From Dictyostelium discoideum (lineage: Eukaryota): a stretch of DNA of 64,000 bases. A program made the position numbers and the translations under genes. Positions within the stretch are counted from its first letter, which is position 1. Each line of letters starts with the position of its first letter. Where the stretch lies: assembly GCA_000004695.1 (NCBI GenBank), contig CM000150.2:4224001-4288000 (forward strand), in the 5' to 3' direction. The notes under the pieces are model-generated. The model saw only the letters and a list, made by a program, of their open reading frames with translations, was not told the DNA's origin and did not search any database. This document shows, in pieces, positions 1-64,000 of this stretch.

Positions 1-477
1 ATGATGTTGTAGTGTTGGTTGTACCATTTGATTGTAAAATTGGTGAAGTTGATGATGATTGTCCATTAATTGTTGATGTTGATGGTTGTTGCTCACCCGA
101 TGCATCTTTTGATGATTCTGCTCTTGGTGTTGTTAATGATGATGTTGATGTTGATGTTGATGATGAAATTGATCCTGTATCATCTTTTGTTTCTGTTGAA
201 TATTTAATTGGTTGATTTTGAATAATCTAATAAATAATTATTAATTAGTGTTTGAATTGAATTTTTTTTTTTTTTTTTTTTTTTTAAAACTTACAGATAA
301 TGGTCTAGTTTCAATTGTAATTAAAGATGATGGAAAAATACCAACTTTACCATCAAGTTTACCTTTAATAAAACCATTTTCAGTTCTTTCTAAAAATTCA
401 ATTCTTTGACCTTTTGTAAAAGATAAATGATTTTCTGATGGACCTTTATAATCACCAGTTGCTACTAAATATAACAT
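1..477 (-). CDS. SH3 domain-containing protein, partial (the 3' part runs past the window start)
   Basis: The minus-strand ORF 295..477 encodes a canonical SH3 fold signature (MLYLVATGDYKGPSENHLSFTKGQRIEFLE...NGFIKGKL.GKVGIFPSSLI). The exon ends at a TCT|GTAAGT donor (GT at 294-293) and the acceptor AG is at 228-227. The downstream exon 1..226 is an open Ser/Thr-rich frame (..TETKDDTGSISSSTSTSTSS..GEQQPSTSTINGQSSSTSPILQSNGTTNTTTS) that runs off the window. The start is uncertain, because the ATG at 477 lies immediately after a poly(A) run. Confidence 0.55.
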
Positions 478-810
478 TTTTTTTTTTTTTTTTTTTTTTT
501 TTATATTACAATTTATTTAATTACTATTACAATTTGTTGTTTTTTATTTATTTGTTGGTTGTATGAAAAAAAAAAAAAATTTTATAAATGATTTTTTTTT
601 TTTTTTTTTCGAAAGTTAATAATAACCCAGTTGTGGGGGGGTTTTTTTTTTTTTTTTTCTTTTTTTTTTTTTTTCTATTAATAAGTGACTTTTTTTTTTT
701 TCGGATATTTGATTGATTTTGTTTTGTGGTAATATTTTTATTTTTTTTTTTTTTTTATTTTGGTTTATTTTTATTTTTTATTAAATAATTTTTTAAATGA
801 TGATACAATA

Positions 811-1392
811 TCCTGAAAAAAAAAAAAAAAAAAAAAAATTAAATAATCTGTTTTCTATGAGGTGTAAAAATAAAAAAATAAAAAAAAAAAAAAAAAGTTT
901 TGGAGTTTTTTTTTTTTTTTATTTTTTTTATTTTTTTTATTTTATTTTTTTTTTATTTTTTTTTTTCCACGTTATGATAGGTTAATTTTTTTTTTTTTTT
1001 TTTTTTTTTATTTTTTTTTTTTGAAATTTAAATAATCATAACAACAATAATGATGGGATATTAAATAAAAAAATAAAAAATAAAAAATAAAAAATAAAAA
1101 AAAAAAATAAAAAAAATAAAAAAATAAAAAAATAAAAAAATAAAAATAAAGTTAATAATTTACAAATTCAAAAAATATATATAATATAATTTGGCACCCC
1201 ACTTATTTGCTCTTTTTTTTTTTTTTTTTTTTTTATTTTCAATGATGCCCACATCCTTAGATATTTTTAAAATCCGCTTTTTGAGAATTTTTAATTCAAA
1301 GAATTTGTGATAGTGTTGAGAATTAGATTATTAATTAAATTTGAAACAAACAAACAATATTAAAATTAAATTATCTAATTATTTTTTTTTCT

Positions 1393-1423
<31 letters not shown>

Positions 1424-2340
1424 TATGAACTTCAAAAAAAAAAAAGAAAAATAATATAACCAATATAAATACTTTTTGGTTTTTTATTTATTATCTTAAA
1501 TATATTTGAACATATCAAAGGTTATAAAAAAAAAAAAAAAAAATTAATATAACCTCATGAGGCCCAACTTAGATAACCTAATTTATTTTCTATTATTATT
1601 TTTTTATTATTTTTTTATTATTTTTTTATTATTTTTTTATTATTTTTTTTAAATTGACAATCACACATACACACACACCATTTTATAAAATATTTAATTA
1701 CATAAAATTTAAGGTTCATTTTTTTTTTTTTTTAATATTTATTAATTTTTATTATTTAATTTATTAATTTATTATTATCAAAGTATTTTCCATATAAAAA
1801 TAAAAAAAAAAAAATTCAGAGTTTTAGTCCCAATGAAAATTTTAAAAACTACTAATATCTCTTCCCTATGAAAATATAATAAAAATAAAATAAATTTAGT
1901 TAGTAATAATTAAAAATACTATTTAATAATATTAATAAATTATTTGATACCAACAAATATTAAAGTACGCATCCAGTCAAAAGGTACTTGTATTTTTGAA
2001 CGTAAAGAACCTAATCTAGTTAAATATGCACTCCTCCAACTAAAAAATTTTTAATTAGTATTTTTTTTATTTTTATTTATTTATTTATTTGAAAACTTAC
2101 GTAATAAAACCAATAAAACCACTTAAATCGAAGAAATCAGTTTGTAAAATACCACTTTTTTTACCAGTATAAGCTAATAAACCTAAAAATTTAAAAGCAA
2201 ATGGTTTTGGTGGATTTGGATTTAACTTTTCAAGATTATTAAATTCTTTTGCTAAATAAACAGCAGATTGTGAAGCTACTTGAGCAGTTGGTGGATAATT
2301 TTTATTTTCAACATTTGCACAATCACCAAAACTAAATACA
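811..2340. repeat. Segmental duplication copy A (the source copy). It holds the 3' flank, last exon, last intron and 3' end of exon 2 of the NDH-2 gene.
   Basis: At the start of this block, 'atcctgaaaaaaaa..ttaaataatct..atgaggtgtaaaaataaaaaaa' is shared with 9897..9960. Near the other end, 'cagagttttagtcc(c)aatgaaaattttaaaaactactaatatctcttccctatgaaaatataataaaaataaaat' and 'aaagtacgcatccagtcaaaaggtacttgtatttttgaa(c/a)gtaaagaacct' recur near-identically at 10480..10700. The exon copy 2051..2340 corresponds to 10751..10990. Copy A carries about 340 bp (about 960-1300) that copy B lacks. Confidence 0.7.
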
Positions 2341-3177
2341 TTTGAATAGTTTTTAACACGTAAATGATCATCAACAATGATTCTATCATGGCTATCCTTT
2401 TCAAATGATGAGTTTTTAACAAGTGGATGTTGACCTATACCAGTTGACCAAACTAATAAACCATATGGAATTCTATCACCATTATCCAAAATAACATAAT
2501 CTTTCAATACCTCCTTTACCGAACTATGAGTTCTGACATCGATGCCGGAATTTCGGAAATTTATCAACGCCTTTTTCACCAACTTCTGGTCGAACGTACT
2601 CAAGATTTTACCCGATGCCTCCAATAGAATGATTTTCACTTCATTTACTGGCACGAATGGGAAAAGTCTTGACAAATCTTCACTAAAGAAATCATTTAAT
2701 TCAGACGTGAATTCTATACCTGTAGCACCACCACCGACGATAACGAACGATAATAGTCTTTCACGTTCTTCAGTTGAAACATCTGGCAATGATGCACGTT
2801 CAAAACATTCTATAATCTTTTGACGAATTTCTCTGGCATGATGAAGTTCTTTTAAAAAGTTGGCATTCTCTTCAACACCTTTAATACCAAACGTATTATT
2901 TCTACTACCAACACCAATCACTAATTTATCATATTTCATCTCAAATGGTTTCTCATTATGAAATGTTGATTTCACCAGTACACTATTATTTTCTGGATTA
3001 ATTGATGTAACTGATGCTTGAATATATTTAAATTCATTAATATCTCTTGTTGTTCTAACTGGTTCTGCAATTGATCTAAATTCTAATGTACCAACTGCTG
3101 ATGATGTTAATAATGGTGTAAATAAAAAATGATTTCTTGGTGAAATTACTGTAATATCATATTTTATTGAATTTACT

Positions 3178-3216
<39 letters not shown>

Positions 3217-3446
3217 TAATAAATTAATAAATAAATAATATTAAATTTCTTTTAATTATTAATTTATTATTTACAATTTTTTAAAAATGAATAAGATCCC
3301 CAACCACAACCTAAAATAATTAATTTTTCATTTTCAATAACTTTTCCTCTTTTTTGTCTTCTTATAATTGCTTTTTCCAATGATGATTTTGTTAAGTGAT
3401 CAGAAATATAATTTCTTCCTCTAATAATTAAATTTTTTAATCCCAT
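1940..3446 (-). CDS. Type II (alternative, rotenone-insensitive) NADH:quinone oxidoreductase, NDH-2/Ndi1-like
   Basis: Three-exon model on the minus strand: 3275..3446 (ATG; MGLKNLIIRGRNYISDHLTKSSLEKAIIRRQKRGKVIENEKLIILGCGWGSYSFLKN, the first dinucleotide-binding GxGxxG), 2101..3175 (ISPRNHFLFTPLLTSSAVGTLEFRSIAEP..., second Rossmann motif FVIVGGGATGIEF, ..GDCANV..) and 1940..2039 (TWRSAYLTRLGSLRSKIQVPFDWMRTLIFVGIK*, the typical NDH-2 C-terminus). Donors are GTAAAT (3274-3273) and GTAAGT (2100-2099). Acceptors lie at 3177-3176 and 2041-2040. The phases are 1, 2 and 0, and the sum is in frame. Confidence 0.85.
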
Positions 3447-3711
3447 TTTTTATTTATTTTTATTTTTTTTTATTTTTATTTATTTTATTGAGTTGTAAAA
3501 AAAAAAAAAAAAAAAAAAGAATTTGAAATTGTAATTATTTAGAAAATTTTTTATTTTGTTGTTTTGTTTTTACTTTTTTTGTAATTTGAAATTGTGTGAA
3601 CATAAGGTGTTTTTATTTTTATTTATTATTTTTATTTTTATTTTTTTTTTTTTAATTATAAAAAAAAAAAATGAAATTTAATTAAAAAAAAAAAAAAAAA
3701 TTAAATTAATT

Positions 3712-3752
<41 letters not shown>

Positions 3753-4147
3753 AATATTTGCAGGTTGTTGTTTTTGGTGGTGTAATGAGTGTGTCATGAT
3801 GTAATATTGATTCAATTTTTTCCAAAAATTTAAGAAATGAAAATAGAATATTTTTTTTTTTTAATTTTATTTTAATATAATTAAACAAACTCATTAGACC
3901 TGGTTTATTTTTGATTAAGCTCAATTGCTTGTTGATGATTTAATTCGTAATATTACGAATATTTTGAAAAATATCCAATGATTGAGGGTACTAGAAAAAG
4001 AAGAAAAATTAAAAAAAAAAAAGCAAAAAAAAAAATCTTTAAAATAATTATTTTTAATATTTTTAGTATTATAATAATACACTTTATTGAGGAGTTTTTT
4101 TTAATTTTCTACTAACAGAAGCAATAAATTGCTTTTGTTTTCTATTT

Positions 4148-6727
4148 CTAATTATAGGTTATAGATATTATAATTACAAGTAAAAATGCAACTGAACCAA
4201 TAATAATACCAACCAATTGAGAAGTACTTAAACCATCAGATGATGAATTATTACAAATAGAGGTGGCGCCATTAGATGATGCATCATTGAAATCTAATAA
4301 CACACTGAAATCTGGATCAATTATAATTTGATTTTTAAATTGTGGAACTGTAATAGCTATATATGTTTGAATTGAAGATGCTGAATTGATTGAGTTTAAT
4401 GATGAATCTAATAGTTTATTTGACACACTTCTAAATTCACCATCTATAATTGCACGTTTAATGAATCTTCCATACAATGAATGATTATCTATTTGAATTT
4501 TTAAAAAATTTGAATTATCGCCTGTACTTGTATTACCAAATTGTGTATTTGAACAAATTTCATTGGTTTTAGATGATTCAAATGATGCAAACATTATTAA
4601 TTGAAGTTGATTTAATGCATTTGCAAATTTATATTCACCAGTGACCTCTATTGTATATTTAATAGTTGAAGGGTTCATTGTTAATTTTTGATTTGCAAAT
4701 TCAATATCAGTACTAGTGTTAAACCATTCCAATGTAGCTGTTATATTGGTATTTAATACTGATGTTTTATATTGATTCTTTAGTTCTGTAATTGGTGTAT
4801 AAATCCATTTATCAAATATATGGTTTGTAACTTGTTTTTCATTGAAATCTATTTCTCTTATTGATACTAATGATATTAATGATTTAAACAATACTTCTGG
4901 CAATTCATTACTAATAGAACTGTTTTCGTCAATTGGTATTGTTGGTATTACAACTGATGGATCAGTATTGTTAATAACTGGTGGTGGTACAATGATTACT
5001 TTAGAACTACAATCCAGACCGATCCAAGGTGATACGCAAATGCAACCAGTTCCCACTGCTGAACAATATCCTTGCTTTTCACCACCACACATAGGCTTAC
5101 CTGGGCAAGGTTGAGGTGGATTAGTTGGGATTGGTGTTGATGGAGTTGGTGTAGATGGAGTTGGTGTAATAGGTGGTTCTATATTTGAAGGTGTTAAATT
5201 AAAATAAACTGGAGAAACTCTAAGTTTATTGGATTCAATAGTTGAGTTTGATATTACTAAAACATCAAATAATTTATCATTTGGAATAATATTTGAAATT
5301 TTAATACCTGATGAACCATAAAAAGATATTGATTCAATTCCCAATGTTTGATTTATAGATTCTGTATCTACATCTTTTATTAATACTTTATTAATGTTTG
5401 ATAATGATCTTCCTAAAATGGTTAACTCTTTATCATCGGAATAATACTTTAAATTTGAAGTCAATATTGGTTGATCCACTGTCATAGATGTACTTATATA
5501 ACCTTTTGATGAAGTGGATAATAAATCAACAGTTGAGAAACCATGATAATGACCTCCATTATTAATAATACCATAAACTGACAATATTATTTCACCTGGA
5601 TATCCAAAACTTAATGGTAATTGAGTTGTACATGTATATTTTGCATATGTGATATTACTACCATCTGTTAATTTTGATACACATTCAAAAGATTCCAATC
5701 TTTTAGAAGTCATGTAAATTATTGGTGATTGATTTTTTCTAATACCACTTTGGCTTGGTATAATTTCAAAAGTAAAAGTTACAGATCTATCTATTAAACC
5801 AACATCAATAATTGATTTTGATGATGTAAATGATAGTAAAACTGGTTTTGAGGGATCCTCAGGAAAAGATGGACACAAAACTGATACCATGGTCATCAAA
5901 GAATAACCTCCATCTTCAGAGTTTTCATATAAATACATAAATGGGTTTATTAGAGGAGAGAAACCTGTATACGGTTCAAATTTAGAAAGAATTTGGTTTG
6001 TATCATATAGTTCCACATAAACTATTTGGTATTGTTGAGAAGAACATGGGGTTGATACTGGAATTAATAATTGATATACTCCTTCAAATTTATTACCTGA
6101 AATGAAATCATTAAAAGTAAAATTGAAATTAAATGTAGAACTATCTAAAGATCCCATTACTTTAATATAACCACGATCAAAACCATTGAGATAATCTGTA
6201 ATAGTAAAATTCCAACCAACAACACCATTTACATTGTTTAAATCAAGTAATGTTTCATTTCCAATAGTTTCAATCTTTGAGAATATAGGTCCTTCATTAT
6301 CTAAAACTATATATAAATCAAATGTTAGTTGTTTCATGAATATTTTGATTAAATATATAGTTATGTATGATATGGAAATATACACATACCTGTACTATTA
6401 ACCATTAATTGAGTTGAATTTGGTGCATTATTTAAAAAAAAACCAGAAAGTGAATGTTGAAAGTAAAAGAATATTTCACCAAAAATATTATTCTTTTTTA
6501 CAATAAATTTACTTGTAAATAAACCCAAGGTTGAATTGTAAATAATTGGATTTGTATCAATGCTAGTCTGTGTTATTACATCCAATATATATGAAGATAA
6601 AAGTAAATCTTGAGGCATTTTAGAGGAATTTATATATGCAATTATGTAATTATCTTTATCAATTAAATCCAATTCATTGGTTGAAAACCAAAGATCATCA
6701 AAATATGTATGATCTAAAGCTATAGTG

Positions 6728-6777
<50 letters not shown>

Positions 6778-7907
6778 ATTATTAATATTTGAATTCAAAT
6801 TAAATGAATAATAAATAATACATACATTTTAATAAAAGTGGGTTTTCAAATCTTAATATTGGATTAAATGAAATAATATCACCAAGTTTATAGTAAATTT
6901 GAAAATTTAAAGTATCGACCAATTTAATATATTCAAATACTGCATCAATTACTATTTCAAAAGTACCTTTGTAAATATCACCTTTGACCAAATTATCTAA
7001 ACTTTTAGAAACACTAGAATCAATAGCAAAATACTGTATCCCATTAATTGAAGTAAAATCGATTGATAAAATAAAAACAAATCCTTGAACCCTTATAAAT
7101 TTATATGATATCATTTGAGGTGGATTATTTACAACATTTTCACTGCTATCTATTATCAGACCGGGTGGACCATCACCAAGATATGGTGTCATGAATGAAA
7201 AACTGGTTTTCTCCTTACTATCTATATATTTTTGAAATGTAATTGAACGAGTGTGATTTAAATTATTACCTGATAAAAACCCAAAAGGCCATCCAATTAT
7301 TGAATTTCTATAATTAAAAGAATATAAAGTTGTTGTAAATTTAAAAGGTGATGTATTATTAAATGCTATTGAAAACAATGGTATTGGGTTATCTTGTAAT
7401 TTACTTTCCAAAACATTTATATTCAATAATGGTAATTTAAACCCTAAGTAAGTAGAAATAATAATGAACAAACAATAATTAATACCCATTTAAAACTATA
7501 TTTTTAAAAAGTAGTGATCCAAACTAATACAAAATTATAATAATTACTTTTAAATTTAGTTTTTATAATTGAATTGGTTATTGAATATTTATTTGCTATT
7601 GATAATGAATAATTGTGATAATCTTCAGTTATTTGGTTAAACATATAGGAAACATATGTCATATTTCCTTTAATACCTTTGATTGGTTTTAAAGGTGCTA
7701 ATGAAGTGCATTCAAAATCAAAACATAAATAAAAATATGGTTTTATAATTTCAGATTCAATTTTTACTTTAACAAATGGTGCATTATAGGAACCAAAATC
7801 AGTAAACATTGGGTTACTACTATTTAAACCTGATGGATAAAATGAAATTTCACTTGGTTGATTTGGTAATTCATTTTCTTGAACTTTAAATTATTTAAAT
7901 TTAAATT

Positions 7908-7979
<72 letters not shown>

Positions 7980-8826
7980 TTCTATTATTTTAAAAATGAT
8001 AAAAATAATAAAAGTAGAAAAAATACCTACAATAATCCCAATATGACCTTGAAGTAATGTTTAAAGTTTTACCATTAGAAAATGAAAGTAATCTATTCCA
8101 TTTATCAGTAAGAGATTTACCTTGATTGGTAGAATCAGCACCCCATACCATAAAAAAATAATTTTTGAAACCTGTGTACACAAGATCACCTTGAGATGAA
8201 ATTGCTAAAAATAAATCATTGTCTTCTTCTTTTACAGGAAAAAGTGAATAAAATCCATCATTAAATACAAAAGGAACAACATCCAACTCTACTACTTTAT
8301 TTTCTTTTAATACATCTTTTTTTTTTTAAAAAAAAAAATAATAAATAAATAAAAACAATAAAAACATTAGTGATATTGAGTCTATATTAACGATAATGAT
8401 GATAATAAATATAAGAAAAAAATAAAATAAAAACTTACTATTACAAGTTTGATTTAATTGATATATTGTTTGAACTAAATTGTTTGATGTAAGTGTTAAA
8501 TTTATAATGAGTGATGTATCCATTTGAACTTGTAGATTGTAAGAATATAAATAAGTTGAATTGTCATTAGAAGATTTTAATAAACTTGGTATGCTTGAAG
8601 TTGTTTTAAAATCTGATAAATAACTACCAAGACCGCCATTATTAAAAACTAAAATTTGATATTCAATTAAACAATAATTTACATAAGATGAAATGAAATT
8701 TTTTGAATAATTTGGATTTTCAATCGATAATGATAATGTGTTACTTGTTGTTATTTCTATTAATTGACTTTTATTAACATTTATAAATAATAAATAAATG
8801 AATAATAATATTAAATTTATTTTCAT
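4148..8826 (-). CDS. Large type I membrane glycoprotein with an EGF-like Cys-rich module. Paralog 1 of a pair; the other copy is at 32212..36120.
   Basis: Predicted six exons on the minus strand: 8439..8826, 8031..8315, 7548..7883, 6826..7443, 6390..6719 and 4148..6306 (1371 aa). The N-terminal signal peptide is MKINLILLFIYLLFINVNKS. The EGF-like module is CPGKPMCGGEKQGYCSAVGTGCICVSPWIGLDCS, with a Pro/Thr linker (PPITPTPSTPTPSTPIPTNPPQP). There are many N-glycosylation sequons. The C-terminus reads ..IIIDPDFSVLLDFNDASSNG.., followed by the transmembrane segment LVGIIIGSVAFLLVIIISITYN. Donors are GTAAGT, GTAGGT, GTAATT, GTATGT and GTATGT. Every junction is phase 1, which is consistent. Confidence 0.7.
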
Positions 8827-8873
8827 TTTATCTATAAATTTATAATACTTTATTATTTTTATTCACTATTTGA

Positions 8874-8905
<32 letters not shown>

Positions 8906-9031
8906 AGCTCATTTTTTTAGAAACCAGACCGAATTCTCATTTTAGATATTTTTTAAAAAAAAAAAAAAAAATCAGGAGTAGTATTATTTTTTTATTCGAT
9001 GCCATTCCCCTTATAAAAAATAATTATTTTT

Positions 9032-9079
<48 letters not shown>

Positions 9080-9437
9080 TTAATCTAAGATTACCAGTGC
9101 CGCATAAAATAGGTGACAAACCCACCAGTGCTGCATAAAATTACTTTTCACCTCTTTAATGTTGAAATTTTTAAATCCAACCAACCTTATTTTTTGAAAC
9201 TGTGGTATAAAATTTGACGTAAATTTTCTTTCTTTTTTTTTTTTTTATTTAATTTTCTTTGAACGTGTATATTCAAAGCATATACTGATCAAATTGGCTA
9301 TATCACTTTTGATTTAAATATTTTCTTGAATAACAGTAAACGCTCATATGGAAAAAAAAAAAAAAAAAAAAGTTTGTAGGTTGTTATTGATGTAATGAAA
9401 TTTTGATTTCGTAAAAAATAAAGAAATAATTTTTTTT

Positions 9438-10990
9438 TTTTTTTTATCATAACCAAATTTTCAATTAACCATTAAACAAAAAATAGATTGAAAATCTAGA
9501 AAGCTTTCCATCTTCATTTAATTGAATTGAGAAATCGAAACCATGTTCAGAATGTGTTATTCTACAATTTTGTGGTTAAAAATAAAAATAAAATAAAAAC
9601 TTCCTGTCAATCCATAAAAAAAAAAAAAAAAATTTGAAAAATTAAGAAAGAAAAATGTTAAAAGTTTTTTTTTCTTTATACATAAATATTTTTCTTTATT
9701 GCTATTTTAAAAAATTATATGATGAAATTATTTTTCAGTTTCAAATGAAGTTTGAATTGATTAAATAGGTTATTTTTTTATTTTTATTTTTATTTTTTTA
9801 TTTTTATATTTATTTTTTTATTTTTATTTTTATTTTATTATAAACGAATAAAAAAACCCTCTTTTAAAGTAAATTTTAACTTATTCGTCCATAGTATCCT
9901 GAAAAAAAAAAAAAAATTAAATAATCTATGAGGTGTAAAAATAAAAAAAAAAAAAGTTTTTGAGGGTTTTTTTTTTTTATTTATTTTTTTAGAATTAGAT
10001 TATTAATTAAATTTAAAATAAAAAAAAAAAAAAATTAATTATGAACTTAAAAAAAAAAGAAAAATAATATAAATAATTAATTTTTAATAATGTTAATATA
10101 AATTTTATATTAACATTATTAAAAATTAATTATATTATTTTTCTTTTTTTTTTTTATATTAAGTATTTAATACTTTTTGGTTTTTTTTTTTATTATCTTA
10201 AATTAAAAAAATATATTTGAACATATCAAAGGTTATAAAAAAAAAAAAAAAAATTAATATAACCCATCGTGAGGTCCGACTTAGATAACCTAATTTATTT
10301 TCTATTATTATTTTTTTCATTATTTTTTTAATTGACAACCATACACACACACACCATTTTATAAAATATTTAATTACATAAAATTTAAGGTTCATTTTCT
10401 TTTTTAATATTTATTAATTTTTTTTATTTAAATAATTTTTTATACCAAAGTATTTTCCATTTAAAAATAAATAAAAAAATCAGAGTTTTAGTCCAATGAA
10501 AATTTTAAAAACTACTAATATCTCTTCCCTATGAAAATATAATAAAAATAAAATTTAGTTAGTAATAATTAAAAATACTATTTAATAATATTAATAAAAT
10601 ATTTTATACCAACAAATATTAAAGTACGCATCCAGTCAAAAGGTACTTGTATTTTTGAAAGTAAAGAACCTAGTCTAGTTAAATATGCACTCCTCCAACT
10701 AAAAAATTTTTAATTAGTATTTATTTATTTATTTTTTATATTTTTATTTATTTATTTGAAAACTTACGTAATAAAACCAATAAAACCACTTAAATCAAAG
10801 AAATCAGTTTGTAAAATACCACTTTTTTTACCAGTATAAGCTAATAAACCTAAAAATTTAAAAGCAAATGGTTTTGGTGGATTTGGATTTAACTTTTCAA
10901 GATTATTAAATTCTTTTGCTAAATAAACAGCAGATTGCGAAGCTACTTGAGCAGTTGGTGGATAATTTTTATTTTCAACATTCGTACTAT
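9438..10990. repeat. Segmental duplication copy B, made of flank module F (9438..9897) plus a copy of the A segment
   Basis: 9897..10990 matches 811..2340 at about 95% identity, with indels. 9438..9897 matches the inverted 18480..19055. Copy B ends abruptly at 10990 inside the exon-2 homology. It also carries a roughly 90-bp palindrome at 10059..10150 that copy A lacks. Confidence 0.7.
10620..10990 (-). pseudogene. Truncated NDH-2 pseudogene fragment (copy of the last exon, last intron and 240 bp of exon 2)
   Basis: 10751..10990 matches exon 2 of the intact gene at 2051..2340, including the GTAAGT donor. The copy carries non-synonymous changes (..FGDCAN.. becomes ..FGDSTN..). The homology stops at 10990, so it has no upstream exons and no start codon. 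Confidence 0.65.
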
Positions 10991-11260
10991 CACCAAAACT
11001 AAAAAAAACAATTATAAAAAATTAATTATAAATAATTAAATGCAAGTAGTGATTAAAAAAAAAATAAAAAAAATGAATAAAAACAAAGAAAATATTTGTT
11101 TTTTAACAACGATTTAGTTTTAATTTTAATTTTTATTTACTGTTTTATTAATTATTTTACTTTAAAAAAAATTTCACTATTTGTATTTTATTATTATTAT
11201 TATTATCTATATATTTATATTCATTCATTTATTTATTTATTATATATTTTTTTTATTATT

Positions 11261-11297
<37 letters not shown>

Positions 11298-11322
11298 TTT
11301 ATTTTTTTTTTTTTTTTTTTTT

Positions 11323-13343
11323 TTAATCACTACTTGTATTTGAAGCACTATTAATATTACTTTCTTCTTCATCATCAGCACCTCTTGTAGTTTGACCTTT
11401 TGAAATTGATTCATTAACTTCTAATTCAATATTTTTACTTTCAAATTCTTTTCTTGAATTATTATTTTGATTATTTTGATTATTTTTAGAATTTTTAGAA
11501 TTTGAAGTTGGATTTGTACCACTACCATAATGAGTCATTGAATTAAAGTTTATAATATTATATTTCAATAAGAATGGTTTAATATTTGGATGATTTAAAA
11601 TTTTAGAATGAATCCAAATATCACGTGCATTTTGAGATGTACCATATATACAAAAGAAAGTTATACCAAATAATCTTATAAAGAAATAAAATACAAAATA
11701 GGCTACATAATTTGGACCTGCCATTAAACATTCCTTACCTGTATCTGATAATAAACACATTACATAATCAACTACTTTTTCTTTATATTCTTTGCTATGA
11801 CTTTCATTATCAAAATTAAATATAAATAAATAATAAAATGATCCACCAACTAATGTTACACATAAAAATGGTTTAATTTGTAATAATATCATTCTATTAT
11901 CTTTTGTTGAAACATTTTTAGTAATCTATTATAACCACCAAATATTTATTGTGTTAGTAATATTAATAATTTATAAAATATATATATATATATATAATAA
12001 ATTAATGTATACTTTACTTTATAAATTTCATAAATTACTAAAATAATACAAACTGAACCAATTGTTAAAGCAATACCACATGGTATCCAAAATACACTGT
12101 TTACATACCAAGTTTTTCTAATCCAACATGCTAATGAACCAGTACCAGCCATAAATGCATTGCCTGCTAATGGGATAATGACAGATATTAATGAAGCAGT
12201 TGTATTGAAAATTATGAAATAACGAAAATCGAAAAGTTTAATTCTTTTTACAACAGCGAATAAACAAATTGACATTGTTGTCCACCAGAATACACCATTT
12301 GTAATACCAATATGAAATAGGGCACCTGTTGCACCACATGAAACATCTGATTGAACTGCAAATCTACCAGGTTCTGGACATAGTAATTTCTCATAGCCAA
12401 TTCCATAGGTAACTATATCCATCATTGTAATTATAATAACAGATGCCGAGAAAAAGGTTATACAATAATTATATTTACTTCTTCTATGATTTAGTATACC
12501 AAATGTAAGTACATTATAAATTGAACATACAAAACTAATTGTTGATAATATTTTAGACATATTATACATTTGATGCCATTTCTTCTCTGTATAAATTGGT
12601 GCAACACAAGGCAATACGCAATTAGTTGGTGTTAAATATGTGTAACCTCTATCTGCCGAATATTTAGGATCCGATGAATTGAATAATAGTAATGGTGATG
12701 GACAAATTTCAATTAATTCACTAGTTGTACTTTTATTTTCAAAAGTTGCCAATGGATCTGAACAAGGTACTGGGAAAAATCCACCATTAGCTGTGAACCC
12801 GTAATCGGTTAAATTATACAATGTTGCAATTCTTGGAAATTTTAATGGATCTGAACAATTTAATGATGCACCCAATGATGAACAATTGGAAACCATTCTT
12901 TCACATGCTGATTTGCATAATCTTTGTGGTAATGATACACTTTTTATTGGTGTTATAGTTGTAGGTGTTTGAAAACATGGTGGAAAATAAATATCACAAA
13001 TTCCAAATTCTGCAAAATTTAAATCAAAACATTTCGATTGCAAAAATGTTAAAGAGATAAAAGTTTTTTCAACAATTTTCTGATTTATATATTGAATTGT
13101 TATATTTTTACTTGTATAAATGTTTTTATAATTTGGTAATTTTTCATTACATAATGGTTGATCAATTGAATCACCTATATAATTTGAACAAGTTGCTGTT
13201 GGGTCAACTAATCCTGCTCCATATCCATCTGGTAAATTTAATCCAAATGTTTTAATATTATTATTATTATTTACAATTAAAATTATTAAAAATAATTTTA
13301 AAATTATTATTATTTTATTATTATTATTATTTTTATTAAACAT
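11323..13343 (-). CDS. Frizzled/Smoothened-like 7TM receptor (fsl family)
   Basis: Two exons: 12018..13343 and 11323..11925. The first has a signal/TM N-terminus and a Cys-rich Frizzled CRD (..TATCSNYIGDSIDQPLCNEK..CFDLNFAEFGICDIYFPPCFQ..LCKSACERMVSNCSSLGASLNCSD..), followed by hydrophobic helices (..SVIIPLAGNAFMAGTGSLACWIRKTWYVNSVFWIPCGIALTIGSVCIILVIYEIYK). The donor is AAA|GTAAAG and the acceptor AG is at 11927-11926 (phase 0). The second exon continues with helices (..FLCVTLVGGSFYYLFIF..) and a Ser/Asn-rich tail. Confidence 0.75.
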
Positions 13344-14290
13344 TTTTTTTTTATTTTATTTATAAAAAAAAAAAAAAAAAAAAAGAATAAAAAAAAATTT
13401 ATAAATTTATTATTTAATTTTCTATTTTTAATTATTTATTATTATTCTAAAATATTTATTTTTATTATTATTTTATTATTTTTTTTTTTTTATTTTAATT
13501 TTTTTTTTTATTTTTTTTTTATTATTTACAGTGATTAAAATTATAATAATAATTAAAAAGATGGTTTTTTTTTTTTAATAGGTGTGAATAAAAAAAAAAA
13601 AAAAATTGAAATAGAAGATATTTATTCCAATTCTTTTATTTTATCAAAAGTAAAATTGTGCAACAGCCGGCCAATTCTCTTGGTTTTAAAGAGAAAAATA
13701 AAAAAAATAAAAAAATAAAAAATAAAAAAATATCTTTTTTGGGGCCAATCTTAATTTATTTTTATCAAAAGGTTAAAGTTCCAAAAGAATGTTTTTTTAT
13801 TTTTTTTATTTTTTATTTTTATTTTTATTTTTTTTTTTTTTTCTTTTTTACTTTCTCTTTTTTTCTTTTCTTATTTTTTTAATTTTTTTTTTTATTTTGT
13901 GATTAAATTTTTTTTTTTTTTTTTGTGAATGAAAAAATACTTTTTTTTTTTTTTTTTTTTTTTTATTATAAATAAACTGATCAGCAGTGAATAAAATTTT
14001 AAAATTAAAAAAATAAAAAAATAAAAAAATTTAAAAATAAAAAAAAAAAAAAAAAAATAAAAAAACAAAAAAATAAAAATAATTAAGATTTTAGTTTTTA
14101 TTATTTTTGTTGAACAAAAAAAAAAAAAAAAAGTTTTTCGAAAAAAGCATTTCTATGGAAAGTGGGCCTAAAAGTTTTAAAAAAAGGATGGTGGGAAATA
14201 ATCGCAAACCTTAAAAAATTAAAAAAACCGTTCAAAAAATCACCAATTAAAATTGTTATAAAAATAAAAGATATTTTCTCAATTCTATTA

Positions 14291-14327
<37 letters not shown>

Positions 14328-14400
14328 AAAAAAAAAAAAATTGTTTATTTGTTAGTTTTTGTTTAAAGAAATTTATTTTAGTATAATGAAATGGTCTATG

Positions 14401-14436
<36 letters not shown>

Positions 14437-14796
14437 TTTAATTTTTTTTTTTATGAAATTTGATAACATAATTTCTTTATTTTTATATTTATTATTTTAA
14501 TTATTTTTTTTTTTCTTTATTCTTTCTGTTTTTTAAAAATTTATCGAAATTAAAATCAATTATTTTATTATAAAAACATAAAAATTTCGAGGAGATATTT
14601 TTTATAAAAATATAAAATTGAATAAAAAAAAACTTTTTTTAGGATTACACAAAAAAAATCAACTCGGTATGAAATCGAAAAAAATTAACAAAAAAAAAAG
14701 AAAAAAAAAATTAGAAAATTACAATGAAAAGTTTTTTTTTACGATTATAATAATAAAATTATGTATAGCGGGTTTAAATTAATATTGTTTGGTTTC

Positions 14797-14830
<34 letters not shown>

Positions 14831-14877
14831 TATTTAAACATAATATTATTTTCACATTTTTATTTTTATTTTTATTT

Positions 14878-17800
14878 TTAATTTTCTGTTTTTTCATCTT
14901 TATTATTTTCATCTTTACTATTACTTAATGAAGAAGTTGAGTCGCTACTTGTTGATGAAGAATCGTCTTCGTTGGCTGAAGAAGTTGTAGTTGATGATGA
15001 TACACTTGAAGAAGTATCATTTTCTTTATTATCTTGAGCATCATCCTTTAATTTTGGAGGTTCTGATGATTGTGGTGGTTGTTGTTCTTCAGTTGCAATA
15101 ACTGTGGTTTTATCATCCTCACCTTCAGTTGCAGTTGTAACAATTGTATTAACTTGGACTGGTTCAACTTGAGTTATTGTTGTAGTTGTGGTTGTTGATT
15201 CTTTTTGATCTTCTTGTTCTTCTGGTTTTTTCTCTTCAACAACAACATTTTCAGTCATAACAACTGGTACTAAAGTTGTAGTGATAGTTGTATCTGATGT
15301 TTCAGTTGTTGTAGTAATTGGTTGAACCTCTTCTTCAACTACTTTTTTTTGTTCTTCTTTTTGTTCTTCTTTTTGTTCTTCTTTTTGTTCTTCTTTTTGT
15401 TCTTCTTTTTCAACTACTTTTTCTTCAATAATTGTTTTTTCTTCAACAATTATTTTCTCCTCAACAATTGGTTCAACTACTTTTTCTTCAATAACAATTG
15501 GTTTCTCTTCAACAATTGGTTCAACTGCTTTTTCTTCATTTATAATAACTGGTGCAATTACTTCTTTATTAACTGGAATAACAGTAGATGAAGATGATTC
15601 ATCTTTTTTTTCATTATTATTAGTAGTAGTAGTGGTTGAAGTTGGTTTAAAACCACCATCAACAAAATCAGCACCATAAAGTTCTTTAATTTCATTTTGA
15701 TATTTAATACTAACATTTCTTCTTTTTAATTTTTTAGTTGGAGTTAATTCAGAAGTTTCACCAGTTTCTTGGAATTCAACTGGTAAAATTTTAACTTTTT
15801 TAATTGTTGAAACATTTGGAAGTTTTGAATTAATATCTTTCATTTGAGAATCAATATAGGCAATGAAATGTTTATCTGTTGAAGCTTCTTCCATTGATTT
15901 TGGTAATGGATGAGTGTAACCTTGACCTGGTAATAACTTGAATAAATCAGCATTGACAGTGACCAAAGCAACTAAATATTTTTGACGATCACCAATTACT
16001 ACGGCTTGTTCAACACCAATGATTTGACGAATGAAACCTTCAATCAAGGTTGGTGAAATATTTTCACCACCTGCTGTAATGATTAACTCTTTCTTTCTAT
16101 CGGTGATGAAAATGAAACCATCCTTATCGATATGACCGACATCACCAGTATGAACCCAACCATCTTTATCAATGGTTTCCTTTGAGGCCTCATCATTCTT
16201 ATAATAACCAACAAAACAGTTTGGACCTCTAACCAAGATTTCACCATCACTATCGACAATCACTTCACTACCTTGCATTGTTTTACCAACTGAACCTGTA
16301 CGATTGAGTGGATAACCAACACTTTGTGGACCACTAAGTTCACTCATACCATAGGCTTCACAAACTGTAATACCTAAACCCAAGAAAAACTCTAAAGTAT
16401 CAATTGAAATTGGTGCAGCTGCTGATGCTAATAATTTACATTGTTCTAAACCTAAATTCTTAATAACTTTCTTAAAAACTAATGCATTTGCAATACCATA
16501 TCCCATTGGTCTCTTTTCACCTTTTTGAATCTTATAACCACCTTCAACACCTTTCTTTTGTGCCCAAGATACAATCTTTTTACCAATACCACCTTTTTGA
16601 GCTAAAAGTGATTGAATTTTAACTTGAATTTTTTCCCAAACTCTTGGTACACCTTTATAATAATAAAAAAAAAAAAAAAAAAATAATATTAATAAATATT
16701 TATATAATATAAAAATATATTTTTAAAATAAAATAAAACTTACCAAAGAAAATTGTTGGTCTAACTTCTTGTAAAGTATCTAATAATGTACCACTTAAAG
16801 CAGTTTTTTCAGCAAAACTAACTGGAAAACCAAAAACTATTGGAGCATATAAAGAAACGATTTGTTCAGCAATATGTGATAATGGTAAATAACTAATGAT
16901 TCTTTCAGTATGAGGTGCATCAATGTTTACAACATCATAACCAATTGTATGAACTGTCCAGAGTACATTGGAATGAGTTAACATAACACCTTTTGGTAAA
17001 CTTGTTGTACCACTTGTATAGATAAGAGTTGCTAAATCATTTGGTTTAATTAATTTTGAATGTTTTTCTAATTCACTATTTTCAATATTTTTACCTAATT
17101 CCATAAATTGTTCCCAAGTATAAACAAATCCTTGATATCTATGTGCCATTGTTGCAGGTGTAACTGTTGTTGTTGCTGCTTTTGATGAACCAGCATCAGC
17201 AGTGGTGGTTTCAGATTCTTTACCAGATGATTCATCAACTTGACCTGGTACTGGATCCATAATAATACAAGCTTTAATGTTTGGTAATTTATCTCTAATA
17301 CTAATATATTTATTTAATTGGGTGACATCTTCACAAAATACAATTTGAGCATCGGAATGAGTTGCAAAATATTCACATTGACTTGGTGATGAAGTTGTAT
17401 AGACACCAGTTGGTAAAGCATTACAATGAATTGCACCTAAATATGCAATATGCCATTCTGGTGAATTGAAACCAATAATATTAACACCACTTCTTGAATG
17501 AACACCTAATGAAAGAATTGATTTACCTGCCATCAATACTTCATTTCTATATTGTTGCCATGTCCAACCCTTCCAAACGTTATCACGTTTAACTCTCATT
17601 GCCATTAAATTTGGATGTTTATTAGATGTATATTCTAAAGCTTCCATAACTGTACTAGGCATTGGAATTGTTTTAATTGGTCCTTTTTTAACATTTCCTG
17701 TTGTTGATGTTGGTGTTGTTGGTTGTGCTTCTGTTGTAGTGGTTGTAGTAGTAGTAGTTGTAGTTGTAGTAGTTGTTGGTGTTGGTTCTACAGTAGTAGC

Positions 17801-17889
17801 AGTATTAGTTTCTGCTGTCTCTGGTTTAGTTTCAATTGTAGTTGTTGTTGTGGTGGTTTCTTCAATAACTTTGACATCTTCTTTTGACT

Positions 17890-17893
<4 letters not shown>
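14878..17893 (-). CDS. Long-chain fatty-acyl-CoA synthetase (AMP-binding family) with low-complexity N- and C-terminal extensions
   Basis: Two exons: 16744..17893 and 14878..16652. The donor is G|GTAAGT (16743-16738), the acceptor AG is at 16654-16653, the phase is 1, and the join reads ..RPTIFFG|VPRVWEKIQ... The AMP-binding signature is LIYTSGTTSLPKGVMLTHSNVLW. The core motifs are GYGMSE, ..GEILVRGPNCFVGYYKNDEASKETIDKDGWVHTGDVGHIDKDGFIFITDRKKELIITAGGENISP... The protein is 974 aa. It carries an N-terminal poly-Thr run and C-terminal (EEKxVE)/(EEQK)n repeats plus an acidic Ser/Thr tail. Confidence 0.85.
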
Positions 17894-17927
<34 letters not shown>

Positions 17928-18167
17928 ATTTATTATTTTATTTTTTTTATTTGTTTGTCTTCTTTATAAATGAAAAATTATTATTATTAAATTATTTTTT
18001 AATTTGTTTTTATTTTTTTATTTTTTTATTTTTAAAAAATTATTATTATTATTGTTATTTTTTTTTTTTTTATGACAAATAAAAAGTAATAAATTAATTT
18101 TATATATATATGTGTGTGTGTGTGTTTTTGATAAGGGATGAATAAACGATTGAAAGGTATGGTAGAG

Positions 18168-18200
<33 letters not shown>

Positions 18201-18479
18201 ATTTTTTTTATTTTTTTTTTTTTTTTTTTTTTTTTCAAGATTATTTGAATTTTTTTTATTTTTTTAATTTATTTTTAATTATTTTAATTTTTTTAATTTT
18301 TTTTTTCATTTTTTTTTTGAAAATTTAATTTATTTTTGTCATGTTGTCATGAGATTTTTTAACGGATTTCTAAATTTCACGTGTTATCATGGATTCGTTT
18401 TTAAAATTTTTTTTACAGCGTCAAATATCATCATGACTTGAAAAATAATCCAATTTTGGTTTGGGAAAAATATGAAAAT

Positions 18480-19055
18480 AATTTTTTAATTTTTTTTTTT
18501 TACTTTTTGTCAGGATACTATGGACGAATAAGTTAAAATTTTCTTTAAAAGAGGGTTTTTTTATTCGTTTATAATAAAATAAATAAAAATAAAAAAATAA
18601 AAATAAAAAAATAAAAAAAAACAACTAAAATTATAACCTATTAAATCAATTCAAACTTCTTATCAATCTAAAAAATAATATTATCATATAATTTTTTAAA
18701 ATAGTAATAAAGAAAAATATTTATGAAAAAAGAAAAAAAAACTTTTAACATTTTTCGTTCTTAAATTTTTTTTTTTATTTTTAATTTTTCTATTTTTTTT
18801 TTTTTTTTAAGGAAGTTTATTTTTATTTTTATTTTTAACCACAAAATTGTAGAATAACACATTCTGAACATGGTTTCGATTTCTCAATTCAATTAAATGA
18901 AGATGGAAAGCTCACTAGATTTTCCTAATACTTGAAATAACCAAACCTAAAATGGAAAAAAACAAAAATAAAACGAAAAAAATTTTCATTTCAATATTTG
19001 AATATTTTATTTTTTGTTTAATGGTTAATTGAAAATTTGGTTATCATTATTAAAA
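18480..19055. repeat. Inverted copy of flank module F (the reverse complement of about 9438..9900)
   Basis: For example, 18511 'ggatactatggacgaataagttaaaattttctttaaaagagggttttttt..' is the reverse complement of 9840..9900. Likewise 18841..18920 is the reverse complement of 9480..9560, and 19010..19050 is the reverse complement of 9438..9480. Confidence 0.7.
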
Positions 19056-19680
19056 TTATCAGCAGTTGGTACATTAGAATTTAGATCGATTGCAGAACCA
19101 GTTAGAACAACAAGAGATATTAATGAATTTAAATATATTCAAGCATCAGTTACATCAATTAATCCAGAAAATAATAGTGTACTGGTGAAATCAACATTTC
19201 ATAATGAGAAACCATTCGAGATGAAATATGATAAATTAGTGATTGGTGTTGGTAGTAGAAATAATACGTTTGGTATTAAAGGTGTTGAAGAGAATGCCAA
19301 CTTTTTAAAAGAACTTCATCATGCCAGAGAAATTCGTCAAAAGATTATAGAATGTTTTGAACGTGCATCATTGCCAGATGTTTCAACTGAAGAACGTGAA
19401 AGACTATTATCGTTCGTTATCGTCGGTGGTGGTGCGAGTAAATGAGGTGAAAATCATTCTATTGGAGGCATCGGGTAAAATCTTGAGTACATTCGACCAG
19501 AAGTTGGTGAAAAAGGCATTGAATACTTAATGATGGGTAATCGTTATTAGTTTGGTCAACTGGTATAGGTCAACATCCACTTGTTAAAAACTCATCATTT
19601 GAAAAGGACAGCCATGATAGAATCATTGTTGATGATCATTTACGTGTTAAAAACTATTCAAATGTTTTTATTAAAAATAG
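19029..19680 (+). pseudogene. NDH-2 pseudogene fragment, inverted relative to the intact gene (5' part of exon 2, with internal deletions)
   Basis: The plus-strand reading AVGTLEFRSIAEPVRTTRDINEFKYIQASVTSINPENNSVLVKSTFHNEKPFEMKYDKLVIGVGSRNNTFGIKGVEENANFLKELHHAREIRQKIIECFERASLPDVSTEERERLLSFVIVGGGA is identical to exon 2 of the 1940..3446 gene. It is followed by a stop and by two deletions of about 105-110 bp relative to the intact gene (one removes ..TGIEFTSELNDFF..PVN, the other ..RNSGIDVRTHSS..IPYG). The homology ends at about 19675. There is no start codon and no first or last exon. Confidence 0.75.
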
Positions 19681-20034
19681 ATTTAAAATAAAAAAAAACA
19701 CCAAAAAAAATTAATTTGTTTGCTTTGGTATTTTTTTGATGCCAATAAAATAATCCAGATTTAATTGATTTATTATTTTTGATTTAAAAAAAAAAAAAAA
19801 AAAATGTTGTAACAACTATTTGATTAAATTTTTTTATTCTTTTCTGTCTTTAATCTTTTTTTAATACCATAATAAAAAAAAAAATATTTTTTTATTTTTT
19901 TTTAATTTTTATTTTTTTCGTTCGTTTTTCACAATTATTTTTTTTTTTTATTTTTTATTTTTTTTTTTTTTTCAACTATTTTTTTACATTATTTATACAA
20001 TAATTACTTTTTTTTTTTTTATTATTTTTAAAAA

Positions 20035-22332
20035 ATGGTACAACCAAATGTAAATAAAAAAACAAATAATAATAATAATAAAGTTATTACAAAATCGATT
20101 CATTCAAATAAAGGAAAATTTGAATTGAAAAAGAAACCTGTACAATTACAACAAATATCAAATGATAAAATTAATGATAATAATAATTTAAAAAATCAAT
20201 TAGAAATTCCAAAAGAAATTCCAAAAGAAATTAAATTACAAAAAGAATCATTACCAGTATTTACAGCAAAAGATGCACTTTTAAAAAATTTTAAAGAACA
20301 TTCAACTGTTATTATTATATCTGAAACTGGTACTGGTAAAACAACTCGTAAGTTTTTATATATATGTATATATTTTAAATTTTTTAATAATATGTTTGTA
20401 AAAAAAATAAACAAAAAACAAAAAACTAATTTAAAAATAAATAAAAATAAAGAAATACCACAATATTTATATGAAAATGGGTATAAAGATAATGGTATAA
20501 TTGCAATTACACAACCAAGAAGAGTTGCAGCAGTATCAATTTCGAAAAGAGTTTCACAAGAGATGGGAGTTGAATTAGGTGATCAAGTTGGTTATTGTGT
20601 TAGATTTGATGATAAAACCAATGAAAAAACCAAATTAAAATATATGACAGATGGTATGTTAGTTAGAGAGGCAATGTTAGATTCATCATTATCGAAATAT
20701 TCTGTGATTATATTGGATGAGGCACATGAGCGTACATTAAATACTGATGTTTTATTTGGGTTATTAAAATCGATTCAAAAGAGAAGAGAAAAGAAAAACC
20801 CATTAAAAATTATTATCATGTCTGCGACATTAGATGCTGAATTATTTTCACAATATTTTAATAATGCACCAGTGTTATATATTGAGGGTAGACAATTCCC
20901 AGTGCAAATCTATTACACTGAGGAAATTCAAAAAGATTATGTTGATGCAGCATTAATTACAGTATTACAAATTCATATAGCTCATTTAACAGATAAATCA
21001 ATTAATAAAGAAGAAGAGGAAGATGGAGGAGACATTTTAGTATTTTTAACAGGTCGTGATGAAATTGAAAATCTTGAAAAACTTTTATTAGATAGAATAC
21101 CACGTTTACCAGTTGGTTCAAAAGATTTAATAGTTTGTCCAATCTTTTCAGCATTACCACAAGAGCAACAAATGAAAGTTTTTGAGAAAGCTCCAAAAGG
21201 AAGTAGAAAAGTGATTTTAGCAACAAATATCGCTGAAACTTCTTTGACAATCAATGGTATTCGGTATGTTGTAGATAGTGGTGCTGTGAAATCTAAAATT
21301 TTCAATCCGAAAATTGGTATTGATTCATTGAATATTATACCGATTTCAAAGGCATCAGCAAAACAAAGAACTGGTAGAGCTGGTAGAGAATTCGAGGGTA
21401 AATGCTACCGTTTATATACTCAAGAAACTTTTGAAAAATTAGATACCTCTTCAATACCTGAGATTAAACGTTCAAATATTGCAAATGTTATATTACAATT
21501 GAAAACCATTGGCATCAATGATATTTTATCATTTGACTTTTTAGAATCACCACCGGTTGCATCGGTTATAAAATCATTGGAACTTTTATTTTGTTTAGAT
21601 GCAATCTCTGATAATGGATCATTGACAGAGTTGGGTAAAAAAATGGCATTATTCCCACTAGATCCAATGTATAGTAAAACTTTAATTAAATCCATTGAAT
21701 TTGAATGTTCAGAAGAGGTTTTAATAATCATTAGTATTCTATCGGTTGAATCTATATTTTTCACACCAAAAGAAAAGAAAAAAGAAGTTGAGGATGTAAA
21801 GAAAATCTTTTTCTCACCAGATGGTGATCATATAACATTTTTAAATGTTTTTAGAGAATTTCAAAAATCAAAACCTCAACAACAACAACAATGGTGTTTT
21901 GATCATTTTATAAATTTAAAATCAATGATTAAAGTTTTAAATGTTTTTGAACAATTGGTTAAATATTGTATCTCTTTAAAATTACCAATAGTTTCTTGTG
22001 GTTCCGATTTCGATCGTATTAAAAAATCATTTATTGGTGGTTTCTTTTTAAATACTGCAATTTTACAACCTGATAAAAAATATAAAACAATGGTTGATAA
22101 TAAAGAAATTCAAATTCATCCAACATCTTTCTTATTCGATCAAAAACCTCAACATATTCTCTATAATGAATTAACAATCACTACAAAAGCTTTTGCTAGA
22201 AATATTATACCAATTGAAGGTAGTTGGTTAGCTGAAATTTGTCCAAAATATTATGGTACAAGATTAACAAAACAACAACAACAACAACAACAACAAAATT
22301 CAATTCAATCAATTGATACTTTTAAAAATTAA
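20035..22332 (+). CDS. DEAH-box ATP-dependent RNA helicase (DHX-type, with HA2/OB C-terminal region)
   Basis: Two exons: 20035..20347 and 20453..22332. The intron (20348..20452) begins with GTAAGT at 20348 and the acceptor AG is at 20451-20452. Splicing regenerates motif I, GTGKTTQIPQYL. Motif II is ILDEAHERT (DEAH), III is MSATLDA, IV is LVFLTG, V is TNIAETSLTI and VI is QRTGRAGR. A C-terminal poly-Gln run follows. Confidence 0.9.
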   Translation: MVQPNVNKKTNNNNNKVITKSIHSNKGKFELKKKPVQLQQISNDKINDNNNLKNQLEIPKEIPKEIKLQKESLPVFTAKDALLKNFKEHSTVIIISETGTGKTTRKFLYICIYFKFFNNMFVKKINKKQKTNLKINKNKEIPQYLYENGYKDNGIIAITQPRRVAAVSISKRVSQEMGVELGDQVGYCVRFDDKTNEKTKLKYMTDGMLVREAMLDSSLSKYSVIILDEAHERTLNTDVLFGLLKSIQKRREKKNPLKIIIMSATLDAELFSQYFNNAPVLYIEGRQFPVQIYYTEEIQKDYVDAALITVLQIHIAHLTDKSINKEEEEDGGDILVFLTGRDEIENLEKLLLDRIPRLPVGSKDLIVCPIFSALPQEQQMKVFEKAPKGSRKVILATNIAETSLTINGIRYVVDSGAVKSKIFNPKIGIDSLNIIPISKASAKQRTGRAGREFEGKCYRLYTQETFEKLDTSSIPEIKRSNIANVILQLKTIGINDILSFDFLESPPVASVIKSLELLFCLDAISDNGSLTELGKKMALFPLDPMYSKTLIKSIEFECSEEVLIIISILSVESIFFTPKEKKKEVEDVKKIFFSPDGDHITFLNVFREFQKSKPQQQQQWCFDHFINLKSMIKVLNVFEQLVKYCISLKLPIVSCGSDFDRIKKSFIGGFFLNTAILQPDKKYKTMVDNKEIQIHPTSFLFDQKPQHILYNELTITTKAFARNIIPIEGSWLAEICPKYYGTRLTKQQQQQQQQNSIQSIDTFKN

Positions 22333-22984
22333 TTAATTAATTAATTAAATAATAATAATAATAAAAAAAAAAAAAAAAAAATTATCTAAACATTATATAA
22401 TATAGTGTAAACATCCAAAATAAAAAAGTAAATTTATAAATGTTTAATTTGGATTTTTATTTTTATTTTTTTTTATTTCTTCATTATCTGAATATTCACT
22501 TGAGCTATTGAGCCATTATTAGTTGATTGAGAAATAACTCTTTTTAAATTATTTATAAAAGGATCAACAACCATGGGTTGAGAGTTGAATTAAAAATTTT
22601 TTTTTTTTTTAATTTTATAGTTTAATTTGTGTATACCAAATGTATCTATCCACTTTGATTTTTAATTTTTATATGTTTTTTTAAAAACAGTGTCGTTTTC
22701 AGATTAATTAAATTGTAGGTGAATTGAAACAATTTACGAAATTATACTTTTTTATCTGAAACAATAATCTTTGGTAATTAAAGAATTTAGGAGGAAATTA
22801 TAAATTATAATATTATAATATTTTTTTTTTTTTTTTTTTTAATATTAGTACTTCCTTTTTTTTTAGTGAATATATCGAGTTGAGCGATTGGTTGTAATTT
22901 GAAGAATAGGCATTAATATTATTATTTATTATTTATTTGTATATGAATTTGTGGATGTAAAACAAATGTCATTTAACTGAGATG

Positions 22985-23160
22985 TGGCAACACCAAAATA
23001 ATTGACTTTGATCACTTCCTCCATTGAATGGTAGTGAAGATTGGCGGCGGAACTGGATCATATCATATGATCCAGTTCCGCGGCAAATCTTCAATATGAA
23101 ACAATGGCAGAGATGATCAAAGTCAATTATTTGGAATTGAAATTTCAGCATTAAAGTGAT
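22985..23160. repeat. Roughly 176-bp imperfect palindrome (long hairpin) with a perfect 17-bp inverted-repeat core
   Basis: The core is gcggaactggatcatat-c-atatgatccagttccgc, centred at about 23071. The outer arms 'ccaaaataattgactttgatca' and 'tgatcaaagtcaattatttgg' are perfect reverse complements. The arms between them are imperfect. The element is distinctly GC-richer than the surrounding AT-rich intergenic DNA. Confidence 0.6.
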
Positions 23161-23305
23161 GTGGTTTATTTTAAAAAATCTTTTTTTTTTTTTTATCCTT
23201 TAAAGTTTTTATTTTATTTTATTTTTTTTTTTTTTTTATTTTGAAAGTTTTTTTTGGATTTTTTTTATTTTTTTTTTTTTTTAAATTTTTTTAATAATTT
23301 TAAAA

Positions 23306-24404
23306 ATGTTAAAAAAAAAACAAAAAATTAATAATGATATTAATAATAGAATATTTTCTAATTATTTAGAATTACAAATTATATTAAAATTAATTGATTA
23401 TTTATTAATAAAAAAGAAAATAATAAATGATAATAATAATAATAATAATTTAAATTATTATTCAATTAAAAAATTATTTTTAAATGAAAATGAAATTTTA
23501 ATTTATTCAAAAGTTTCAAAAAGATGGTATAATACAATATCATTAGTTATTTCAAATAATATTTTAGATAATGAAAATAATTATAATAATTTAAAAAATT
23601 GGTTTAAATTAAATAATGTAGAAATGATTACATTTAAGAGTTTTAAATTAAAAATAAATCAAAATTATTCATTAATTAAAATTGAAAAGAAATTATTAGA
23701 TAATTATTTTTTAAATCAAGTTTTAATAATAAATTATGAAAATAATTATTATAATCACTATGAAAAGAAAAGAATTTTACCAACTATTGAAAAATTATTA
23801 AAATTTAAAAAATTAATATTTAATATTGATTTTAATGAAAATATTCAAAAGTTTATAAAAGAATTTCAAAATGAAGAAAATATAAATAATAATATTGATT
23901 ATGATAAAGTTATATTTAATAATAATAATGAATTTAATTTTAATATATTATTAGATATTGATTCAAATCAATTAAAAGCATTTGATAATTATAATTATGA
24001 TCAAAACGAATTAAATTGGAATAAAATTATAAATGTTAATAAATTAAATATATTGGGTGGTAATAATATTGATAGTTATGATAATAATAATCATAATTGT
24101 TATGATTATGAAGAAAAAATTGATTTAAAATATATAAACCAATACTTTTTACCAAAGTATTTAAAATATGATGCAAATTCAATAAATTATGATGATGAAA
24201 TGGTACATATGAATTATTCACCAATATTTTCATCAAATTTAATTGGTAATCAAATTAAATCAATTAAAATTAAATCAAATGACCATGTTGAACCATTTTA
24301 TTTAAAAAATTTAGGTCAATTATTGAATTTACAAACTTTATCAATACCAATTTCATTTCATGAAATTATTAAATATTTAGAATATAATTTAAATCAAGAT
24401 CAAC

Positions 24405-24487
<83 letters not shown>

Positions 24488-25252
24488 TGTAATGAATATT
24501 ATCCAAAATTTAAAAATTATTTAAATATTTTAAATGATTGGAATGAAATGATTGAATCATTTATAAAATTAATAGAATTAAAAAATTTAAAAAATTTAAC
24601 TTTAATAAATTTTTGTGATAATGGTTTAAATTGTTTTAGTTCATCAAATTTTAATAAACTTGAAAATTTAAATTCATTTCAAATTATTATAAATTCATTA
24701 AATAAATTAATGAAATTTTCAATTAATAATTTAAATTGTTTAAAATTAGTAAATTTTGATTTTATTATTAATTCAAAATTGTTTTTATCAGAATTAGAAA
24801 ATAATGACAATAATTCAAAAAAATTAAAAATTTTAATTTTTAAATTTAAAAATATATTAAAAGATTTTGAAAGTGTTGAAAAATGTAATTTTAATTTAAA
24901 TAATATTAAATCAATGTTTGATTATTTAATTTCTAAAGTTTTTACATCACCAAATTCTACAATAAATCATTTTAAAATATCAATTTATAATGATTTACAA
25001 TTTCAATTAATAAATTATTTTTTTACAACCCTATTAAAATATAAAGATCAACTCAACAATAATTTATATTCAATCTCTGTTTCATTCAATAAAAAAATTC
25101 AGTTTAATCAATTAATTAACTTTATTAATTCATTATCTTTTTCAAAAAAAGTTAAAGAATTTAATTTAAAAAATTTAAATAATATAAAAATTAATCAAAA
25201 AATGACTCTTATTGAAAATGTAAAAATAAATATAAAAAATAAAATAAAGTAA
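23306..25252 (+). CDS. Asn-rich protein with an F-box-like N-terminus and LRR/FNIP-like repeats (hypothetical)
   Basis: This is a single 648-aa ORF starting at an ATG in A-rich context. The F-box-like stretch is ..IFSNYLELQIILKLIDYLL..(poly-N)..LFLNENEILIYSKVSKRWYNTISLV. Leu/Asn-rich repeats such as LKNLKNLTLINFCDNGLNCF and LNLQTLSIPISF follow, with a (AAT)n poly-Asn block at 24411..24486. No catalytic motif was recognised. Confidence 0.5.
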
Positions 25253-25797
25253 ACTAAATTTAAAATTATTTTTCCTTGTGTATTTTTAAATATTATTTCT
25301 ATTTTTTTTATTTTTTTTTTATTTTTTTTTTTAGATATTTGATAGATCCAAATTTCTGAAAAAATAATGTTTATTTTATTTTATTTTTTTTTTTTTTTTA
25401 GATTTTTTAAAATTTGTTGGATTTTATAATAGATTTTATGTGATATAATTTTAGATTTATATCTTAAATAAATTAATCCACAATTACTCTATTTGGTAGG
25501 TCTATTTTTGGTATACAATTATCTTTTGATTATTTGATTTTTAATTGAGAATAATATTGTAATCTAATGTTGCATCTTGAATTTTTTCATCACTGTATAT
25601 TTTGATTAAAAATCCATGTCCATATCTGGTGTAATATCAATAGTTTTTATATGGAAAATGTCTAGGGAAGGTCAAAGTTTATAGTTTATGAAATTTTGAA
25701 TTGAAGGGAGGGATATTATTGTAGACATTAAGTTTTTTTTTGTATGAAAAGCATGCTTAATTTCCGAAGTTCGGATTTTAGAAGTTCCATAAAAAAG

Positions 25798-25869
25798 CTC
25801 CCTGTCCGGGAATTGAACCCGGGCCTTTCGCGTGACAGGCGAAAATCCTCACCACTAGACCAACAAGGA
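25798..25869 (-). tRNA. tRNA-Asp (anticodon GUC)
   Basis: The minus-strand sequence is TCCTTGTTGGTCTAGTGGTGAGGATTTTCGCCTGTCACGCGAAAGGCCCGGGTTCAATTCCCGGACAGGGAG. It folds as a cloverleaf with a 7-bp acceptor stem, anticodon stem TTCGC/GCGAA, loop CTGTCAC (anticodon GTC), T-arm CCGGG/TTCAATT/CCCGG and discriminator G. It is near-identical in layout to animal tRNA-Asp-GTC. The internal A box is TAGTGGTGAG and the B box is GGTTCAATTCC. Confidence 0.95.
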
Positions 25870-26553
25870 TAGTTGATATTTTTTTTTATTAAACAAAATT
25901 TTTATCAAAAATAACAAAAAGGATAATCTGTGAGAGATTGATGGCTAGTTAAGACTTTAATAGGGATTGATAATTTCTATTGTAATAAATTATCCAACAT
26001 GAGAAATGGTGTCTTATCTTATAATCACCAATATTTATGGTACATTCTCGATCATTTTATCAGGGTTATATAGTATCATGAAACACAACCAAATAGTGAA
26101 TTTTAAATAAATCCCTGAATCTGTCAAACATTTAGATAGGTTATGTATTCAATAGATATAAGGTTAGATGATATACCAAAATAATTTAAATGTGTCACAA
26201 TAATGAAATTGTTCCCAATACTAATTCGAAAGAATAGAAATGGTAGAGGGTGGTAGGTTTTGGTGAAAAGCAATTTTTGAAATTTTCAAGAATTTATAAA
26301 CAAATAATATATGAATTCATTATCCACTGTCCAAATTACTTCATTTTAGAAGCTTATTAAAACACTTTTTTACTCGTTAATTCTTCAAATTATTTAAAAA
26401 AATTCCACATTATTTCAAATAGAGAAACACCGTGGGTGTTAATGTTTTTTTTTTACAAATAAAGAAATAAGAATATCCTGATTTTAATTTTGGAAGAGTC
26501 TTAACCAATAATTTGGTAATTGAAGTTCGGATTTTTAAATTTCTCAAAAAAAG

Positions 26554-26625
26554 CTCCCTGTCCGGGAATTGAACCCGGGCCTTTCGCGTGACAGGCGAAA
26601 ATCCTCACCACTAGACCAACAAGGA
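26554..26625 (-). tRNA. tRNA-Asp (anticodon GUC), second identical copy
   Basis: This 72-nt sequence is identical to 25798..25869. About 50 bp of 5' flank and about 45 bp of 3' flank are also conserved between the two copies. Confidence 0.95.
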
Positions 26626-27450
26626 TAGTTGATGTTTTTTTTTTTTTATTCAAAATTTTTATCATAAATAACTTTGTTCTACCCATTTAATAATTAAAAT
26701 ACTTACAAGACCCTTTGTTCTACCCATTTAATTAATTACTAAAATGGGACAAATTTCGAAAGAAATAAAGTCACTAAAAAATATTATTGTTTAAAAATTA
26801 TTTTTTTTAACACAATTAAATAAGCTAGGTTGTTTATTAAAAAAAATTAATAAATCTCTAAAAAAATAAGGCCAATTGGAAATTTGACCATGTATAAAAA
26901 ATATAAAAAAAGAATGTATTTTAAAAAAAGAAAACCAAATAATTTAATCATCCAACTCCAACAAAGTTATTCATCATTAAGATATTATTATAAATAATAA
27001 TGAAAAAAAGCAAAAAAATTAAAGATTATAAATACATTTTTTTTTTATTTTTTTTTTTATTAATAAATAAATAATTATATTCCGGGTATTGAATCTATGT
27101 AATCTCCTATTAAAATGATTTGTATATTTGTTTGTAATAGGGAAAAAAAAGAATTCCAGGAGAGGAAGTTTTCTTTTTTTTTTTTTTTTTTTCTTTTTTT
27201 TTATAAAAGTTATATATGAATTATTATTATTATATTATTATTATTATTATCAATATTTATAATTATTTTATAAATAGAGAATGGATATAAGTTGTAAAGG
27301 AGGGGGATATATATAAAAAACAATCATTTGTTTTTTTGTTTTTTTTTTTTTTTTTTTTTTTAGGTTTGTTGATTATTATATAGAATTATGTAAACTATTT
27401 AAGATATTGAAAAAAAAAAAAAAAAAGTTTTTTAAAATATAATTTTATAA

Positions 27451-28110
27451 TTATTTTTCTTTAACTTTTAATTTTAATTTCTTTTCTAAATTTAATCTAA
27501 TTTGAGAGATTTCTTTTCTTTCATGATCTAAAACCTTTACTTTTTCATTTGTATATTTATCTAATTTTCCAGATTTTTTTAATTCCAATTGTTTTTTCTT
27601 CTTTTTCGATTCTTCTTGTTTCCATTGAGCCACGACTATACCTTCGTTCATAACACCGATTCTAGAGTTTTTAATTGTATCCAACCACATTCTAACCAAC
27701 ATTGGTTGTAATAAACAAACGATATCGATGAGTTCATTACTTTCTTCGGTGGTAACTTCTCTAATGGATTTGACAGCAGATGAAAGAGTATTCCAAATTG
27801 ACCAAGTAACATCACCAATTACCCTTGAATTCAAGGAACCATCGACACCATGTGATGCTTGCCAACCCAGATCCTTCATTCTACCATGTACACCCTTTGA
27901 ATATTTTGAACCTTTAAAATTATCCATAAATTGTTCCCATGTAATCTTATTAATATTCTTTTTTAATACAATCATATCATCGATTGTACTATTATCAATT
28001 TTTCTAACTTCTTTAGTTTCTTCAAAATTAATATTACTATTTTCACCAAAATCATAATCTTCTTTTTCTTGTTTTTCTTCTTCCTCTTCTTCTTTTATTA
28101 AATTATTAAT

Positions 28111-28170
<60 letters not shown>

Positions 28171-28367
28171 ATTAGAATTACTAATATTGCTTGATGTAGA
28201 ATTTACACTATTATTTAAATTATCTTCCCAACCATCTTCGGCTAATTCGAATTGTGTTGTTGTTGATTCGGTATTATCATCGTTTTTATCGTTAATATCT
28301 TCATTATTATTAATATTATTGTTATTGTTATTATTATTATTGTTATTGTTAAAATTATTATCGGTAA

Positions 28368-28445
<78 letters not shown>

Positions 28446-29061
28446 CATCGTAAAAATATTTTTGTTTAATATAATTTAACCATTCAACTTCTAAAGTATT
28501 AATAATTGTAGTAATTATACCCAATCTTTTATTTGGATCTAATGGTGATGTTGAAAGTAAATCGATATCTTGTTGTTCAAATAATTGTTCTTTTAAAATT
28601 AAATTTGCTCTATTGATAAAAATTGGTTTAACTTTTAAATTTGATGCCGCTCTCTTTAAAATATCCAATTCACCAAGTACACGAGCATTCTCTGTTTGAT
28701 TTTGTTTAATTAAAAATTCTTCGGTTGTCGATAAAATCCATTCCCAATCGAGCCATAATTCACTCTCTCTAATTTTATATTCTTCTTCGGATACTTTATT
28801 CTCTTCAATACCTTTTAACCAATTTGTTAATGATGATATTAAACTATTAAATATTTCTGGTGTCCAACTACCATTTGAATTACTTGGCGACGATGATGAA
28901 GATGTTGGTGTATTTGATCCTGATGAACTATTTGATGTTGGCGATGACCCTAATATTGATGTTGAAAATAATGATTGATGTGATGGTGATTTTTTAATTG
29001 GTATTGGTGATGACATTTTTGCTGTTACAAATTCTTTACTTATTTGATTTTGTTGTTCCAT
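27451..29061 (-). CDS. Hypothetical Asn/Ser-rich protein, 536 aa (a conserved-looking C-terminal domain of unknown function)
   Basis: This is a single ORF starting at an ATG (29061). The N-terminus is Ser/Thr-rich, there are two poly-Asn blocks, and the ordered C-terminal region reads ..ITWEQFMDNFKGSKYSKGVHGRMKDLGWQASHGVDGSLNSRVIGDVTWSIWNTLSSAVKSIREVTTEESNELIDIVCLLQPMLVRMWLDTIKNSRIGVMNEGIVVAQWKQEE... No motif was recognised. Confidence 0.6.
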
Positions 29062-30000
29062 TTTTTTTTTTTTTTTTATTTATTAATTTTATTGTTTTGA
29101 AAAAAAAAGTTTTTTTTATTTAAATTTTAATTGTTTAATTTGTTTAATTTTGAATATTTTATATATATATATATATATTTATATAAATATTTAGAATTTT
29201 ATTATTATAAATTTATTTTATTTTATTTTTTTAAATTCGGATTTGAAATTTCTAATTTTAAATAAAAAAAAATAAAAAAAAGTATTTATATAAATATAAA
29301 TTATATAGTGTTAGTTTTTAAAATTTTTATTATTATTTTTTTATGTGAGTTTAAAGAGGGGGAAGAATGTGTGGTATTATTAATTAAAGAAAAGGGATAA
29401 AAATAATTTTAAAATTATTTTTATTTTGTTTTGTAATAAAAAAAAATAAATTAATAAATAAATTATTTAAATAAAAAAAACAATATTAAATAAATACTAA
29501 ACTGGTAACACAATAATGATTTCAAATTAATATCAAATAAAAGTTATTAATGTTTAAATGATAATAACATAATTATAATAATTAAATTAAAATATTTTAA
29601 TTTAGGAGTAGTATATACCAATAAAATGTCTAGACATTAATTTAAAATTTTTTTTATTTTTTTGTTTTTATTTTTTTTATTTTTTTTTTTATTTTTTTTA
29701 TTTTTTTTTTTATTTTTTTAATTTTTATTATTATTTTTATTATTTTGTTTTTTTTTTTTTTTTTTTTTTACATTTTAAAATTTATATACTATGATAGCGT
29801 GTGCTAAAAAATAAAAAAATGGAAAAATTAAAAATTGGTTGGAAGAGTATCGACAGAAATAAAAAAAAAAACAACACAATTCTATTTTTTGATTTTAAGT
29901 GAATAAATTTTTTTTGTGGGATGTGTGTGAATCTTTTGGAAGCATGTGTGTGGATTAATAGAACGAGTGTTATTAAATTTTATAAAATATTTGTATGTAG

Positions 30001-30039
<39 letters not shown>

Positions 30040-30285
30040 TTTTTAAAAAGAGTTTAAATATGGTCGGTCTCTGGTATGTGAATAGTAGAGTTTCGATGAT
30101 ATTTTTAAAATAATATCTATCTTATCTTTGGCTCAAAACTCCAAACAAAAATAATATAATTGTTAACAAATAAAATTATTAATTATAAAAGGTCATTGTT
30201 ATTGAAGCTTATATTTTATGACAACAATAAAAAAATAAAAAAAATAAAAACTAATGAATATTATTATTATTATTGTTATTATTAT

Positions 30286-30344
<59 letters not shown>

Positions 30345-30573
30345 ATAAGCTTTATCTTTTTAAACTATATTCTTTACTATACTAGTAATTATTAATTTAT
30401 ACTTTTTTATTATTTCTTAATTACCTGTTGTGTATTCTTTTAAACGGATAGGGTTTTATTATTAGTAAAAGAAAAAAAAAAAAAAAATTTTAAAAAATTT
30501 ATTAATAAAAAAAATAAAATAAAAAAAAAAAAAAAAAAATTTATACAAGTGTTTAAAATCCTAAATTGGTAAA

Positions 30574-30605
<32 letters not shown>

Positions 30606-30815
30606 AATTAAATTTTAAAAATAGTGGTGTAAACCTAAATTAATTAAAAAAATAATAATAATAATAAATTCAATTTACATTTAAATCTAGGGAATTAAAA
30701 ATACAGAATTGACGGAGTTATTTGGGTAATTGACTATTTTATTATTTTTTATTATTATTATTATTAAAATTTTTAAATAAAAAAAATATGAATAAAAATT
30801 AAAATTATTTTTAAA

Positions 30816-30851
<36 letters not shown>

Positions 30852-31073
30852 TGAGAGAATTTCTTATTTATTATAACAATTAATATCTGTTATGGTATTA
30901 CTACTATTATTGTTTATTTTAAAATTATTACTTTAATTTTTATAATTATTATTTTTATTATTATTATTATTATTATTATAACTTTTTATTTTTTAATTTT
31001 ATAAAAATTTCCCAAAGGATAATTTTTTTTATTTTTTTTGTTTAAAATAAGTTGGGGATAATGAGAATATTTG

Positions 31074-31116
<43 letters not shown>

Positions 31117-31491
31117 GAAAATAATAATTAAAATTTGAATTTGTAGTGAATTAAAAGTAATAAAACCAATGAATAGTCGATAATATTATTATTTTTTTTT
31201 TTTTATTTTTTTATTTTTTTTTTTTTTTATTATTAATATTAATTTTGTACATTTTACAAAATATCCAACAGCGCCAAATTCTCATACATACACCCACCAA
31301 CCGAAACGAATAAAAAAAATAAAAAAAAAAAAAAAAAATACCACACACCCCCATTTTTTTTTCGAATAAATAATGTGTTTGAAACAATTATGTATAAAAA
31401 TTGATTGTTTTTTACCTTATTAATTTATATTAGTAACTTAATTAATATTTTTTTTTTTTTCTTTTTTTTTTTTTTTAATTGATGTGATCAA

Positions 31492-31522
<31 letters not shown>

Positions 31523-31789
31523 AAAAAAAAAAAAAAAAAAATTAAAAAAAAATAAAAATTATCTTAAAAGTTTGATAATTTCGAGAAAAAAAAAAATAAA
31601 TAGATAAAAATTAAAAATAATTAAAAATTTTTTTTTTTTTTCATTTTTTATTTGAATATTCAAATAAATATCCAAGATAACGCAATTTTAAGCATAATAT
31701 TCTTCTCTGGGTTTCCTATTTAATTAATCCAAATTTATTCTAATTTCAAAAACTAGCTGGTAATAATAATAATAAAATAATGAATAATT

Positions 31790-31823
<34 letters not shown>

Positions 31824-32142
31824 TAAAAAATAAAAAAAAAAAAAATAAACATAAAAAACTAACTTTATTATGAATAAAAAAATAAAATTAATAATTAAAG
31901 AAATTTAATAATTTTTTTATAAAAATTAATTTAAAAGGGGTGATCATCACAAATTTTATTTTCTATAAAAATAATAAAAAAAATTATTTTACTTTAAAGA
32001 AATTAAAATTGTGATGGTATTTAAATACCACCCTAAAACGATTTTTTTATTTTTTTTTTATTTTTTTTTTTTCGTGCGGCATTTGGTTTTTTTTGGTCGT
32101 TTTATTTTTATTTTTTCTATTTTTTTTTTTTTTCAGTTTTGG

Positions 32143-32180
<38 letters not shown>

Positions 32181-32211
32181 TAAGAAAAGAGTTAATATAA
32201 TAAGTGTAAAG

Positions 32212-33860
32212 ATGAAATCAATTACATCTTTTTTCCTCATTTTATTTATTTCAATTGTCTCTTCACTAATTGAATCAGAATGTAATTTACTTTTTTCGAA
32301 AAAAAAAATAAAAAAATAAAAAATAAAAAAATAAAAAAATGATATATTAATTTTTTTATTTATTTTTATTTTTAAAAAAAAAAAAAAAAAAAAAAAGATT
32401 CTTGTTTTTATAAATTTGCACGTGATTGTGGTAATTTAGCTACTTTTGGTGATGCTACCAAAGGTTATGATTTTTGTTACCTTCCAACATTAATCAAATG
32501 TAATTCCGATAATGTTACATCCATGCAAGTATTTTTTTTTTTTTTTCCCACCATTTTCACCTTTTACAAAAAAAAAAAAAAAAAAACAAAACAAAACTAA
32601 CAATTTTATAATAAACAAATTTAGAAATTGGCAATTTCAATGTAAAAATTCAAGTTTTATTTTAACACCATCCTATTTAGGTTGCTTTCAACAATTGGGG
32701 TATTTATCAATATCATTATTAAATGTATCATCAGATTTCATATATAATAAAGTTGAAAATGCAAGTGATATAAATTTTGATCAAATTAATATTGAATCAA
32801 TTACAAATTATATTCCATATTATAAAATATTTTCAATAAGTTCAAATAAATTTATTCTTGATGGTGTACAATTAAAATATTTTCAAAATGTTCAACATTT
32901 GTAAGTTTTAATATTTTTTATTTTTTTATTTTTTAATTTTTTATTTATATTTATTAATTTTTTTTTTATTTTTTTTTTTTTATTTTTTTTAATAATTCTA
33001 TTATTAATAATACAGTTATTCACCTACATCTTTAATTAATTTATTAAATGATGGAACAATACCTCAAAATAAAACTCTAATTGATATGTCTATTAAATCA
33101 AATAAAATTCCAGATTTGACTGGTTTTGATTCAATTCAATCTTTGTATGTATTAAATTATAATTATAATAATTTTTATTATTAATTATTAATTTTTATTT
33201 TTTTTAAAAAAAAAAAAAGAAATTTAATTTTACCAAAAACATTTGATAGTTCATCATTTAGTAATTTAAAAAGTTTTTCAAAATTATCATCTTTTAGGTT
33301 GAGACAAGATAGTCCATTATTTTGTTTTGATTTTATTAATGATATTAATCAATTATCAAGTAAATCCTTAATTTCACTCTCAATTATTGGATGTACGAAA
33401 CCATTAACAAGTTTATATTCTTTAAAAAATATTTCAAATAATCCAAGTTTTAATTTTGACATTGATGGTCCATTATACTATTTAAATAATAACAATGAAA
33501 AATTTTTCCCATTCAATGAAATTCAACCAATTCAAATATTGTAAGTGCGTCAAAAAAAAAAAAAAAAAAAAAATAATAATAATTAATATTAATATTAATA
33601 TTTTTACTAGTTCAATGAAAGGTGGAAGTTTTAAAATGGTTAATATTGGTAGTTTATTCCAAAATGTTGCAACAGTGTAAGTTTATTATTATTATTATTA
33701 TTATTATTTTATAGTAATAGTGTGGTGTGTGTTTTAACTTATTTTTTATTTTTTTTATTTTTTAGACTTTTAAGTAGTAATGGTATTGAAGCTATTTTTG
33801 AACCAAGAATTGGAAATTATCCAATTAGTTTAGATATTTCAAATAATTCTGTAAGTTTTA

Positions 33861-33900
<40 letters not shown>

Positions 33901-36120
33901 TCTAATTTTTATTTTAATAATTTAATAATTTAGATAACTGGTAACTTAGATTCAACATGGTGTTCAACATTAATTGTAATTAAAAATAATAATTTTACAG
34001 GTGATATACCATCATGTTTTTATTGTTATTTTGATGATCCATTAATTAAAAATATGATTACACCTGGTAATCAATTTAATCAAGTGAAAACAGAATGTAC
34101 TTCAATTATACCAAATTTAAAAATAGTAAATCATGAAATTGTTATTTATGGTACAGATTTACCATTACTTACGACTCAATTTAAAACAGTACCAAATTTA
34201 TCATGGTATATAAGTTCAAGAGGTAAAGAAATTAAAGTTAATTATGACTCATTACCATCATCACCAACACAACTTAAAACAATTGATTTATTAATTTTTG
34301 AAGGAAAATATAATTTCACACTTGCGTTGGACCAAAATCAAGCACCAATAATTTCAAAAGTAGCATTTGTGTCATCAAATAGTGTTTTAATTAGTGGTAG
34401 TTATTTCAGTTATGATAAATCATTGATTTCATTTGAGGTTGATCATCAACCTTGTATAATTACGTCGAGTACATTCTATGAAATTCAGTGCTCGTTAAGT
34501 GCATCATTTATAAATGTAGCAAGTTTAGTTTTATCAAATTTAAAAATTGGTAATCATTCAAGTGAGGATATTTTAATAGACACTTCAATTTCATTTATTA
34601 ATTTATATTGTAATGAAAATTGTAAAAGTGTTGGATATGGTATTTGTAATATGAAGGATCAAACTTGTGTAGAATGTCCATCAAATTGTTCAAATCAAGG
34701 TACATGTAATATTTTCACAAACAAATGCGAATGTTTTAATGGATTTGCAAATGATGATTGTTCAGGTATTCAATGTAATCCAAGTGCAAATTGTAATGGT
34801 AATGGTATTTGTGATACCAGTATGGGTAAATGTAATTGTGATATTAATTGGGCATCATCAGATTGTAACACTACAAATCATTATGTTAGTAGTGTGATTT
34901 CCACCAGCACATCAGGAGGCGTGGTCACCCTGCTGGGCATGTTTGGTGACACGCATAATAACCCGTTAATTAAAATCGGTGAATTGACCTGTTTACCAAT
35001 TATTAAAATTAATTCAACAATGATTCAATGTGAAATCGGGCCTGGTAAAGGACACAAGGCCGTCCAAGTCACCCAAAACGGCATTACATGGTACGGCAAT
35101 GGATTTAAGTACTATGAAACCGCACTACCATGTCCATCACAATGCTCATCACACGGTCATTGCGATACAACAACTGGTATTTGTAAATGTGATTCTAAAT
35201 GGTCTGGCATCGATTGTGCAATCGAAATTCAAGTTGACTCACCACAATCAAACTCAACCATTGATAAAGGCACTGGTGATTCAACTTTAAATAATGGTGA
35301 AACTAAATATTCGATTTTAATTACATCAATTAATGAAATTGACTTTAATGGTAATTCAATCAAAGAAATTAATTTAAAAAATAATTGGATTTTCATTTCA
35401 AATAAATCAAATGATAATTTTTATTATTTTATACAATATTTAAATAACACAAACAATAATGATAATGATACAACAATAATTATATCAACAATTGAAGAAG
35501 TTAAAGAAAGTAAACAATTTTCATTTGCAGATATTAATTTTAATGTTGAAAGTGGTTCAATTAAATTTACAACTACAATTAAAAATTGGAAATATTCAAG
35601 TGTTTTAAATACATTACAATTAAGAATGAATACAACTGTTGATAAAATTATAAAAAATGATCATGATGATTGTAATGAAGATGTAAATATTTCTATTATT
35701 AATGGCGATGATGACGATATTGATATTGATAAAGTTAGTTATATGACAATTTCAAAGAATGGAAAAGTATTATATGGTAGATTTTTAGAAAAGGCATTAT
35801 CAGATTCAAGACCTTCTTATATTCAAAATAAAATAATTAAAAAAAACGAAAATTCAATATTAATTGGTTTAAATTTACCACATTGTGTCGACTCATGTAT
35901 TGTAGATCCTGATTTTTCAGTTTTAGTAAATCCAGATTTCTCATCAAATTGTAATAGTAGTGATAATAGAAAGAAATGGTTAATACCTGTTGCTGTTGTT
36001 GTACCAATTGTTGGTTTATCAATTGTTGCAATCATATTTTATGTACTTTATAGAAAAAACAGTACACTTATTAAAGTTCATTTATTTTCAAAAGTTAAAT
36101 TAAGAAATATGAACAACTAA
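32212..36120 (+). CDS. Large type I membrane glycoprotein with LRR-like N-terminal region, multiple EGF-like Cys-rich repeats, a TIG/IPT-like segment and a C-terminal TM. Paralog 2 of the gene at 4148..8826.
   Basis: Predicted eight exons: 32212..32281, 32398..32499, 32681..32900, 33016..33144, 33220..33540, 33611..33676, 33766..33850 and 33934..36120 (1059 aa). The signal peptide is MKSITSFFLILFISIVSSLIES. The EGF-like repeats read CNENCKSVGYGICNMKDQTCVECPSNCSNQGTCNIFTNKCECFNGFANDDCSGIQCNPSANCNGNGICDTSMGKCNCDINWASSDCN and ..CPSQCSSHGHCDTTTGICKCDSKWSGIDCA. The C-terminus is ..CIVDPDFSVLVNPDFSSN..WLIPVAVVVPIVGLSIVAIIFYVLYRKN. Donors are GTAATT (twice), GTAAGT (four times) and GTATGT. All phase bookkeeping closes. 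Exon 2 (32398..32499) is the least certain. Confidence 0.65.
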
Positions 36121-36143
36121 TAAACATTTTATTTTTTTTTTTT

Positions 36144-36932
36144 TTAATTAAATTTTAATGTATCAATTTCATTATTTGGATTAATAATTACTAAATTTGA
36201 ATTATTATTTGTTGAGATGATTGAAATTGGTGGTTTAGAACTTGAATATTTTTCATTATTAACTTTAATTGATTTAATTGATTGTCCTTTTTCAATATCC
36301 CAAATATTTAAATAAAGATGGGATATTTCATTATTATTATTATTATTTTCAACAATTGTTGTATGTCTATTCCAATGAATTAATGTATTTTTAATATTTG
36401 TAATGAAACTACCATCTTGGATTTTAGTTGTTTCTTTTTCAAAATCAATAAACCAAGTTTTACCAATGGTTTTCTCGAAATTGTGAATGATGATATCCGA
36501 TTTTGTGAATATTAATAAATATGGTTCTTGGATTTTCTTTGGAGATACGAGATCGTCCCTATTAATGGTCCAATTTTCAATTATTTCATCACCACTTTTA
36601 CTTTCATTATTAATTAATCTAACACTAATTTGAATTTTATTTTGAAAAATTGAAGTTACAAATAATTTCTTAAAATCACAACTTGTTTGAATTTGTAAAA
36701 ATATTTCACCAGCAATTGGTCTGAATATACAAATAAATTCACCTTGACCTGAAACAAAATTAAAGCAATCAACTTTAATAAATTCAATTCTTTTATTTGG
36801 ATCTGCAATCGTTGGTAATTGAATTCTACTCCATTCATTAATTAATTCATTACTAATTGGATATGATCTACCATAAATATAATCATTTGATTTATAAATT
36901 TTTTCTTTTTTTTTTTTTAAAATGAATTAGTA

Positions 36933-36974
<42 letters not shown>

Positions 36975-37313
36975 ATTTGATAAATTTAAAATTGAATAAT
37001 GATAATAATCATCGGAATATAAGCATTCAATAAAGATTGTGTCATTATTTAAAAATTTGGTATTTTTTTGACAATTTTGATGATCTTTACAAATATTTGA
37101 AAATTTTTTAAAATGATTTGTTTTATCATTAGAATCAAGTTCGAATAATGTAACTTCACCACCACTAGTAGATTTAAAACAGACTACAAATTTTTCATTA
37201 TAAATTCCAATAACTTTTAAATCTTGATCATTTTTAAATGTTTCATTAATTTCAATTTTTAATTGTTTACCTGGAGTTGCAAATAATGGATATTCAACAT
37301 CAGTGGAATTCAT
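36144..37313 (-). CDS. Hypothetical protein, 366 aa (2 exons)
   Basis: Exon 1 is 36974..37313 (MNSTDVEYPLFATPGKQLKIEINETFKNDQDLKVIGIYNEKFVVCFKSTSGGEVTLFELD...ILNLSNG), with a G|GTAAAA donor at 36973-36972 that enters a poly(A) intron. Exon 2 is 36144..36904, with the acceptor AG at 36906-36905 (phase 1). It reads EKIYKSNDYIYGRSYPISNELINEWSRIQLPTIADPNKRIEF... to ..NNEIDTLKFN*. The ORF track misses exon 2 because it has no Met. The ORF-track start at 37361 is a TTG inside a poly(A) run and was rejected in favour of the ATG at 37313. Confidence 0.55.
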
Positions 37314-38006
37314 TGTAATCGTTTGAATAGGTTTCCTATTTTTTTTTTTTTTTTTAAACAATGAATGAATGAATAAAAAAAAAAAAAAAAAATAAAATTA
37401 AAATATGAAAAAAAAAAAGATTTTTTTTTTTTTTTAAAAAATAAACCATTTTTCATAGAAATAAAATTTTAAAATTTGAGTGATGCAATATTTGCAAGCA
37501 TAAGGTGGGAAAATGGATTAGTTTATGAAAAAAAAAAAAATTCATAGTAAAGCAATGAAATTTTATTTTTTATTATTATTTTGAGATTTGCATTTTAAAT
37601 TATTTTTTTTTTCTTTTTTAAACAAATAAATTTTGTTAAAAATAAATTTTTTTAAATTTTTTTTGATTTGTTTGGTTGTTTAATATTAAATATAATTTAT
37701 TTTTTAAATAATTTGGAAATTATATTTTAATTATATTTTTCTTTTTTTTAACAATAGATTTAATTAAGATTTATTACATATAGAAAATAAAATAAAATAA
37801 ATAAAGTATTCCAACAAAGGTTTTTTTTTTTTTTGATTTTCATTTTTTTAATTTTTGCACCTCACCTGACAACAAATCATTTTTTCTTTTTTTTTTTAAT
37901 TTTTTTTATTATTTTTATAAATTTTTCATTTTAATTTTTTTTTTTTTTTTTTTTTTTTAATTTCATAAATTATTGAGATAACAATAATAATAATAATATT
38001 AATATT

Positions 38007-38567
<561 letters not shown>

Positions 38568-38610
38568 ATTTAAAAAACTAATTATTTTTTATTTTTTTTA
38601 AATTTTGTGA

Positions 38611-39138
38611 ATGGCTCCTCTATATATAGCATTTAAAGAAAATTTTATTAAATTAATTACAGCAATTCAAAATAATGATATTAGAACAATGACAGAGATG
38701 AAACATGATCAATCACATTTTATGATGGAGACATCAAGAGATTTATTTCATACATTTAAAGAGATGGGCTATGATAGTGCAGAGAAGTCATCTTATCAAT
38801 CCATTGAACCTGTCATATTAAAGTTTGAACCAATCATTCCATACTTTGATGCAATTGTAAACTATTATATCACCATTTCAACACCACAACCAGATGGCAC
38901 CAAAACAACAAAGAAATACTTTTCAACAATCTTATGGAGAGGCTCTTTCCCTGAATTGGCTCCTGGTCAGAAAGACCCTTTAATCGATGAAAAGACTGTT
39001 GATTTCGAATCAAAACTAATTTGGAAAGTTGGTAAAATCTTTGTTCCAAATGAGTTATCTGAAGTTCAAACTGATCGTTCAAATAAAAGATTATTAAAAT
39101 CAATTGAAAATGATTTAAATAAAATAAAAAATAAATAA
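38611..39138 (+). CDS. Hypothetical protein, 175 aa (possibly the downstream half of the 38007 gene)
   Basis: Starts at an ATG and uses non-repetitive, ordinary Dictyostelium codons (MAPLYIAFKENFIKLITAIQNNDIRTMTEMKHDQSHFMMETSRDLFHTFKEMGYDSAEKSSYQSIEPVILKFEPIIPYFDAIVNYYITISTPQPDGTKTTKKYF..). It begins only 43 bp after the stop of the preceding same-strand ORF. An in-frame TGA sits immediately upstream of its ATG. Confidence 0.5.
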   Translation: MAPLYIAFKENFIKLITAIQNNDIRTMTEMKHDQSHFMMETSRDLFHTFKEMGYDSAEKSSYQSIEPVILKFEPIIPYFDAIVNYYITISTPQPDGTKTTKKYFSTILWRGSFPELAPGQKDPLIDEKTVDFESKLIWKVGKIFVPNELSEVQTDRSNKRLLKSIENDLNKIKNK

Positions 39139-39563
39139 ATAAATGGAAAAAAAAAGTAATGATAATTAACAATTAACAATTAATAATTAATAAATAATAA
39201 ATAATAATAATTAAAAATTTTTTAAAAAAAAATAATAATAAAAAAAAAATATATTTTATTTCAAAAAAAAAAAAAAAAAAAAAAATAGATATTATTTTAA
39301 TTTTATTTATTTCTATTTTTATTTTTTATTATTTCTAAATTTATATTTTTAAATTAAATAAATTCAATCAATATTTTAAGTAGTTTCAGGTTAATTTTTA
39401 TTAAACAATTAAATAATATATATTTAGATTTTTTTTTATTTTTTTTTTTTATTAAAAAATATTTTAAGAAAGTGTTCTTTATTTATTTTTTTTTTTAAAA
39501 AAAGTTTTTTAAAATTTAATTATATAAATTTCGTTTAAACAAAAAATAAAAAAAAAATAAAAA

Positions 39564-39758
39564 ATGGGTTTCGATTGGGTTTCTCCAAATGTTGTAGCTA
39601 TTGTAGACAGAATTGGTCAATTAAGAGATCAAAAAATTGAATGGGAAAGAGTCACTATTATAATAAATAATGAATTTGGCAATTTAAATCCACCAAATGG
39701 TTTTACAATGTCTCAACTTAAAACTTATTATTGTCGTTTAAAACCAAATAACTTATAA
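39564..39758 (+). CDS. Small ORF (64 aa) with non-repetitive composition. Candidate micro-protein, possibly a Myb/SANT-like single-repeat fold.
   Basis: ATG in A-rich context. The sequence is MGFDWVSPNVVAIVDRIGQLRDQKIEWERVTIIINNEFGNLNPPNGFTMSQLKTYYCRLKPNNL. Spaced aromatics (W..W..Y), roughly 19-20 residues apart, are reminiscent of a Myb/SANT repeat. The region shows no homopolymers and has GC-normal codons, unlike the flanking DNA. Confidence 0.35.
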   Translation: MGFDWVSPNVVAIVDRIGQLRDQKIEWERVTIIINNEFGNLNPPNGFTMSQLKTYYCRLKPNNL

Positions 39759-40116
39759 TTCAAATATTAGAATATTCCTGAACAATACAACTGTTCACAA
39801 AAAAAACATTGTTTTTTTTTATTTTTTTTATTTTAGTAAATCAATATTACTTTTTTTAATTTTCAAATTTTTTTTTTATTTTCGAAATAAAAAAATAAAA
39901 AAATAAAAAAAAATAAAAATAAAATAAAAATAAAAATAAATAATACTAAATTGAGAAAAAGGGAATAATTTTTTTTTTTTTTTTTTTTTTTATTTTTATC
40001 AATTCCCTCTTATTTATTCAATAATTTTTTATACATATTTCCTAATTTAAAATTTTAAAAAAAAATAAAAAAAATAAATAAATGAATAAAAAAAAAAAAA
40101 AAAAAAAAAAAAGAAA

Positions 40117-40158
<42 letters not shown>

Positions 40159-40498
40159 CTTTTAAAATTAAAACCAATAAAATAATCAAAAAAAAAAGAA
40201 AAAAAAAAAAAAAAAGAAAAAAAGTTTGAAAATACACCTTCAAATAAATACCTTTTTAAAAAAATTAATATTAAAATAAATAGTAATAATATTATTAATA
40301 ATAATAAAAAAAATTAAAATTAAAGAAAAAAAAAATAAAAATACAATATTATTATAGTTATAATATTTACTCACACCCTTCAACTGTCGTTTTTCATGTG
40401 TCAGTGTTGTTTACGACCTATAATTTTATTATATTACTTTTAAAAACTTTTTAAATAATATATATAAATCATAGATTGCATCAAATAAAAAAAATAAA

Positions 40499-40585
40499 AT
40501 GAAAAAGAGTGATAGTAGTAGTAGTTTAGTTTTTAGTGGTATTCAAATTGAAATTAATAATAACTATGGTAGTGGTAGCGGAAGC

Positions 40586-40621
<36 letters not shown>

Positions 40622-40960
40622 ATTAATAATAATAATAATCCAAATAATAATCCAAATAATAATGGACCACCACTTAGACCATCTTCAGAATGGGTATTAC
40701 TCTCTTCATCTCAACCAACAATAGCCACTACAACCAACTTAACGACAAATGCCCCACTAAGCGATAGTATGATAATGAATTATGTAGGAAATGATAATTT
40801 AAATACCCCAATTACACCATCAACTAGCTCTCCCTATTTAAAAAGGAATAATAGTAATTTAAATAGTATAATCGAAAATAGTAACAACTCTTCACCAAGT
40901 AATGCAATCACTAGAAATAATAGTTTTAATATGGATCCTAACAATAATAATAATAATAAC

Positions 40961-41000
<40 letters not shown>

Positions 41001-41632
41001 GTGAATATATGAATTCAAGTATAGTGTTCGATAATAATGTAAATAATAATAATAATAATCCAAATAATAATCCAAACAATAATGTTCATAGTAATTCACA
41101 TAATACAAATAATAGTATAACTCATAGTGGTAGTATTACCAGCAGCAATAGTAATAATAATAATAGTAATAATAATAATAATAATAATAGTAATAATAAT
41201 AATAATATCAATAATAGTGTAAATAGTGTAAATAGTTTAATGATGAATTCTGATAAAAATTGCAATCATCAATTCCCATCTGACGATGTTTTAATTAGTA
41301 ATGAACATGATATCATTGATTTAGCATTGAATAAAGAGTTCTTAAATCAATATCGTATTCAAACTAATAGTATTTTCATAAATTCACAACATGTAATAAA
41401 TCAAGATGTTCAAAGTTATCAAGATTACGAATCATTATTATCCTCATATAATACCATTTTAAATCAATTATTACTAATTACTTCTTCAAATAAAAATAAT
41501 AATAATAATAATAATCCAAATAATAATAATAATAATGTAACATCTCCAAATTCATTATTATCACCACCATCAACTTCTCAATTACAGCAACAACAACAAC
41601 AACAACAACAATCTCCTTCACCACCATTAAAC

Positions 41633-41725
<93 letters not shown>

Positions 41726-43253
41726 TATTATTTAATGAGCACATCAACAATGAGTTCAACCACAACAAACCTATCAACTAGTACTAATTCAAATATAAAT
41801 ACAAATATACCAACCAATTATAATATGAGTACGTCAATTACAGCGACAACTACTACTACTACAGCAACAAATACTATAGCAATAGGTACAACAACTACTG
41901 CTGCAATAACAACTGCTGCAACAAATTCAACAAATTCTAATAATTTAAATTTATCATCAACTAATTTAGGATTAGATAATAATTTTCTTTATCAAAGGAT
42001 TTTACCAGAGATACTTTCATTATTAGAAAAGTTAACAGTGTTTTCTAGAAATAACGATACAGAAATTTTCAACAGGTTAGGCAATAATGTAAAACTAATA
42101 TTCGATCATTTAAATCTAATAAAGAATGATATTTTAGAAGCAAACTTTTCACACCTAAGGTATGTTTTTTATTTTTTTTTTTTTCATTTTTTTATTTATT
42201 TTACATTTATTTCCTCTCAAGAAAATTAATATTAAATAATATTATATTGTTTCAAATTATATATATATAGTGGTATCTTTACAATTTATAATCATACCAT
42301 TATTAGTAGTGATAAAACTACTAAACAATTTGTATTTAGGTTTTTACATTCATTAGCACCAATGACTGTACCACCTGCGATTGTAGTCACCCCAGAATTA
42401 AAAAAAGTTGTACAAAAAATTCATTTTTCAAAACCAACTTTCACTCCATTATGTATTGAATGGAAAGGTTCTTTTACTTTTACAAAAAGTTTTTTTGGTA
42501 ATTATTTTATTTAAAGAAAAAAACAAAACAAAATAAAACAAAACATCTATATATCTCTATATATATGAATGTACTAATTAATTTTTAATTATTTTAGAAA
42601 TTTGTAAATATATTGATGTATTGAAATCAGTTTCATTATTTATAGCACAAGTTGGTCAATATTGTTTTTTAAATCAATCAATAATTATCAATGATGAATT
42701 ATTGTTTATACCATCAATTTATGTTTTATTTGATAATATTCAAAATCTATCAATGAAAGAAGAAAGATTTCATATCGAATATATTCTACATAATTTAAAG
42801 TTCATTGTATCCAAAATACCAAAACAAACTAGAGAATTCACAAAAACTGAAATTGAAAGATTATATTCATATATTAGAGGTAATCCTTCATATGTAAAAG
42901 AAATTTTACCAAAATTATTGAAAAATATTTATATCGATCCTTATTTCTATCATTTATGGAATAATCATTGTATACATTTATTAAATAATAATATCAATAA
43001 TAATAACAATAACAATACAAATAATAGTAGTAATAATAGTAATAATAATAATAATACCAATATTAATATTGGTAAGGATATTGGAAATGACTTAACACTA
43101 CTTTTGGTTAGTAATAAAAATTCTTTCCTTCTATCTTTTGATGAAAGACATTTCTCAATATTTTATAGTTCAATCAGTAATAGTACAACCACAACAATAA
43201 CACCAACAATAACGTCCCCAAATAATAATAGCAATAGAATCAACAACAATAAC

Positions 43254-43299
<46 letters not shown>

Positions 43300-43334
43300 T
43301 CAATGTAAATAATAATGTAAATAATAATAATGTA

Positions 43335-43365
<31 letters not shown>

Positions 43366-43780
43366 GCAATCAATATATTGTAAATTATTTTGATAATACA
43401 ACATCACTTTTAAATTTTATAGAATCGAATCAATTTAAATATATAATTTTATCAAATAAAGAAGTAGAGACCATTAAATTCTTTAAATCAGTATTACCAG
43501 TCACATTACCATTACCACAACCATCAAGTCGACAAGCAATTCTACAACAACAGCAACAACAAAATTATAAACCTAGAATATTATGTGGACCTTGTTTATC
43601 AAGATTTAAAACAATTTTAGATGAATTTGATAATGAAGAATCAATAGAGAATCAAATTTATTCAAATTATTTAAATAATATTAATAATAATGAAAACATT
43701 GATCCTAATTTAATAGATGGTAATGAAAATAAAATTAATGGAAATGATAATAACAATAATCATGATGATGATGAAAAAAC

Positions 43781-43833
<53 letters not shown>

Positions 43834-44846
43834 TTTATAATAATAATAATATTGAAGATTATAATAATAATAATGATAATAATTATAATTTTGAAAATGA
43901 AATAAATGATAAAGAAAATGAATTTAGAGAATTAGAAAAAGAAATTAATGAAATTGAAAAAGAAGAACAAGAATTAATTAAAGAATATTTAGAATTAGAG
44001 AATCGTAATCAAATTAATTTAGATATTAAACAAAAACTTGAGGATATTTTAAAGGAAATTAAATTGGAAGAGAAAACTCATTATGATCTTGTAAATAACT
44101 ATTATCAAGAATATTTCGATCTTAAACAAGAAGATGAAATTTATACGAATCAAATTAATGCGATTAGGGATCAACTTGAGAGAGTTTCACAAATTGATAT
44201 TAATAAAATCACTTTTAAAATTGAATTACCAAATACTGGTGTCAATGGTGGTATTGTTGGTTATAATGAATCATCAAATACAACAATTTCATCTATTAAT
44301 GGTTTTAGATTAGGTACTTTATCAAATTTAAAAGTTGATTGGGAAGAAATTAATAGTGCATGGGGTGAAACATCATTACTATTATATGTTTTGGCAAGTC
44401 AATTAGAATTTAATTTTCAAAATTATAAATTAATTCCAATGAGTAGTAAATCGATAATTCAATCAAAAAATGATAAAATGTCCTATACACTCTATGGTGG
44501 TGATAATATTCAATTCTCGAGATCATTCCTTTGGTTTGGTGCAAGTGATCAAAGATTTGATAGTGGTATGGAAGCATTCCTGTCTTGTGTCAATGATATT
44601 GCCACCTTTGTACAATCAAAGAAACCTTCAATCAATTTTAACTATCGTATAAGTAAAGATAAAATTGGTGATTCCAATAGGCTACTCTCTATAAAGATTG
44701 CTGGTAATTCCGAATTAAATTGGACAATGGCTCTAAGATTCATGTTAAGCAATTTAAAAAAGATTTTAGATAATTTAGATTCAATCGTTGAATCAAAACA
44801 AAAACAACAACAATTACAAAGACAACAAAGTTTAAATAATTTATAA
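40499..44846 (+). CDS. atg6A: Beclin-1/Atg6 autophagy protein with a long Asn/Gln-rich N-terminal extension
   Basis: Three exons: 40499..42159 (donor AG|GTATGT), about 42271..42497 (donor G|GTAATT; an alternative acceptor at 42339 is in the same frame) and 42598..44846 (acceptor AG at 42596-42597). The protein is about 1378 aa. The C-terminal third carries the Beclin coiled-coil (..ELEKEINEIEKEEQELIKEYLELENRNQINLDIKQKLEDILKEIKLEEKTHYDLVNNYYQEY..) and the evolutionarily conserved BARA domain (..INGFRLGTLSNLKVDWEEINSAWGETSLLLYVLASQLEFNFQNYKLIPMSSKS...YTLYGGDNIQFSRSFLWFGASDQRFDSGMEAFLSCVNDIATFV..WTMALRFMLSNLK). The 'A' suffix on the symbol is assigned from memory of a roughly 1368-aa Dictyostelium Atg6A and is uncertain. 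Confidence 0.8.
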
Positions 44847-45121
44847 CAATAAAATTTTTTAATTTTTTTTCTTTTTTTTTTTTTTTCTAATATTATTTCT
44901 AGATTTTTTTTTAGATTTATTTATTTTTAAAATTTTTTAGATTTATTTATTTTTTAGATTTATTGATTATTAAAAAAAAAAAAAAGAAAACAACAAATAT
45001 CTAGTCATTTTTATATTTTTTTTTAAAAAAGTTTTTTATTTTTATTTTTTTTTTTATTTGTTTTTTTTTTTTTTTATAAATTTTTTTTTTTTTAAAAAAA
45101 AAAAAAATGTTACTATATTAT

Positions 45122-46264
<1,143 letters not shown>

Positions 46265-47252
46265 CTTTATTATGTATATATGTGTTTTTTTTTTTTTTTT
46301 TTTTGTTTTGTTTTTGTTTTTGGTTTGTTGTTATAACGTTTAAGTTGTAATAGTTGAAAAATTAAAATTATATAATCTATATTTTATAAAATTGAATTAA
46401 AAATTAGTATTTATGAACAAAAGACTATATATTTCGGATTTGGTTTATATAAATTTGGAGGAGATGGGTTACACAAAAAATAAAAAAATAAATTAAATAT
46501 AAAAAAAAAAAAAAAAAATTTATGTGTCAAAAAAAAAAAATAATATAAAAAAAAAAAAATAAAAAAAATAAAAAAAAAGTTTTTGTGGGAAAATAAAAAA
46601 AAAATTAAAAAAATTAAAAAAAAAAGGTGGTTTTTAATTTAGTGGTGTGTGAATGTATTCTTTTACAAAATAAAAAAAAATATTATTATATTATTAATTT
46701 TATTATTAATTATCATATAAAACTATTAAAAAAAAAAAAATAATAATAATAAAAATAAAAATAAATAAAAATTTAAAAAAAAATTTTAAAATAATTTGTT
46801 CACGAATTTATTATTAATATGATTTTATTATTATAAAAAAAAAAAATAAAAAAAAATAAAAAAAAAATAAAAAAAAACAAAAATAAAAATAAAAATTGTG
46901 TGGATTAAAAAAAAAAAAAAAAAAAAAAGGATAATAATTATTATATATACTTTTTATTTGTTACTATTATTACTTTGATTTCAATTTTTTTTTTTTTTTT
47001 TTGTTTTTTTTTTTTTTTTTTTTTTTTTAAAATTTTTATTTTTTTTATTTTTTTTTTTTTGGCACCTCCAAAAAAAAAAAAATAAAATAAATAAAAAATA
47101 TTTTATTTGATTTTAAACTGGTTGTTAAGCAGTTTTTTTCAAATTTCAACAAGTCTGGGAATGAAAAAAAAAAAAGTAAATGAAAAAAAAAAAATAAAAA
47201 TAAATTAAATTAAAAAAATAAACAAAAAATTAAACCATACTATTTTTTTTGT

Positions 47253-47287
<35 letters not shown>

Positions 47288-47506
47288 TAAAATAAAATAA
47301 AAAAATAAAAAATTATATAATTGTTAATCACAAAAAAATTTTAAAATGTTCTGTTGCGTATTTGGTGTGATATTAAACAAAACATATGTGCTGGATTGTC
47401 TTTAAAATGAATATACTTTTTTTTTTATTTTTTTTTTTTTGGTTTTTGTTTTGAAAAATAAATAAATAAATAATATTCTGAAAAACAGTGTGGCTTTGTA
47501 TTTAAA

Positions 47507-47543
<37 letters not shown>

Positions 47544-47882
47544 AAATTTTAAAAGAAATCGAAAAAAAAAAAAAAAAAGAAACAGCAACGCAAATCGTTT
47601 TTCAATTAAAAAATTTAATAAAAAAAAAAAAATAAAAAAAAAAATAAAAATAAAAAATTCGTTTTTTTTGGGACAAATAATAAATGATATATATCGTTAT
47701 CTATTTTTTATTTAAATATATTCTTTTTTATTTTATTTTATTTTTTTTTTAAAAAAATTTGTTTTTGACTTTTCCATATTTACAATTATTTATTTATTTA
47801 TTAATTATTTTATTTATTTATTTAATTAATTATTTAATTATTATTATTTTTTTATTTTTTTTTTTTTTAAAAAAAAAAAAAA

Positions 47883-48478
47883 TTAATGAGAATGATTTTC
47901 TTCATGACCATGGTCATTATGATCACCATGTTCATGTTCACATTCGCACTCTTCGTTTTGTTTTGGTTTTTGTTTTATAGCTCTATGTTCGTCTTCACTT
48001 TCATCACTACTTTCATCATAAGGTTTCTTTTTATGAAAGATACAACATTCTTATTTAGAAAATAAAATAAAAAAATATTAGTCTTTGACTTATAGTTTTG
48101 TTTTTATTTTTTATTATTATTTATTATTATTATTTATTTATTATTTAAATGACATCAACAATAAAGATGAACACATAAAAAAAAAAATATATATATATAT
48201 ATATATAATAGGACCTTTATTCCTATTATAACATTTAAATAAATAAACATACTTTTTGATTTTTTTTTTGATAAATTTTCGTTATCTACAATCCCTTCAT
48301 TCCATTGAACTCTCTTTTTATCTTTTTTTGGTGGTTTTCCAAGAACAAGTCTTAATGTTGGTGGAGAATTTGGACCACTATTAGTACTGCCACTACTTTC
48401 AGTTTGAAGAAGAGTTGTTGTTGTCGTTGTTGTTGTAGTTGGTGAACTTGCTAAAGTTGGTGATCTTGTTGTGTGCAT
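47883..48478 (-). CDS. Protein phosphatase 1 inhibitor, Ypi1/PPP1R11 (inhibitor-3)-like
   Basis: Two exons: 48253..48478 (MHTTRSPTLASSPTTTTTTTTT..GKPPKKDKKRVQWNEGIVDNENLSKKKSK, donor A|GTATGT) and 47883..48049 (KCCIFHKKKPYDESSDESEDEH...HGHEENHSH*), with the acceptor AG at 48051-48050 (phase 1). The signature KRVQW.E.VVDNE...KCCxIFHK plus an acidic/His tail match the Ypi1/inhibitor-3 family. Confidence 0.75.
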
Positions 48479-48880
48479 TTCCTGTTGTTTTTCTATTTCT
48501 CCACCTGATAAATGAATTTTTTTTTTTTATGATTGTTTGAATTATTGATATTGTTTTTTTATTATATATTATATATTTTCATTTCAATTCTGCGCTAAAT
48601 GAAGTAATGTTATGTTTGTTGTGAAAAATAAAAATAAAATTTAATTTTAAAAAAAAAAAAAAAAATTAAAAAAAATAAAAAAAAAAAAAAAAAAATAAAT
48701 AAATTTTTTTTTCATTTTATGATAATTGTTTAAAGAAAATGGTAAACACACCACACTTAACATATTACCAAAAATATTAATTTTAATTAATTTATGAATT
48801 AATTTCTATAAATTTTATTTTTAATGGGGTTTTTTTTATTATTTTATAAAAATAAAAATATAGAAAGTAAAAAAAAAAAA

Positions 48881-49010
<130 letters not shown>

Positions 49011-49480
49011 TATTATTATTATTATTATTTATATTGTTTTTATAATTACTATTGTTATTAATTATTATAAAAAAATAAAAAGAAAAAAACTTTTCTACAA
49101 ATTAATTTCCAAAAATTGAATATTATTTGAAATTTCTATTGTAACTGAAAAAAACAAAAACTAAAAAAAGTAATAATCAGAAAATTTTATAAAAGTAAAA
49201 GTCAAATTATGATAAATATTTTTTATTTAGGTACCTCATCATTTGGAAAAAATATCTTGTGTGCAATAAAAGAATAAAATGGAAAAAGTTGGAAAAAATA
49301 GTGTTTTGCTGTGTATGTATTAACAAAATTTCATTTTCATTTTTTTTTTATTTTTTTTATTTTTTTTTTATTTTTTTTTTTTTTATTTTCAAAAATTTTT
49401 TTTTTGTTTTTTTTTTTTTTTTTTTTTATTTTTTTATTTTTCATATTTACATTCACAATTTAAACATAACATCATCAAAA

Positions 49481-49768
49481 ATGATCTCAAATGTTTTAAA
49501 GAGAGCCTCTGTTTTGGCTAGATCAAATGGCATTCAATCAGCCTTTTGTACGTATTTTAAAATACAAAAACAAAATAATAATAATAAAAAAAATAAAAAT
49601 AAAAAATAAAAAAAATAAAAACAGTGATCAAAACTCGAATTTATACAATGAATAATAATTAATATTTTTTTATTTTTATATATAAATAGATACTACAACT
49701 GCTAAAACTGAAGCATCTTCATCTCCACAAATGAAAATTAAAACTGCTGAAAAGAAAGATCACTGTAG

Positions 49769-49814
<46 letters not shown>

Positions 49815-50624
49815 AAAAAAATAAATAAAAAAAAAAAAAAAATTAGTTTATTAATAATTGATTAAAAAAAAAAAAAAAAAAAAAAAAAAATAAAAATTTT
49901 AGTTGTTAATTTCCAAGTTTATAGATATAATGAAGAAACAACAGCAAAACCATATATTCAAACTTATAATATTAATCTTAAAGATTGTGGACCAATGGTT
50001 TTGGATGCATTATTATTAATTAAGAATAATATTGATCCAACATTATCATTCCGTCGTTCATGTCGTGAAGGTATTTGTGGTTCATGTGCAATGAATTTAA
50101 ATGGTAGCAACACATTAGCATGTACCAAAAAGATCACCGATTGTTTATCAGGTGATACAGTTAAAGTTTACCCATTACCACACATGCATGTCGTTAGAGA
50201 TTTAATTCCAGATTTATCACATTTCTATACACAACACAAATCAATTAAACCATGGTTAGAGCCAGCCGTTGATGTACCAAGATACAATGGTAAGGAAATT
50301 CTTCAATCAAAAGAAAACAGACATAAATTAGATGGTCTTTATGAATGTATTTTATGTGCTTGTTGTTCAACCTCTTGTCCAAGTTATTGGTGGAGTGAAG
50401 GTGGTGATGGTGGTTATTTAGGTCCAGCCGTCCTCTTACAAGCTTATCGTTGGATCGCTGATTCTCGTGATTCAATTCAAAAAGATAGATTAGCAATCCT
50501 CTCTGAAGATCAAATGAAAGTTTACAAATGTCACACCATTATGAATTGTACTGCTGTTTGTCCAAAAGGTTTAAATCCAGGTAAAAGTATTGCTAATATT
50601 AAATATTTATTAGCACACAATTAA
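49481..50624 (+). CDS. sdhB: Succinate dehydrogenase [ubiquinone] iron-sulfur subunit (complex II, SdhB)
   Basis: Three exons: 49481..49547 ([22 protein letters not shown], a mitochondrial presequence; donor T|GTACGT), 49690..49764 (donor T|GTAGGT) and 49903..50624. The third exon carries the 2Fe-2S motif (..[18 protein letters not shown]) and both 4Fe-4S/3Fe-4S Cys clusters ([16 protein letters not shown], ..[17 protein letters not shown]). Phases are 1, 1 and 0. Confidence 0.9.
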
Positions 50625-50681
50625 TTTTTTTACCAATTAAACTTTATTTTATAAAAAAAACAAAACAAAACAACATTCAAA

Positions 50682-50717
<36 letters not shown>

Positions 50718-50868
50718 TATTTTTTTAAATAATAATTTTCATTTTAATTTAAATAATATAAATAATAATAATTATAACAAAATTAAAAAAAAAAAAAAAA
50801 AATAACAACAACTTAATAGTAATTGATATAATAAAATATAAATTAAAAAAAAAAGGTTTTATTTTGTT

Positions 50869-51400
50869 TTATTTATTTTTTGAAAATAAAATTAAAATTG
50901 GTTTTTGATGTAATTTAAAACCTTGTGTTTGATTTAGAGCTAAAGTTGCTAATTGGATGGTTGGAAATGTTATGAATGCTTGATTTCTTAATTTACCTTC
51001 TTTATGATAATCAATAATTAATTGTTTTTTCATTTCAGTGACACTATTAAAATGTCTTCTAAATAATGATTGAAAATCTTGATATGAAGCATGTTTTGAG
51101 ATATTTTTTATGTAAATTTTATTTGTTGGTTCACCAATTTCAATCTTTTTCTTATTTATAATTTCAATCTCTTCTAATGTTGCTTTATTATTATTTAATT
51201 GTTCAATATTAATTATATTTTTAATTTCTTCTTCTTCTTTTTCTTTTTCTTTTTCTTCTTTTTCTAATTCTTTATTTTCACATCCAGTTTCAATTCCATT
51301 AATTTTGAATTGTATTTTTTTGATGGAAGTGGTGGTGGTACAAACATTATTTTTAGAGGTTAAAGTATTTGTAATGTTTGTATTTTGTTGTTGTTTATTA

Positions 51401-51490
<90 letters not shown>

Positions 51491-51999
51491 GGAATTGATA
51501 ATTGTGATTTTAAAGATTTAGATTTTGAATTTTTAGTAGTGTTTAATATTTTTGAAGAGATTAAAGATGGGAATAGTTGATTTGTTTTTTCTATAACATT
51601 TGGATCTATTGATTTATAAGGTTCGTCATCTGACATCCATTCCTCTTCTTCTTCTTTTTCTTCCTCTTCTTCTTCTTCTTCTTCCTCTTCATTTTTATTT
51701 TCTTTTCTTTCATCTTTATTTAATTTTCTTTTCTTTTTATTTTCTTGATCACAAGTTAAATTTTGTGGAATAATCATATTTTGTTGAAGTGGAATATTTG
51801 AATAAATTGGTATATTCATTAACCTAGCTAAATTTAAAACCTGTGAAAAGAATTCTGGTTTTGTTTGAAGGTAAAAACTAATTTCATTAATAATATCTTG
51901 TGATGGTTCTGCATATCTACCAATATTAATATCATATGATGATGATAATAATGACGATGAAAATCCTTGATTTAATACATTCGATGGTGGAGGTATTGA

Positions 52000-52080
<81 letters not shown>

Positions 52081-52206
52081 TACATTTTGATTATATAGTT
52101 GTTGAACAATATTTTCAAGATTATCAATTTTTTCCATATCATCTTGTCTTTGTTTCTCATATTTTAATTTTTTTAATTTGTTTTTTGATAATGCCACTCC
52201 AGTGGG

Positions 52207-52266
<60 letters not shown>

Positions 52267-52658
52267 TGTATCCTTTTTTTGTTTTTGAAGAGGAGGAGTC
52301 CTTTTACCAGTTGAAATCTCAGCTTTTAAAATTTTACCACCAAATTCAAAGTTATTTAATTGATTTAATATATTGTTTGTTTCATCAATGCTTTTGAAAT
52401 CTAAGAATACTGTTCCTTTCTATTATAATTAATTATTATTATTAATTATTATATTTCTTTGGTTTTATAAAATTATAAAATTGAAAACACACACAAACTT
52501 TTTTTTTTTTTTATTTTATTTTTTTTTTGCGAATATACATACAAGTGGTCCATTTAAAATTTTTATATTGATAGGGTTATATGAATTGAATAATGCATTC
52601 AATTCAGAGTCTGGTACTGAAGTTGGAACATTTTTTACGATTATTTTACAATTTGGTA

Positions 52659-52698
<40 letters not shown>

Positions 52699-52719
52699 AT
52701 TATCAGTTACATTCTCCAT
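50869..52719 (-). CDS. RNA-binding protein with two RRM domains and poly-Gln/Asn linkers
   Basis: Two exons: 52543..52719 (MENVTDNINN..CKIIVKNVPTSVPDSELNALFNSYNPINIKILNGPL, donor CTT|GTATGT) and 50869..52419, with the acceptor AG at 52421-52420 (phase 0). Exon 2 completes RRM1 (KGTVFLDFKSIDETNNILNQLNNFEFGGKILKAEISTGKR). Then come poly-Q/N, an acidic block and a C-terminal RRM-like domain (KIYIKNISKHASYQDFQSLFRRHF...GKLRNQAFITFPTIQLATLALNQTQGFKLHQKPILI). Confidence 0.7.
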
Positions 52720-52813
52720 AGTATAGATAGAAATTGTTTTAAGTTGTCATTATTGGGTAAATAAATTTTTTTTTTTCATTTTCAGAAATAAACGAAAAAA
52801 AAAAAAAAAAAAA

Positions 52814-52851
<38 letters not shown>

Positions 52852-53084
52852 AAAATAAAAATAAAAATAGAATTCAAGATTTTAATCATCAATCCGAATT
52901 AAAAAGAATTTTAAGTGTTTATTTTTTTTTTTTTTTAATTTACAGGTATGGATTTTATTATGTACATGGGTTTTTTTTTATTTTTTATTTTTTTTTTATT
53001 TTTTATTTTTTAATTTTTTTTTTGGATTATTTACAGTTGGGTTTGGATTTTTTTTTTTTTATTTATAAAATTATTCCTTATTAT

Positions 53085-53826
53085 TTACATCATTTTACAA
53101 ATTGAAGTTTTAGTTTGTTTTACTCTTGTATTTATTTTTTTAATTATTTTACTTGTATTAACTAATGGTTTTTTAGAGTCACTATCTTTTGATGGTTTAT
53201 GACTTTGTGGATCTTCTTTTCTTTTAACTATACGAACTGTTTCATTGAAAACTTCTTCAACATTTGTTCTATTTTTAGCGGAAACTTCCATGAATGACAT
53301 ACCTAAACATCGTGCTAAATCTTTACCTTCTTGAAATGTAACTTGTCTTTCATCATCTAAATCAATTTTATTACCAATCATCATTATTGGTACATCATCA
53401 CTATCCAATACACGAATGATTTGTTCTCTAAAGAATTGAATTTGGTCAAATGATGATCTTGATGTAACCGAATAAACCAATATGAAGCCTTCACATGATC
53501 TAATCCATTGGTCTCTCATAGCGGTTAATTCATCTTGACCTGCTGTATCTAATATATCTAACATATAAACTTGATCATCCACCAAACATTGTTTACGGTA
53601 TGAATCTTCAATTGTTGGATCATAATAATAAACAAAATGATTTGAAATAAATTGAATTGTTACTGCTGTTTTACCAACACCACCTTTTAATATTTTTAAA
53701 TTAAATGAAAAAAAAAAAAATTAATATTAATAAAACTTGGAAATTATTTTTATTTTTTTTTATTTTTTACATACCATCACCCATTATACATAATGATATA
53801 ACATTATTATTTTTATAGGAAGTCAT
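53085..53826 (-). CDS. Ras-subfamily small GTPase, copy 1 (rasU-Z-like), with an intron
   Basis: Exon 53775..53826 ([17 protein letters not shown], donor G|GTATGT) and exon 53085..53683 (acceptor AG at 53685-53684). The join gives GDG|[32 protein letters not shown].., with DTAGQDE, NK.D, SAK and the CaaX box CKMM. The protein is about 216 aa. Confidence 0.85.
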
Positions 53827-54114
53827 TTTTTTATTTATTTATTTATTTATTTTTATTTAGTTTAATAATAATTAATTGATTGAATAATTTTAAAATTCTA
53901 ATTTTATTATAATTGAATTTTCTTTTTTTCTTTTTTTAATTTTATGGAAATAATAATAAATATAATTATTTTTTTTTTATTTTTTATTATTTTTTTTTAA
54001 TTAAAATAATAATAATAATTATTATTATTCTTATTTTATTAAAAATTCTCTTTTACTCTATTTTATTCTCTTTTTCTATTTATAAATAATTTGAATTACT
54101 ATTTATTTGTTTGC

Positions 54115-54146
<32 letters not shown>

Positions 54147-54283
54147 TATAATATTTAAAAGGGATAGGTAATTAATTCTATTTAAATAATTTTACAAATT
54201 GTATTTAAATAGGAATAATTTTTAAAAAATTAATTTTTTTTATTTTATTGTAATTTTTTTTAAAAATTAATTCCGGTTTGTTA

Positions 54284-54333
<50 letters not shown>

Positions 54334-54658
54334 TTTTTATTATTGTAATTTTTGTCGTTACAAAAATATTGGGGGGTGGGTGTGATAATAAGATTAAAAT
54401 TAAAAAATCTTTTTTTATTTTTTATTTTTAATTTTTTGTTTTAAATTATATTTTTGTTTTAATTTTTATTATTTTTTTTTTTGTTGATGATTTTATTAAA
54501 TATCTTATCTATTTTTGTTATCTTTTTATTTGTACTTTTTATTGCAAATTTTAAAATAAAAAAAAACAAAACATAAAAAAATAAAATAAAAATAAAAAAA
54601 AAAAAAAAAATAAAAAAAAAATTAAAATGAATAAAAAATAAAGCTTTATATAATAGAA

Positions 54659-54701
<43 letters not shown>

Positions 54702-54835
54702 ATGATCACTTAATTCAGAGAATCAATTTTTTTTTTTTTTTTTCTATTTTTTTTTATTTTTTTAATTTTAAAATTTGGGCAAAATTATGTGAGACTCTCA
54801 ATTAGTTAATAAAAATTTATGATAAATTTTGATAG

Positions 54836-54872
<37 letters not shown>

Positions 54873-55031
54873 ATGTAAAATATTAATAAAAGAGAGGTGA
54901 GCAGTGCTATTATAAATAAACTTTTTTTTCCCCCACTAATTTTTTTTTTATTTTTTAGTCAACTTTTTTTCAGTTATCCAAAACAAACAATGGGGCGAAG
55001 TCATATAGTATTAAAAATAAAATAAAATAAA

Positions 55032-55070
<39 letters not shown>

Positions 55071-55830
55071 GTTCAATCAGTAATTAAATATAATCAAAAT
55101 CTCAAAACACACACTTCCAACTGACGCTGATCAAAAAAAAAAAAATAAAAATAAAAAAATAAAAAAAAAAAAAAAATATAATATTTTTATAGTTGTGGTG
55201 AAAATATTATTAGCCTCCAATCAAAAATCTTTATTAGGAATTCTAGATCACCACACTTTACTTTTTTTTTTTTAATTACTAAGCCGCAAGGTACCTTTTG
55301 TTTATATTTTTATAGTAATGAAATTTTTTAAAAAAAAATAAATATTTGGTTCTTTTTTTTTTTTTTTTTTTTTTTAATGATTTTTATTTTTATTTTTTTT
55401 TTTTTTTTTAATCACTTTTTATTTTTATTACTTTTTTTTTTTTAAAAATTAAATTAATATATTACCGAAAAGGTTTACTTAAAAAATTTACTAAAAATAC
55501 GGAGTTTTAAGTAAGTTCCTTTTTATTTCCAAAATAAAATGATATTATTATTATAATATTTTAATTTACCGATAAAAGATATTTTTTTTTTTTTGATTTT
55601 TATTTTTTTTTTTAATTAATAAATTGATTTTTTTTAGAAAGTTGGAAAAAAAAAATTGGAAAATATCTATAGATATTATTTTTATATACAAAAAATTAAA
55701 ATTCATTCAATTTGAATGAAAAATTATAATTTATAATTTTATTTTATTTATTTACAATATAATATTACATTTATAATTATTATTATTATTATAATCATTA
55801 TTATTATTATTTTTATTATTTTTATTATTT

Positions 55831-56520
55831 TTACATAACTTTACAAATTTCATTAATTTTTTTTTTTAATGGATTTTTGTTTTTTTTTAATATTTTTACA
55901 TGTTTTGATTTAATTCTATATAATTCTTCTTTTCTTTTAACACAACAAACTGCTTCATGAAAAACTTCATCAATATTTGATCTATTTTTAGCAGAGACTT
56001 CCATGAATGACATACCTAATCTTTGAGCCAATTCTTTACCTTCATGATAGGTAACTTGTCTTTCATTAACCAAATCTGATTTATTACCAATCATCATAAT
56101 TGGTACATCATCTCTATCCAATACACGTATTATTTGTTCTCTAAAATTTAAAACTTGATTAAATGATGATTTACATGTAATTGAATAAACCAATACAAAT
56201 CCTTCACATGATCTAATCCATTGATCTCTCATTGCGGTTAGTTCATCTTGACCAGCAGTATCGAGAATATCCAAAATATATGATTTATCACTAACACAAA
56301 TTTGTTTACGATATGAATCTTCAATTGTTGGATCATAATAATAAACAAAATGATTTGAAATAAATTGAGTTGTTACTGCTGTTTTACCAACACCACCATC
56401 GCCCATAATACAAAGTTGTACAATATTATTTTTATTATTATTATTACAATTATTTTCATTTATAAAATTATTATTATTAATAATAATATTTTTTTTAAAA
56501 TTTTTAATTTTAATTGACAT
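55831..56520 (-). CDS. Ras-subfamily small GTPase, copy 2 (intronless, with an Asn-rich N-terminal extension)
   Basis: A single 229-aa ORF starting at an ATG: [93 protein letters not shown]...NKSDL..SAK..EICKVM*. Confidence 0.85.
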
Positions 56521-57895
56521 TTTTTTTAATTATTATATTTTTTTTTTTTTTTTTACTTAATAAACTTCAAATAATTTATAACTTTTGAATTCTTATTTTG
56601 AATGAATATATATAAAAAAAAATAAAAATTATTTTACTTCTATTTATATTTTTATTTTATTTAATTTATTTTATTTTATTTTATTTTGTTTTATTTTCAG
56701 TTTTATTGTTTTTAAATTATTTTCAGTTATAAATAATTCACTAACAGATTTTTTTTTTTTTTTTTTTATGAGATTATTTTTTTTTTTATATGCAGTCACA
56801 GAGTGGTGATTATTTTAAGTGTAAGTAATTTAGAAATATTATGGTTTTGGAAAGGATTTTTTGCAAAACAATCATAAATGAAAAAAGAAAAAAAAATCAG
56901 TTAAAAATATCTTGGTATTCTCACTTAATTTCTCAATTTTTTTTATTATTTTTATTTTAATAAAAATCACACTATAATATTTCGCTTTTTTAAAAATAAT
57001 TTATTAATATTATATTATGTATAAAAAAAAAAAAAAACTATTAACTTTTTGCATAGAGAGAAAATTTATTATTAATATTTTTTTTTTTTAATAATTAATA
57101 CTATCGATATCACGTGTGATTATTATTATTATTTATTAATATTATTTTTTGGTTTTGTATTTATTATTATTATTTTTTTTATTTTTTATTTTTTTTATTT
57201 TTTTTTGCACAAGATTTATTTTAAATTGCACAAATTTTTGTTGACAATCAAAAGTTAACATAATAATAATAATAATAATATAATAATAATAATAATATAT
57301 TTGAATAAATGAATGAAATAAAGAGTTTTTTTTTTATTTTTTTTTTATATAAAAATAAATTATTGGAAAAAATAAAAAATGAATATAAATGGCAGTTATC
57401 GAAATTTTTTTTTTTTTTGGATAACTAAATTATTTGAACAATCTTTGGAATCCTTGTAAAAGTTTTAAAATAATATTAAAAAGTCATCAATGACTAAATT
57501 TAAATTCAATCTATTATAATGGTGGCATTTTTTTTTTATCTTTTTTTATTACTTTTTTTTAATTTTATTTCTTTTTTTAATTTTATTACTTAAACACACT
57601 CACACACAAAAATAAAAAATAAAAAAAATTGATTAAAATTTCATTAAGGTGTAAATTTACTTTCAACTCCACATTGAAAGTTATTTAATTTTTTTATTTA
57701 TTTTACTTTTTTTTTTTTTAGTTTATACACTTTAGATTTACAATTATTTTCATTTTACTTTTTACTTTTTTTTTTTTTTTTTTTTTATATTTATATATTT
57801 ATTTATACACACAAGTAAGAATCTTACTCGATATCGGTGCGCGCGAATTATTTACAATTATTAATTTTTACATATATATTTTAATTCCAAATTAT

Positions 57896-58537
57896 TTACA
57901 TCATTTTACAAATTGAATTTTTAGTATTATTTACTTTTTGATTTAATTTTTTAATTATTGAATTTTTCTTTTTAATATCTTTTCCATCTTTTGATTTATC
58001 TTTATTATGTAAATCATATTTTCTTTTTACACAACGAACTGTTTCATTGAAAACTTCTTCAATATTTGATCTGGTTTTAGCAGAGACTTCCATGAATGAC
58101 ATGCCAAAACAACGTGCTAAATCTTTACCTTCTTGATAGGTTACTTGTCTTTCATCATCTAAATCTGATTTATTACCAATCATCATTATTGGTACATCAT
58201 CACTATCTAATACACGATTAATTTGTTCTTTGAAGAATGCAATTTGGTCAAATGATGATCTTGATGTTACTGAATAAACCAATACGAATCCTTCACATGA
58301 TCTAATCCATTGATCTCTCATAGCGGTTAATTCATCTTGACCTGCTGTATCTAATATATCTAACATATAGACTTGATCATCAATTACACATTGTTTACGA
58401 TATGAATCTTCAATTGTTGGATCATAATAATGTACAAAATGATTTGAAATAAATTGAATTGTTACTGCTGTTTTACCAACACCACCATCACCCATAATAC
58501 AAAGTTTAACTAAATTATTATTTTTATATCCTGACAT
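57896..58537 (-). CDS. Ras-subfamily small GTPase, copy 3 (intronless)
   Basis: A single 213-aa ORF starting at an ATG: [69 protein letters not shown]...SICKMM*. Confidence 0.85.
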
Positions 58538-58550
58538 TTTTAATTTTGAT

Positions 58551-58572
58551 TTATTTATTTATTTATTTATAT

Positions 58573-58607
<35 letters not shown>

Positions 58608-58674
58608 TATTTATTTATTTATTTATATTTATTTATTTAAATTTATTTATTTATTTATTTATATTATACAAAAT

Positions 58675-58725
<51 letters not shown>

Positions 58726-58740
58726 TTTTTTATATGTATT
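58551..58740. repeat. (ATTT)n/(TTTA)n microsatellite in the Ras intergenic spacer. A shorter (AAAT)n lies at 59221..59276.
   Basis: A run of 'atttatttatttattt...' with occasional ATATTT variants. Confidence 0.9.
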
Positions 58741-59223
58741 TTTACAATTTATAGTTATACAATTTATTTTTTTATACAATTGTTTTAAAATTAATGATTG
58801 GAAAAAAAACATTTCTTTTTTATAATGTTTTTTTTTTTTTTTTTTAATCAAACAATTAATTTTCAACGAAAATAAAATTATGAAAATTTTTATTTTATTT
58901 TTTTTATTTTTTTTTTTTATTTTTTTTTTTATTTTTTTTTTTATTTTTGTCACCACATAGTGTTGTCATTTAATTTTTTTGTGTTAATAAAAATAGAATT
59001 ATTAAGAAAAATTTGGTAGTTTCCCGAACTGACATTCAAAAAAATAATTATGAAAAAAAAAAAAAAAAAAATAAAATCTTTGTTTTGCAATGAGAATAAG
59101 TTAATAATTTTCAATCAGTGAAACTACCCTTAATGTAAATGTAACCCCCAAAAAAAAAAAAAAAAAAAAAAAGATAAAAATATAATAAAAAAAAAAGATA
59201 AAAATAAAATAAAATAAAAGATT

Positions 59224-59275
<52 letters not shown>

Positions 59276-59404
59276 ATATTTTTTTTATATTTTTTAATTT
59301 TATTCTTTTGATTATAATTTTATATATTCATTTGCATCATTTCACAAAAGATATTGATGAAACTTGCCCAGAAAAAAAAAAACAAATAAAAAAATTGACT
59401 ATTA

Positions 59405-59468
<64 letters not shown>

Positions 59469-59587
59469 ACTAAAAATAGAATTAAAACAATATTAAAAAA
59501 ATAAAAATTATCTTTACAAGAAATTCAATCAACATTTTAAATTGAAAGAATAATTTAAAATTTTATTTACAAAAGATTTCTATTATA

Positions 59588-59625
<38 letters not shown>

Positions 59626-59626
<1 letters not shown>

Positions 59627-60369
59627 TACATCATTTTACAAATTGATATTTTGGCACCATTTACTTTTTGATTTAATTTTTTAAAGATTGAAGATTTTTT
59701 AGAGTGATCACCTTTACCATCTTTTGAATTATCTTTTTTTAATAATGATTCTTCTCTTCTTTTTACACAACGAACTGTTTCATTGAAAACTTCTTCAACA
59801 TTAAGTCTGGTTTTAGCAGAGACTTCCATGAATGACATACCTAAACAACGTGCTAAATCTTTACCTTCTTGAAATGTAACTTGTCTTTCATCATCTAAAT
59901 CTGATTTATTACCAATCATCATAATTGGTACATCATCTCTATCTAATACACGGATAATTTGTTCTCTAAAGAATTGAACTTGGTCAAATGATGATCTTGA
60001 TGTTACTGAGTAAACCAATATGAAACCTTCACAAGATCTAATCCATTGGTCTCTCATAGCGGTTAATTCATCTTGACCTGCTGTATCTAATATATCTAAC
60101 ATATAAACTTGATCATCTATTAAACATTGTTTACGATATGAATCTTCAATTGTTGGATCATAATAATGTACAAAATGATTTGAAATAAATTGAATTGTTA
60201 CTGATGTTTTACCAACACCACCTTTTTTTAAAAAAAAAAAAATAAAATAAAAAATTAATATTATTAAAACTTGGAATTTATTATTTAAACATAGGTTATA
60301 TTTTTTTAACATACCATCACCCATTATACAAAGTTTAACTAAATTACCATTACTTTTATTTGTTGTCAT
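59626..60369 (-). CDS. Ras-subfamily small GTPase, copy 4 (with an intron at the same site as copy 1)
   Basis: Exon 60315..60369 ([18 protein letters not shown], donor G|GTATGT) and exon 59626..60221 (acceptor AG at 60223-60222). The join gives GDG|[51 protein letters not shown]...ISICKMM*. The intron shares 'ttccaagttttaataatattaatttttt' with the copy-1 intron. Confidence 0.85.
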
Positions 60370-60601
60370 TTTTTTTTATTTTTTTTTATTTTTTTATTTT
60401 TTTATTTTTTTAAAAAAATTATTTATTTATATATTTAATTATTTATTATTTATTTTGAATAATGGTAATGAATAAAAAAAAAATTTTAATTTCATCTTGC
60501 TATTTATATTTTTTTTATTTTTTAATTTATTTTTATTATTAATCCATTTTTAGGACAAAAATAAATTAATCAATCAAATAAGTTCAGCGAAAAATGTTTT
60601 T

Positions 60602-60645
<44 letters not shown>

Positions 60646-61179
60646 TATTCAAATAATATCAATAATATCAGACTAATGAATATATGAGGAATTATTATTA
60701 TTAAAAAGGTTTTTATTTTGAAAAAAAAAATGAATAGTTAAACGATCTGATAAAAAAAAAAAAAAAAAAAATAAAATTGTGAATAAGGAATTTGATGGTT
60801 GTAATAGTCAAATTAAAATTTTAACGTTAAATAGTTTTTGAAATATGTTCTTTCATATCCATTGTGATTTTTTTTATTTTTATTTTTATTTAAATAGACA
60901 ATCCGAAATGAGATTTTATTTGATAAAAAAAAAAACCTCTTAATCTTAACAAATTGTTAACACATCCAACTGATCTATAAATTATTTTAATTTTTATTAA
61001 TATATTTTTTTATTTTATTTTTTTATTTTATTTTTTATTTTTTTTCAAAAGTGCACAAAGTTAACTTCTTCCTAAATTAAAAAAATATTTTTTAAAAAAA
61101 ACAAAAAAAAAATTAAAAAAATAAAAATTTTGAAAAAAAAAAAAAAAAATAATGAAAGATATGATCCAACACACACACA

Positions 61180-64000
61180 ATGATTACATCAAATAATAAT
61201 AATAAAAATAATAATAAAAAAGATGTAGAGATGAAATCAAACGAAGAAGAAGGAGATGAAATTTTTTTTTCAATATTGAGTGGTGATACAAACAATTTAT
61301 TTAAATTTTTAAATAATAATAATAGTAATAATAATAATAATAACAACAACAACAATATAAATAATTCAATTGATATTTATTTACCATATATTATCGTTGG
61401 GATATTAGAAAAGAATAAAGATCTTTTAGATGAAGATGAAAACCTTAAAAAATTATTTTATTCACCAATTTATTCAAAATCTATTCATAATATAAATCAA
61501 TATCAATCATTAAACTTTGATCACATTAATGAATTTATAAAAGATCAAGTTAGAATTAGAAAGAAATTAAATCATGTATGTTTTAATTATTATTAATTCA
61601 AAAAATACATATTTCAAATATGTATTAATAAAAATTTTTATTTTATTTTTTTTATTTTTTTATTTTTATTTTTATTTTTTTTAATTTTAATTAGGTAAAT
61701 CAAGATAAAAAAGATACTTATTTAGATAATATTGATAACCCAAAATATCAATTTGAAAATGGAGATAAAGAGGTTAAAATGAAATTGGTTTTATCAGATA
61801 TCATTGCTTTATTAGAATTTTCAGAGATGCAACAATCATTAACAATTTCAAAAGAAACAAAATATGATGCCCCATTTATAGATACCCCAATTTATAATAA
61901 TGAATTAAATTTAATTTTTCCAATTATATGTTATAAATGTTTAAAACATATTGATTTTAATGTTTGTACTTTCTTTTATTACTATTATTAGTAATTATTT
62001 TTTATAAAAAAAAAAAAAAAAAAAAAAAAAGAAAAATAAAAAAAAAATATTAACTTTTTATTTTTTTATTTTTTTTTTAAGAAATTAACTTTATCAATAT
62101 TATTTTTAAATCAAGCAAATTATCTTATTAAATTATTACTATCAAATAATCCAAATGAATTCAATGAAATTATTGAGATTGTAATTTCAAGTATAGGATT
62201 AATTGGTGTTGAAAAGGTTAAAAGAGTATTACTTGAAATTTGTAAACTTTCAAAATATTGTAGTAGATTCATTAGAACCGAATTAATTAATAGACAAATG
62301 TTACCAGATTTAGTATTATTAATAACAAGTCAATTTGTAAAGGATGAAATTGATTTATTAAGTAATATCATTTCAAATCGTATAGAGAATCAATGGTTAA
62401 AAGAATACATTTCACAAAAGGATCAATTTTCAACTTTTAATGAAATTAGAGATAGTTTATTTTCAACTTTAGAATTAATTTCAAAAGAAATATCATCAAA
62501 TAGTAATAATAATAGTAATAATTTAGAACATTCATTCATTGTAAAATCTATAATAAGATTATATTGTGGATTTAGTGGCTTATTAGGTATAAAAATGAAT
62601 CAACAAGAAATTTCAATCTCTTTATCTTTTATAGAAAAATCAATTTTTAAAAAGTATAATTCATATATATATAGTTAATTTCATATAAAAAAAAAAAATT
62701 ATTTATTATATATTAATTTTTTTTATTTTTATTTTTTATTTTTTTATTTTTTTTTTTTTTATTTATTTTATTAAAAAAAAAAAAAAAAAAAAAAAAGTTA
62801 TTCAAAAATATTTTTATGTTTTTTATTAGTTTGTGAAGGATTAGTAAAGACAATACATCCAAAGAAAGAATTAGTTGGATATTTAAATCATCTTTGTAAA
62901 GTTGGAAATTGTGATGAATTGTTATTATTAATTTCAATTTATTTTCATACACATCAATTACAGAATATAGCATTATTAGTAAAGAATATTTTAGGATTTA
63001 GACCATCGATTCATACTGAATCATTGAATCAAATTGGGGAGATTTTAACCAAAGAAATCTATACTGAATCATTGGTAGCTAAAAGAGCACAACAATTACC
63101 AATCATTGAAAAGTTAAATACAAATCATCAAAATATTTCAATAGTTTGTGTTTATCATTTATTATCAGAGAGAATCTTTGAAAAGTATGAAACTGATGTT
63201 GGTAATTGGTGTTGGTCACAATTAACTAAATCTTCAACACCAATTCATTATTTATTACCATCATTATTAGATCAACTTTGTAAAAATATAATTGAACCTT
63301 CAATTAATAATAATAATACATCTTCAACAACTTCAATTATAAATACATCAACTACAGCAGCAGCAGCATCAACAACAGCATCAAATGCAAATACAACAGC
63401 AGCAACAACTACAACAACAACAGCAGCAACAATCACAACAGCAACAACAACAGGTACAACAACAGGTATATCACCATCATCATCAACAACAACTACTTCA
63501 AGTACAGGAGGAGCAACATCAACATCGATATCATCACCAAATTCAACATCTTTAGGAAATTCATATTTATTTTCAACATTTTCATCAACATCATCATCAT
63601 CATCATCAGGGTTACCATTTTATATGAAAAGAATATCGGAATCAATTATAATGAATTCAATACAACAATCACAATCAAATTTATCAGTTCAAATATTAAT
63701 TATTTACTTTGTTTTAAGATATAATGATTCAGTTATAAAGTTTAAGAGTGAACAAAAGGGTAAACCAATTCAATTCCTTATAGAGACAACACAACTTAGA
63801 GAATATAATATTGAATTTTTATCGAAATTACCAATTCAAAATTGTATAAACGTTATATTATCAAATCAATCTGATTACTTTTACATTATACCACCTTTTC
63901 TTTATTTAATTTTATCACAATTTCCACAATTTTTTAATATTAATTTATTATTATTAGAAGAAGAAAGATTATTAAATCCAATTGAAAAGTTTATTTATTT
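61180..64000 (+). CDS. Large multi-exon gene of unknown function, partial (it runs off the window end)
   Basis: Predicted exons are 61180..61575 (donor CAT|GTATGT), 61725..61961 (acceptor AG at 61723-61724, donor AAT|GTTTGT), 62082..62586 (donor G|GTATAA, the least certain) and 62830..64000+ (acceptor AG at 62828-62829). The protein is Leu/Ile-rich and helical-repeat-like (..LPDLVLLITSQFVKDEIDLLSNIISNRIENQWLKEYISQKDQF.., ..ELVGYLNHLCKVGNCDELLLLISIYFHTHQLQNIALLVKNILGFRPSIHTESLNQIGEILTKE..), with a Thr/Ala/Ser-rich linker (63300..63620). No family was recognised. Confidence 0.45.

Follow-up and report, generated by a model that had tools for sequence, protein, structure and literature searches.

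Two genes of opposite orientation, separated by about 23 kb, lie in a 64,000-nucleotide stretch of chromosome 1 of Dictyostelium discoideum AX4 (the window), and both encode large proteins that carry the peptide DPDFSVL shortly before a predicted transmembrane (TM) helix. The locus thus raises two questions: whether the genes are the products of one local inverted duplication, as a first-pass annotation had proposed, and what the motif is.

Gene models, expression and the truncated tail of gene 1

Enumeration of splice sites for gene 1 gave one best open model with six exons and GT-AG introns (Table 1). The first-pass model (4148..8826, minus strand, 1371 aa, 6 exons) was exact, and its product matched XP_646543.1 (EAL72866.1, UniProt Q55CD8) residue for residue in the protein collection; we infer that the gene is DDB_G0271032. 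Gene 2, at 32212..36120 on the plus strand, corresponds to DDB_G0271034 (Q55CD0), with a last exon that is 100% identical. Its proposed start (32212) and stop (36120) held, but the proposed length of 1059 aa did not: the best-supported model has eight exons and 1086 aa, and the RefSeq alternative, mapped on the window, has 1055 aa in ten exons including micro-exons of 19 and 12 nt. Exon 32625-32900 was conserved in D. citrinum and in another isolate.

Both proteins had been described as ending in very short cytoplasmic tails. This is true of gene 1 in AX4 (...SITYN, then stop), but there the short tail is a truncation in the AX4 lineage, because a 5-bp deletion cuts the protein short and leaves the ancestral tail out of frame. 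Gene 1 proteins in other isolates end in ...SITYAIIRNRKQKQFI..., the family norm is about 24 aa, and gene 2 has about 22. It is possible, if doubtful, that gene 1 as carried by laboratory AX4 no longer works fully, being a hypomorphic or decaying allele. The deletion takes away the whole basic tail, which is present in other isolates and family-wide, an independent assembly (ACTFIT) required an artificial intron to skirt the same lesion, and very few reads derive from the gene. However, the 1371-aa open reading frame is otherwise intact over six exons, with the TM helix kept, and the ectodomain could still function after the tail was lost.

In published AX4 RNA-seq, gene 1 never exceeded 19 raw reads at a time point and failed to reach the threshold that Rosengarten et al. 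2015 had set for expression, and gene 2 gave 6-87 reads with a second rise after 12 h. Both genes were low and peaked in vegetative and early cells; neither was induced at aggregation, the stage at which expression had been anticipated.

Table 1. Features of gene 1 and gene 2, in window coordinates.
Gene	Feature	Position	Strand	Basis
1	Exons	8826-8439, 8315-8031, 7883-7548, 7443-6826, 6719-6390, 6306-4148	-	
1	Predicted signal peptide MKINLILLFIYLLFINVNKSQ	8764..8826	-	N-terminal hydrophobic stretch, read from sequence
1	DUF7743 (PF24893), residues 442-529	6866..7129	-	hmmscan E=9.2e-08, 32.3 bits, cut-off 27
1	DUF7035 (residues 655-784) and DUF7034 (residues 807-928)	5480..6301	-	
1	IPT/TIG-like beta-sandwich, residues ~933-1016	5216..5467	-	Immediately N-terminal to EGF module
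1	EGF-like module DUF7949 (PF25820), residues 1053-1089	4997..5107	-	hmmscan E=1.6e-13
1	ComC supersandwich domain (PF22933), residues ~1111-1322	4298..4933	-	
1	DPDFSVL, residues 1316-1322	4298..4318	-	AF2 strands E265-268, E271-277 of 324-aa construct
1	Linker Cys C1337, between supersandwich domain and TM helix	4253..4255	-	
1	Predicted TM helix, about residues 1347-1369	4157..4225	-	Hydropathy window; AF2 helix 300-323 of construct
1	AX4 5-bp deletion site, in CTAT direct repeat	between 4158 and 4157	-	DNA alignment with D. discoideum isolate GCA_054859385.1
1	Out-of-frame remnant of ancestral cytoplasmic tail, IIRNRKQKQFIASVSRKLKKTPQ then stop	4155-4084	-	Frame translation
2	Exons, best-supported model	32212-32281, 32398-32524, 32625-32900, 33016-33144, 33220-33540, 33611-33676, 33766-33850, 33934-36120	+	P0042 model maps exactly to window
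2	Intron 2 GC donor in AX4	32525..32526	+	GT in isolate ACTFIW and D. citrinum, three-way DNA alignment A4
2	LRR_ComC (PF24141), residues 84-378 of 1086-aa model	32677..33993, introns included	+	hmmscan E=1.9e-22, 80.7 bits, cut-off 27
2	ComC second beta-sandwich (PF24143, Beta-sand_ComC_2nd)	34345-34602	+	hmmscan 5.7e-08
2	Three EGF modules	34645-34899	+	hmmscan EGF_2 4.9e-12
2	IPT/TIG	34888-35112	+	hmmscan TIG 2.3e-07
2	Membrane-proximal EGF_2	35131-35217	+	
2	ComC supersandwich domain (PF22933)	35248..35925	+	hmmscan E=1.1e-58, 199 bits, profile positions 2-222 of 222
2	DPDFSVL	35905-35925	+	End of PF22933 domain
2	Linker Cys	35950-35952	+	Sequence
2	Predicted TM helix	35977-36051	+	Hydropathy
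2	Basic tail YRKNSTLIKVHLFSKVKLRNMNN, ~22 aa	within 35950..36117, after TM helix	+	Sequence

The membrane-proximal cassette and the DPDFSVL motif

The proposal of a colinear C-terminal block was borne out: all six peptide strings that had been quoted for it were found, and BLASTP of the two last exons with compositional adjustment gave E=2e-17 with 26% identity over 304 aa (phmmer, 1.9e-16). When the EGF module and the TM helix were left out, BLASTP still returned E=8e-14, and the likeness is therefore not one of Cys spacing or low complexity, which was the outcome that would have spoken against the relationship. Taken together, this supports the reading of the two predicted products as type I membrane glycoproteins that are related by descent and whose C-terminal blocks are colinear.

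The block is a cassette of fixed order. It opens with one EGF-like module, continues with the beta-rich ComC supersandwich (PF22933, about 220 aa) and a linker of 20-25 residues that is rich in Ser and Asn and holds an invariant Cys, and closes with one TM helix and a basic tail, which is short. Alignments A1 and A3 and the 138 family representatives place both proteins in this order, save for the tail of gene 1 in AX4. The first-pass annotation had not recognised DPDFSV(L) as part of a named domain; it is the C-terminal end of PF22933 (ComC_SSD), for which both proteins exceeded the gathering score of 24 bits over approximately the full profile. For gene 1, however, this match (63.7 bits, profile positions 6-222 of 222) appeared only when the C-terminal 283 aa were scanned alone, and hmmscan did not report PF22933 for the full-length protein. 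We attribute its absence from the full-length scan to the filters of HMMER, since homologues carry the precomputed PF22933 annotation.

AlphaFold2 (AF2) modelled the gene 1 cassette with a core pLDDT of about 90, the motif forming the last hairpin strand, followed by a low-confidence linker and then the TM helix; Foldseek agreed with this fold, a supersandwich of the galactose-mutarotase-like type. In the model, DPDFSVL is a D-P turn followed by the final beta-strand (DFSVL) of the supersandwich, and the TM helix follows some 25 residues later. The motif is thus a core structural signature of the domain and not a free juxtamembrane peptide. The search for further proteins with the motif ahead of a TM helix was productive, with D.DF[ST] in 130 and exact DPDFSVL in 95 of the 138 representatives and a TM-like segment downstream in 125/138 (median tail 24 aa). 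D269, D271, F272 and S273 of the motif were invariant in alignment A1, as was the linker Cys (C1328) in alignment A3, and a Cys lay no more than 28 residues past the motif in all 130 motif-bearing representatives (median 9 residues).

Such conservation could also be taken to mean that the D-P-D-F-S/T strand and the downstream Cys form a functional site, either for membrane-proximal autoproteolysis or shedding, or as a DxD that binds Ca2+ or a ligand. Autoproteolytic parallels exist in the G|SVVV of SEA domains and the HF|S of ZU5 and Nup98, and the Asp-Pro bond is acid-labile. The D, D, F and S/T are strictly conserved across both architecture classes described below, with only Ser or Thr at the fifth position, the motif is membrane-proximal, and model confidence is low in the segment that follows it. 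Nevertheless, we consider such a site very unlikely: the Ser sits inside a predicted beta-strand and not in a strained turn, conservation of a terminal core strand would by itself explain the pattern, experimental signs of processing are absent from the ComC family, and no SEA, GAIN or ZU5 model matched in the Pfam scans. Since both genes are intact and already annotated, and the motif belongs to a domain already catalogued in Pfam, the finding is real but ordinary.

Two ectodomain classes side by side

The two proteins had been credited with the same architecture, but at the sequence level only the EGF-supersandwich-TM cassette is common, and their distal ectodomains belong to different classes. 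Gene 2 is of the ComC type, with LRR_ComC, Beta-sand_ComC_2nd, EGF_2 and TIG all matched by hmmscan; the LRR-like N-terminal region noticed on first reading is LRR_ComC. In gene 1, hmmscan found none of the ComC-type N-terminal modules but DUF7743, DUF7035, DUF7034 and DUF7949 instead, of which DUF7035 and DUF7034 were Ig-like beta-sandwiches in AlphaFold2 models. Similarly, EGF-like Cys repeats had been ascribed to both, and while gene 2 does have several EGF modules, gene 1 has the single module DUF7949. The TIG-like fold upstream of the gene 1 cassette, a position occupied in homologues by PF28405/DUF8390, is shared with gene 2 at the fold level only.

The same division runs through the family, which comprised 868 representatives (50% identity) at E<=1e-30; among the matches seen, all named homologues were dictyostelid (Dictyostelium, Polysphondylium, Tieghemostelium and Cavenderia). 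PF22933 was present in 38/38 sampled representatives, 11-13 of which were of the DUF7743/DUF7035/DUF7034/DUF7949 type of gene 1, and no mixing of the two distal classes was seen among the 138 new representatives checked. Cassette identity was 44-50% within a class versus about 27% between classes. Hence genes 1 and 2 are in all probability AX4 members of the dictyostelid ComC family of type I membrane glycoproteins, built on a common cassette base with different distal ectodomains.

If one ancestral gene had been duplicated locally and in inverted orientation long ago, as first proposed, this would account for a shared colinear block of about 300 aa in two genes 23 kb apart and in opposite orientation. 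Each cassette, however, is closer to members of its own class on other chromosomes or contigs than to its neighbour, the N-terminal architectures are unrelated and come from classes that never mix, and the DNA of the two genes shows no colinear similarity, blastn returning noise only. Moreover, the intervening 23 kb contains six or more genes unrelated to either, an acyl-CoA synthetase and a DEAH helicase among them, which argues against a local inverted duplication, and we regard that origin as extremely improbable. The neighbourhood is most likely a coincidence within a family of tens per genome: with tens of members in a 34-Mb genome, chance alone should produce one such pair of neighbours, as a rough estimate based on the 33+5 EGF-like proteins that PMC4931340 Table 4 gives for D. 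discoideum.

Related systems and proposed roles

The Pfam domain set named after D. discoideum ComC consists of PF22933 (ComC_SSD), PF24141 (LRR_ComC) and PF24142/PF24143 (ComC beta-sandwiches). Gene 2 is of the ComC type in its whole architecture, from LRR_ComC to the TM helix, whereas gene 1 has the EGF-supersandwich-linker-TM cassette in common with it, the distal modules being replaced by DUF7743, DUF7035 and DUF7034; neither gene is comC itself ('EGF-like domain-containing protein comC'). A role of comC in development was reportedly described by Kibler et al. in 2003 in Dev Biol. PMC4931340 lists comC among developmental genes for secreted/TM proteins with EGF domains, as restricted to group 4, and a table in PMC2873529 gives aberrant aggregation as the phenotype of its mutant.

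From their sequences, we infer that both proteins are surface-localised and glycosylated, with cleaved signal peptides. The conserved cassette, which carries in gene 2 the canonical ComC set (LRR_ComC, the ComC beta-sandwich, three EGF modules and TIG) and in gene 1 DUF7743 followed by several Ig-like sandwiches in a row (DUF7035, DUF7034 and the TIG-like domain), may form a rigid, glycosylated stalk or a base for docking. At the cell surface these variable distal modules could bind ligands or neighbouring cells and, by analogy with comC and its aberrantly aggregating mutants, both proteins might act in cell-cell or cell-environment recognition. Of the original suggestion of an old duplicated adhesion or recognition family, the role remains reasonable, while the reading of these two genes as its local duplicates is not supported. 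The Tgr proteins (TgrB1/TgrC1) are multi-TIG adhesion and allorecognition proteins of Dictyostelium. They resemble genes 1 and 2 as type I membrane glycoproteins with beta-sandwich modules including IPT/TIG, and the ComC family in being expanded in dictyostelids (family counts, PMC4931340 Table 4); no Tgr protein was among the homologues found for genes 1 and 2.

Could the supersandwich be a lectin-like module that reads glycans on bacteria, matrix or neighbouring cells? The nearest folds are the galactose-mutarotase-like supersandwiches of glycoside hydrolases/phosphorylases and aldose epimerases, and alignment A1 has invariant polar residues at E90, K155, N171, R219, D227, D269 and D271. Identity to these folds (GH65, GH94, GH15, GH116, GH63, aldose 1-epimerases and YidC P1) is, however, only 4-12%, with no catalytic or binding residues mappable, and supersandwiches that are neither enzymes nor lectins (GLMP, YidC P1) score as well or better. 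The known set is enzyme-associated or bacterial, whereas the ComC supersandwich is a stand-alone membrane-proximal module of a predicted eukaryotic surface protein. A glycan-reading role is thus unlikely, though compatible with the base-and-modules arrangement that we prefer.

The glycosylated lysosomal membrane protein GLMP, the accessory subunit of the MFSD1 transporter (PDB 8r8q chain B), resembles the cassette in fold alone, at 12% identity, and unlike genes 1 and 2 it has no EGF or distal modules. No match to PF15065 (the GLMP/NCU-G1 family) was obtained in the Pfam scan at E<=10, and profile A1 retrieved only EGF or TM-like matches from PDB sequences, none to the supersandwich part. The resemblance may be convergence within a common fold. 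On a bolder reading, the supersandwich, D-P-D-F-S/T, linker Cys, TM helix and basic tail would together be a functional switch and not a passive stalk, providing either a self-cleavage or shedding site that frees the ectodomain, or a GLMP-like docking to a multi-pass partner. This is a long shot, but if true, the tens of ComC-family proteins in each genome would constitute a modular sensor system.

Identity of the two genes and of their shared C-terminal block

To model gene 1, possible GT/AG combinations were listed for the five gaps that separate its long open reading frames; the window has a G+C content of ~20%. The best model encoded 1371 aa. An exact-sequence look-up identified the product as XP_646543.1/EAL72866.1/UniProt Q55CD8, an 'EGF-like domain-containing protein'. 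The first-pass annotation had thus arrived at exactly the annotated gene model, and the same match ruled out the possibility that gene 1 is unannotated, or a pseudogene, in AX4. Its locus tag can be inferred from the GenBank numbering, as EAL72714 is G0270728 and EAL72867 is G0271034, an accession difference of 153 that equals half the tag difference, so that EAL72866 should be DDB_G0271032. In the word-indexed homology search gene 1 gave no match above 87% identity, the identical AX4 protein being missed through an artefact of the search. Intron 2, with the donor GTAGGT, is mostly filled by a long (TAA/ATT)n microsatellite. The N-terminal third (residues 1-336) had no Pfam match and, among the proteins collected (71 by tblastn, ~210 by phmmer), no detectable homologue outside D. 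discoideum, and its coding status rests on the RefSeq model and on long open reading frames in an AT-rich genome.

The terminal exons of genes 1 and 2 were aligned by BLASTP with E=2e-17 and 26% identity over 304 aa, and when the EGF module, linker and transmembrane (TM) helix were removed the comparison still returned E=8e-14. The similarity between the two genes first noticed from the sequence is thus real and well above chance. BLASTP gave no other significant alignment over the rest of the two proteins, and blastn between the two loci produced AT-rich noise only. The block in gene 2 was identified by Pfam scan as PF22933, 'ComC, supersandwich domain' (ComC_SSD; E=1.1e-58, 199 bits), and the C-terminal 283 aa of gene 1, scanned alone, matched PF22933 end to end (E=2.5e-17, 63.7 bits, cut-off 24). 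PF22933 went unreported when hmmscan was given the full-length gene 1 protein or its last exon; close homologues of gene 1 carry it in precomputed annotation. Either the full-length hmmscan miss or the word-index miss, taken alone, would wrongly suggest a novel domain or an unannotated gene.

The conserved cassette, comprising the EGF module, supersandwich domain, Cys-containing linker, TM helix and short basic tail, was aligned for 18 sequences from both subfamilies (alignment A1). Residues invariant in A1 were E90, W106, I154-K155, N171, L173, C190, G218-R219-F220, D227, P260 and D269-(P)-D271-F272-S273-(V)-L275. From the PF22933 matches and these invariants at the motif, it follows that DPDFSVL is the signature of the C-terminal end of a named domain. 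The suggestion that the motif lay outside any named domain therefore did not hold, since in the Pfam scans of both genes DPDFSVL ends PF22933.

A dictyostelid family with two architecture classes

A full HMMER scan with profile A1 over 1.84 billion 50%-identity representatives matched 868 proteins at E<=1e-30; at E<=1e-10 it matched 1317, and certain of the weaker matches may involve the EGF part of the profile only. All named matches were dictyostelid, and came from D. discoideum isolates, D. cf. discoideum, D. citrinum, D. firmibasis, D. dimigraforme, D. purpureum, Polysphondylium violaceum, Tieghemostelium lacteum and Cavenderia fasciculata. Ten representatives looked up by name did not include comC itself; all were dictyostelid proteins named 'hypothetical' or 'EGF-like domain-containing'. 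Other genes ending in DPDFSVL and a TM helix, which the first-pass annotation had proposed looking for, were found: among the 138 of the best 150 representatives that were analysed, D.DF[ST] was present in 130 and the exact DPDFSVL in 95, with a TM-like segment downstream of the motif in 125 and a median tail of 24 aa.

Gene 2 has the canonical ComC layout of LRR_ComC (E=1.9e-22), ComC second beta-sandwich, three EGF, TIG, EGF and supersandwich domain, while gene 1 runs DUF7743, DUF7035, DUF7034, DUF7949 (an EGF-like module) and supersandwich domain. ComC_SSD was found in 38/38 randomly sampled representatives, ComC-type modules in 19-21 of them and the DUF7035/7034/7949 set in 11-13; by phmmer, none of the 138 representatives combined the ComC-type and DUF sets in one protein. 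Cassette identity is ~50% within the gene 1 class, ~44% within the gene 2 class and ~27% between the classes. The cassette of EGF module, supersandwich and TM helix is conserved and membrane-proximal, and the beta-sandwich, LRR and EGF modules mounted distally on it vary.

The genes between the two are unrelated, and include a weak Fz-like ORF, an AMP-binding acyl-CoA synthetase gene with two exons and a DEAH-box helicase; downstream lies an Atg6/beclin gene. No further family member was found in the window by tblastn with all 71 proteins collected by then, only genes 1 and 2 being matched. D. discoideum has been reported to encode 33 EGF-like proteins and 5 with both EGF and TIG (PMC4931340, Table 4), and the 868 representatives, spread over about a dozen assemblies in the match lists, are consistent with this figure. 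In a 34-Mb genome with tens of family members, a single pair less than 30 kb apart is, on a rough estimate, about what chance predicts. The view of the two genes as a specific duplicated pair was thus not upheld; instead, they are two annotated members of a Pfam-described dictyostelid family and belong to its two architecture classes. As both genes are in RefSeq/UniProt and Pfam already has a curated entry for the block they share, the discovery value is small.

A direct segmental repeat of ~0.85 kb (80-96% identical, 8.66 kb spacing) flanks gene 1 on both sides. Copy B, DDB_G0270728, looks like a gene relic from duplication.

Gene models and allelic differences in AX4

In AX4, gene 1 ends in ...SITYN*, while in other D. 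discoideum isolates it ends in ...SITYAIIRNRKQKQFI(A/T)SV...Q. Frame translation placed the peptide IIRNRKQKQFIASVSRKLKKTPQ* directly after the AX4 stop in another frame, and DNA alignment with isolate GCA_054859385.1 showed that AX4 is without 5 bp (CTATG, between CTAT direct repeats). This deletion frameshifts gene 1 just past the TM helix and removes the ~24-aa basic tail, the ancestral form of which is still readable out of frame. In ACTFIT_007305 (P0039), a protein predicted from an independent assembly, an artificial intron in the gene model bypasses the same lesion, and because this independent model also skips it, the deletion is probably real in the AX4 lineage and not a reference-sequence error. 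In P0039 the predictor also merged gene 1 with the NDH2 fragment, with loss of the signal peptide, and in isolate ACTFIR two gene calls divide gene 1 between them. Automated gene models for the ComC family are unreliable.

Gene 2 spans 32212-36120 on the plus strand, and its last exon is 100% identical to AX4 DDB_G0271034, for which RefSeq gives a 1055-aa protein built from ten exons, two of them micro-exons (19 and 12 nt). An alternative model of 8 exons and 1086 aa gives the same protein as the one predicted (P0042) from a different D. discoideum assembly, and it fits the window exactly provided that intron 2 has a GC donor. In a three-way DNA alignment the donor is GC in AX4 and GT in both an independent D. 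discoideum isolate and D. citrinum; the stretch that follows intron 2, mostly intron in RefSeq, is conserved like coding sequence (also by tblastn), and the acceptor AG of the 19-nt micro-exon is missing in D. citrinum. Therefore the 8-exon, 1086-aa model is the better one and should replace the RefSeq micro-exon model, which is probably wrong and in which the 19-nt exon appears to serve to sidestep the GC donor. The 8 exons given for gene 2 in the first-pass annotation agree with the 1086-aa model, while its length of 1059 aa fits neither model. Judged from the aligned sequences, the GT>GC donor is derived in AX4. On these readings two lesions in the AX4 reference are derived, the gene 1 tail deletion and the gene 2 donor change, which matters to users of AX4 alleles.

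Coordinates of features in the window
Feature	Position	Strand	Remark
Repeat copy A	~1473-2336		3' end of NDH2-type NADH dehydrogenase gene, ORF 2097-2975, Pyr_redox_2
Repeat copy B	~10184-11003		DDB_G0270728, 136-aa NDH2 C-terminal fragment, essentially zero RNA-seq reads
Gene 1 exons	8826-8439, 8315-8031, 7883-7548, 7443-6826, 6719-6390, 6306-4148	minus	best model, 1371 aa
Gene 1 residues 1-336	8439-8826, 8031-8315, 7548-7883	minus	N-terminal third
Gene 1 intron 2 donor	8030	minus	GTAGGT
Microsatellite in gene 1 intron 2	7906-8000		(TAA/ATT)n
Gene 1 5-bp deletion	4158/4157		CTATG
Gene 1 basic tail removed	4084-4158	minus	~24 aa
Out-of-frame peptide after gene 1 stop	4155-4084	minus
P0039 gene model	~4084-11228		NDH2 fragment fused to gene 1
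Gene 2 intron 2	32525-32624	plus	donor 32525-32526, GC in AX4
Coding-like stretch of gene 2	32625-32752	plus	mostly intron in RefSeq
Region of RefSeq 19-nt micro-exon	32528-32753	plus
12-nt micro-exon of RefSeq gene 2 model	33715-33726 (within 33676-33766)	plus	adds four residues, NSVV
Linker Cys codon, gene 1	4253-4255	minus	conserved family-wide
Linker Cys codon, gene 2	35950-35952	plus	conserved family-wide

Predicted structure, expression and possible function

AlphaFold2 run on A1 modelled the gene 1 cassette with a mean pLDDT of 77, rising to ~90 in the sandwich core. Here D-P makes a turn and the last strand (E271-277) is DFSVLLD, after which ~20 low-confidence residues lead to the TM helix. 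The most plausible reading of DPDFSVL is as a strand of the structural core. A Cys follows the motif within 28 residues in 130/130 motif-bearing representatives (median 9), typically 8-15 residues past DPDFS, and this linker Cys and the invariant supersandwich C190 of A1 may be joined by a conserved disulfide that anchors the linker on the domain. Less probably, the invariant D-P-D-F-S/T and the invariant Cys could mark a cleavage, Ca2+ or ligand site. Residues 646-1050 of gene 1 were predicted by AlphaFold2 as three beta-sandwich domains (mean pLDDT 79.5), and so a fold-level layout of TIG-like, EGF, supersandwich and TM may be common to both genes.

Expression values come from a time course of AX4 development on filters (Rosengarten et al. 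2015, PMC4403905, Additional file 2, raw counts). DDB_G0271032 had 1-19 reads at each time point, with its maximum at 0-9 h, and DDB_G0271034 began at 43-76 (0-1 h), dropped to 6-20 (9-10 h) and climbed back to 22-87 (12-24 h); only the latter is in the expression-threshold list (PMC4403905). Neither gene looks aggregation-specific in these counts. In the literature collection searched, no main text mentioned either locus tag, and in no paper did 'supersandwich' occur together with Dictyostelium.

The two type I membrane proteins carry 32 and 22 N-x-S/T sequons. By analogy with their namesake ComC, both could be cell-surface recognition or adhesion receptors, in which the cassette would provide a rigid base; a comC mutant is listed as 'aberrant aggregation' (PMC2873529). 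The supersandwich could conceivably bind glycans itself, or dock onto a membrane partner in the way that GLMP does with MFSD1; by sequence, its own part of the protein matched neither GLMP nor a solved structure. Hardly any experiments have addressed this large family, which is restricted to dictyostelids, and its conserved cassette is thus a reasonable target for work on dictyostelid surface recognition.

Follow-up and report, generated by a model that had tools for sequence, protein, structure and literature searches.

Genomic context of the palindrome

The window analysed here is a stretch of 64,000 nucleotides that was taken to be part of Dictyostelium discoideum AX4 chromosome 1. A gene for a DEAH-box helicase of the DHX33/Dhr2 type occupies 20035–22332 on the + strand, and its spliced protein is identical to XP_646548.1 (Q55CD3) from D. 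discoideum AX4. The intron at 20348–20452 (105 nt, GT...AG) has no in-frame stop codon, which is why the list of open reading frames gives a 765-aa ORF where the spliced protein has 730 aa. The downstream gene, also on the + strand, is an N-rich ORF of 648 aa with a GC content of 12% (23306–25252), in which we found no Pfam domain.

Between these two genes lies a palindromic sequence, 660 bp past the helicase stop codon and 171 bp ahead of the downstream ATG at 23306. The initial annotation of this DNA, which was made by eye, had placed a GC-enriched palindromic element in the intergenic region downstream of the helicase and had pointed to Dictyostelium; the placement, the enrichment and the organism all hold. 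The palindrome has a GC content of 38%, compared with 18% for the intergenic DNA on its left, 7% for that on its right and 26% for the helicase gene. Intergenic islands of high GC content in the AT-rich D. discoideum genome often prove to be RNA genes with a function or regulatory elements, and a GC content above even that of the nearby coding DNA counts against reading the palindrome as functionless. The block immediately to its left (22866–22992, + strand) is also GC-richer, so that 22866–23162 has 32.7% GC overall; were the hairpin transcribed, this block would be the 5′ part of the transcript.

An ORF of 60 aa reads through the palindrome on the minus strand (22969–23151). It had previously been called spurious, and our judgement is the same: it has no homologue, its frame is not kept in the related D. 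cf. discoideum and no called gene is recorded for it. A real small gene on the minus strand was rejected on these grounds. When the palindrome was translated in six frames and compared with 5.8 billion proteins, dictyostelid proteomes included, there was no match at E ≤ 10 among 1,770 word-sharing candidates. The lack of homologues in all six frames, together with frames that differ between AX4 and D. cf. discoideum, means that the palindrome lacks the hallmarks of a coding sequence. Both arms, read outward, form open, protein-like frames. We considered whether the arms had been copied from a coding gene and rejected this, as no parent protein was found at E ≤ 10, the frames are shifted in D. 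cf. discoideum relative to AX4, and the window yielded no paralogue by blastn or tblastx.

Anatomy of the palindrome

An inverted-repeat scan defined two arms of 68 nt each, the left arm at 22996–23063 and the right arm at 23065–23132 (both given on the + strand), which are 84% complementary. They are separated by one unpaired C at 23064, which becomes part of a 3-nt terminal loop in the predicted fold. The whole quasi-palindrome, with CC...GG ends, extends from 22993 to 23135 (143 bp), and it is the sole long G+C-containing palindrome within the window. The element had initially been given as about 176 bp long. The inverted repeat is where it was said to be, but the palindrome proper is only ∼137–143 bp, the remainder consisting of a few weak flanking pairs.

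Pairing quality differs along the arms. At the centre, the 17-nt sequence GCGGAACTGGATCATAT occurs exactly once per strand, at 23047–23063 (+) and 23065–23081 (−), where 0.00 chance matches were expected. The perfect 17-bp core described in the initial annotation is therefore exact on both strands, with a 17+1+17 arrangement covering 23047–23081. At the base of the stem, 22996–23014 pairs perfectly with 23114–23132 over 19 nt. The outer arms had been described as pairing perfectly over strings of 22 and 21 nt; this is true of the 19 nt, but the two quoted strings differ by one A in an A-run and so pair with a 1-nt bulge. The stretch between outer stem and core (23015–23046, pairing with 23082–23113) holds all 11 arm mismatches, as expected from the earlier description of the middle arms as imperfect. 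The mismatches all lie at arm positions 19–50, a clustering with P of about 0.001. Within the middle arms there is an 8-bp stem, TGAAGATT/AATCTTCA, which is kept in D. cf. discoideum and lengthened there to 12 bp.

Fold energy, which the initial annotation named as a way of examining the palindrome, proved strong on both strands. Over 181 nt folded as RNA we obtained −90.1 kcal/mol for the + strand (z −13.2) and −87.2 kcal/mol for the − strand (z −11.6). The 143-nt palindrome gave −81.5 kcal/mol (+) and −79.1 kcal/mol (−) as RNA, or about −0.57 kcal/mol/nt, and its + strand gave −50.8 kcal/mol (z −13.5) when folded as single-stranded DNA. Fold z-scores ranged overall from −11.5 to −13.5 for RNA of both strands and for DNA. 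The near-equal folding of the two strands as RNA, together with the strong fold of the + strand as DNA, points to symmetry at the DNA level rather than to an RNA with a defined strand.

The palindrome in related strains and species

We compared the orthologous locus from six assemblies (L001–L006). L004 is an AX4-like assembly (99.96% identical), L001 and L005 are two other D. discoideum strains, L006 is D. cf. discoideum, L002 is D. dimigraforme and L003 is D. firmibasis. A protein search for further alleles with the downstream ORF as query returned only the AX4-like assembly.

The palindrome of L004 is identical to that of AX4. In L001 and L005, all that remains of it is GACTTTGATCACTTC, corresponding to 15 nt of the left arm (AX4 23004–23018), with the right flank joined to its right. 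The ∼138 bp missing on that side (23019–23156) take in the inner part of the left arm together with the centre and all of the right arm, and a further ∼202 bp (22802–23003) are missing directly to the left of the 15-nt remnant. D. cf. discoideum keeps both inner arms (AX4 23018–23119, 81–85% identical) and part of the right half of the outer stem. The partner of this half is missing there, as the outer left arm falls within a 481-bp segment (22537–23017) that D. cf. discoideum lacks. The GC-richer block to the left of the palindrome (22866–22992) is absent from L001, L005 and L006. Conservation in relatives had also been named as a check on the nature of the element; we could trace the palindrome to D. 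cf. discoideum, and nothing related to it was found in D. dimigraforme or D. firmibasis by BLAST, nhmmer or an inverted-repeat scan.

Trees were built from the helicase gene (2,207 ungapped columns) and from the downstream gene (first 931 ungapped columns). They agree on the topology ((L001, L005), (AX4, L004)), with L006 outside this group, followed by the two other species. AX4 and L006 each carry both arms, L001 and L005 retain sequence of the left outer arm, and L006 retains sequence of the right one. Remnants of both arms are thus found in lineages that diverged at the base of the discoideum clade, which means that D. discoideum and D. cf. discoideum inherited the complete palindrome from a shared ancestor. 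It has been eroded independently at least twice, once in L006 and once in the lineage of L001 and L005; AX4 keeps the most intact copy. Both erosions share a breakpoint at about AX4 23018 (within 1–2 nt; L006 7526–7528, L005 about 7655), which is the junction of the perfect outer stem and the first mismatches. This position may be a break hotspot determined by structure.

Two further observations concern the surroundings of the palindrome. A GC-richer block of ∼180 bp elsewhere in the same intergenic region (22431–22612) is present in AX4, partly present in D. cf. discoideum (to 22536) and absent from L001 and L005; it carries a minus-strand ORF of 34 codons, the frame of which is not conserved in D. 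cf. discoideum. Synteny past the helicase is lost in D. firmibasis, where a tRNA-Asp repeat follows ∼430 bp after the helicase and the gene for the 648-aa protein is not there (L003 10261–12573). In D. dimigraforme, the intergenic gap downstream of the helicase measures ∼3.8 kb (L002 10411–14235).

Changes to the core and to base pairing

The allele of D. cf. discoideum folds at −29 to −31 kcal/mol (z −2.1 and −2.9). Its −29 kcal/mol compares with −67 kcal/mol for the aligned AX4 stretch and −81.5 kcal/mol for the full 143-nt AX4 palindrome. When the 52 base pairs predicted for AX4 in the aligned stretch were followed into D. cf. discoideum, 31 were unchanged, four were kept with a change on one side, 14 were broken and two fell at gaps. 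One pair showed a compensatory change, being C-G in AX4 and T-A in D. cf. discoideum. With 14 of 52 pairs broken, duplex pairing was not maintained in the sister lineage.

The differences between AX4 and D. cf. discoideum are concentrated in the left core (23047–23063), where 10 of 18 aligned columns differ, compared with 11 of 79 elsewhere (Fisher P = 4.5e-4). The right core differs in 3 of 17 columns. The left core of AX4 is the exact complement of its right core. On the simplest reading, one event rewrote one arm from the other, probably by template switching or gene conversion. We favour placing this overwriting of the left core in the AX4 lineage; we infer its direction from these alleles, since no further outgroup carries the region. 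Such patchy homogenization would explain why the mismatches of AX4 are confined to the middle of the arms.

Interpretation of the palindrome

The interpretation we favour, to which we give about an even chance, is that the locus holds a non-mobile DNA quasi-palindrome, found at one locus in the sequences searched, which is old, decaying, locally re-perfected and deletion-prone. No sequence-specific function is evident. The inverted arms, the 1-nt spacer and the similar folding of both strands are the hallmarks of such an object, and the clustered mismatches, the replaced left core and the two deletions with breakpoints near 23018 are consistent with the way such objects would evolve. A local inverted duplication would have produced the palindrome before D. 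discoideum and D. cf. discoideum diverged, and substitutions would have caused the arms to decay, leaving the mismatches now seen in mid-arm. Patches would have been re-perfected by copying one arm from the other, through intrastrand template switching or gene conversion, and in the AX4 lineage this would have given the 17-bp core. A hairpin or cruciform of either DNA strand would also be expected to provoke deletions with breakpoints at or inside the arms; deletions of this kind may independently have shortened the palindrome in D. cf. discoideum and left almost nothing of it in the two other D. discoideum strains. Among the candidates put forward in the initial annotation, a cruciform-prone DNA structure fits best, because the deletions cluster at the palindrome.

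Correction of quasi-palindromes by intrastrand template switching and deletion stimulated by palindromes have both been described in bacteria, yeast and human. The locus resembles the former in that the differences are clustered in one arm and make that arm the exact complement of the other, and it resembles the latter in having breakpoints at or inside the arms that arose independently across lineages. Unlike the template-switch cases from bacteria, yeast and human, the putative event here is read from four alleles only, and the direction of change is the one that we infer. The kind of object is thus known, and this instance is, as far as could be checked, undescribed; literature matches to the sequence strings of the hairpin led only to unrelated papers.

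Any RNA transcribed across the region would form a stem of 68 bp, potentially open to cleavage by a Dicer-like enzyme, which makes the locus raw material for a hairpin-RNA gene. That it already is one, namely a young proto-miRNA gene or endogenous siRNA precursor, is possible though doubtful. Transcription by RNA polymerase II would begin at the G that follows a T-rich tract (at about 22848 or 22866) and proceed along the + strand through the palindrome, ending near the ATTAAA at 23146, and a Dicer-like enzyme (DrnB with RbdB, or DrnA) would cut the 68-bp stem into one to three successive 21-nt duplexes from the stem base, with the perfect outer 19–21 bp and the perfect core as the most productive parts. 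Suitable tracts are present 127–145 nt upstream of the palindrome: a T20 tract followed by AATATTAG (22821–22848, + strand) leads to the G at 22848, and a second T9 tract (22856–22864, + strand) is followed by G22866. A T-rich tract ending in G has been reported upstream of the start sites of D. discoideum pri-miRNAs, 14 of which carry it (PMC6161686), but the motif is generic in the D. discoideum genome. The fold energy of −81.5 kcal/mol, or −0.57 kcal/mol/nt over 143 nt, is below the −0.2 kcal/mol/nt used as a folding criterion for miRNAs (PMC6161686 Table S1) and lies within the range of accepted D. discoideum pre-miRNAs (−56 to −88 kcal/mol, −0.43 to −0.70 kcal/mol/nt), the length being just above their 83–133 nt. 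Like the pre-miRNAs ddi-mir-1183 and ddi-mir-1177 (PMC6161686, PMC11014262), the palindrome is intergenic, as are most D. discoideum miRNA loci, is a GC-rich island relative to its flanks, and is lineage-restricted with gain or loss of the whole locus between close relatives. Long D. discoideum hairpins can give two adjacent miRNA pairs, and the one compensatory pair change also favours an RNA. Against this, none of 34 published mature sequences, a set without mir-7099, mir-7100, mir-7101 and the thug-S miRNAs of Avesson 2012, matched the palindrome, the best having 6 mismatches, and no 10–12-mer of the hairpin turned up in the supplementary files of the catalogues from 2018 and 2024. Chromosome 1 is represented in the lists by mir-1181 and mir-7103 alone, both of which fall outside the window, and by no locus at all in the high-confidence set of 2024. 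The strain is a heavily sequenced one, and the lack of the locus from these catalogues also speaks for the quasi-palindrome. We further considered whether the locus is ddis_Cluster_1065, a candidate that was rejected in PMC11014262 (144 nt, −82.75 kcal/mol), and dismissed this, as no stretch here gave that energy and the closest value was −81.5 kcal/mol. Permissive and gathering-threshold searches of Rfam 15 gave only sub-threshold matches to generic miRNA hairpins (the best being MIR4371, at 24.3 bits against a gathering threshold of 110), so that a known RNA family was rejected; a scan of the whole window with Rfam returned two tRNAs only. The perfectly symmetric centre, the 3-nt loop and the similar fold energies of the two strands are typical of a DNA palindrome and not of a matured miRNA hairpin. 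Whereas changes in mir-1177 lie in bulges or keep pairing, those in the palindrome broke pairing in the sister lineage, and two D. discoideum strains have lost the locus by deletion. The last point is not decisive, since dictyostelid miRNAs are mostly recent and real loci are also gained and lost as whole modules; known Dictyostelium miRNA loci show equal whole-locus turnover and imperfect orthologous hairpins (PMC11014262), and poor conservation is thus no proof of lacking function. Selection for double-stranded RNA is another possible cause of the flawless stretches of 19 and 17 bp. Young MIRNA and other hairpin-RNA loci of plants form by inverted duplication of a target gene, and the palindrome shares with them a long near-perfect foldback, evolutionary youth and proneness to loss; unlike them, it has neither a parent gene (six-frame search, E ≤ 10) nor paralogous DNA in the window. 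A combination of the two readings, in which template switching re-perfected the AX4 copy into a Dicer substrate yielding phased 21-nt duplexes while the sister lineages lost their copy, would make the locus a strain-polymorphic hairpin-RNA gene between birth and death; we regard this as unlikely.

The remaining explanations invoke a mobile element or a promoter element. A miniature DNA transposon of the foldback or MITE-like type, perhaps akin to thug and representing an old insertion later partly excised or deleted in other lineages, had been among the initial candidates, and we consider it very improbable. The sequence is short, non-coding and made wholly of inverted repeats, as are MITEs and the thug-S and thug-T elements; it varies in presence among strains, and its GC content is above that of its surroundings, as might be the case for imported DNA. 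Terminal inverted repeats are present in the perfect outer 19 bp, as they trivially are in any palindrome. Elements of the thug type make up about 0.1% of the D. discoideum genome (PMC5633606), and thug-S copies are a source of small RNAs. However, a scan of all boundary choices (22985–22999 on the left, 23128–23144 on the right) for the target-site duplication that the initial annotation had suggested seeking gave only trivial matches of 2–3 nt (AAA, TGG, AA). None of the alleles lacking the palindrome represents a clean empty site, as L001 and L005 keep an internal 15-nt segment of the left arm and the gaps reach well beyond the palindrome. An insertion polymorphism, which the absence of the segment from L001 had suggested, was rejected in view of the copy in D. 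cf. discoideum and of the trees from both flanks, which polarize the difference as loss. The 64-kb window, the six related loci and the metagenome, viral and prokaryote collections that were scanned yielded no second copy; searches with the terminal 19-mer and the core gave single chance matches in metagenome or viral contigs, none extending past ∼32 nt, and none in prokaryote genomes. Small-RNA tags derived from thug-S, with which the comparison was made in place of consensus sequences, do not occur in the window, and a reported intron within thug-S suggests an element of >140 bp with a gene model. It is likewise improbable, if a little less so, that the palindrome is a cis-regulatory element of the downstream gene, acting either through a dimeric protein bound to the perfect 35-bp core or through a cruciform that modulates transcription. 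Its distance from the ATG is within promoter range, it is a GC-rich island in DNA of 7–18% GC, and its core is a perfect dyad. Yet arms of 68 nt are unneeded for a protein-binding dyad, conservation in D. cf. discoideum is lowest in the core, and the two D. discoideum strains without the element still keep the downstream gene.

If the locus is merely an unstable palindrome, it offers a clear small case of decay, one-step correction and recurrent deletion within one AT-rich species complex, and a warning that not every hairpin-like GC-rich island is an RNA gene. If small RNAs are made from it, it would reveal a hairpin-RNA locus that some D. discoideum strains have and others lack, with a direct bearing on the origin of the mostly species-specific dictyostelid miRNAs (PMC11014262). 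A true hairpin-RNA gene would show in nature how miRNA ‘modules’ are created and discarded within one Dictyostelium species. The strains sequenced so far include both carriers and non-carriers of the palindrome.

Other features of the window

A second true palindrome is present at 10048–10158. It has a 1-nt centre and arms of 55 nt that are 85% complementary, with the inner ∼30 nt perfect, and it is AT-rich. The occurrence of a second palindrome with a 1-nt centre in the same window suggests that such structures recur in the D. discoideum genome.

This second palindrome lies inside the left breakpoint interval (9952–11024) of an AX4-specific inversion. The inverted segment of ∼7.7 kb (11024–18769) carries a gene for an AMP-binding enzyme and a Frizzled-like gene. 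It has the opposite orientation in L001, D. cf. discoideum, D. dimigraforme and D. firmibasis, so that the inversion is derived in the AX4 lineage; judged by gene order, the same inversion is apparently present in L004. Inverted repeats of ∼430 bp, which are 84–88% complementary, bracket it (9490–9921 and 18491–18924). We looked for a link between the inversion and the GC-rich palindrome and found no connection, the right breakpoint of the inversion being separated from the palindrome by ∼4 kb and by the helicase gene.

Two tRNA-Asp(GTC) genes with identical scores lie on the minus strand at 25797–25869 and 26553–26625. They are contained within a direct repeat of ∼150 bp (25764–25914 and 26522–26664), which is 93–99% conserved in D. 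dimigraforme and D. firmibasis.

Follow-up and report, generated by a model that had tools for sequence, protein, structure and literature searches.

The P-loop intron of the rasY–rasX–rasV–rasW array of Dictyostelium discoideum: an ancestral intron that rasY may have re-acquired from rasW

The closest described counterparts of the locus analysed here are the three paralogue cases of "intron transfer" listed in 2012, in Chironomus, Aspergillus, and Mycosphaerella (PMC3443670); the cDNA-mediated intron loss of Dictyostelium, in which the published trend is for the lost introns to be those farther from the 5' end (Ma et al., 2015, PMC4683709); and the concerted evolution and birth-and-death of tandem arrays. 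The genes concerned encode minor, divergent Ras proteins, of which the RasX, RasY, and RasZ mutants are without obvious phenotype (PMC6304742), and for which GST-RasU to RasZ constructs exist (PMC11187982). The literature that we searched contains no mention of the cross-species history of the intron in their P-loop.

In the window—that is, the whole 64,000-nucleotide stretch of D. discoideum DNA that was analysed—four Ras genes lie head-to-tail, all on the minus strand, and constitute the already annotated rasY–rasX–rasV–rasW array of AX4 chromosome 1. The rasY gene (60369..59626, 216 aa) consists of exon 1 (60369..60315) and exon 2 (60221..59626) with an intron between them; rasX (58537..57896, 213 aa) and rasV (56520..55831, 229 aa) are uninterrupted, intronless open reading frames; and rasW (53826..53085, 216 aa), whose start had been set at 53825 and is corrected here, again has two exons (53826..53775 and 53683..53085) and one intron. 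Upon exact look-up the spliced product of rasY was identical, residue for residue, to RASY_DICDI (Q55CB7; XP_646564), and those of rasX, rasV, and spliced rasW were identical to RASX_DICDI (Q55CB8), RASV_DICDI (Q55CB9), and RASW_DICDI (Q55CC0), which four entries the look-up places on one contig of 4,923,596 bp, the AX4 chromosome 1; the published cloning primers also match the genes in the window. At the gene level there is no difference from the rasU–rasZ group of D. discoideum, sequences and models being identical; and since the products are exactly the public proteins, the public gene models likewise contain no intron in rasX or rasV. The original prediction, which had seen four clustered minus-strand Ras paralogues belonging to the chromosome 1 rasU–rasZ group, with intronless inner copies that a comparison with the public models might contradict, was thus upheld, each copy being matched to a named gene. 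The start-to-start spacing is 1.8, 2.0, and 2.7 kb, in place of the 2.1–2.7 kb first given, and the identity of more than 80% attributed to all the copies applies to RasY, RasX, and RasW only (80–85%), whereas RasV is 71–73% identical to the other three proteins. The between-copy tblastn E-values, from 1e-89 to 1e-145, indicate that the resemblance of the copies is not due to chance. The rasU and rasZ genes of two other D. discoideum assemblies are inverted in orientation and lie some 16.6 kb upstream of rasY, so that by extrapolation these two genes should lie outside the present window.

The four proteins, for their part, scored 178–187.5 bits with Pfam Ras (PF00071), whose cut-off is 21.6, RasY reaching 187 bits. 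As the criteria of Ras membership we took the G1 P-loop GxxxxGK[ST], the effector loop, DTAGQ, the G4 NKxD, and the G5 SAK; present in all four were the G1 P-loop, the Ras effector loop, DTAGQ, (S/I)DL at G4, and VSAK at G5. All four also have Asp in place of Ala11 and Thr in place of Ser17, keep Gly12, Gly13, and Gln61, and end, behind a basic hypervariable region, in the CaaX boxes that had been predicted, CKMM in RasY, RasX, and RasW, and CKVM in RasV. Together with a dN/dS between orthologues of 0.04–0.27, these features point to four functional Ras-subfamily GTPases under purifying selection. The Pfam domain begins at residue 36 in RasV versus residue 11 or 12 in the other three, which start, along with the comparison of orthologues, delimits an Asn-rich N-terminal extension of about 24 aa (56449..56520, minus strand). 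The extension claimed for that copy therefore exists, though it falls short of the 30 aa assigned to it; and because every rasV orthologue possesses it—with a conserved MSIKI... start and a varying length—it is old and not newly acquired.

The intron of rasY (60314..60222, minus strand; 93 nt, GTATGT...AAAG) and that of rasW (53774..53684, minus strand; 91 nt) are both in phase 1 and split the same Gly codon, as G and GT, within the GDG-GVGKT of the P-loop, at which site GGT GAT GGT GGT GTT is contiguous in rasX, rasV, rasZ, and rasU. The two introns have in common the core AAT(A/T)TTCCAAGTTTTA(A/T)TAATATTAATTTTT, and their local alignment attains z values of 4.4–12.5 relative to shuffles, which similarity argues for their homology. 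On both points—homologous introns at one site in the outer copies, and an uninterrupted GDGGVGKT in the inner copies rasX and rasV—the original prediction agreed with our results. One could still object that these "introns" are not spliced at all, that rasY is a read-through open reading frame of 247 aa, and that the pattern is an artefact of annotation, for the 93-nt intron of AX4 is in frame and stop-free, and such a reading frame does exist. We attach a negligible probability to that objection: a read-through would put 31 residues into the P-loop; the intron boundaries are GTATGT...AG; the rasY intron of other strains measures 95, 107, or 116 nt, which lengths shift the frame, and that of another strain measures 129 nt with an immediate stop; and GDGGVGKT is contiguous in the intronless orthologues. 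Moreover, 2% of shuffled introns lack in-frame stops, so that chance suffices for the open frame of AX4.

In D. purpureum a single gene occupies the locus, beside INTS2, and contains an intron of 76 nt whose site and phase are identical; in addition, the rasW intron is present in all nine assemblies examined, representing six lineages. This distribution indicates that the P-loop intron is ancestral and the intronless state derived. As rasX, rasV, rasZ, and rasU are without the intron in every assembly carrying them, the loss predates these species. In rasY, the intron is found in all five assemblies of the D. discoideum complex (AX4, two other D. discoideum, and two "cf. discoideum"), and is missing from D. 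citrinum (two assemblies), D. dimigraforme, and D. firmibasis; these genes are positional orthologues, with flanking spacers colinear to the start codon, and cluster together as a separate group in the gene tree. The supposition that the outer copies had kept the intron and the inner ones lost it was hence right as to the derived state of the inner copies, but their loss is old, and the gene that varies is rasY. The tree of the copies, by which one loss was to be told from independent losses, supports the deep order of the paralogue groups with a bootstrap of only 9–19% and cannot decide between one loss and two, so that a single early loss is a matter of parsimony and not a demonstration. As to the species, the INTS2 tree rooted on D. 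purpureum groups D. citrinum with the D. discoideum complex at 94% support, and the same D. citrinum split receives 100% in 4,389 concatenated flank columns. On this species tree the retention of the rasY intron requires that it was lost independently at least twice, and probably three times, whereas its regain is one event.

The absence of the intron from rasX, rasV, rasZ, and rasU is precise and leaves the frame intact, just as in the cDNA-mediated loss described in Dictyostelium (Ma et al., 2015, PMC4683709). The ras intron departs from the published losses in being at the extreme 5' end, 52–55 nt from the ATG, and a further difference is that, in a tandem family, a loss can spread by conversion between paralogues without a new cDNA. 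Neither a 3'-proximal bias nor a joint loss of adjacent introns is seen in these genes, where the intron near the start is the only one, although in a gene of 650 nt the test is a weak one. The original prediction had also considered retro-duplication within the array, according to which rasX, rasV, and their intronless relatives would be processed retrocopies of a spliced ras mRNA inserted there; and the precise lack of the intron, the many reverse-transcriptase genes of D. discoideum (PMC4683709), and a run of 31 A after the rasY stop codon might all be cited to that effect. We regard such an origin as improbable: the copies are head-to-tail in one orientation, with spacers colinear across four species, and such a tandem arrangement is the hallmark of unequal crossing-over, which is seen directly in a rasX/rasV chimera; A-runs are everywhere in DNA of 20% GC, and that of rasY is uninformative because the AX4 rasY has the intron. 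Around the copies neither target-site duplications nor flank homology was detectable, the comparison of the flanks giving low-complexity matches only, and this AT-rich DNA contains no readable retrogene hallmark.

Non-allelic gene conversion and unequal crossing-over act in the array. From nt 140 to 345, the number of sites separating rasY from rasW within a species is 5 in D. citrinum, 5 in D. dimigraforme, and 6 in D. firmibasis, versus 12–23 in the cross-species comparisons; significant identical runs occur in 43% of the same-species paralogue pairs and in 13% of the cross-species pairs; one strain contains a clean rasX/rasV crossover chimera, a fusion gene; and the copy number and content of the array differ between species. 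The identical runs, the segment of nt 140–345, and the chimera thus bear out the gene conversion that had been suspected within the array. As in the concerted evolution and birth-and-death of other tandem arrays, paralogues within a species are closer than orthologues in a defined segment, and a fusion gene is found along with a varying copy number and content; the ras array differs in having been homogenised patchily, each copy having retained its own N-terminus, C-terminal hypervariable region, and intron state. The conversion tracts of D. firmibasis approach the intron site to within some 24 nt, so that a conversion-mediated loss in rasY would be mechanistically easy.

The history that we favour, as a fairly probable one though it is not proven, is that the rasY intron was copied back from rasW by a short conversion tract and was not simply retained. 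One ancestral gene next to an INTS2-like gene would have contained the phase-1 intron in the Gly codon of the P-loop, in the state still present in D. purpureum; after the D. purpureum split that gene would have been amplified, and one early duplicate would have lost the intron precisely. We infer that this early loss most likely took place through cDNA recombination, this being how introns are generally lost in Dictyostelium. The intronless copy would then have given rise to rasX, rasZ, rasV, rasU, and the ancestral rasY, with the intron being kept by rasW alone; there followed the exchanges between copies, through non-allelic gene conversion and unequal crossing-over, that are directly demonstrated above; and once D. 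citrinum had split off, a conversion tract carrying the intron would have passed from rasW, the presumed donor, into rasY on the stem of the D. discoideum complex. That event would constitute an intron transfer between paralogues, and the sharing of the intron by the outer copies would be a secondary re-acquisition, not a joint retention.

The largest tract compatible with such a conversion would extend over 60205..60330 (minus strand)—the intron with no more than 16 nt on its 5' side and 17 nt on its 3' side—and the smallest over 60222..60325 (minus strand), the limits being the rasY-specific CTT (60331–60333) and TCA (60202–60204). An Ile codon (60325–60327), situated 11 nt upstream of the intron, is ATA in every rasW and in the five intron-bearing rasY genes, and is ATT in all four of the intronless ones. 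This ATA/ATT difference is the sole flanking marker for co-conversion, and a loss through conversion by rasX or rasZ would account for it just as well. As in the listed cases of intron transfer, the donor rasW has an intron at the homologous site and the orthologues of the recipient rasY are without one, while the rasY intron resembles that of the donor and the gene family shows concerted evolution. The proposed event differs from those cases in that rasY would regain the ancestral intron of its own family, which is the reversal of a loss and not the spread of a new intron, and in that for rasY a parallel loss is an alternative to which we give an appreciable, if lower, probability.

Under parallel loss, the intron would have been in rasY from the birth of that gene and would have disappeared two or three times independently, from D. 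citrinum, D. dimigraforme, and D. firmibasis, either by conversion from the intronless rasX or rasZ or by cDNA recombination, and in the D. discoideum lineage it would have persisted, to be homogenised afterwards with that of rasW. The intronless donors outnumber the single intron-bearing donor; exchange of rasY with rasX and rasZ is frequent (dS 0.18–0.28), the D. firmibasis rasY and rasZ sharing a run of 76 matching sites; the ATT seen in the intronless rasY genes is what a conversion from rasX or rasZ would import; and the precise intron losses in Dictyostelium number 441 versus two gains with an identified source (PMC4683709). Against those considerations, the D. citrinum rasY has ATT though its intronless neighbours carry ATA; a route through rasY cDNA leaves the ATA/ATT linkage unexplained; and the several independent losses required in rasY contrast with the loss of the rasW intron in none of the nine assemblies. 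When rasY, rasW, rasV, and rasX were given common rates of gain and loss, an intronless rasY ancestor was favoured over parallel loss by a likelihood ratio of 3.5–4.2; with rasY alone and free rates that ratio was about 1 (0.8–1.0), which value does not separate the hypotheses. Given the long terminal branches and a near-star species tree, one gain has little advantage in likelihood over three losses.

The divergence of the introns themselves, taken as a clock, places the coalescence of the rasY and rasW introns at 1.35–2.0 times the mean between-strain depth of the complex and at 0.50–0.63 of the discoideum–firmibasis split of the rasW intron, with bootstrap upper bounds of 0.72–0.92, below 1 in three alignments; these introns are low-complexity AT sequences, and the alignments rest on some 50–100 columns. 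Such depths would date the exchange to the time after the D. firmibasis split, on the stem of the complex, and suggest a coalescence of the introns younger than the gene duplication. The evidence is soft, since in local alignment the rasW introns of the complex gave nearly equal z values with the D. firmibasis rasW intron (7.7) and with the rasY introns (8.1–8.2). If the coalescence did follow the D. firmibasis split, parallel loss would need an additional homogenising conversion on the stem of the complex, which event, under a regain from rasW, would by itself explain everything.

A broader reading, which we put forward as a long shot, would make of the P-loop intron a cassette moving between the members of the family by short-tract conversion, with rasY as a donor-identified and datable reversal of a loss, and with a GC-containing core of the rasW intron possibly kept by selection. 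That core, TTCCA[AG]...TATTAAT, is kept by rasW in four species, and selection might act on it as, for instance, an element of regulation or of splicing gained by rasY along with the intron.

The genes themselves are ordinary and already annotated, and the value of the locus lies in the comparison of species; the impact on Ras biology would be small. The mechanisms of intron gain are poorly documented, a source sequence having been found for only two gained introns in the genome-wide Dictyostelium survey (PMC4683709). If the re-acquisition from rasW is true, this locus would combine an identified donor, a tract reaching at most 16 nt 5' and at most 17 nt 3' of the intron, and a dated branch with the availability of several strains and sister species, and the event would be testable by gene targeting in an organism whose homologous recombination is easily manipulated. 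The intron state of a paralogue could then reverse, which possibility would call for caution in the use of intron presence or absence as a phylogenetic character.

Within the window, whose GC content is 20%, a reading of the minus strand between 52.5 and 61 kb together with an ORF listing yielded four Ras-like genes, all on that strand: rasY (60369..59626, 216 aa, with a 93-nt intron at 60314..60222), rasX (58537..57896, intronless, 213 aa), rasV (56520..55831, intronless, 229 aa), and rasW (53826..53085, 216 aa, with a 91-nt intron at 53774..53684). With one copy as the tblastn query the other three were matched at E = 1e-89 to 1e-115, and all four proteins scored 178–187.5 bits against the Pfam Ras model, the cut-off of which is 21.6. 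Both introns start with GTATGT, end with AAAG, and split (G|GT, phase 1) one Gly codon of the P-loop GDGGVGKT; the C-termini are CKMM in RasY, RasX, and RasW, and CKVM in RasV. An exact-sequence look-up found the products to be residue-for-residue identical to RasY (Q55CB7), RasX (Q55CB8), RasV (Q55CB9), and RasW (Q55CC0), encoded on the 4.92-Mb chromosome of AX4, which matches bear out the suspected membership of the known rasU–rasZ group; furthermore, published RasU–RasZ cloning primers match the genes of the window (PMC11187982).

The locus itself is thus known and annotated, and the observation of four minus-strand Ras genes with rasX and rasV lacking the intron is confirmed with minor corrections. 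Since the products of those two inner genes are identical to the public entries, the public models must likewise be intronless there, and no introns were found in them. The original prediction that the copies were more than 80% identical holds among RasY, RasX, and RasW (80–85% protein identity), but not for RasV (71–73% versus the others); the N-terminal extension of RasV exists, but comprises about 24 aa instead of 30, because the Ras domain starts at residue 36 as opposed to 11–12 in the other proteins; and the start-to-start distances are 1.8, 2.0, and 2.7 kb, rather than about 2.1–2.7 kb. The dN/dS values between orthologues, of 0.04–0.27, show purifying selection on each of the four genes. 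The AX4 rasY intron is in frame and stop-free over its 93 nt—so that an unspliced mRNA would give rise to a 247-aa protein with 31 residues inserted into the P-loop—and only 2% of shuffled introns were stop-free; as the rasY introns of the other strains shift the frame or contain stops, this open state looks accidental. Besides the array, tblastn found a sole further, distant small-GTPase match in the window, a gene with introns at about 45266–46119 on the minus strand, some 7 kb downstream of rasW, with about 28% identity to RasX and outside the rasU–Z group; its counterpart is a 214-aa call in loci L010 and L011, with Ras, Arf, and MMR_HSR1 matches.

A protein search plus contig look-ups provided the locus from twelve further assemblies. 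The gene order was Y, Z, X, V, W in D. firmibasis; Y, a Z-like gene, V, W in the two assemblies of D. citrinum; Y, X, V, W in D. dimigraforme; Y, an X/V chimera, W in one D. 'cf. discoideum' assembly and Y, X, V, W in the other; and Y, X, V, W plus a separate rasU–rasZ pair in two further assemblies of D. discoideum, from which the rasZ of this species was taken, the AX4 rasZ having no record in the exact-protein look-up. D. purpureum possesses a single gene, and T. lacteum and P. violaceum contributed more distant homologues. The Y, X, Z, V, W, and U groups were clearly defined by their N- and C-terminal signatures. In the close species the flanks of the array are constant, with an INTS2-like gene upstream and, downstream, a gene of about 600 aa and then sdhB, and the AX4 spacers are colinear with those of D. 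citrinum, D. dimigraforme, and D. firmibasis at 66–79% identity, reaching the rasY start codon; therefore, orthology is positional as well as sequence-based.

The content of the array is nevertheless variable, with five genes in D. firmibasis (L001:7175-15318) and a Z-like gene but no rasX in D. citrinum (L002:8702-15811), where a remnant of the Y–X spacer persists downstream of the Z-like gene. In the two other D. discoideum assemblies rasZ lies beside rasU, inverted, about 16.6 kb upstream of rasY (L007/L008:8689-10645), from which position we extrapolate that the AX4 pair is located beyond the end of the window. These differences in array content and rasZ position imply either that rasZ was relocated or that a duplicated rasZ was differentially lost. 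The D. citrinum rasV (L002:12433-13100 and L009:10364-11050) is shifted out of frame by 1 nt within a poly(A) run close to its 3' end, which change converts ...ICKYM into ...ICKSIKL and led to odd spliced or fused models by the annotators; being found in both assemblies, the frameshift is probably real, and the altered terminus may be the mark of a lost prenylation or of pseudogenisation. Between rasY and rasX of D. dimigraforme the gene calls include a 244-aa RING-finger gene, on the opposite strand (L003:5864-6598, minus), and nothing like it is present in the 1.1-kb spacer of AX4. The V–W and X–V spacers (53827-55830 and 56521-57895, minus) align over nearly their full length with those of D. 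citrinum, D. dimigraforme, and D. firmibasis at 66–73% identity and hold several non-AT-rich islands, such as GATCAGCGTCAGTTGGAAGTGTGTG and ATGACTTCGCCCCATTGTTTG; an isolated GC-rich motif, TTCGCGCGCACCGATATCGAG, is found immediately 3' of rasX at about 57820-57860. Scans for tRNA genes and Rfam families over 50–64 kb of the window revealed no hidden RNA genes in the spacers.

Regarding the distribution of the intron, the single gene of D. purpureum has one of 76 nt at the identical site and phase; accordingly, the P-loop intron predates the array and is ancestral to it. The intron is present in rasW in 9 of 9 assemblies, and in none of the examined assemblies in rasX, rasZ, rasV, or rasU. In rasY it occurs in each of the five D. 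discoideum-complex assemblies—AX4, two other D. discoideum, and the two 'cf. discoideum'—with lengths of 93, 95, 107, 116, and 129 nt, and is missing, with a contiguous GGT GAT GGT GGT GTT, from D. citrinum (both assemblies), D. dimigraforme, and D. firmibasis. The more distant homologues, with the P-loop motif GDGG(V/C)GKT, have a lone intron elsewhere: in T. lacteum (L012:3001-3787) after the Lys codon of GGVGK, in phase 0 and 14 nt from the Dictyostelium site, and in P. violaceum (L013:3001-3730) in the Ala codon of DTAGQ, in phase 1. Thus, the P-loop intron can be dated only to the common ancestor of D. purpureum and D. discoideum, and the differing positions suggest that introns of this family either slid or were gained and lost independently. 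The rasW introns of the four close species (53684-53774; L001:14606-14719; L002:15100-15212; L003:12515-12648) retain a short motif with G and C, TTCCA(A/G), followed by TATTAAT, with the conserved core TTCCAAGTTTTATTAATATTAAT, although in D. citrinum and D. dimigraforme the remainder is scrambled; the branch site may lie in TATTAAT, as the T. lacteum and P. violaceum introns contain TACTAAT.

A bootstrapped neighbor-joining tree of 189 gap-free codons recovered the orthologue groups, but supported the deep order of the paralogue groups at only 9–19%, and so yields neither a count of the original losses nor a verdict on whether the intronless copies are sisters. The simplest course would be that an early duplicate lost the intron once, precisely, and that this intronless copy was then amplified. 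Precise losses are frequent in D. discoideum, with 441 reported and recombination with cDNA as the general pattern (PMC4683709); the ras P-loop intron is, however, 5'-proximal, contrary to the loss trend published for Dictyostelium (PMC4683709). The origin of the intronless copies by retro-duplication, which had also been proposed, is unlikely, the copies being in tandem and in one orientation with conserved spacers; in a search of the flanks of the paralogues for a duplication unit or for retrogene hallmarks, only low-complexity matches appeared, which flanks therefore give no informative homology.

The array shows gene conversion and unequal crossing-over directly. Over coding nucleotides 140–345, the rasY and rasW sequences within one species are separated by only 5, 5, and 6 differences (in D. 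citrinum, D. dimigraforme, and D. firmibasis, respectively), as against 12–23 between rasY and rasW of different species and 11–23 between orthologues. Significantly long identical runs were found in 43% of the same-species paralogue pairs versus 13% of the cross-species pairs, which contrast we used because constraint varies along the gene and thereby inflates the permutation p-values of the run test. Moreover, the within-species paralogue dS of 0.18–0.32 (Y, X, Z, W) is not above the between-species orthologue dS of 0.28–0.53, and in D. firmibasis rasY, rasZ, rasX, and rasW have in common a species-specific haplotype (GTT ACT ... TTC) from about 24 nt past the intron site. One 'cf. discoideum' strain (GCA_054859205.1) has a three-gene array instead of four, with a 205-aa rasX/rasV fusion (L005:11689-12306) that consists of 32 consecutive rasX-type sites (nt 4–216) and then 56 consecutive rasV-type sites (nt 268–612): a clean product of unequal crossing-over that deleted one gene and one spacer. 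The original interpretation was partly correct, in that the loss is derived and conversion active, but the informative event sits in rasY and not in the inner copies.

Two histories might account for the rasY of the complex: its intron was reinstalled from rasW, or was retained while rasY lost it in parallel elsewhere. An INTS2 tree rooted on D. purpureum gave (firmibasis,(dimigraforme,(citrinum,(complex)))), with 94% support for D. citrinum plus the complex and only 5% for a grouping of the three species whose rasY is intronless; concatenated flanks (4,389 gap-free columns) separated D. dimigraforme and D. firmibasis from D. citrinum and the complex at 100%. On this species tree, and under any plausible rooting, the regain is one event, whereas under retention rasY must have lost the intron independently two or three times. 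An Ile codon situated 11 nt before the intron is spelled ATA by all rasW and all intron-bearing rasY, and ATT by all intronless rasY. Two rasY-specific triplets, CTT at 17 nt on the 5' side and TCA at 18 nt on the 3' side, are preserved, so that a tract from rasW would cover the intron and extend beyond it by no more than 16 nt (5') and 17 nt (3'), within 60330..60205. The intronless neighbours of rasY in D. citrinum have ATA and rasY itself has ATT, which argues against a recent loss specific to that species through conversion from those neighbours.

The introns are of low complexity, and by raw local score those of rasW in the complex match the D. firmibasis rasW intron as well as the rasY introns; raw similarity was therefore dropped as proof of recent transfer in favor of a depth ratio corrected for the unequal rates of the rasY and rasW introns. 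The rasY–rasW coalescence lies at 1.35–2.0 times the mean between-strain depth and at 0.50–0.63 of the D. discoideum–D. firmibasis rasW intron depth (bootstrap upper bounds of 0.72–0.92 in three alignments), which places the exchange, in units of flank distance, on the stem leading to the complex, once D. citrinum had split off; retention would then require an additional homogenizing conversion at that time. Ongoing homogenization of the two introns within a strain, which global alignments had suggested, was rejected, with z values of 8.2 for the same strain and 8.1 for different strains (five strains, local scores).

A two-state likelihood model, run with a balanced root, gave a ratio of 3.5–4.2 in favor of an intronless rasY ancestor when the rates were common to rasY, rasW, rasV, and rasX, thus disfavoring retention. 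With rasY alone and free rates, on long terminal and short internal branches, the ratio was about 1, which value accommodates retention equally well, so that the intron distribution by itself is not decisive. Taking these results together, we lean toward the rasW intron having been reinstalled into the rasY of the complex; that two or three parallel losses left it there as an ancestral relic, with the greater number of events and the extra conversion so entailed, is the less likely alternative.

The genes of the window belong to the "minor, divergent" Ras proteins, for which a role in the sexual cycle has been proposed, and RasX, RasY, and RasZ mutants have no obvious phenotype (PMC6304742). 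The transfer of introns between paralogues by recombination is a named mechanism of intron gain that is rarely documented, with three cases as of 2012 (PMC3443670), and a genome-wide study in Dictyostelium found the source of only two gained introns, the ras genes being unmentioned (PMC4683709); nor did the literature searched contain a description of the intron history of this array. If, as seems on balance probable, its intron returned from rasW, rasY would be a new candidate case of that known, rarely documented process, a result that would modestly interest specialists in the evolution of introns and have little bearing on the biology of Ras.
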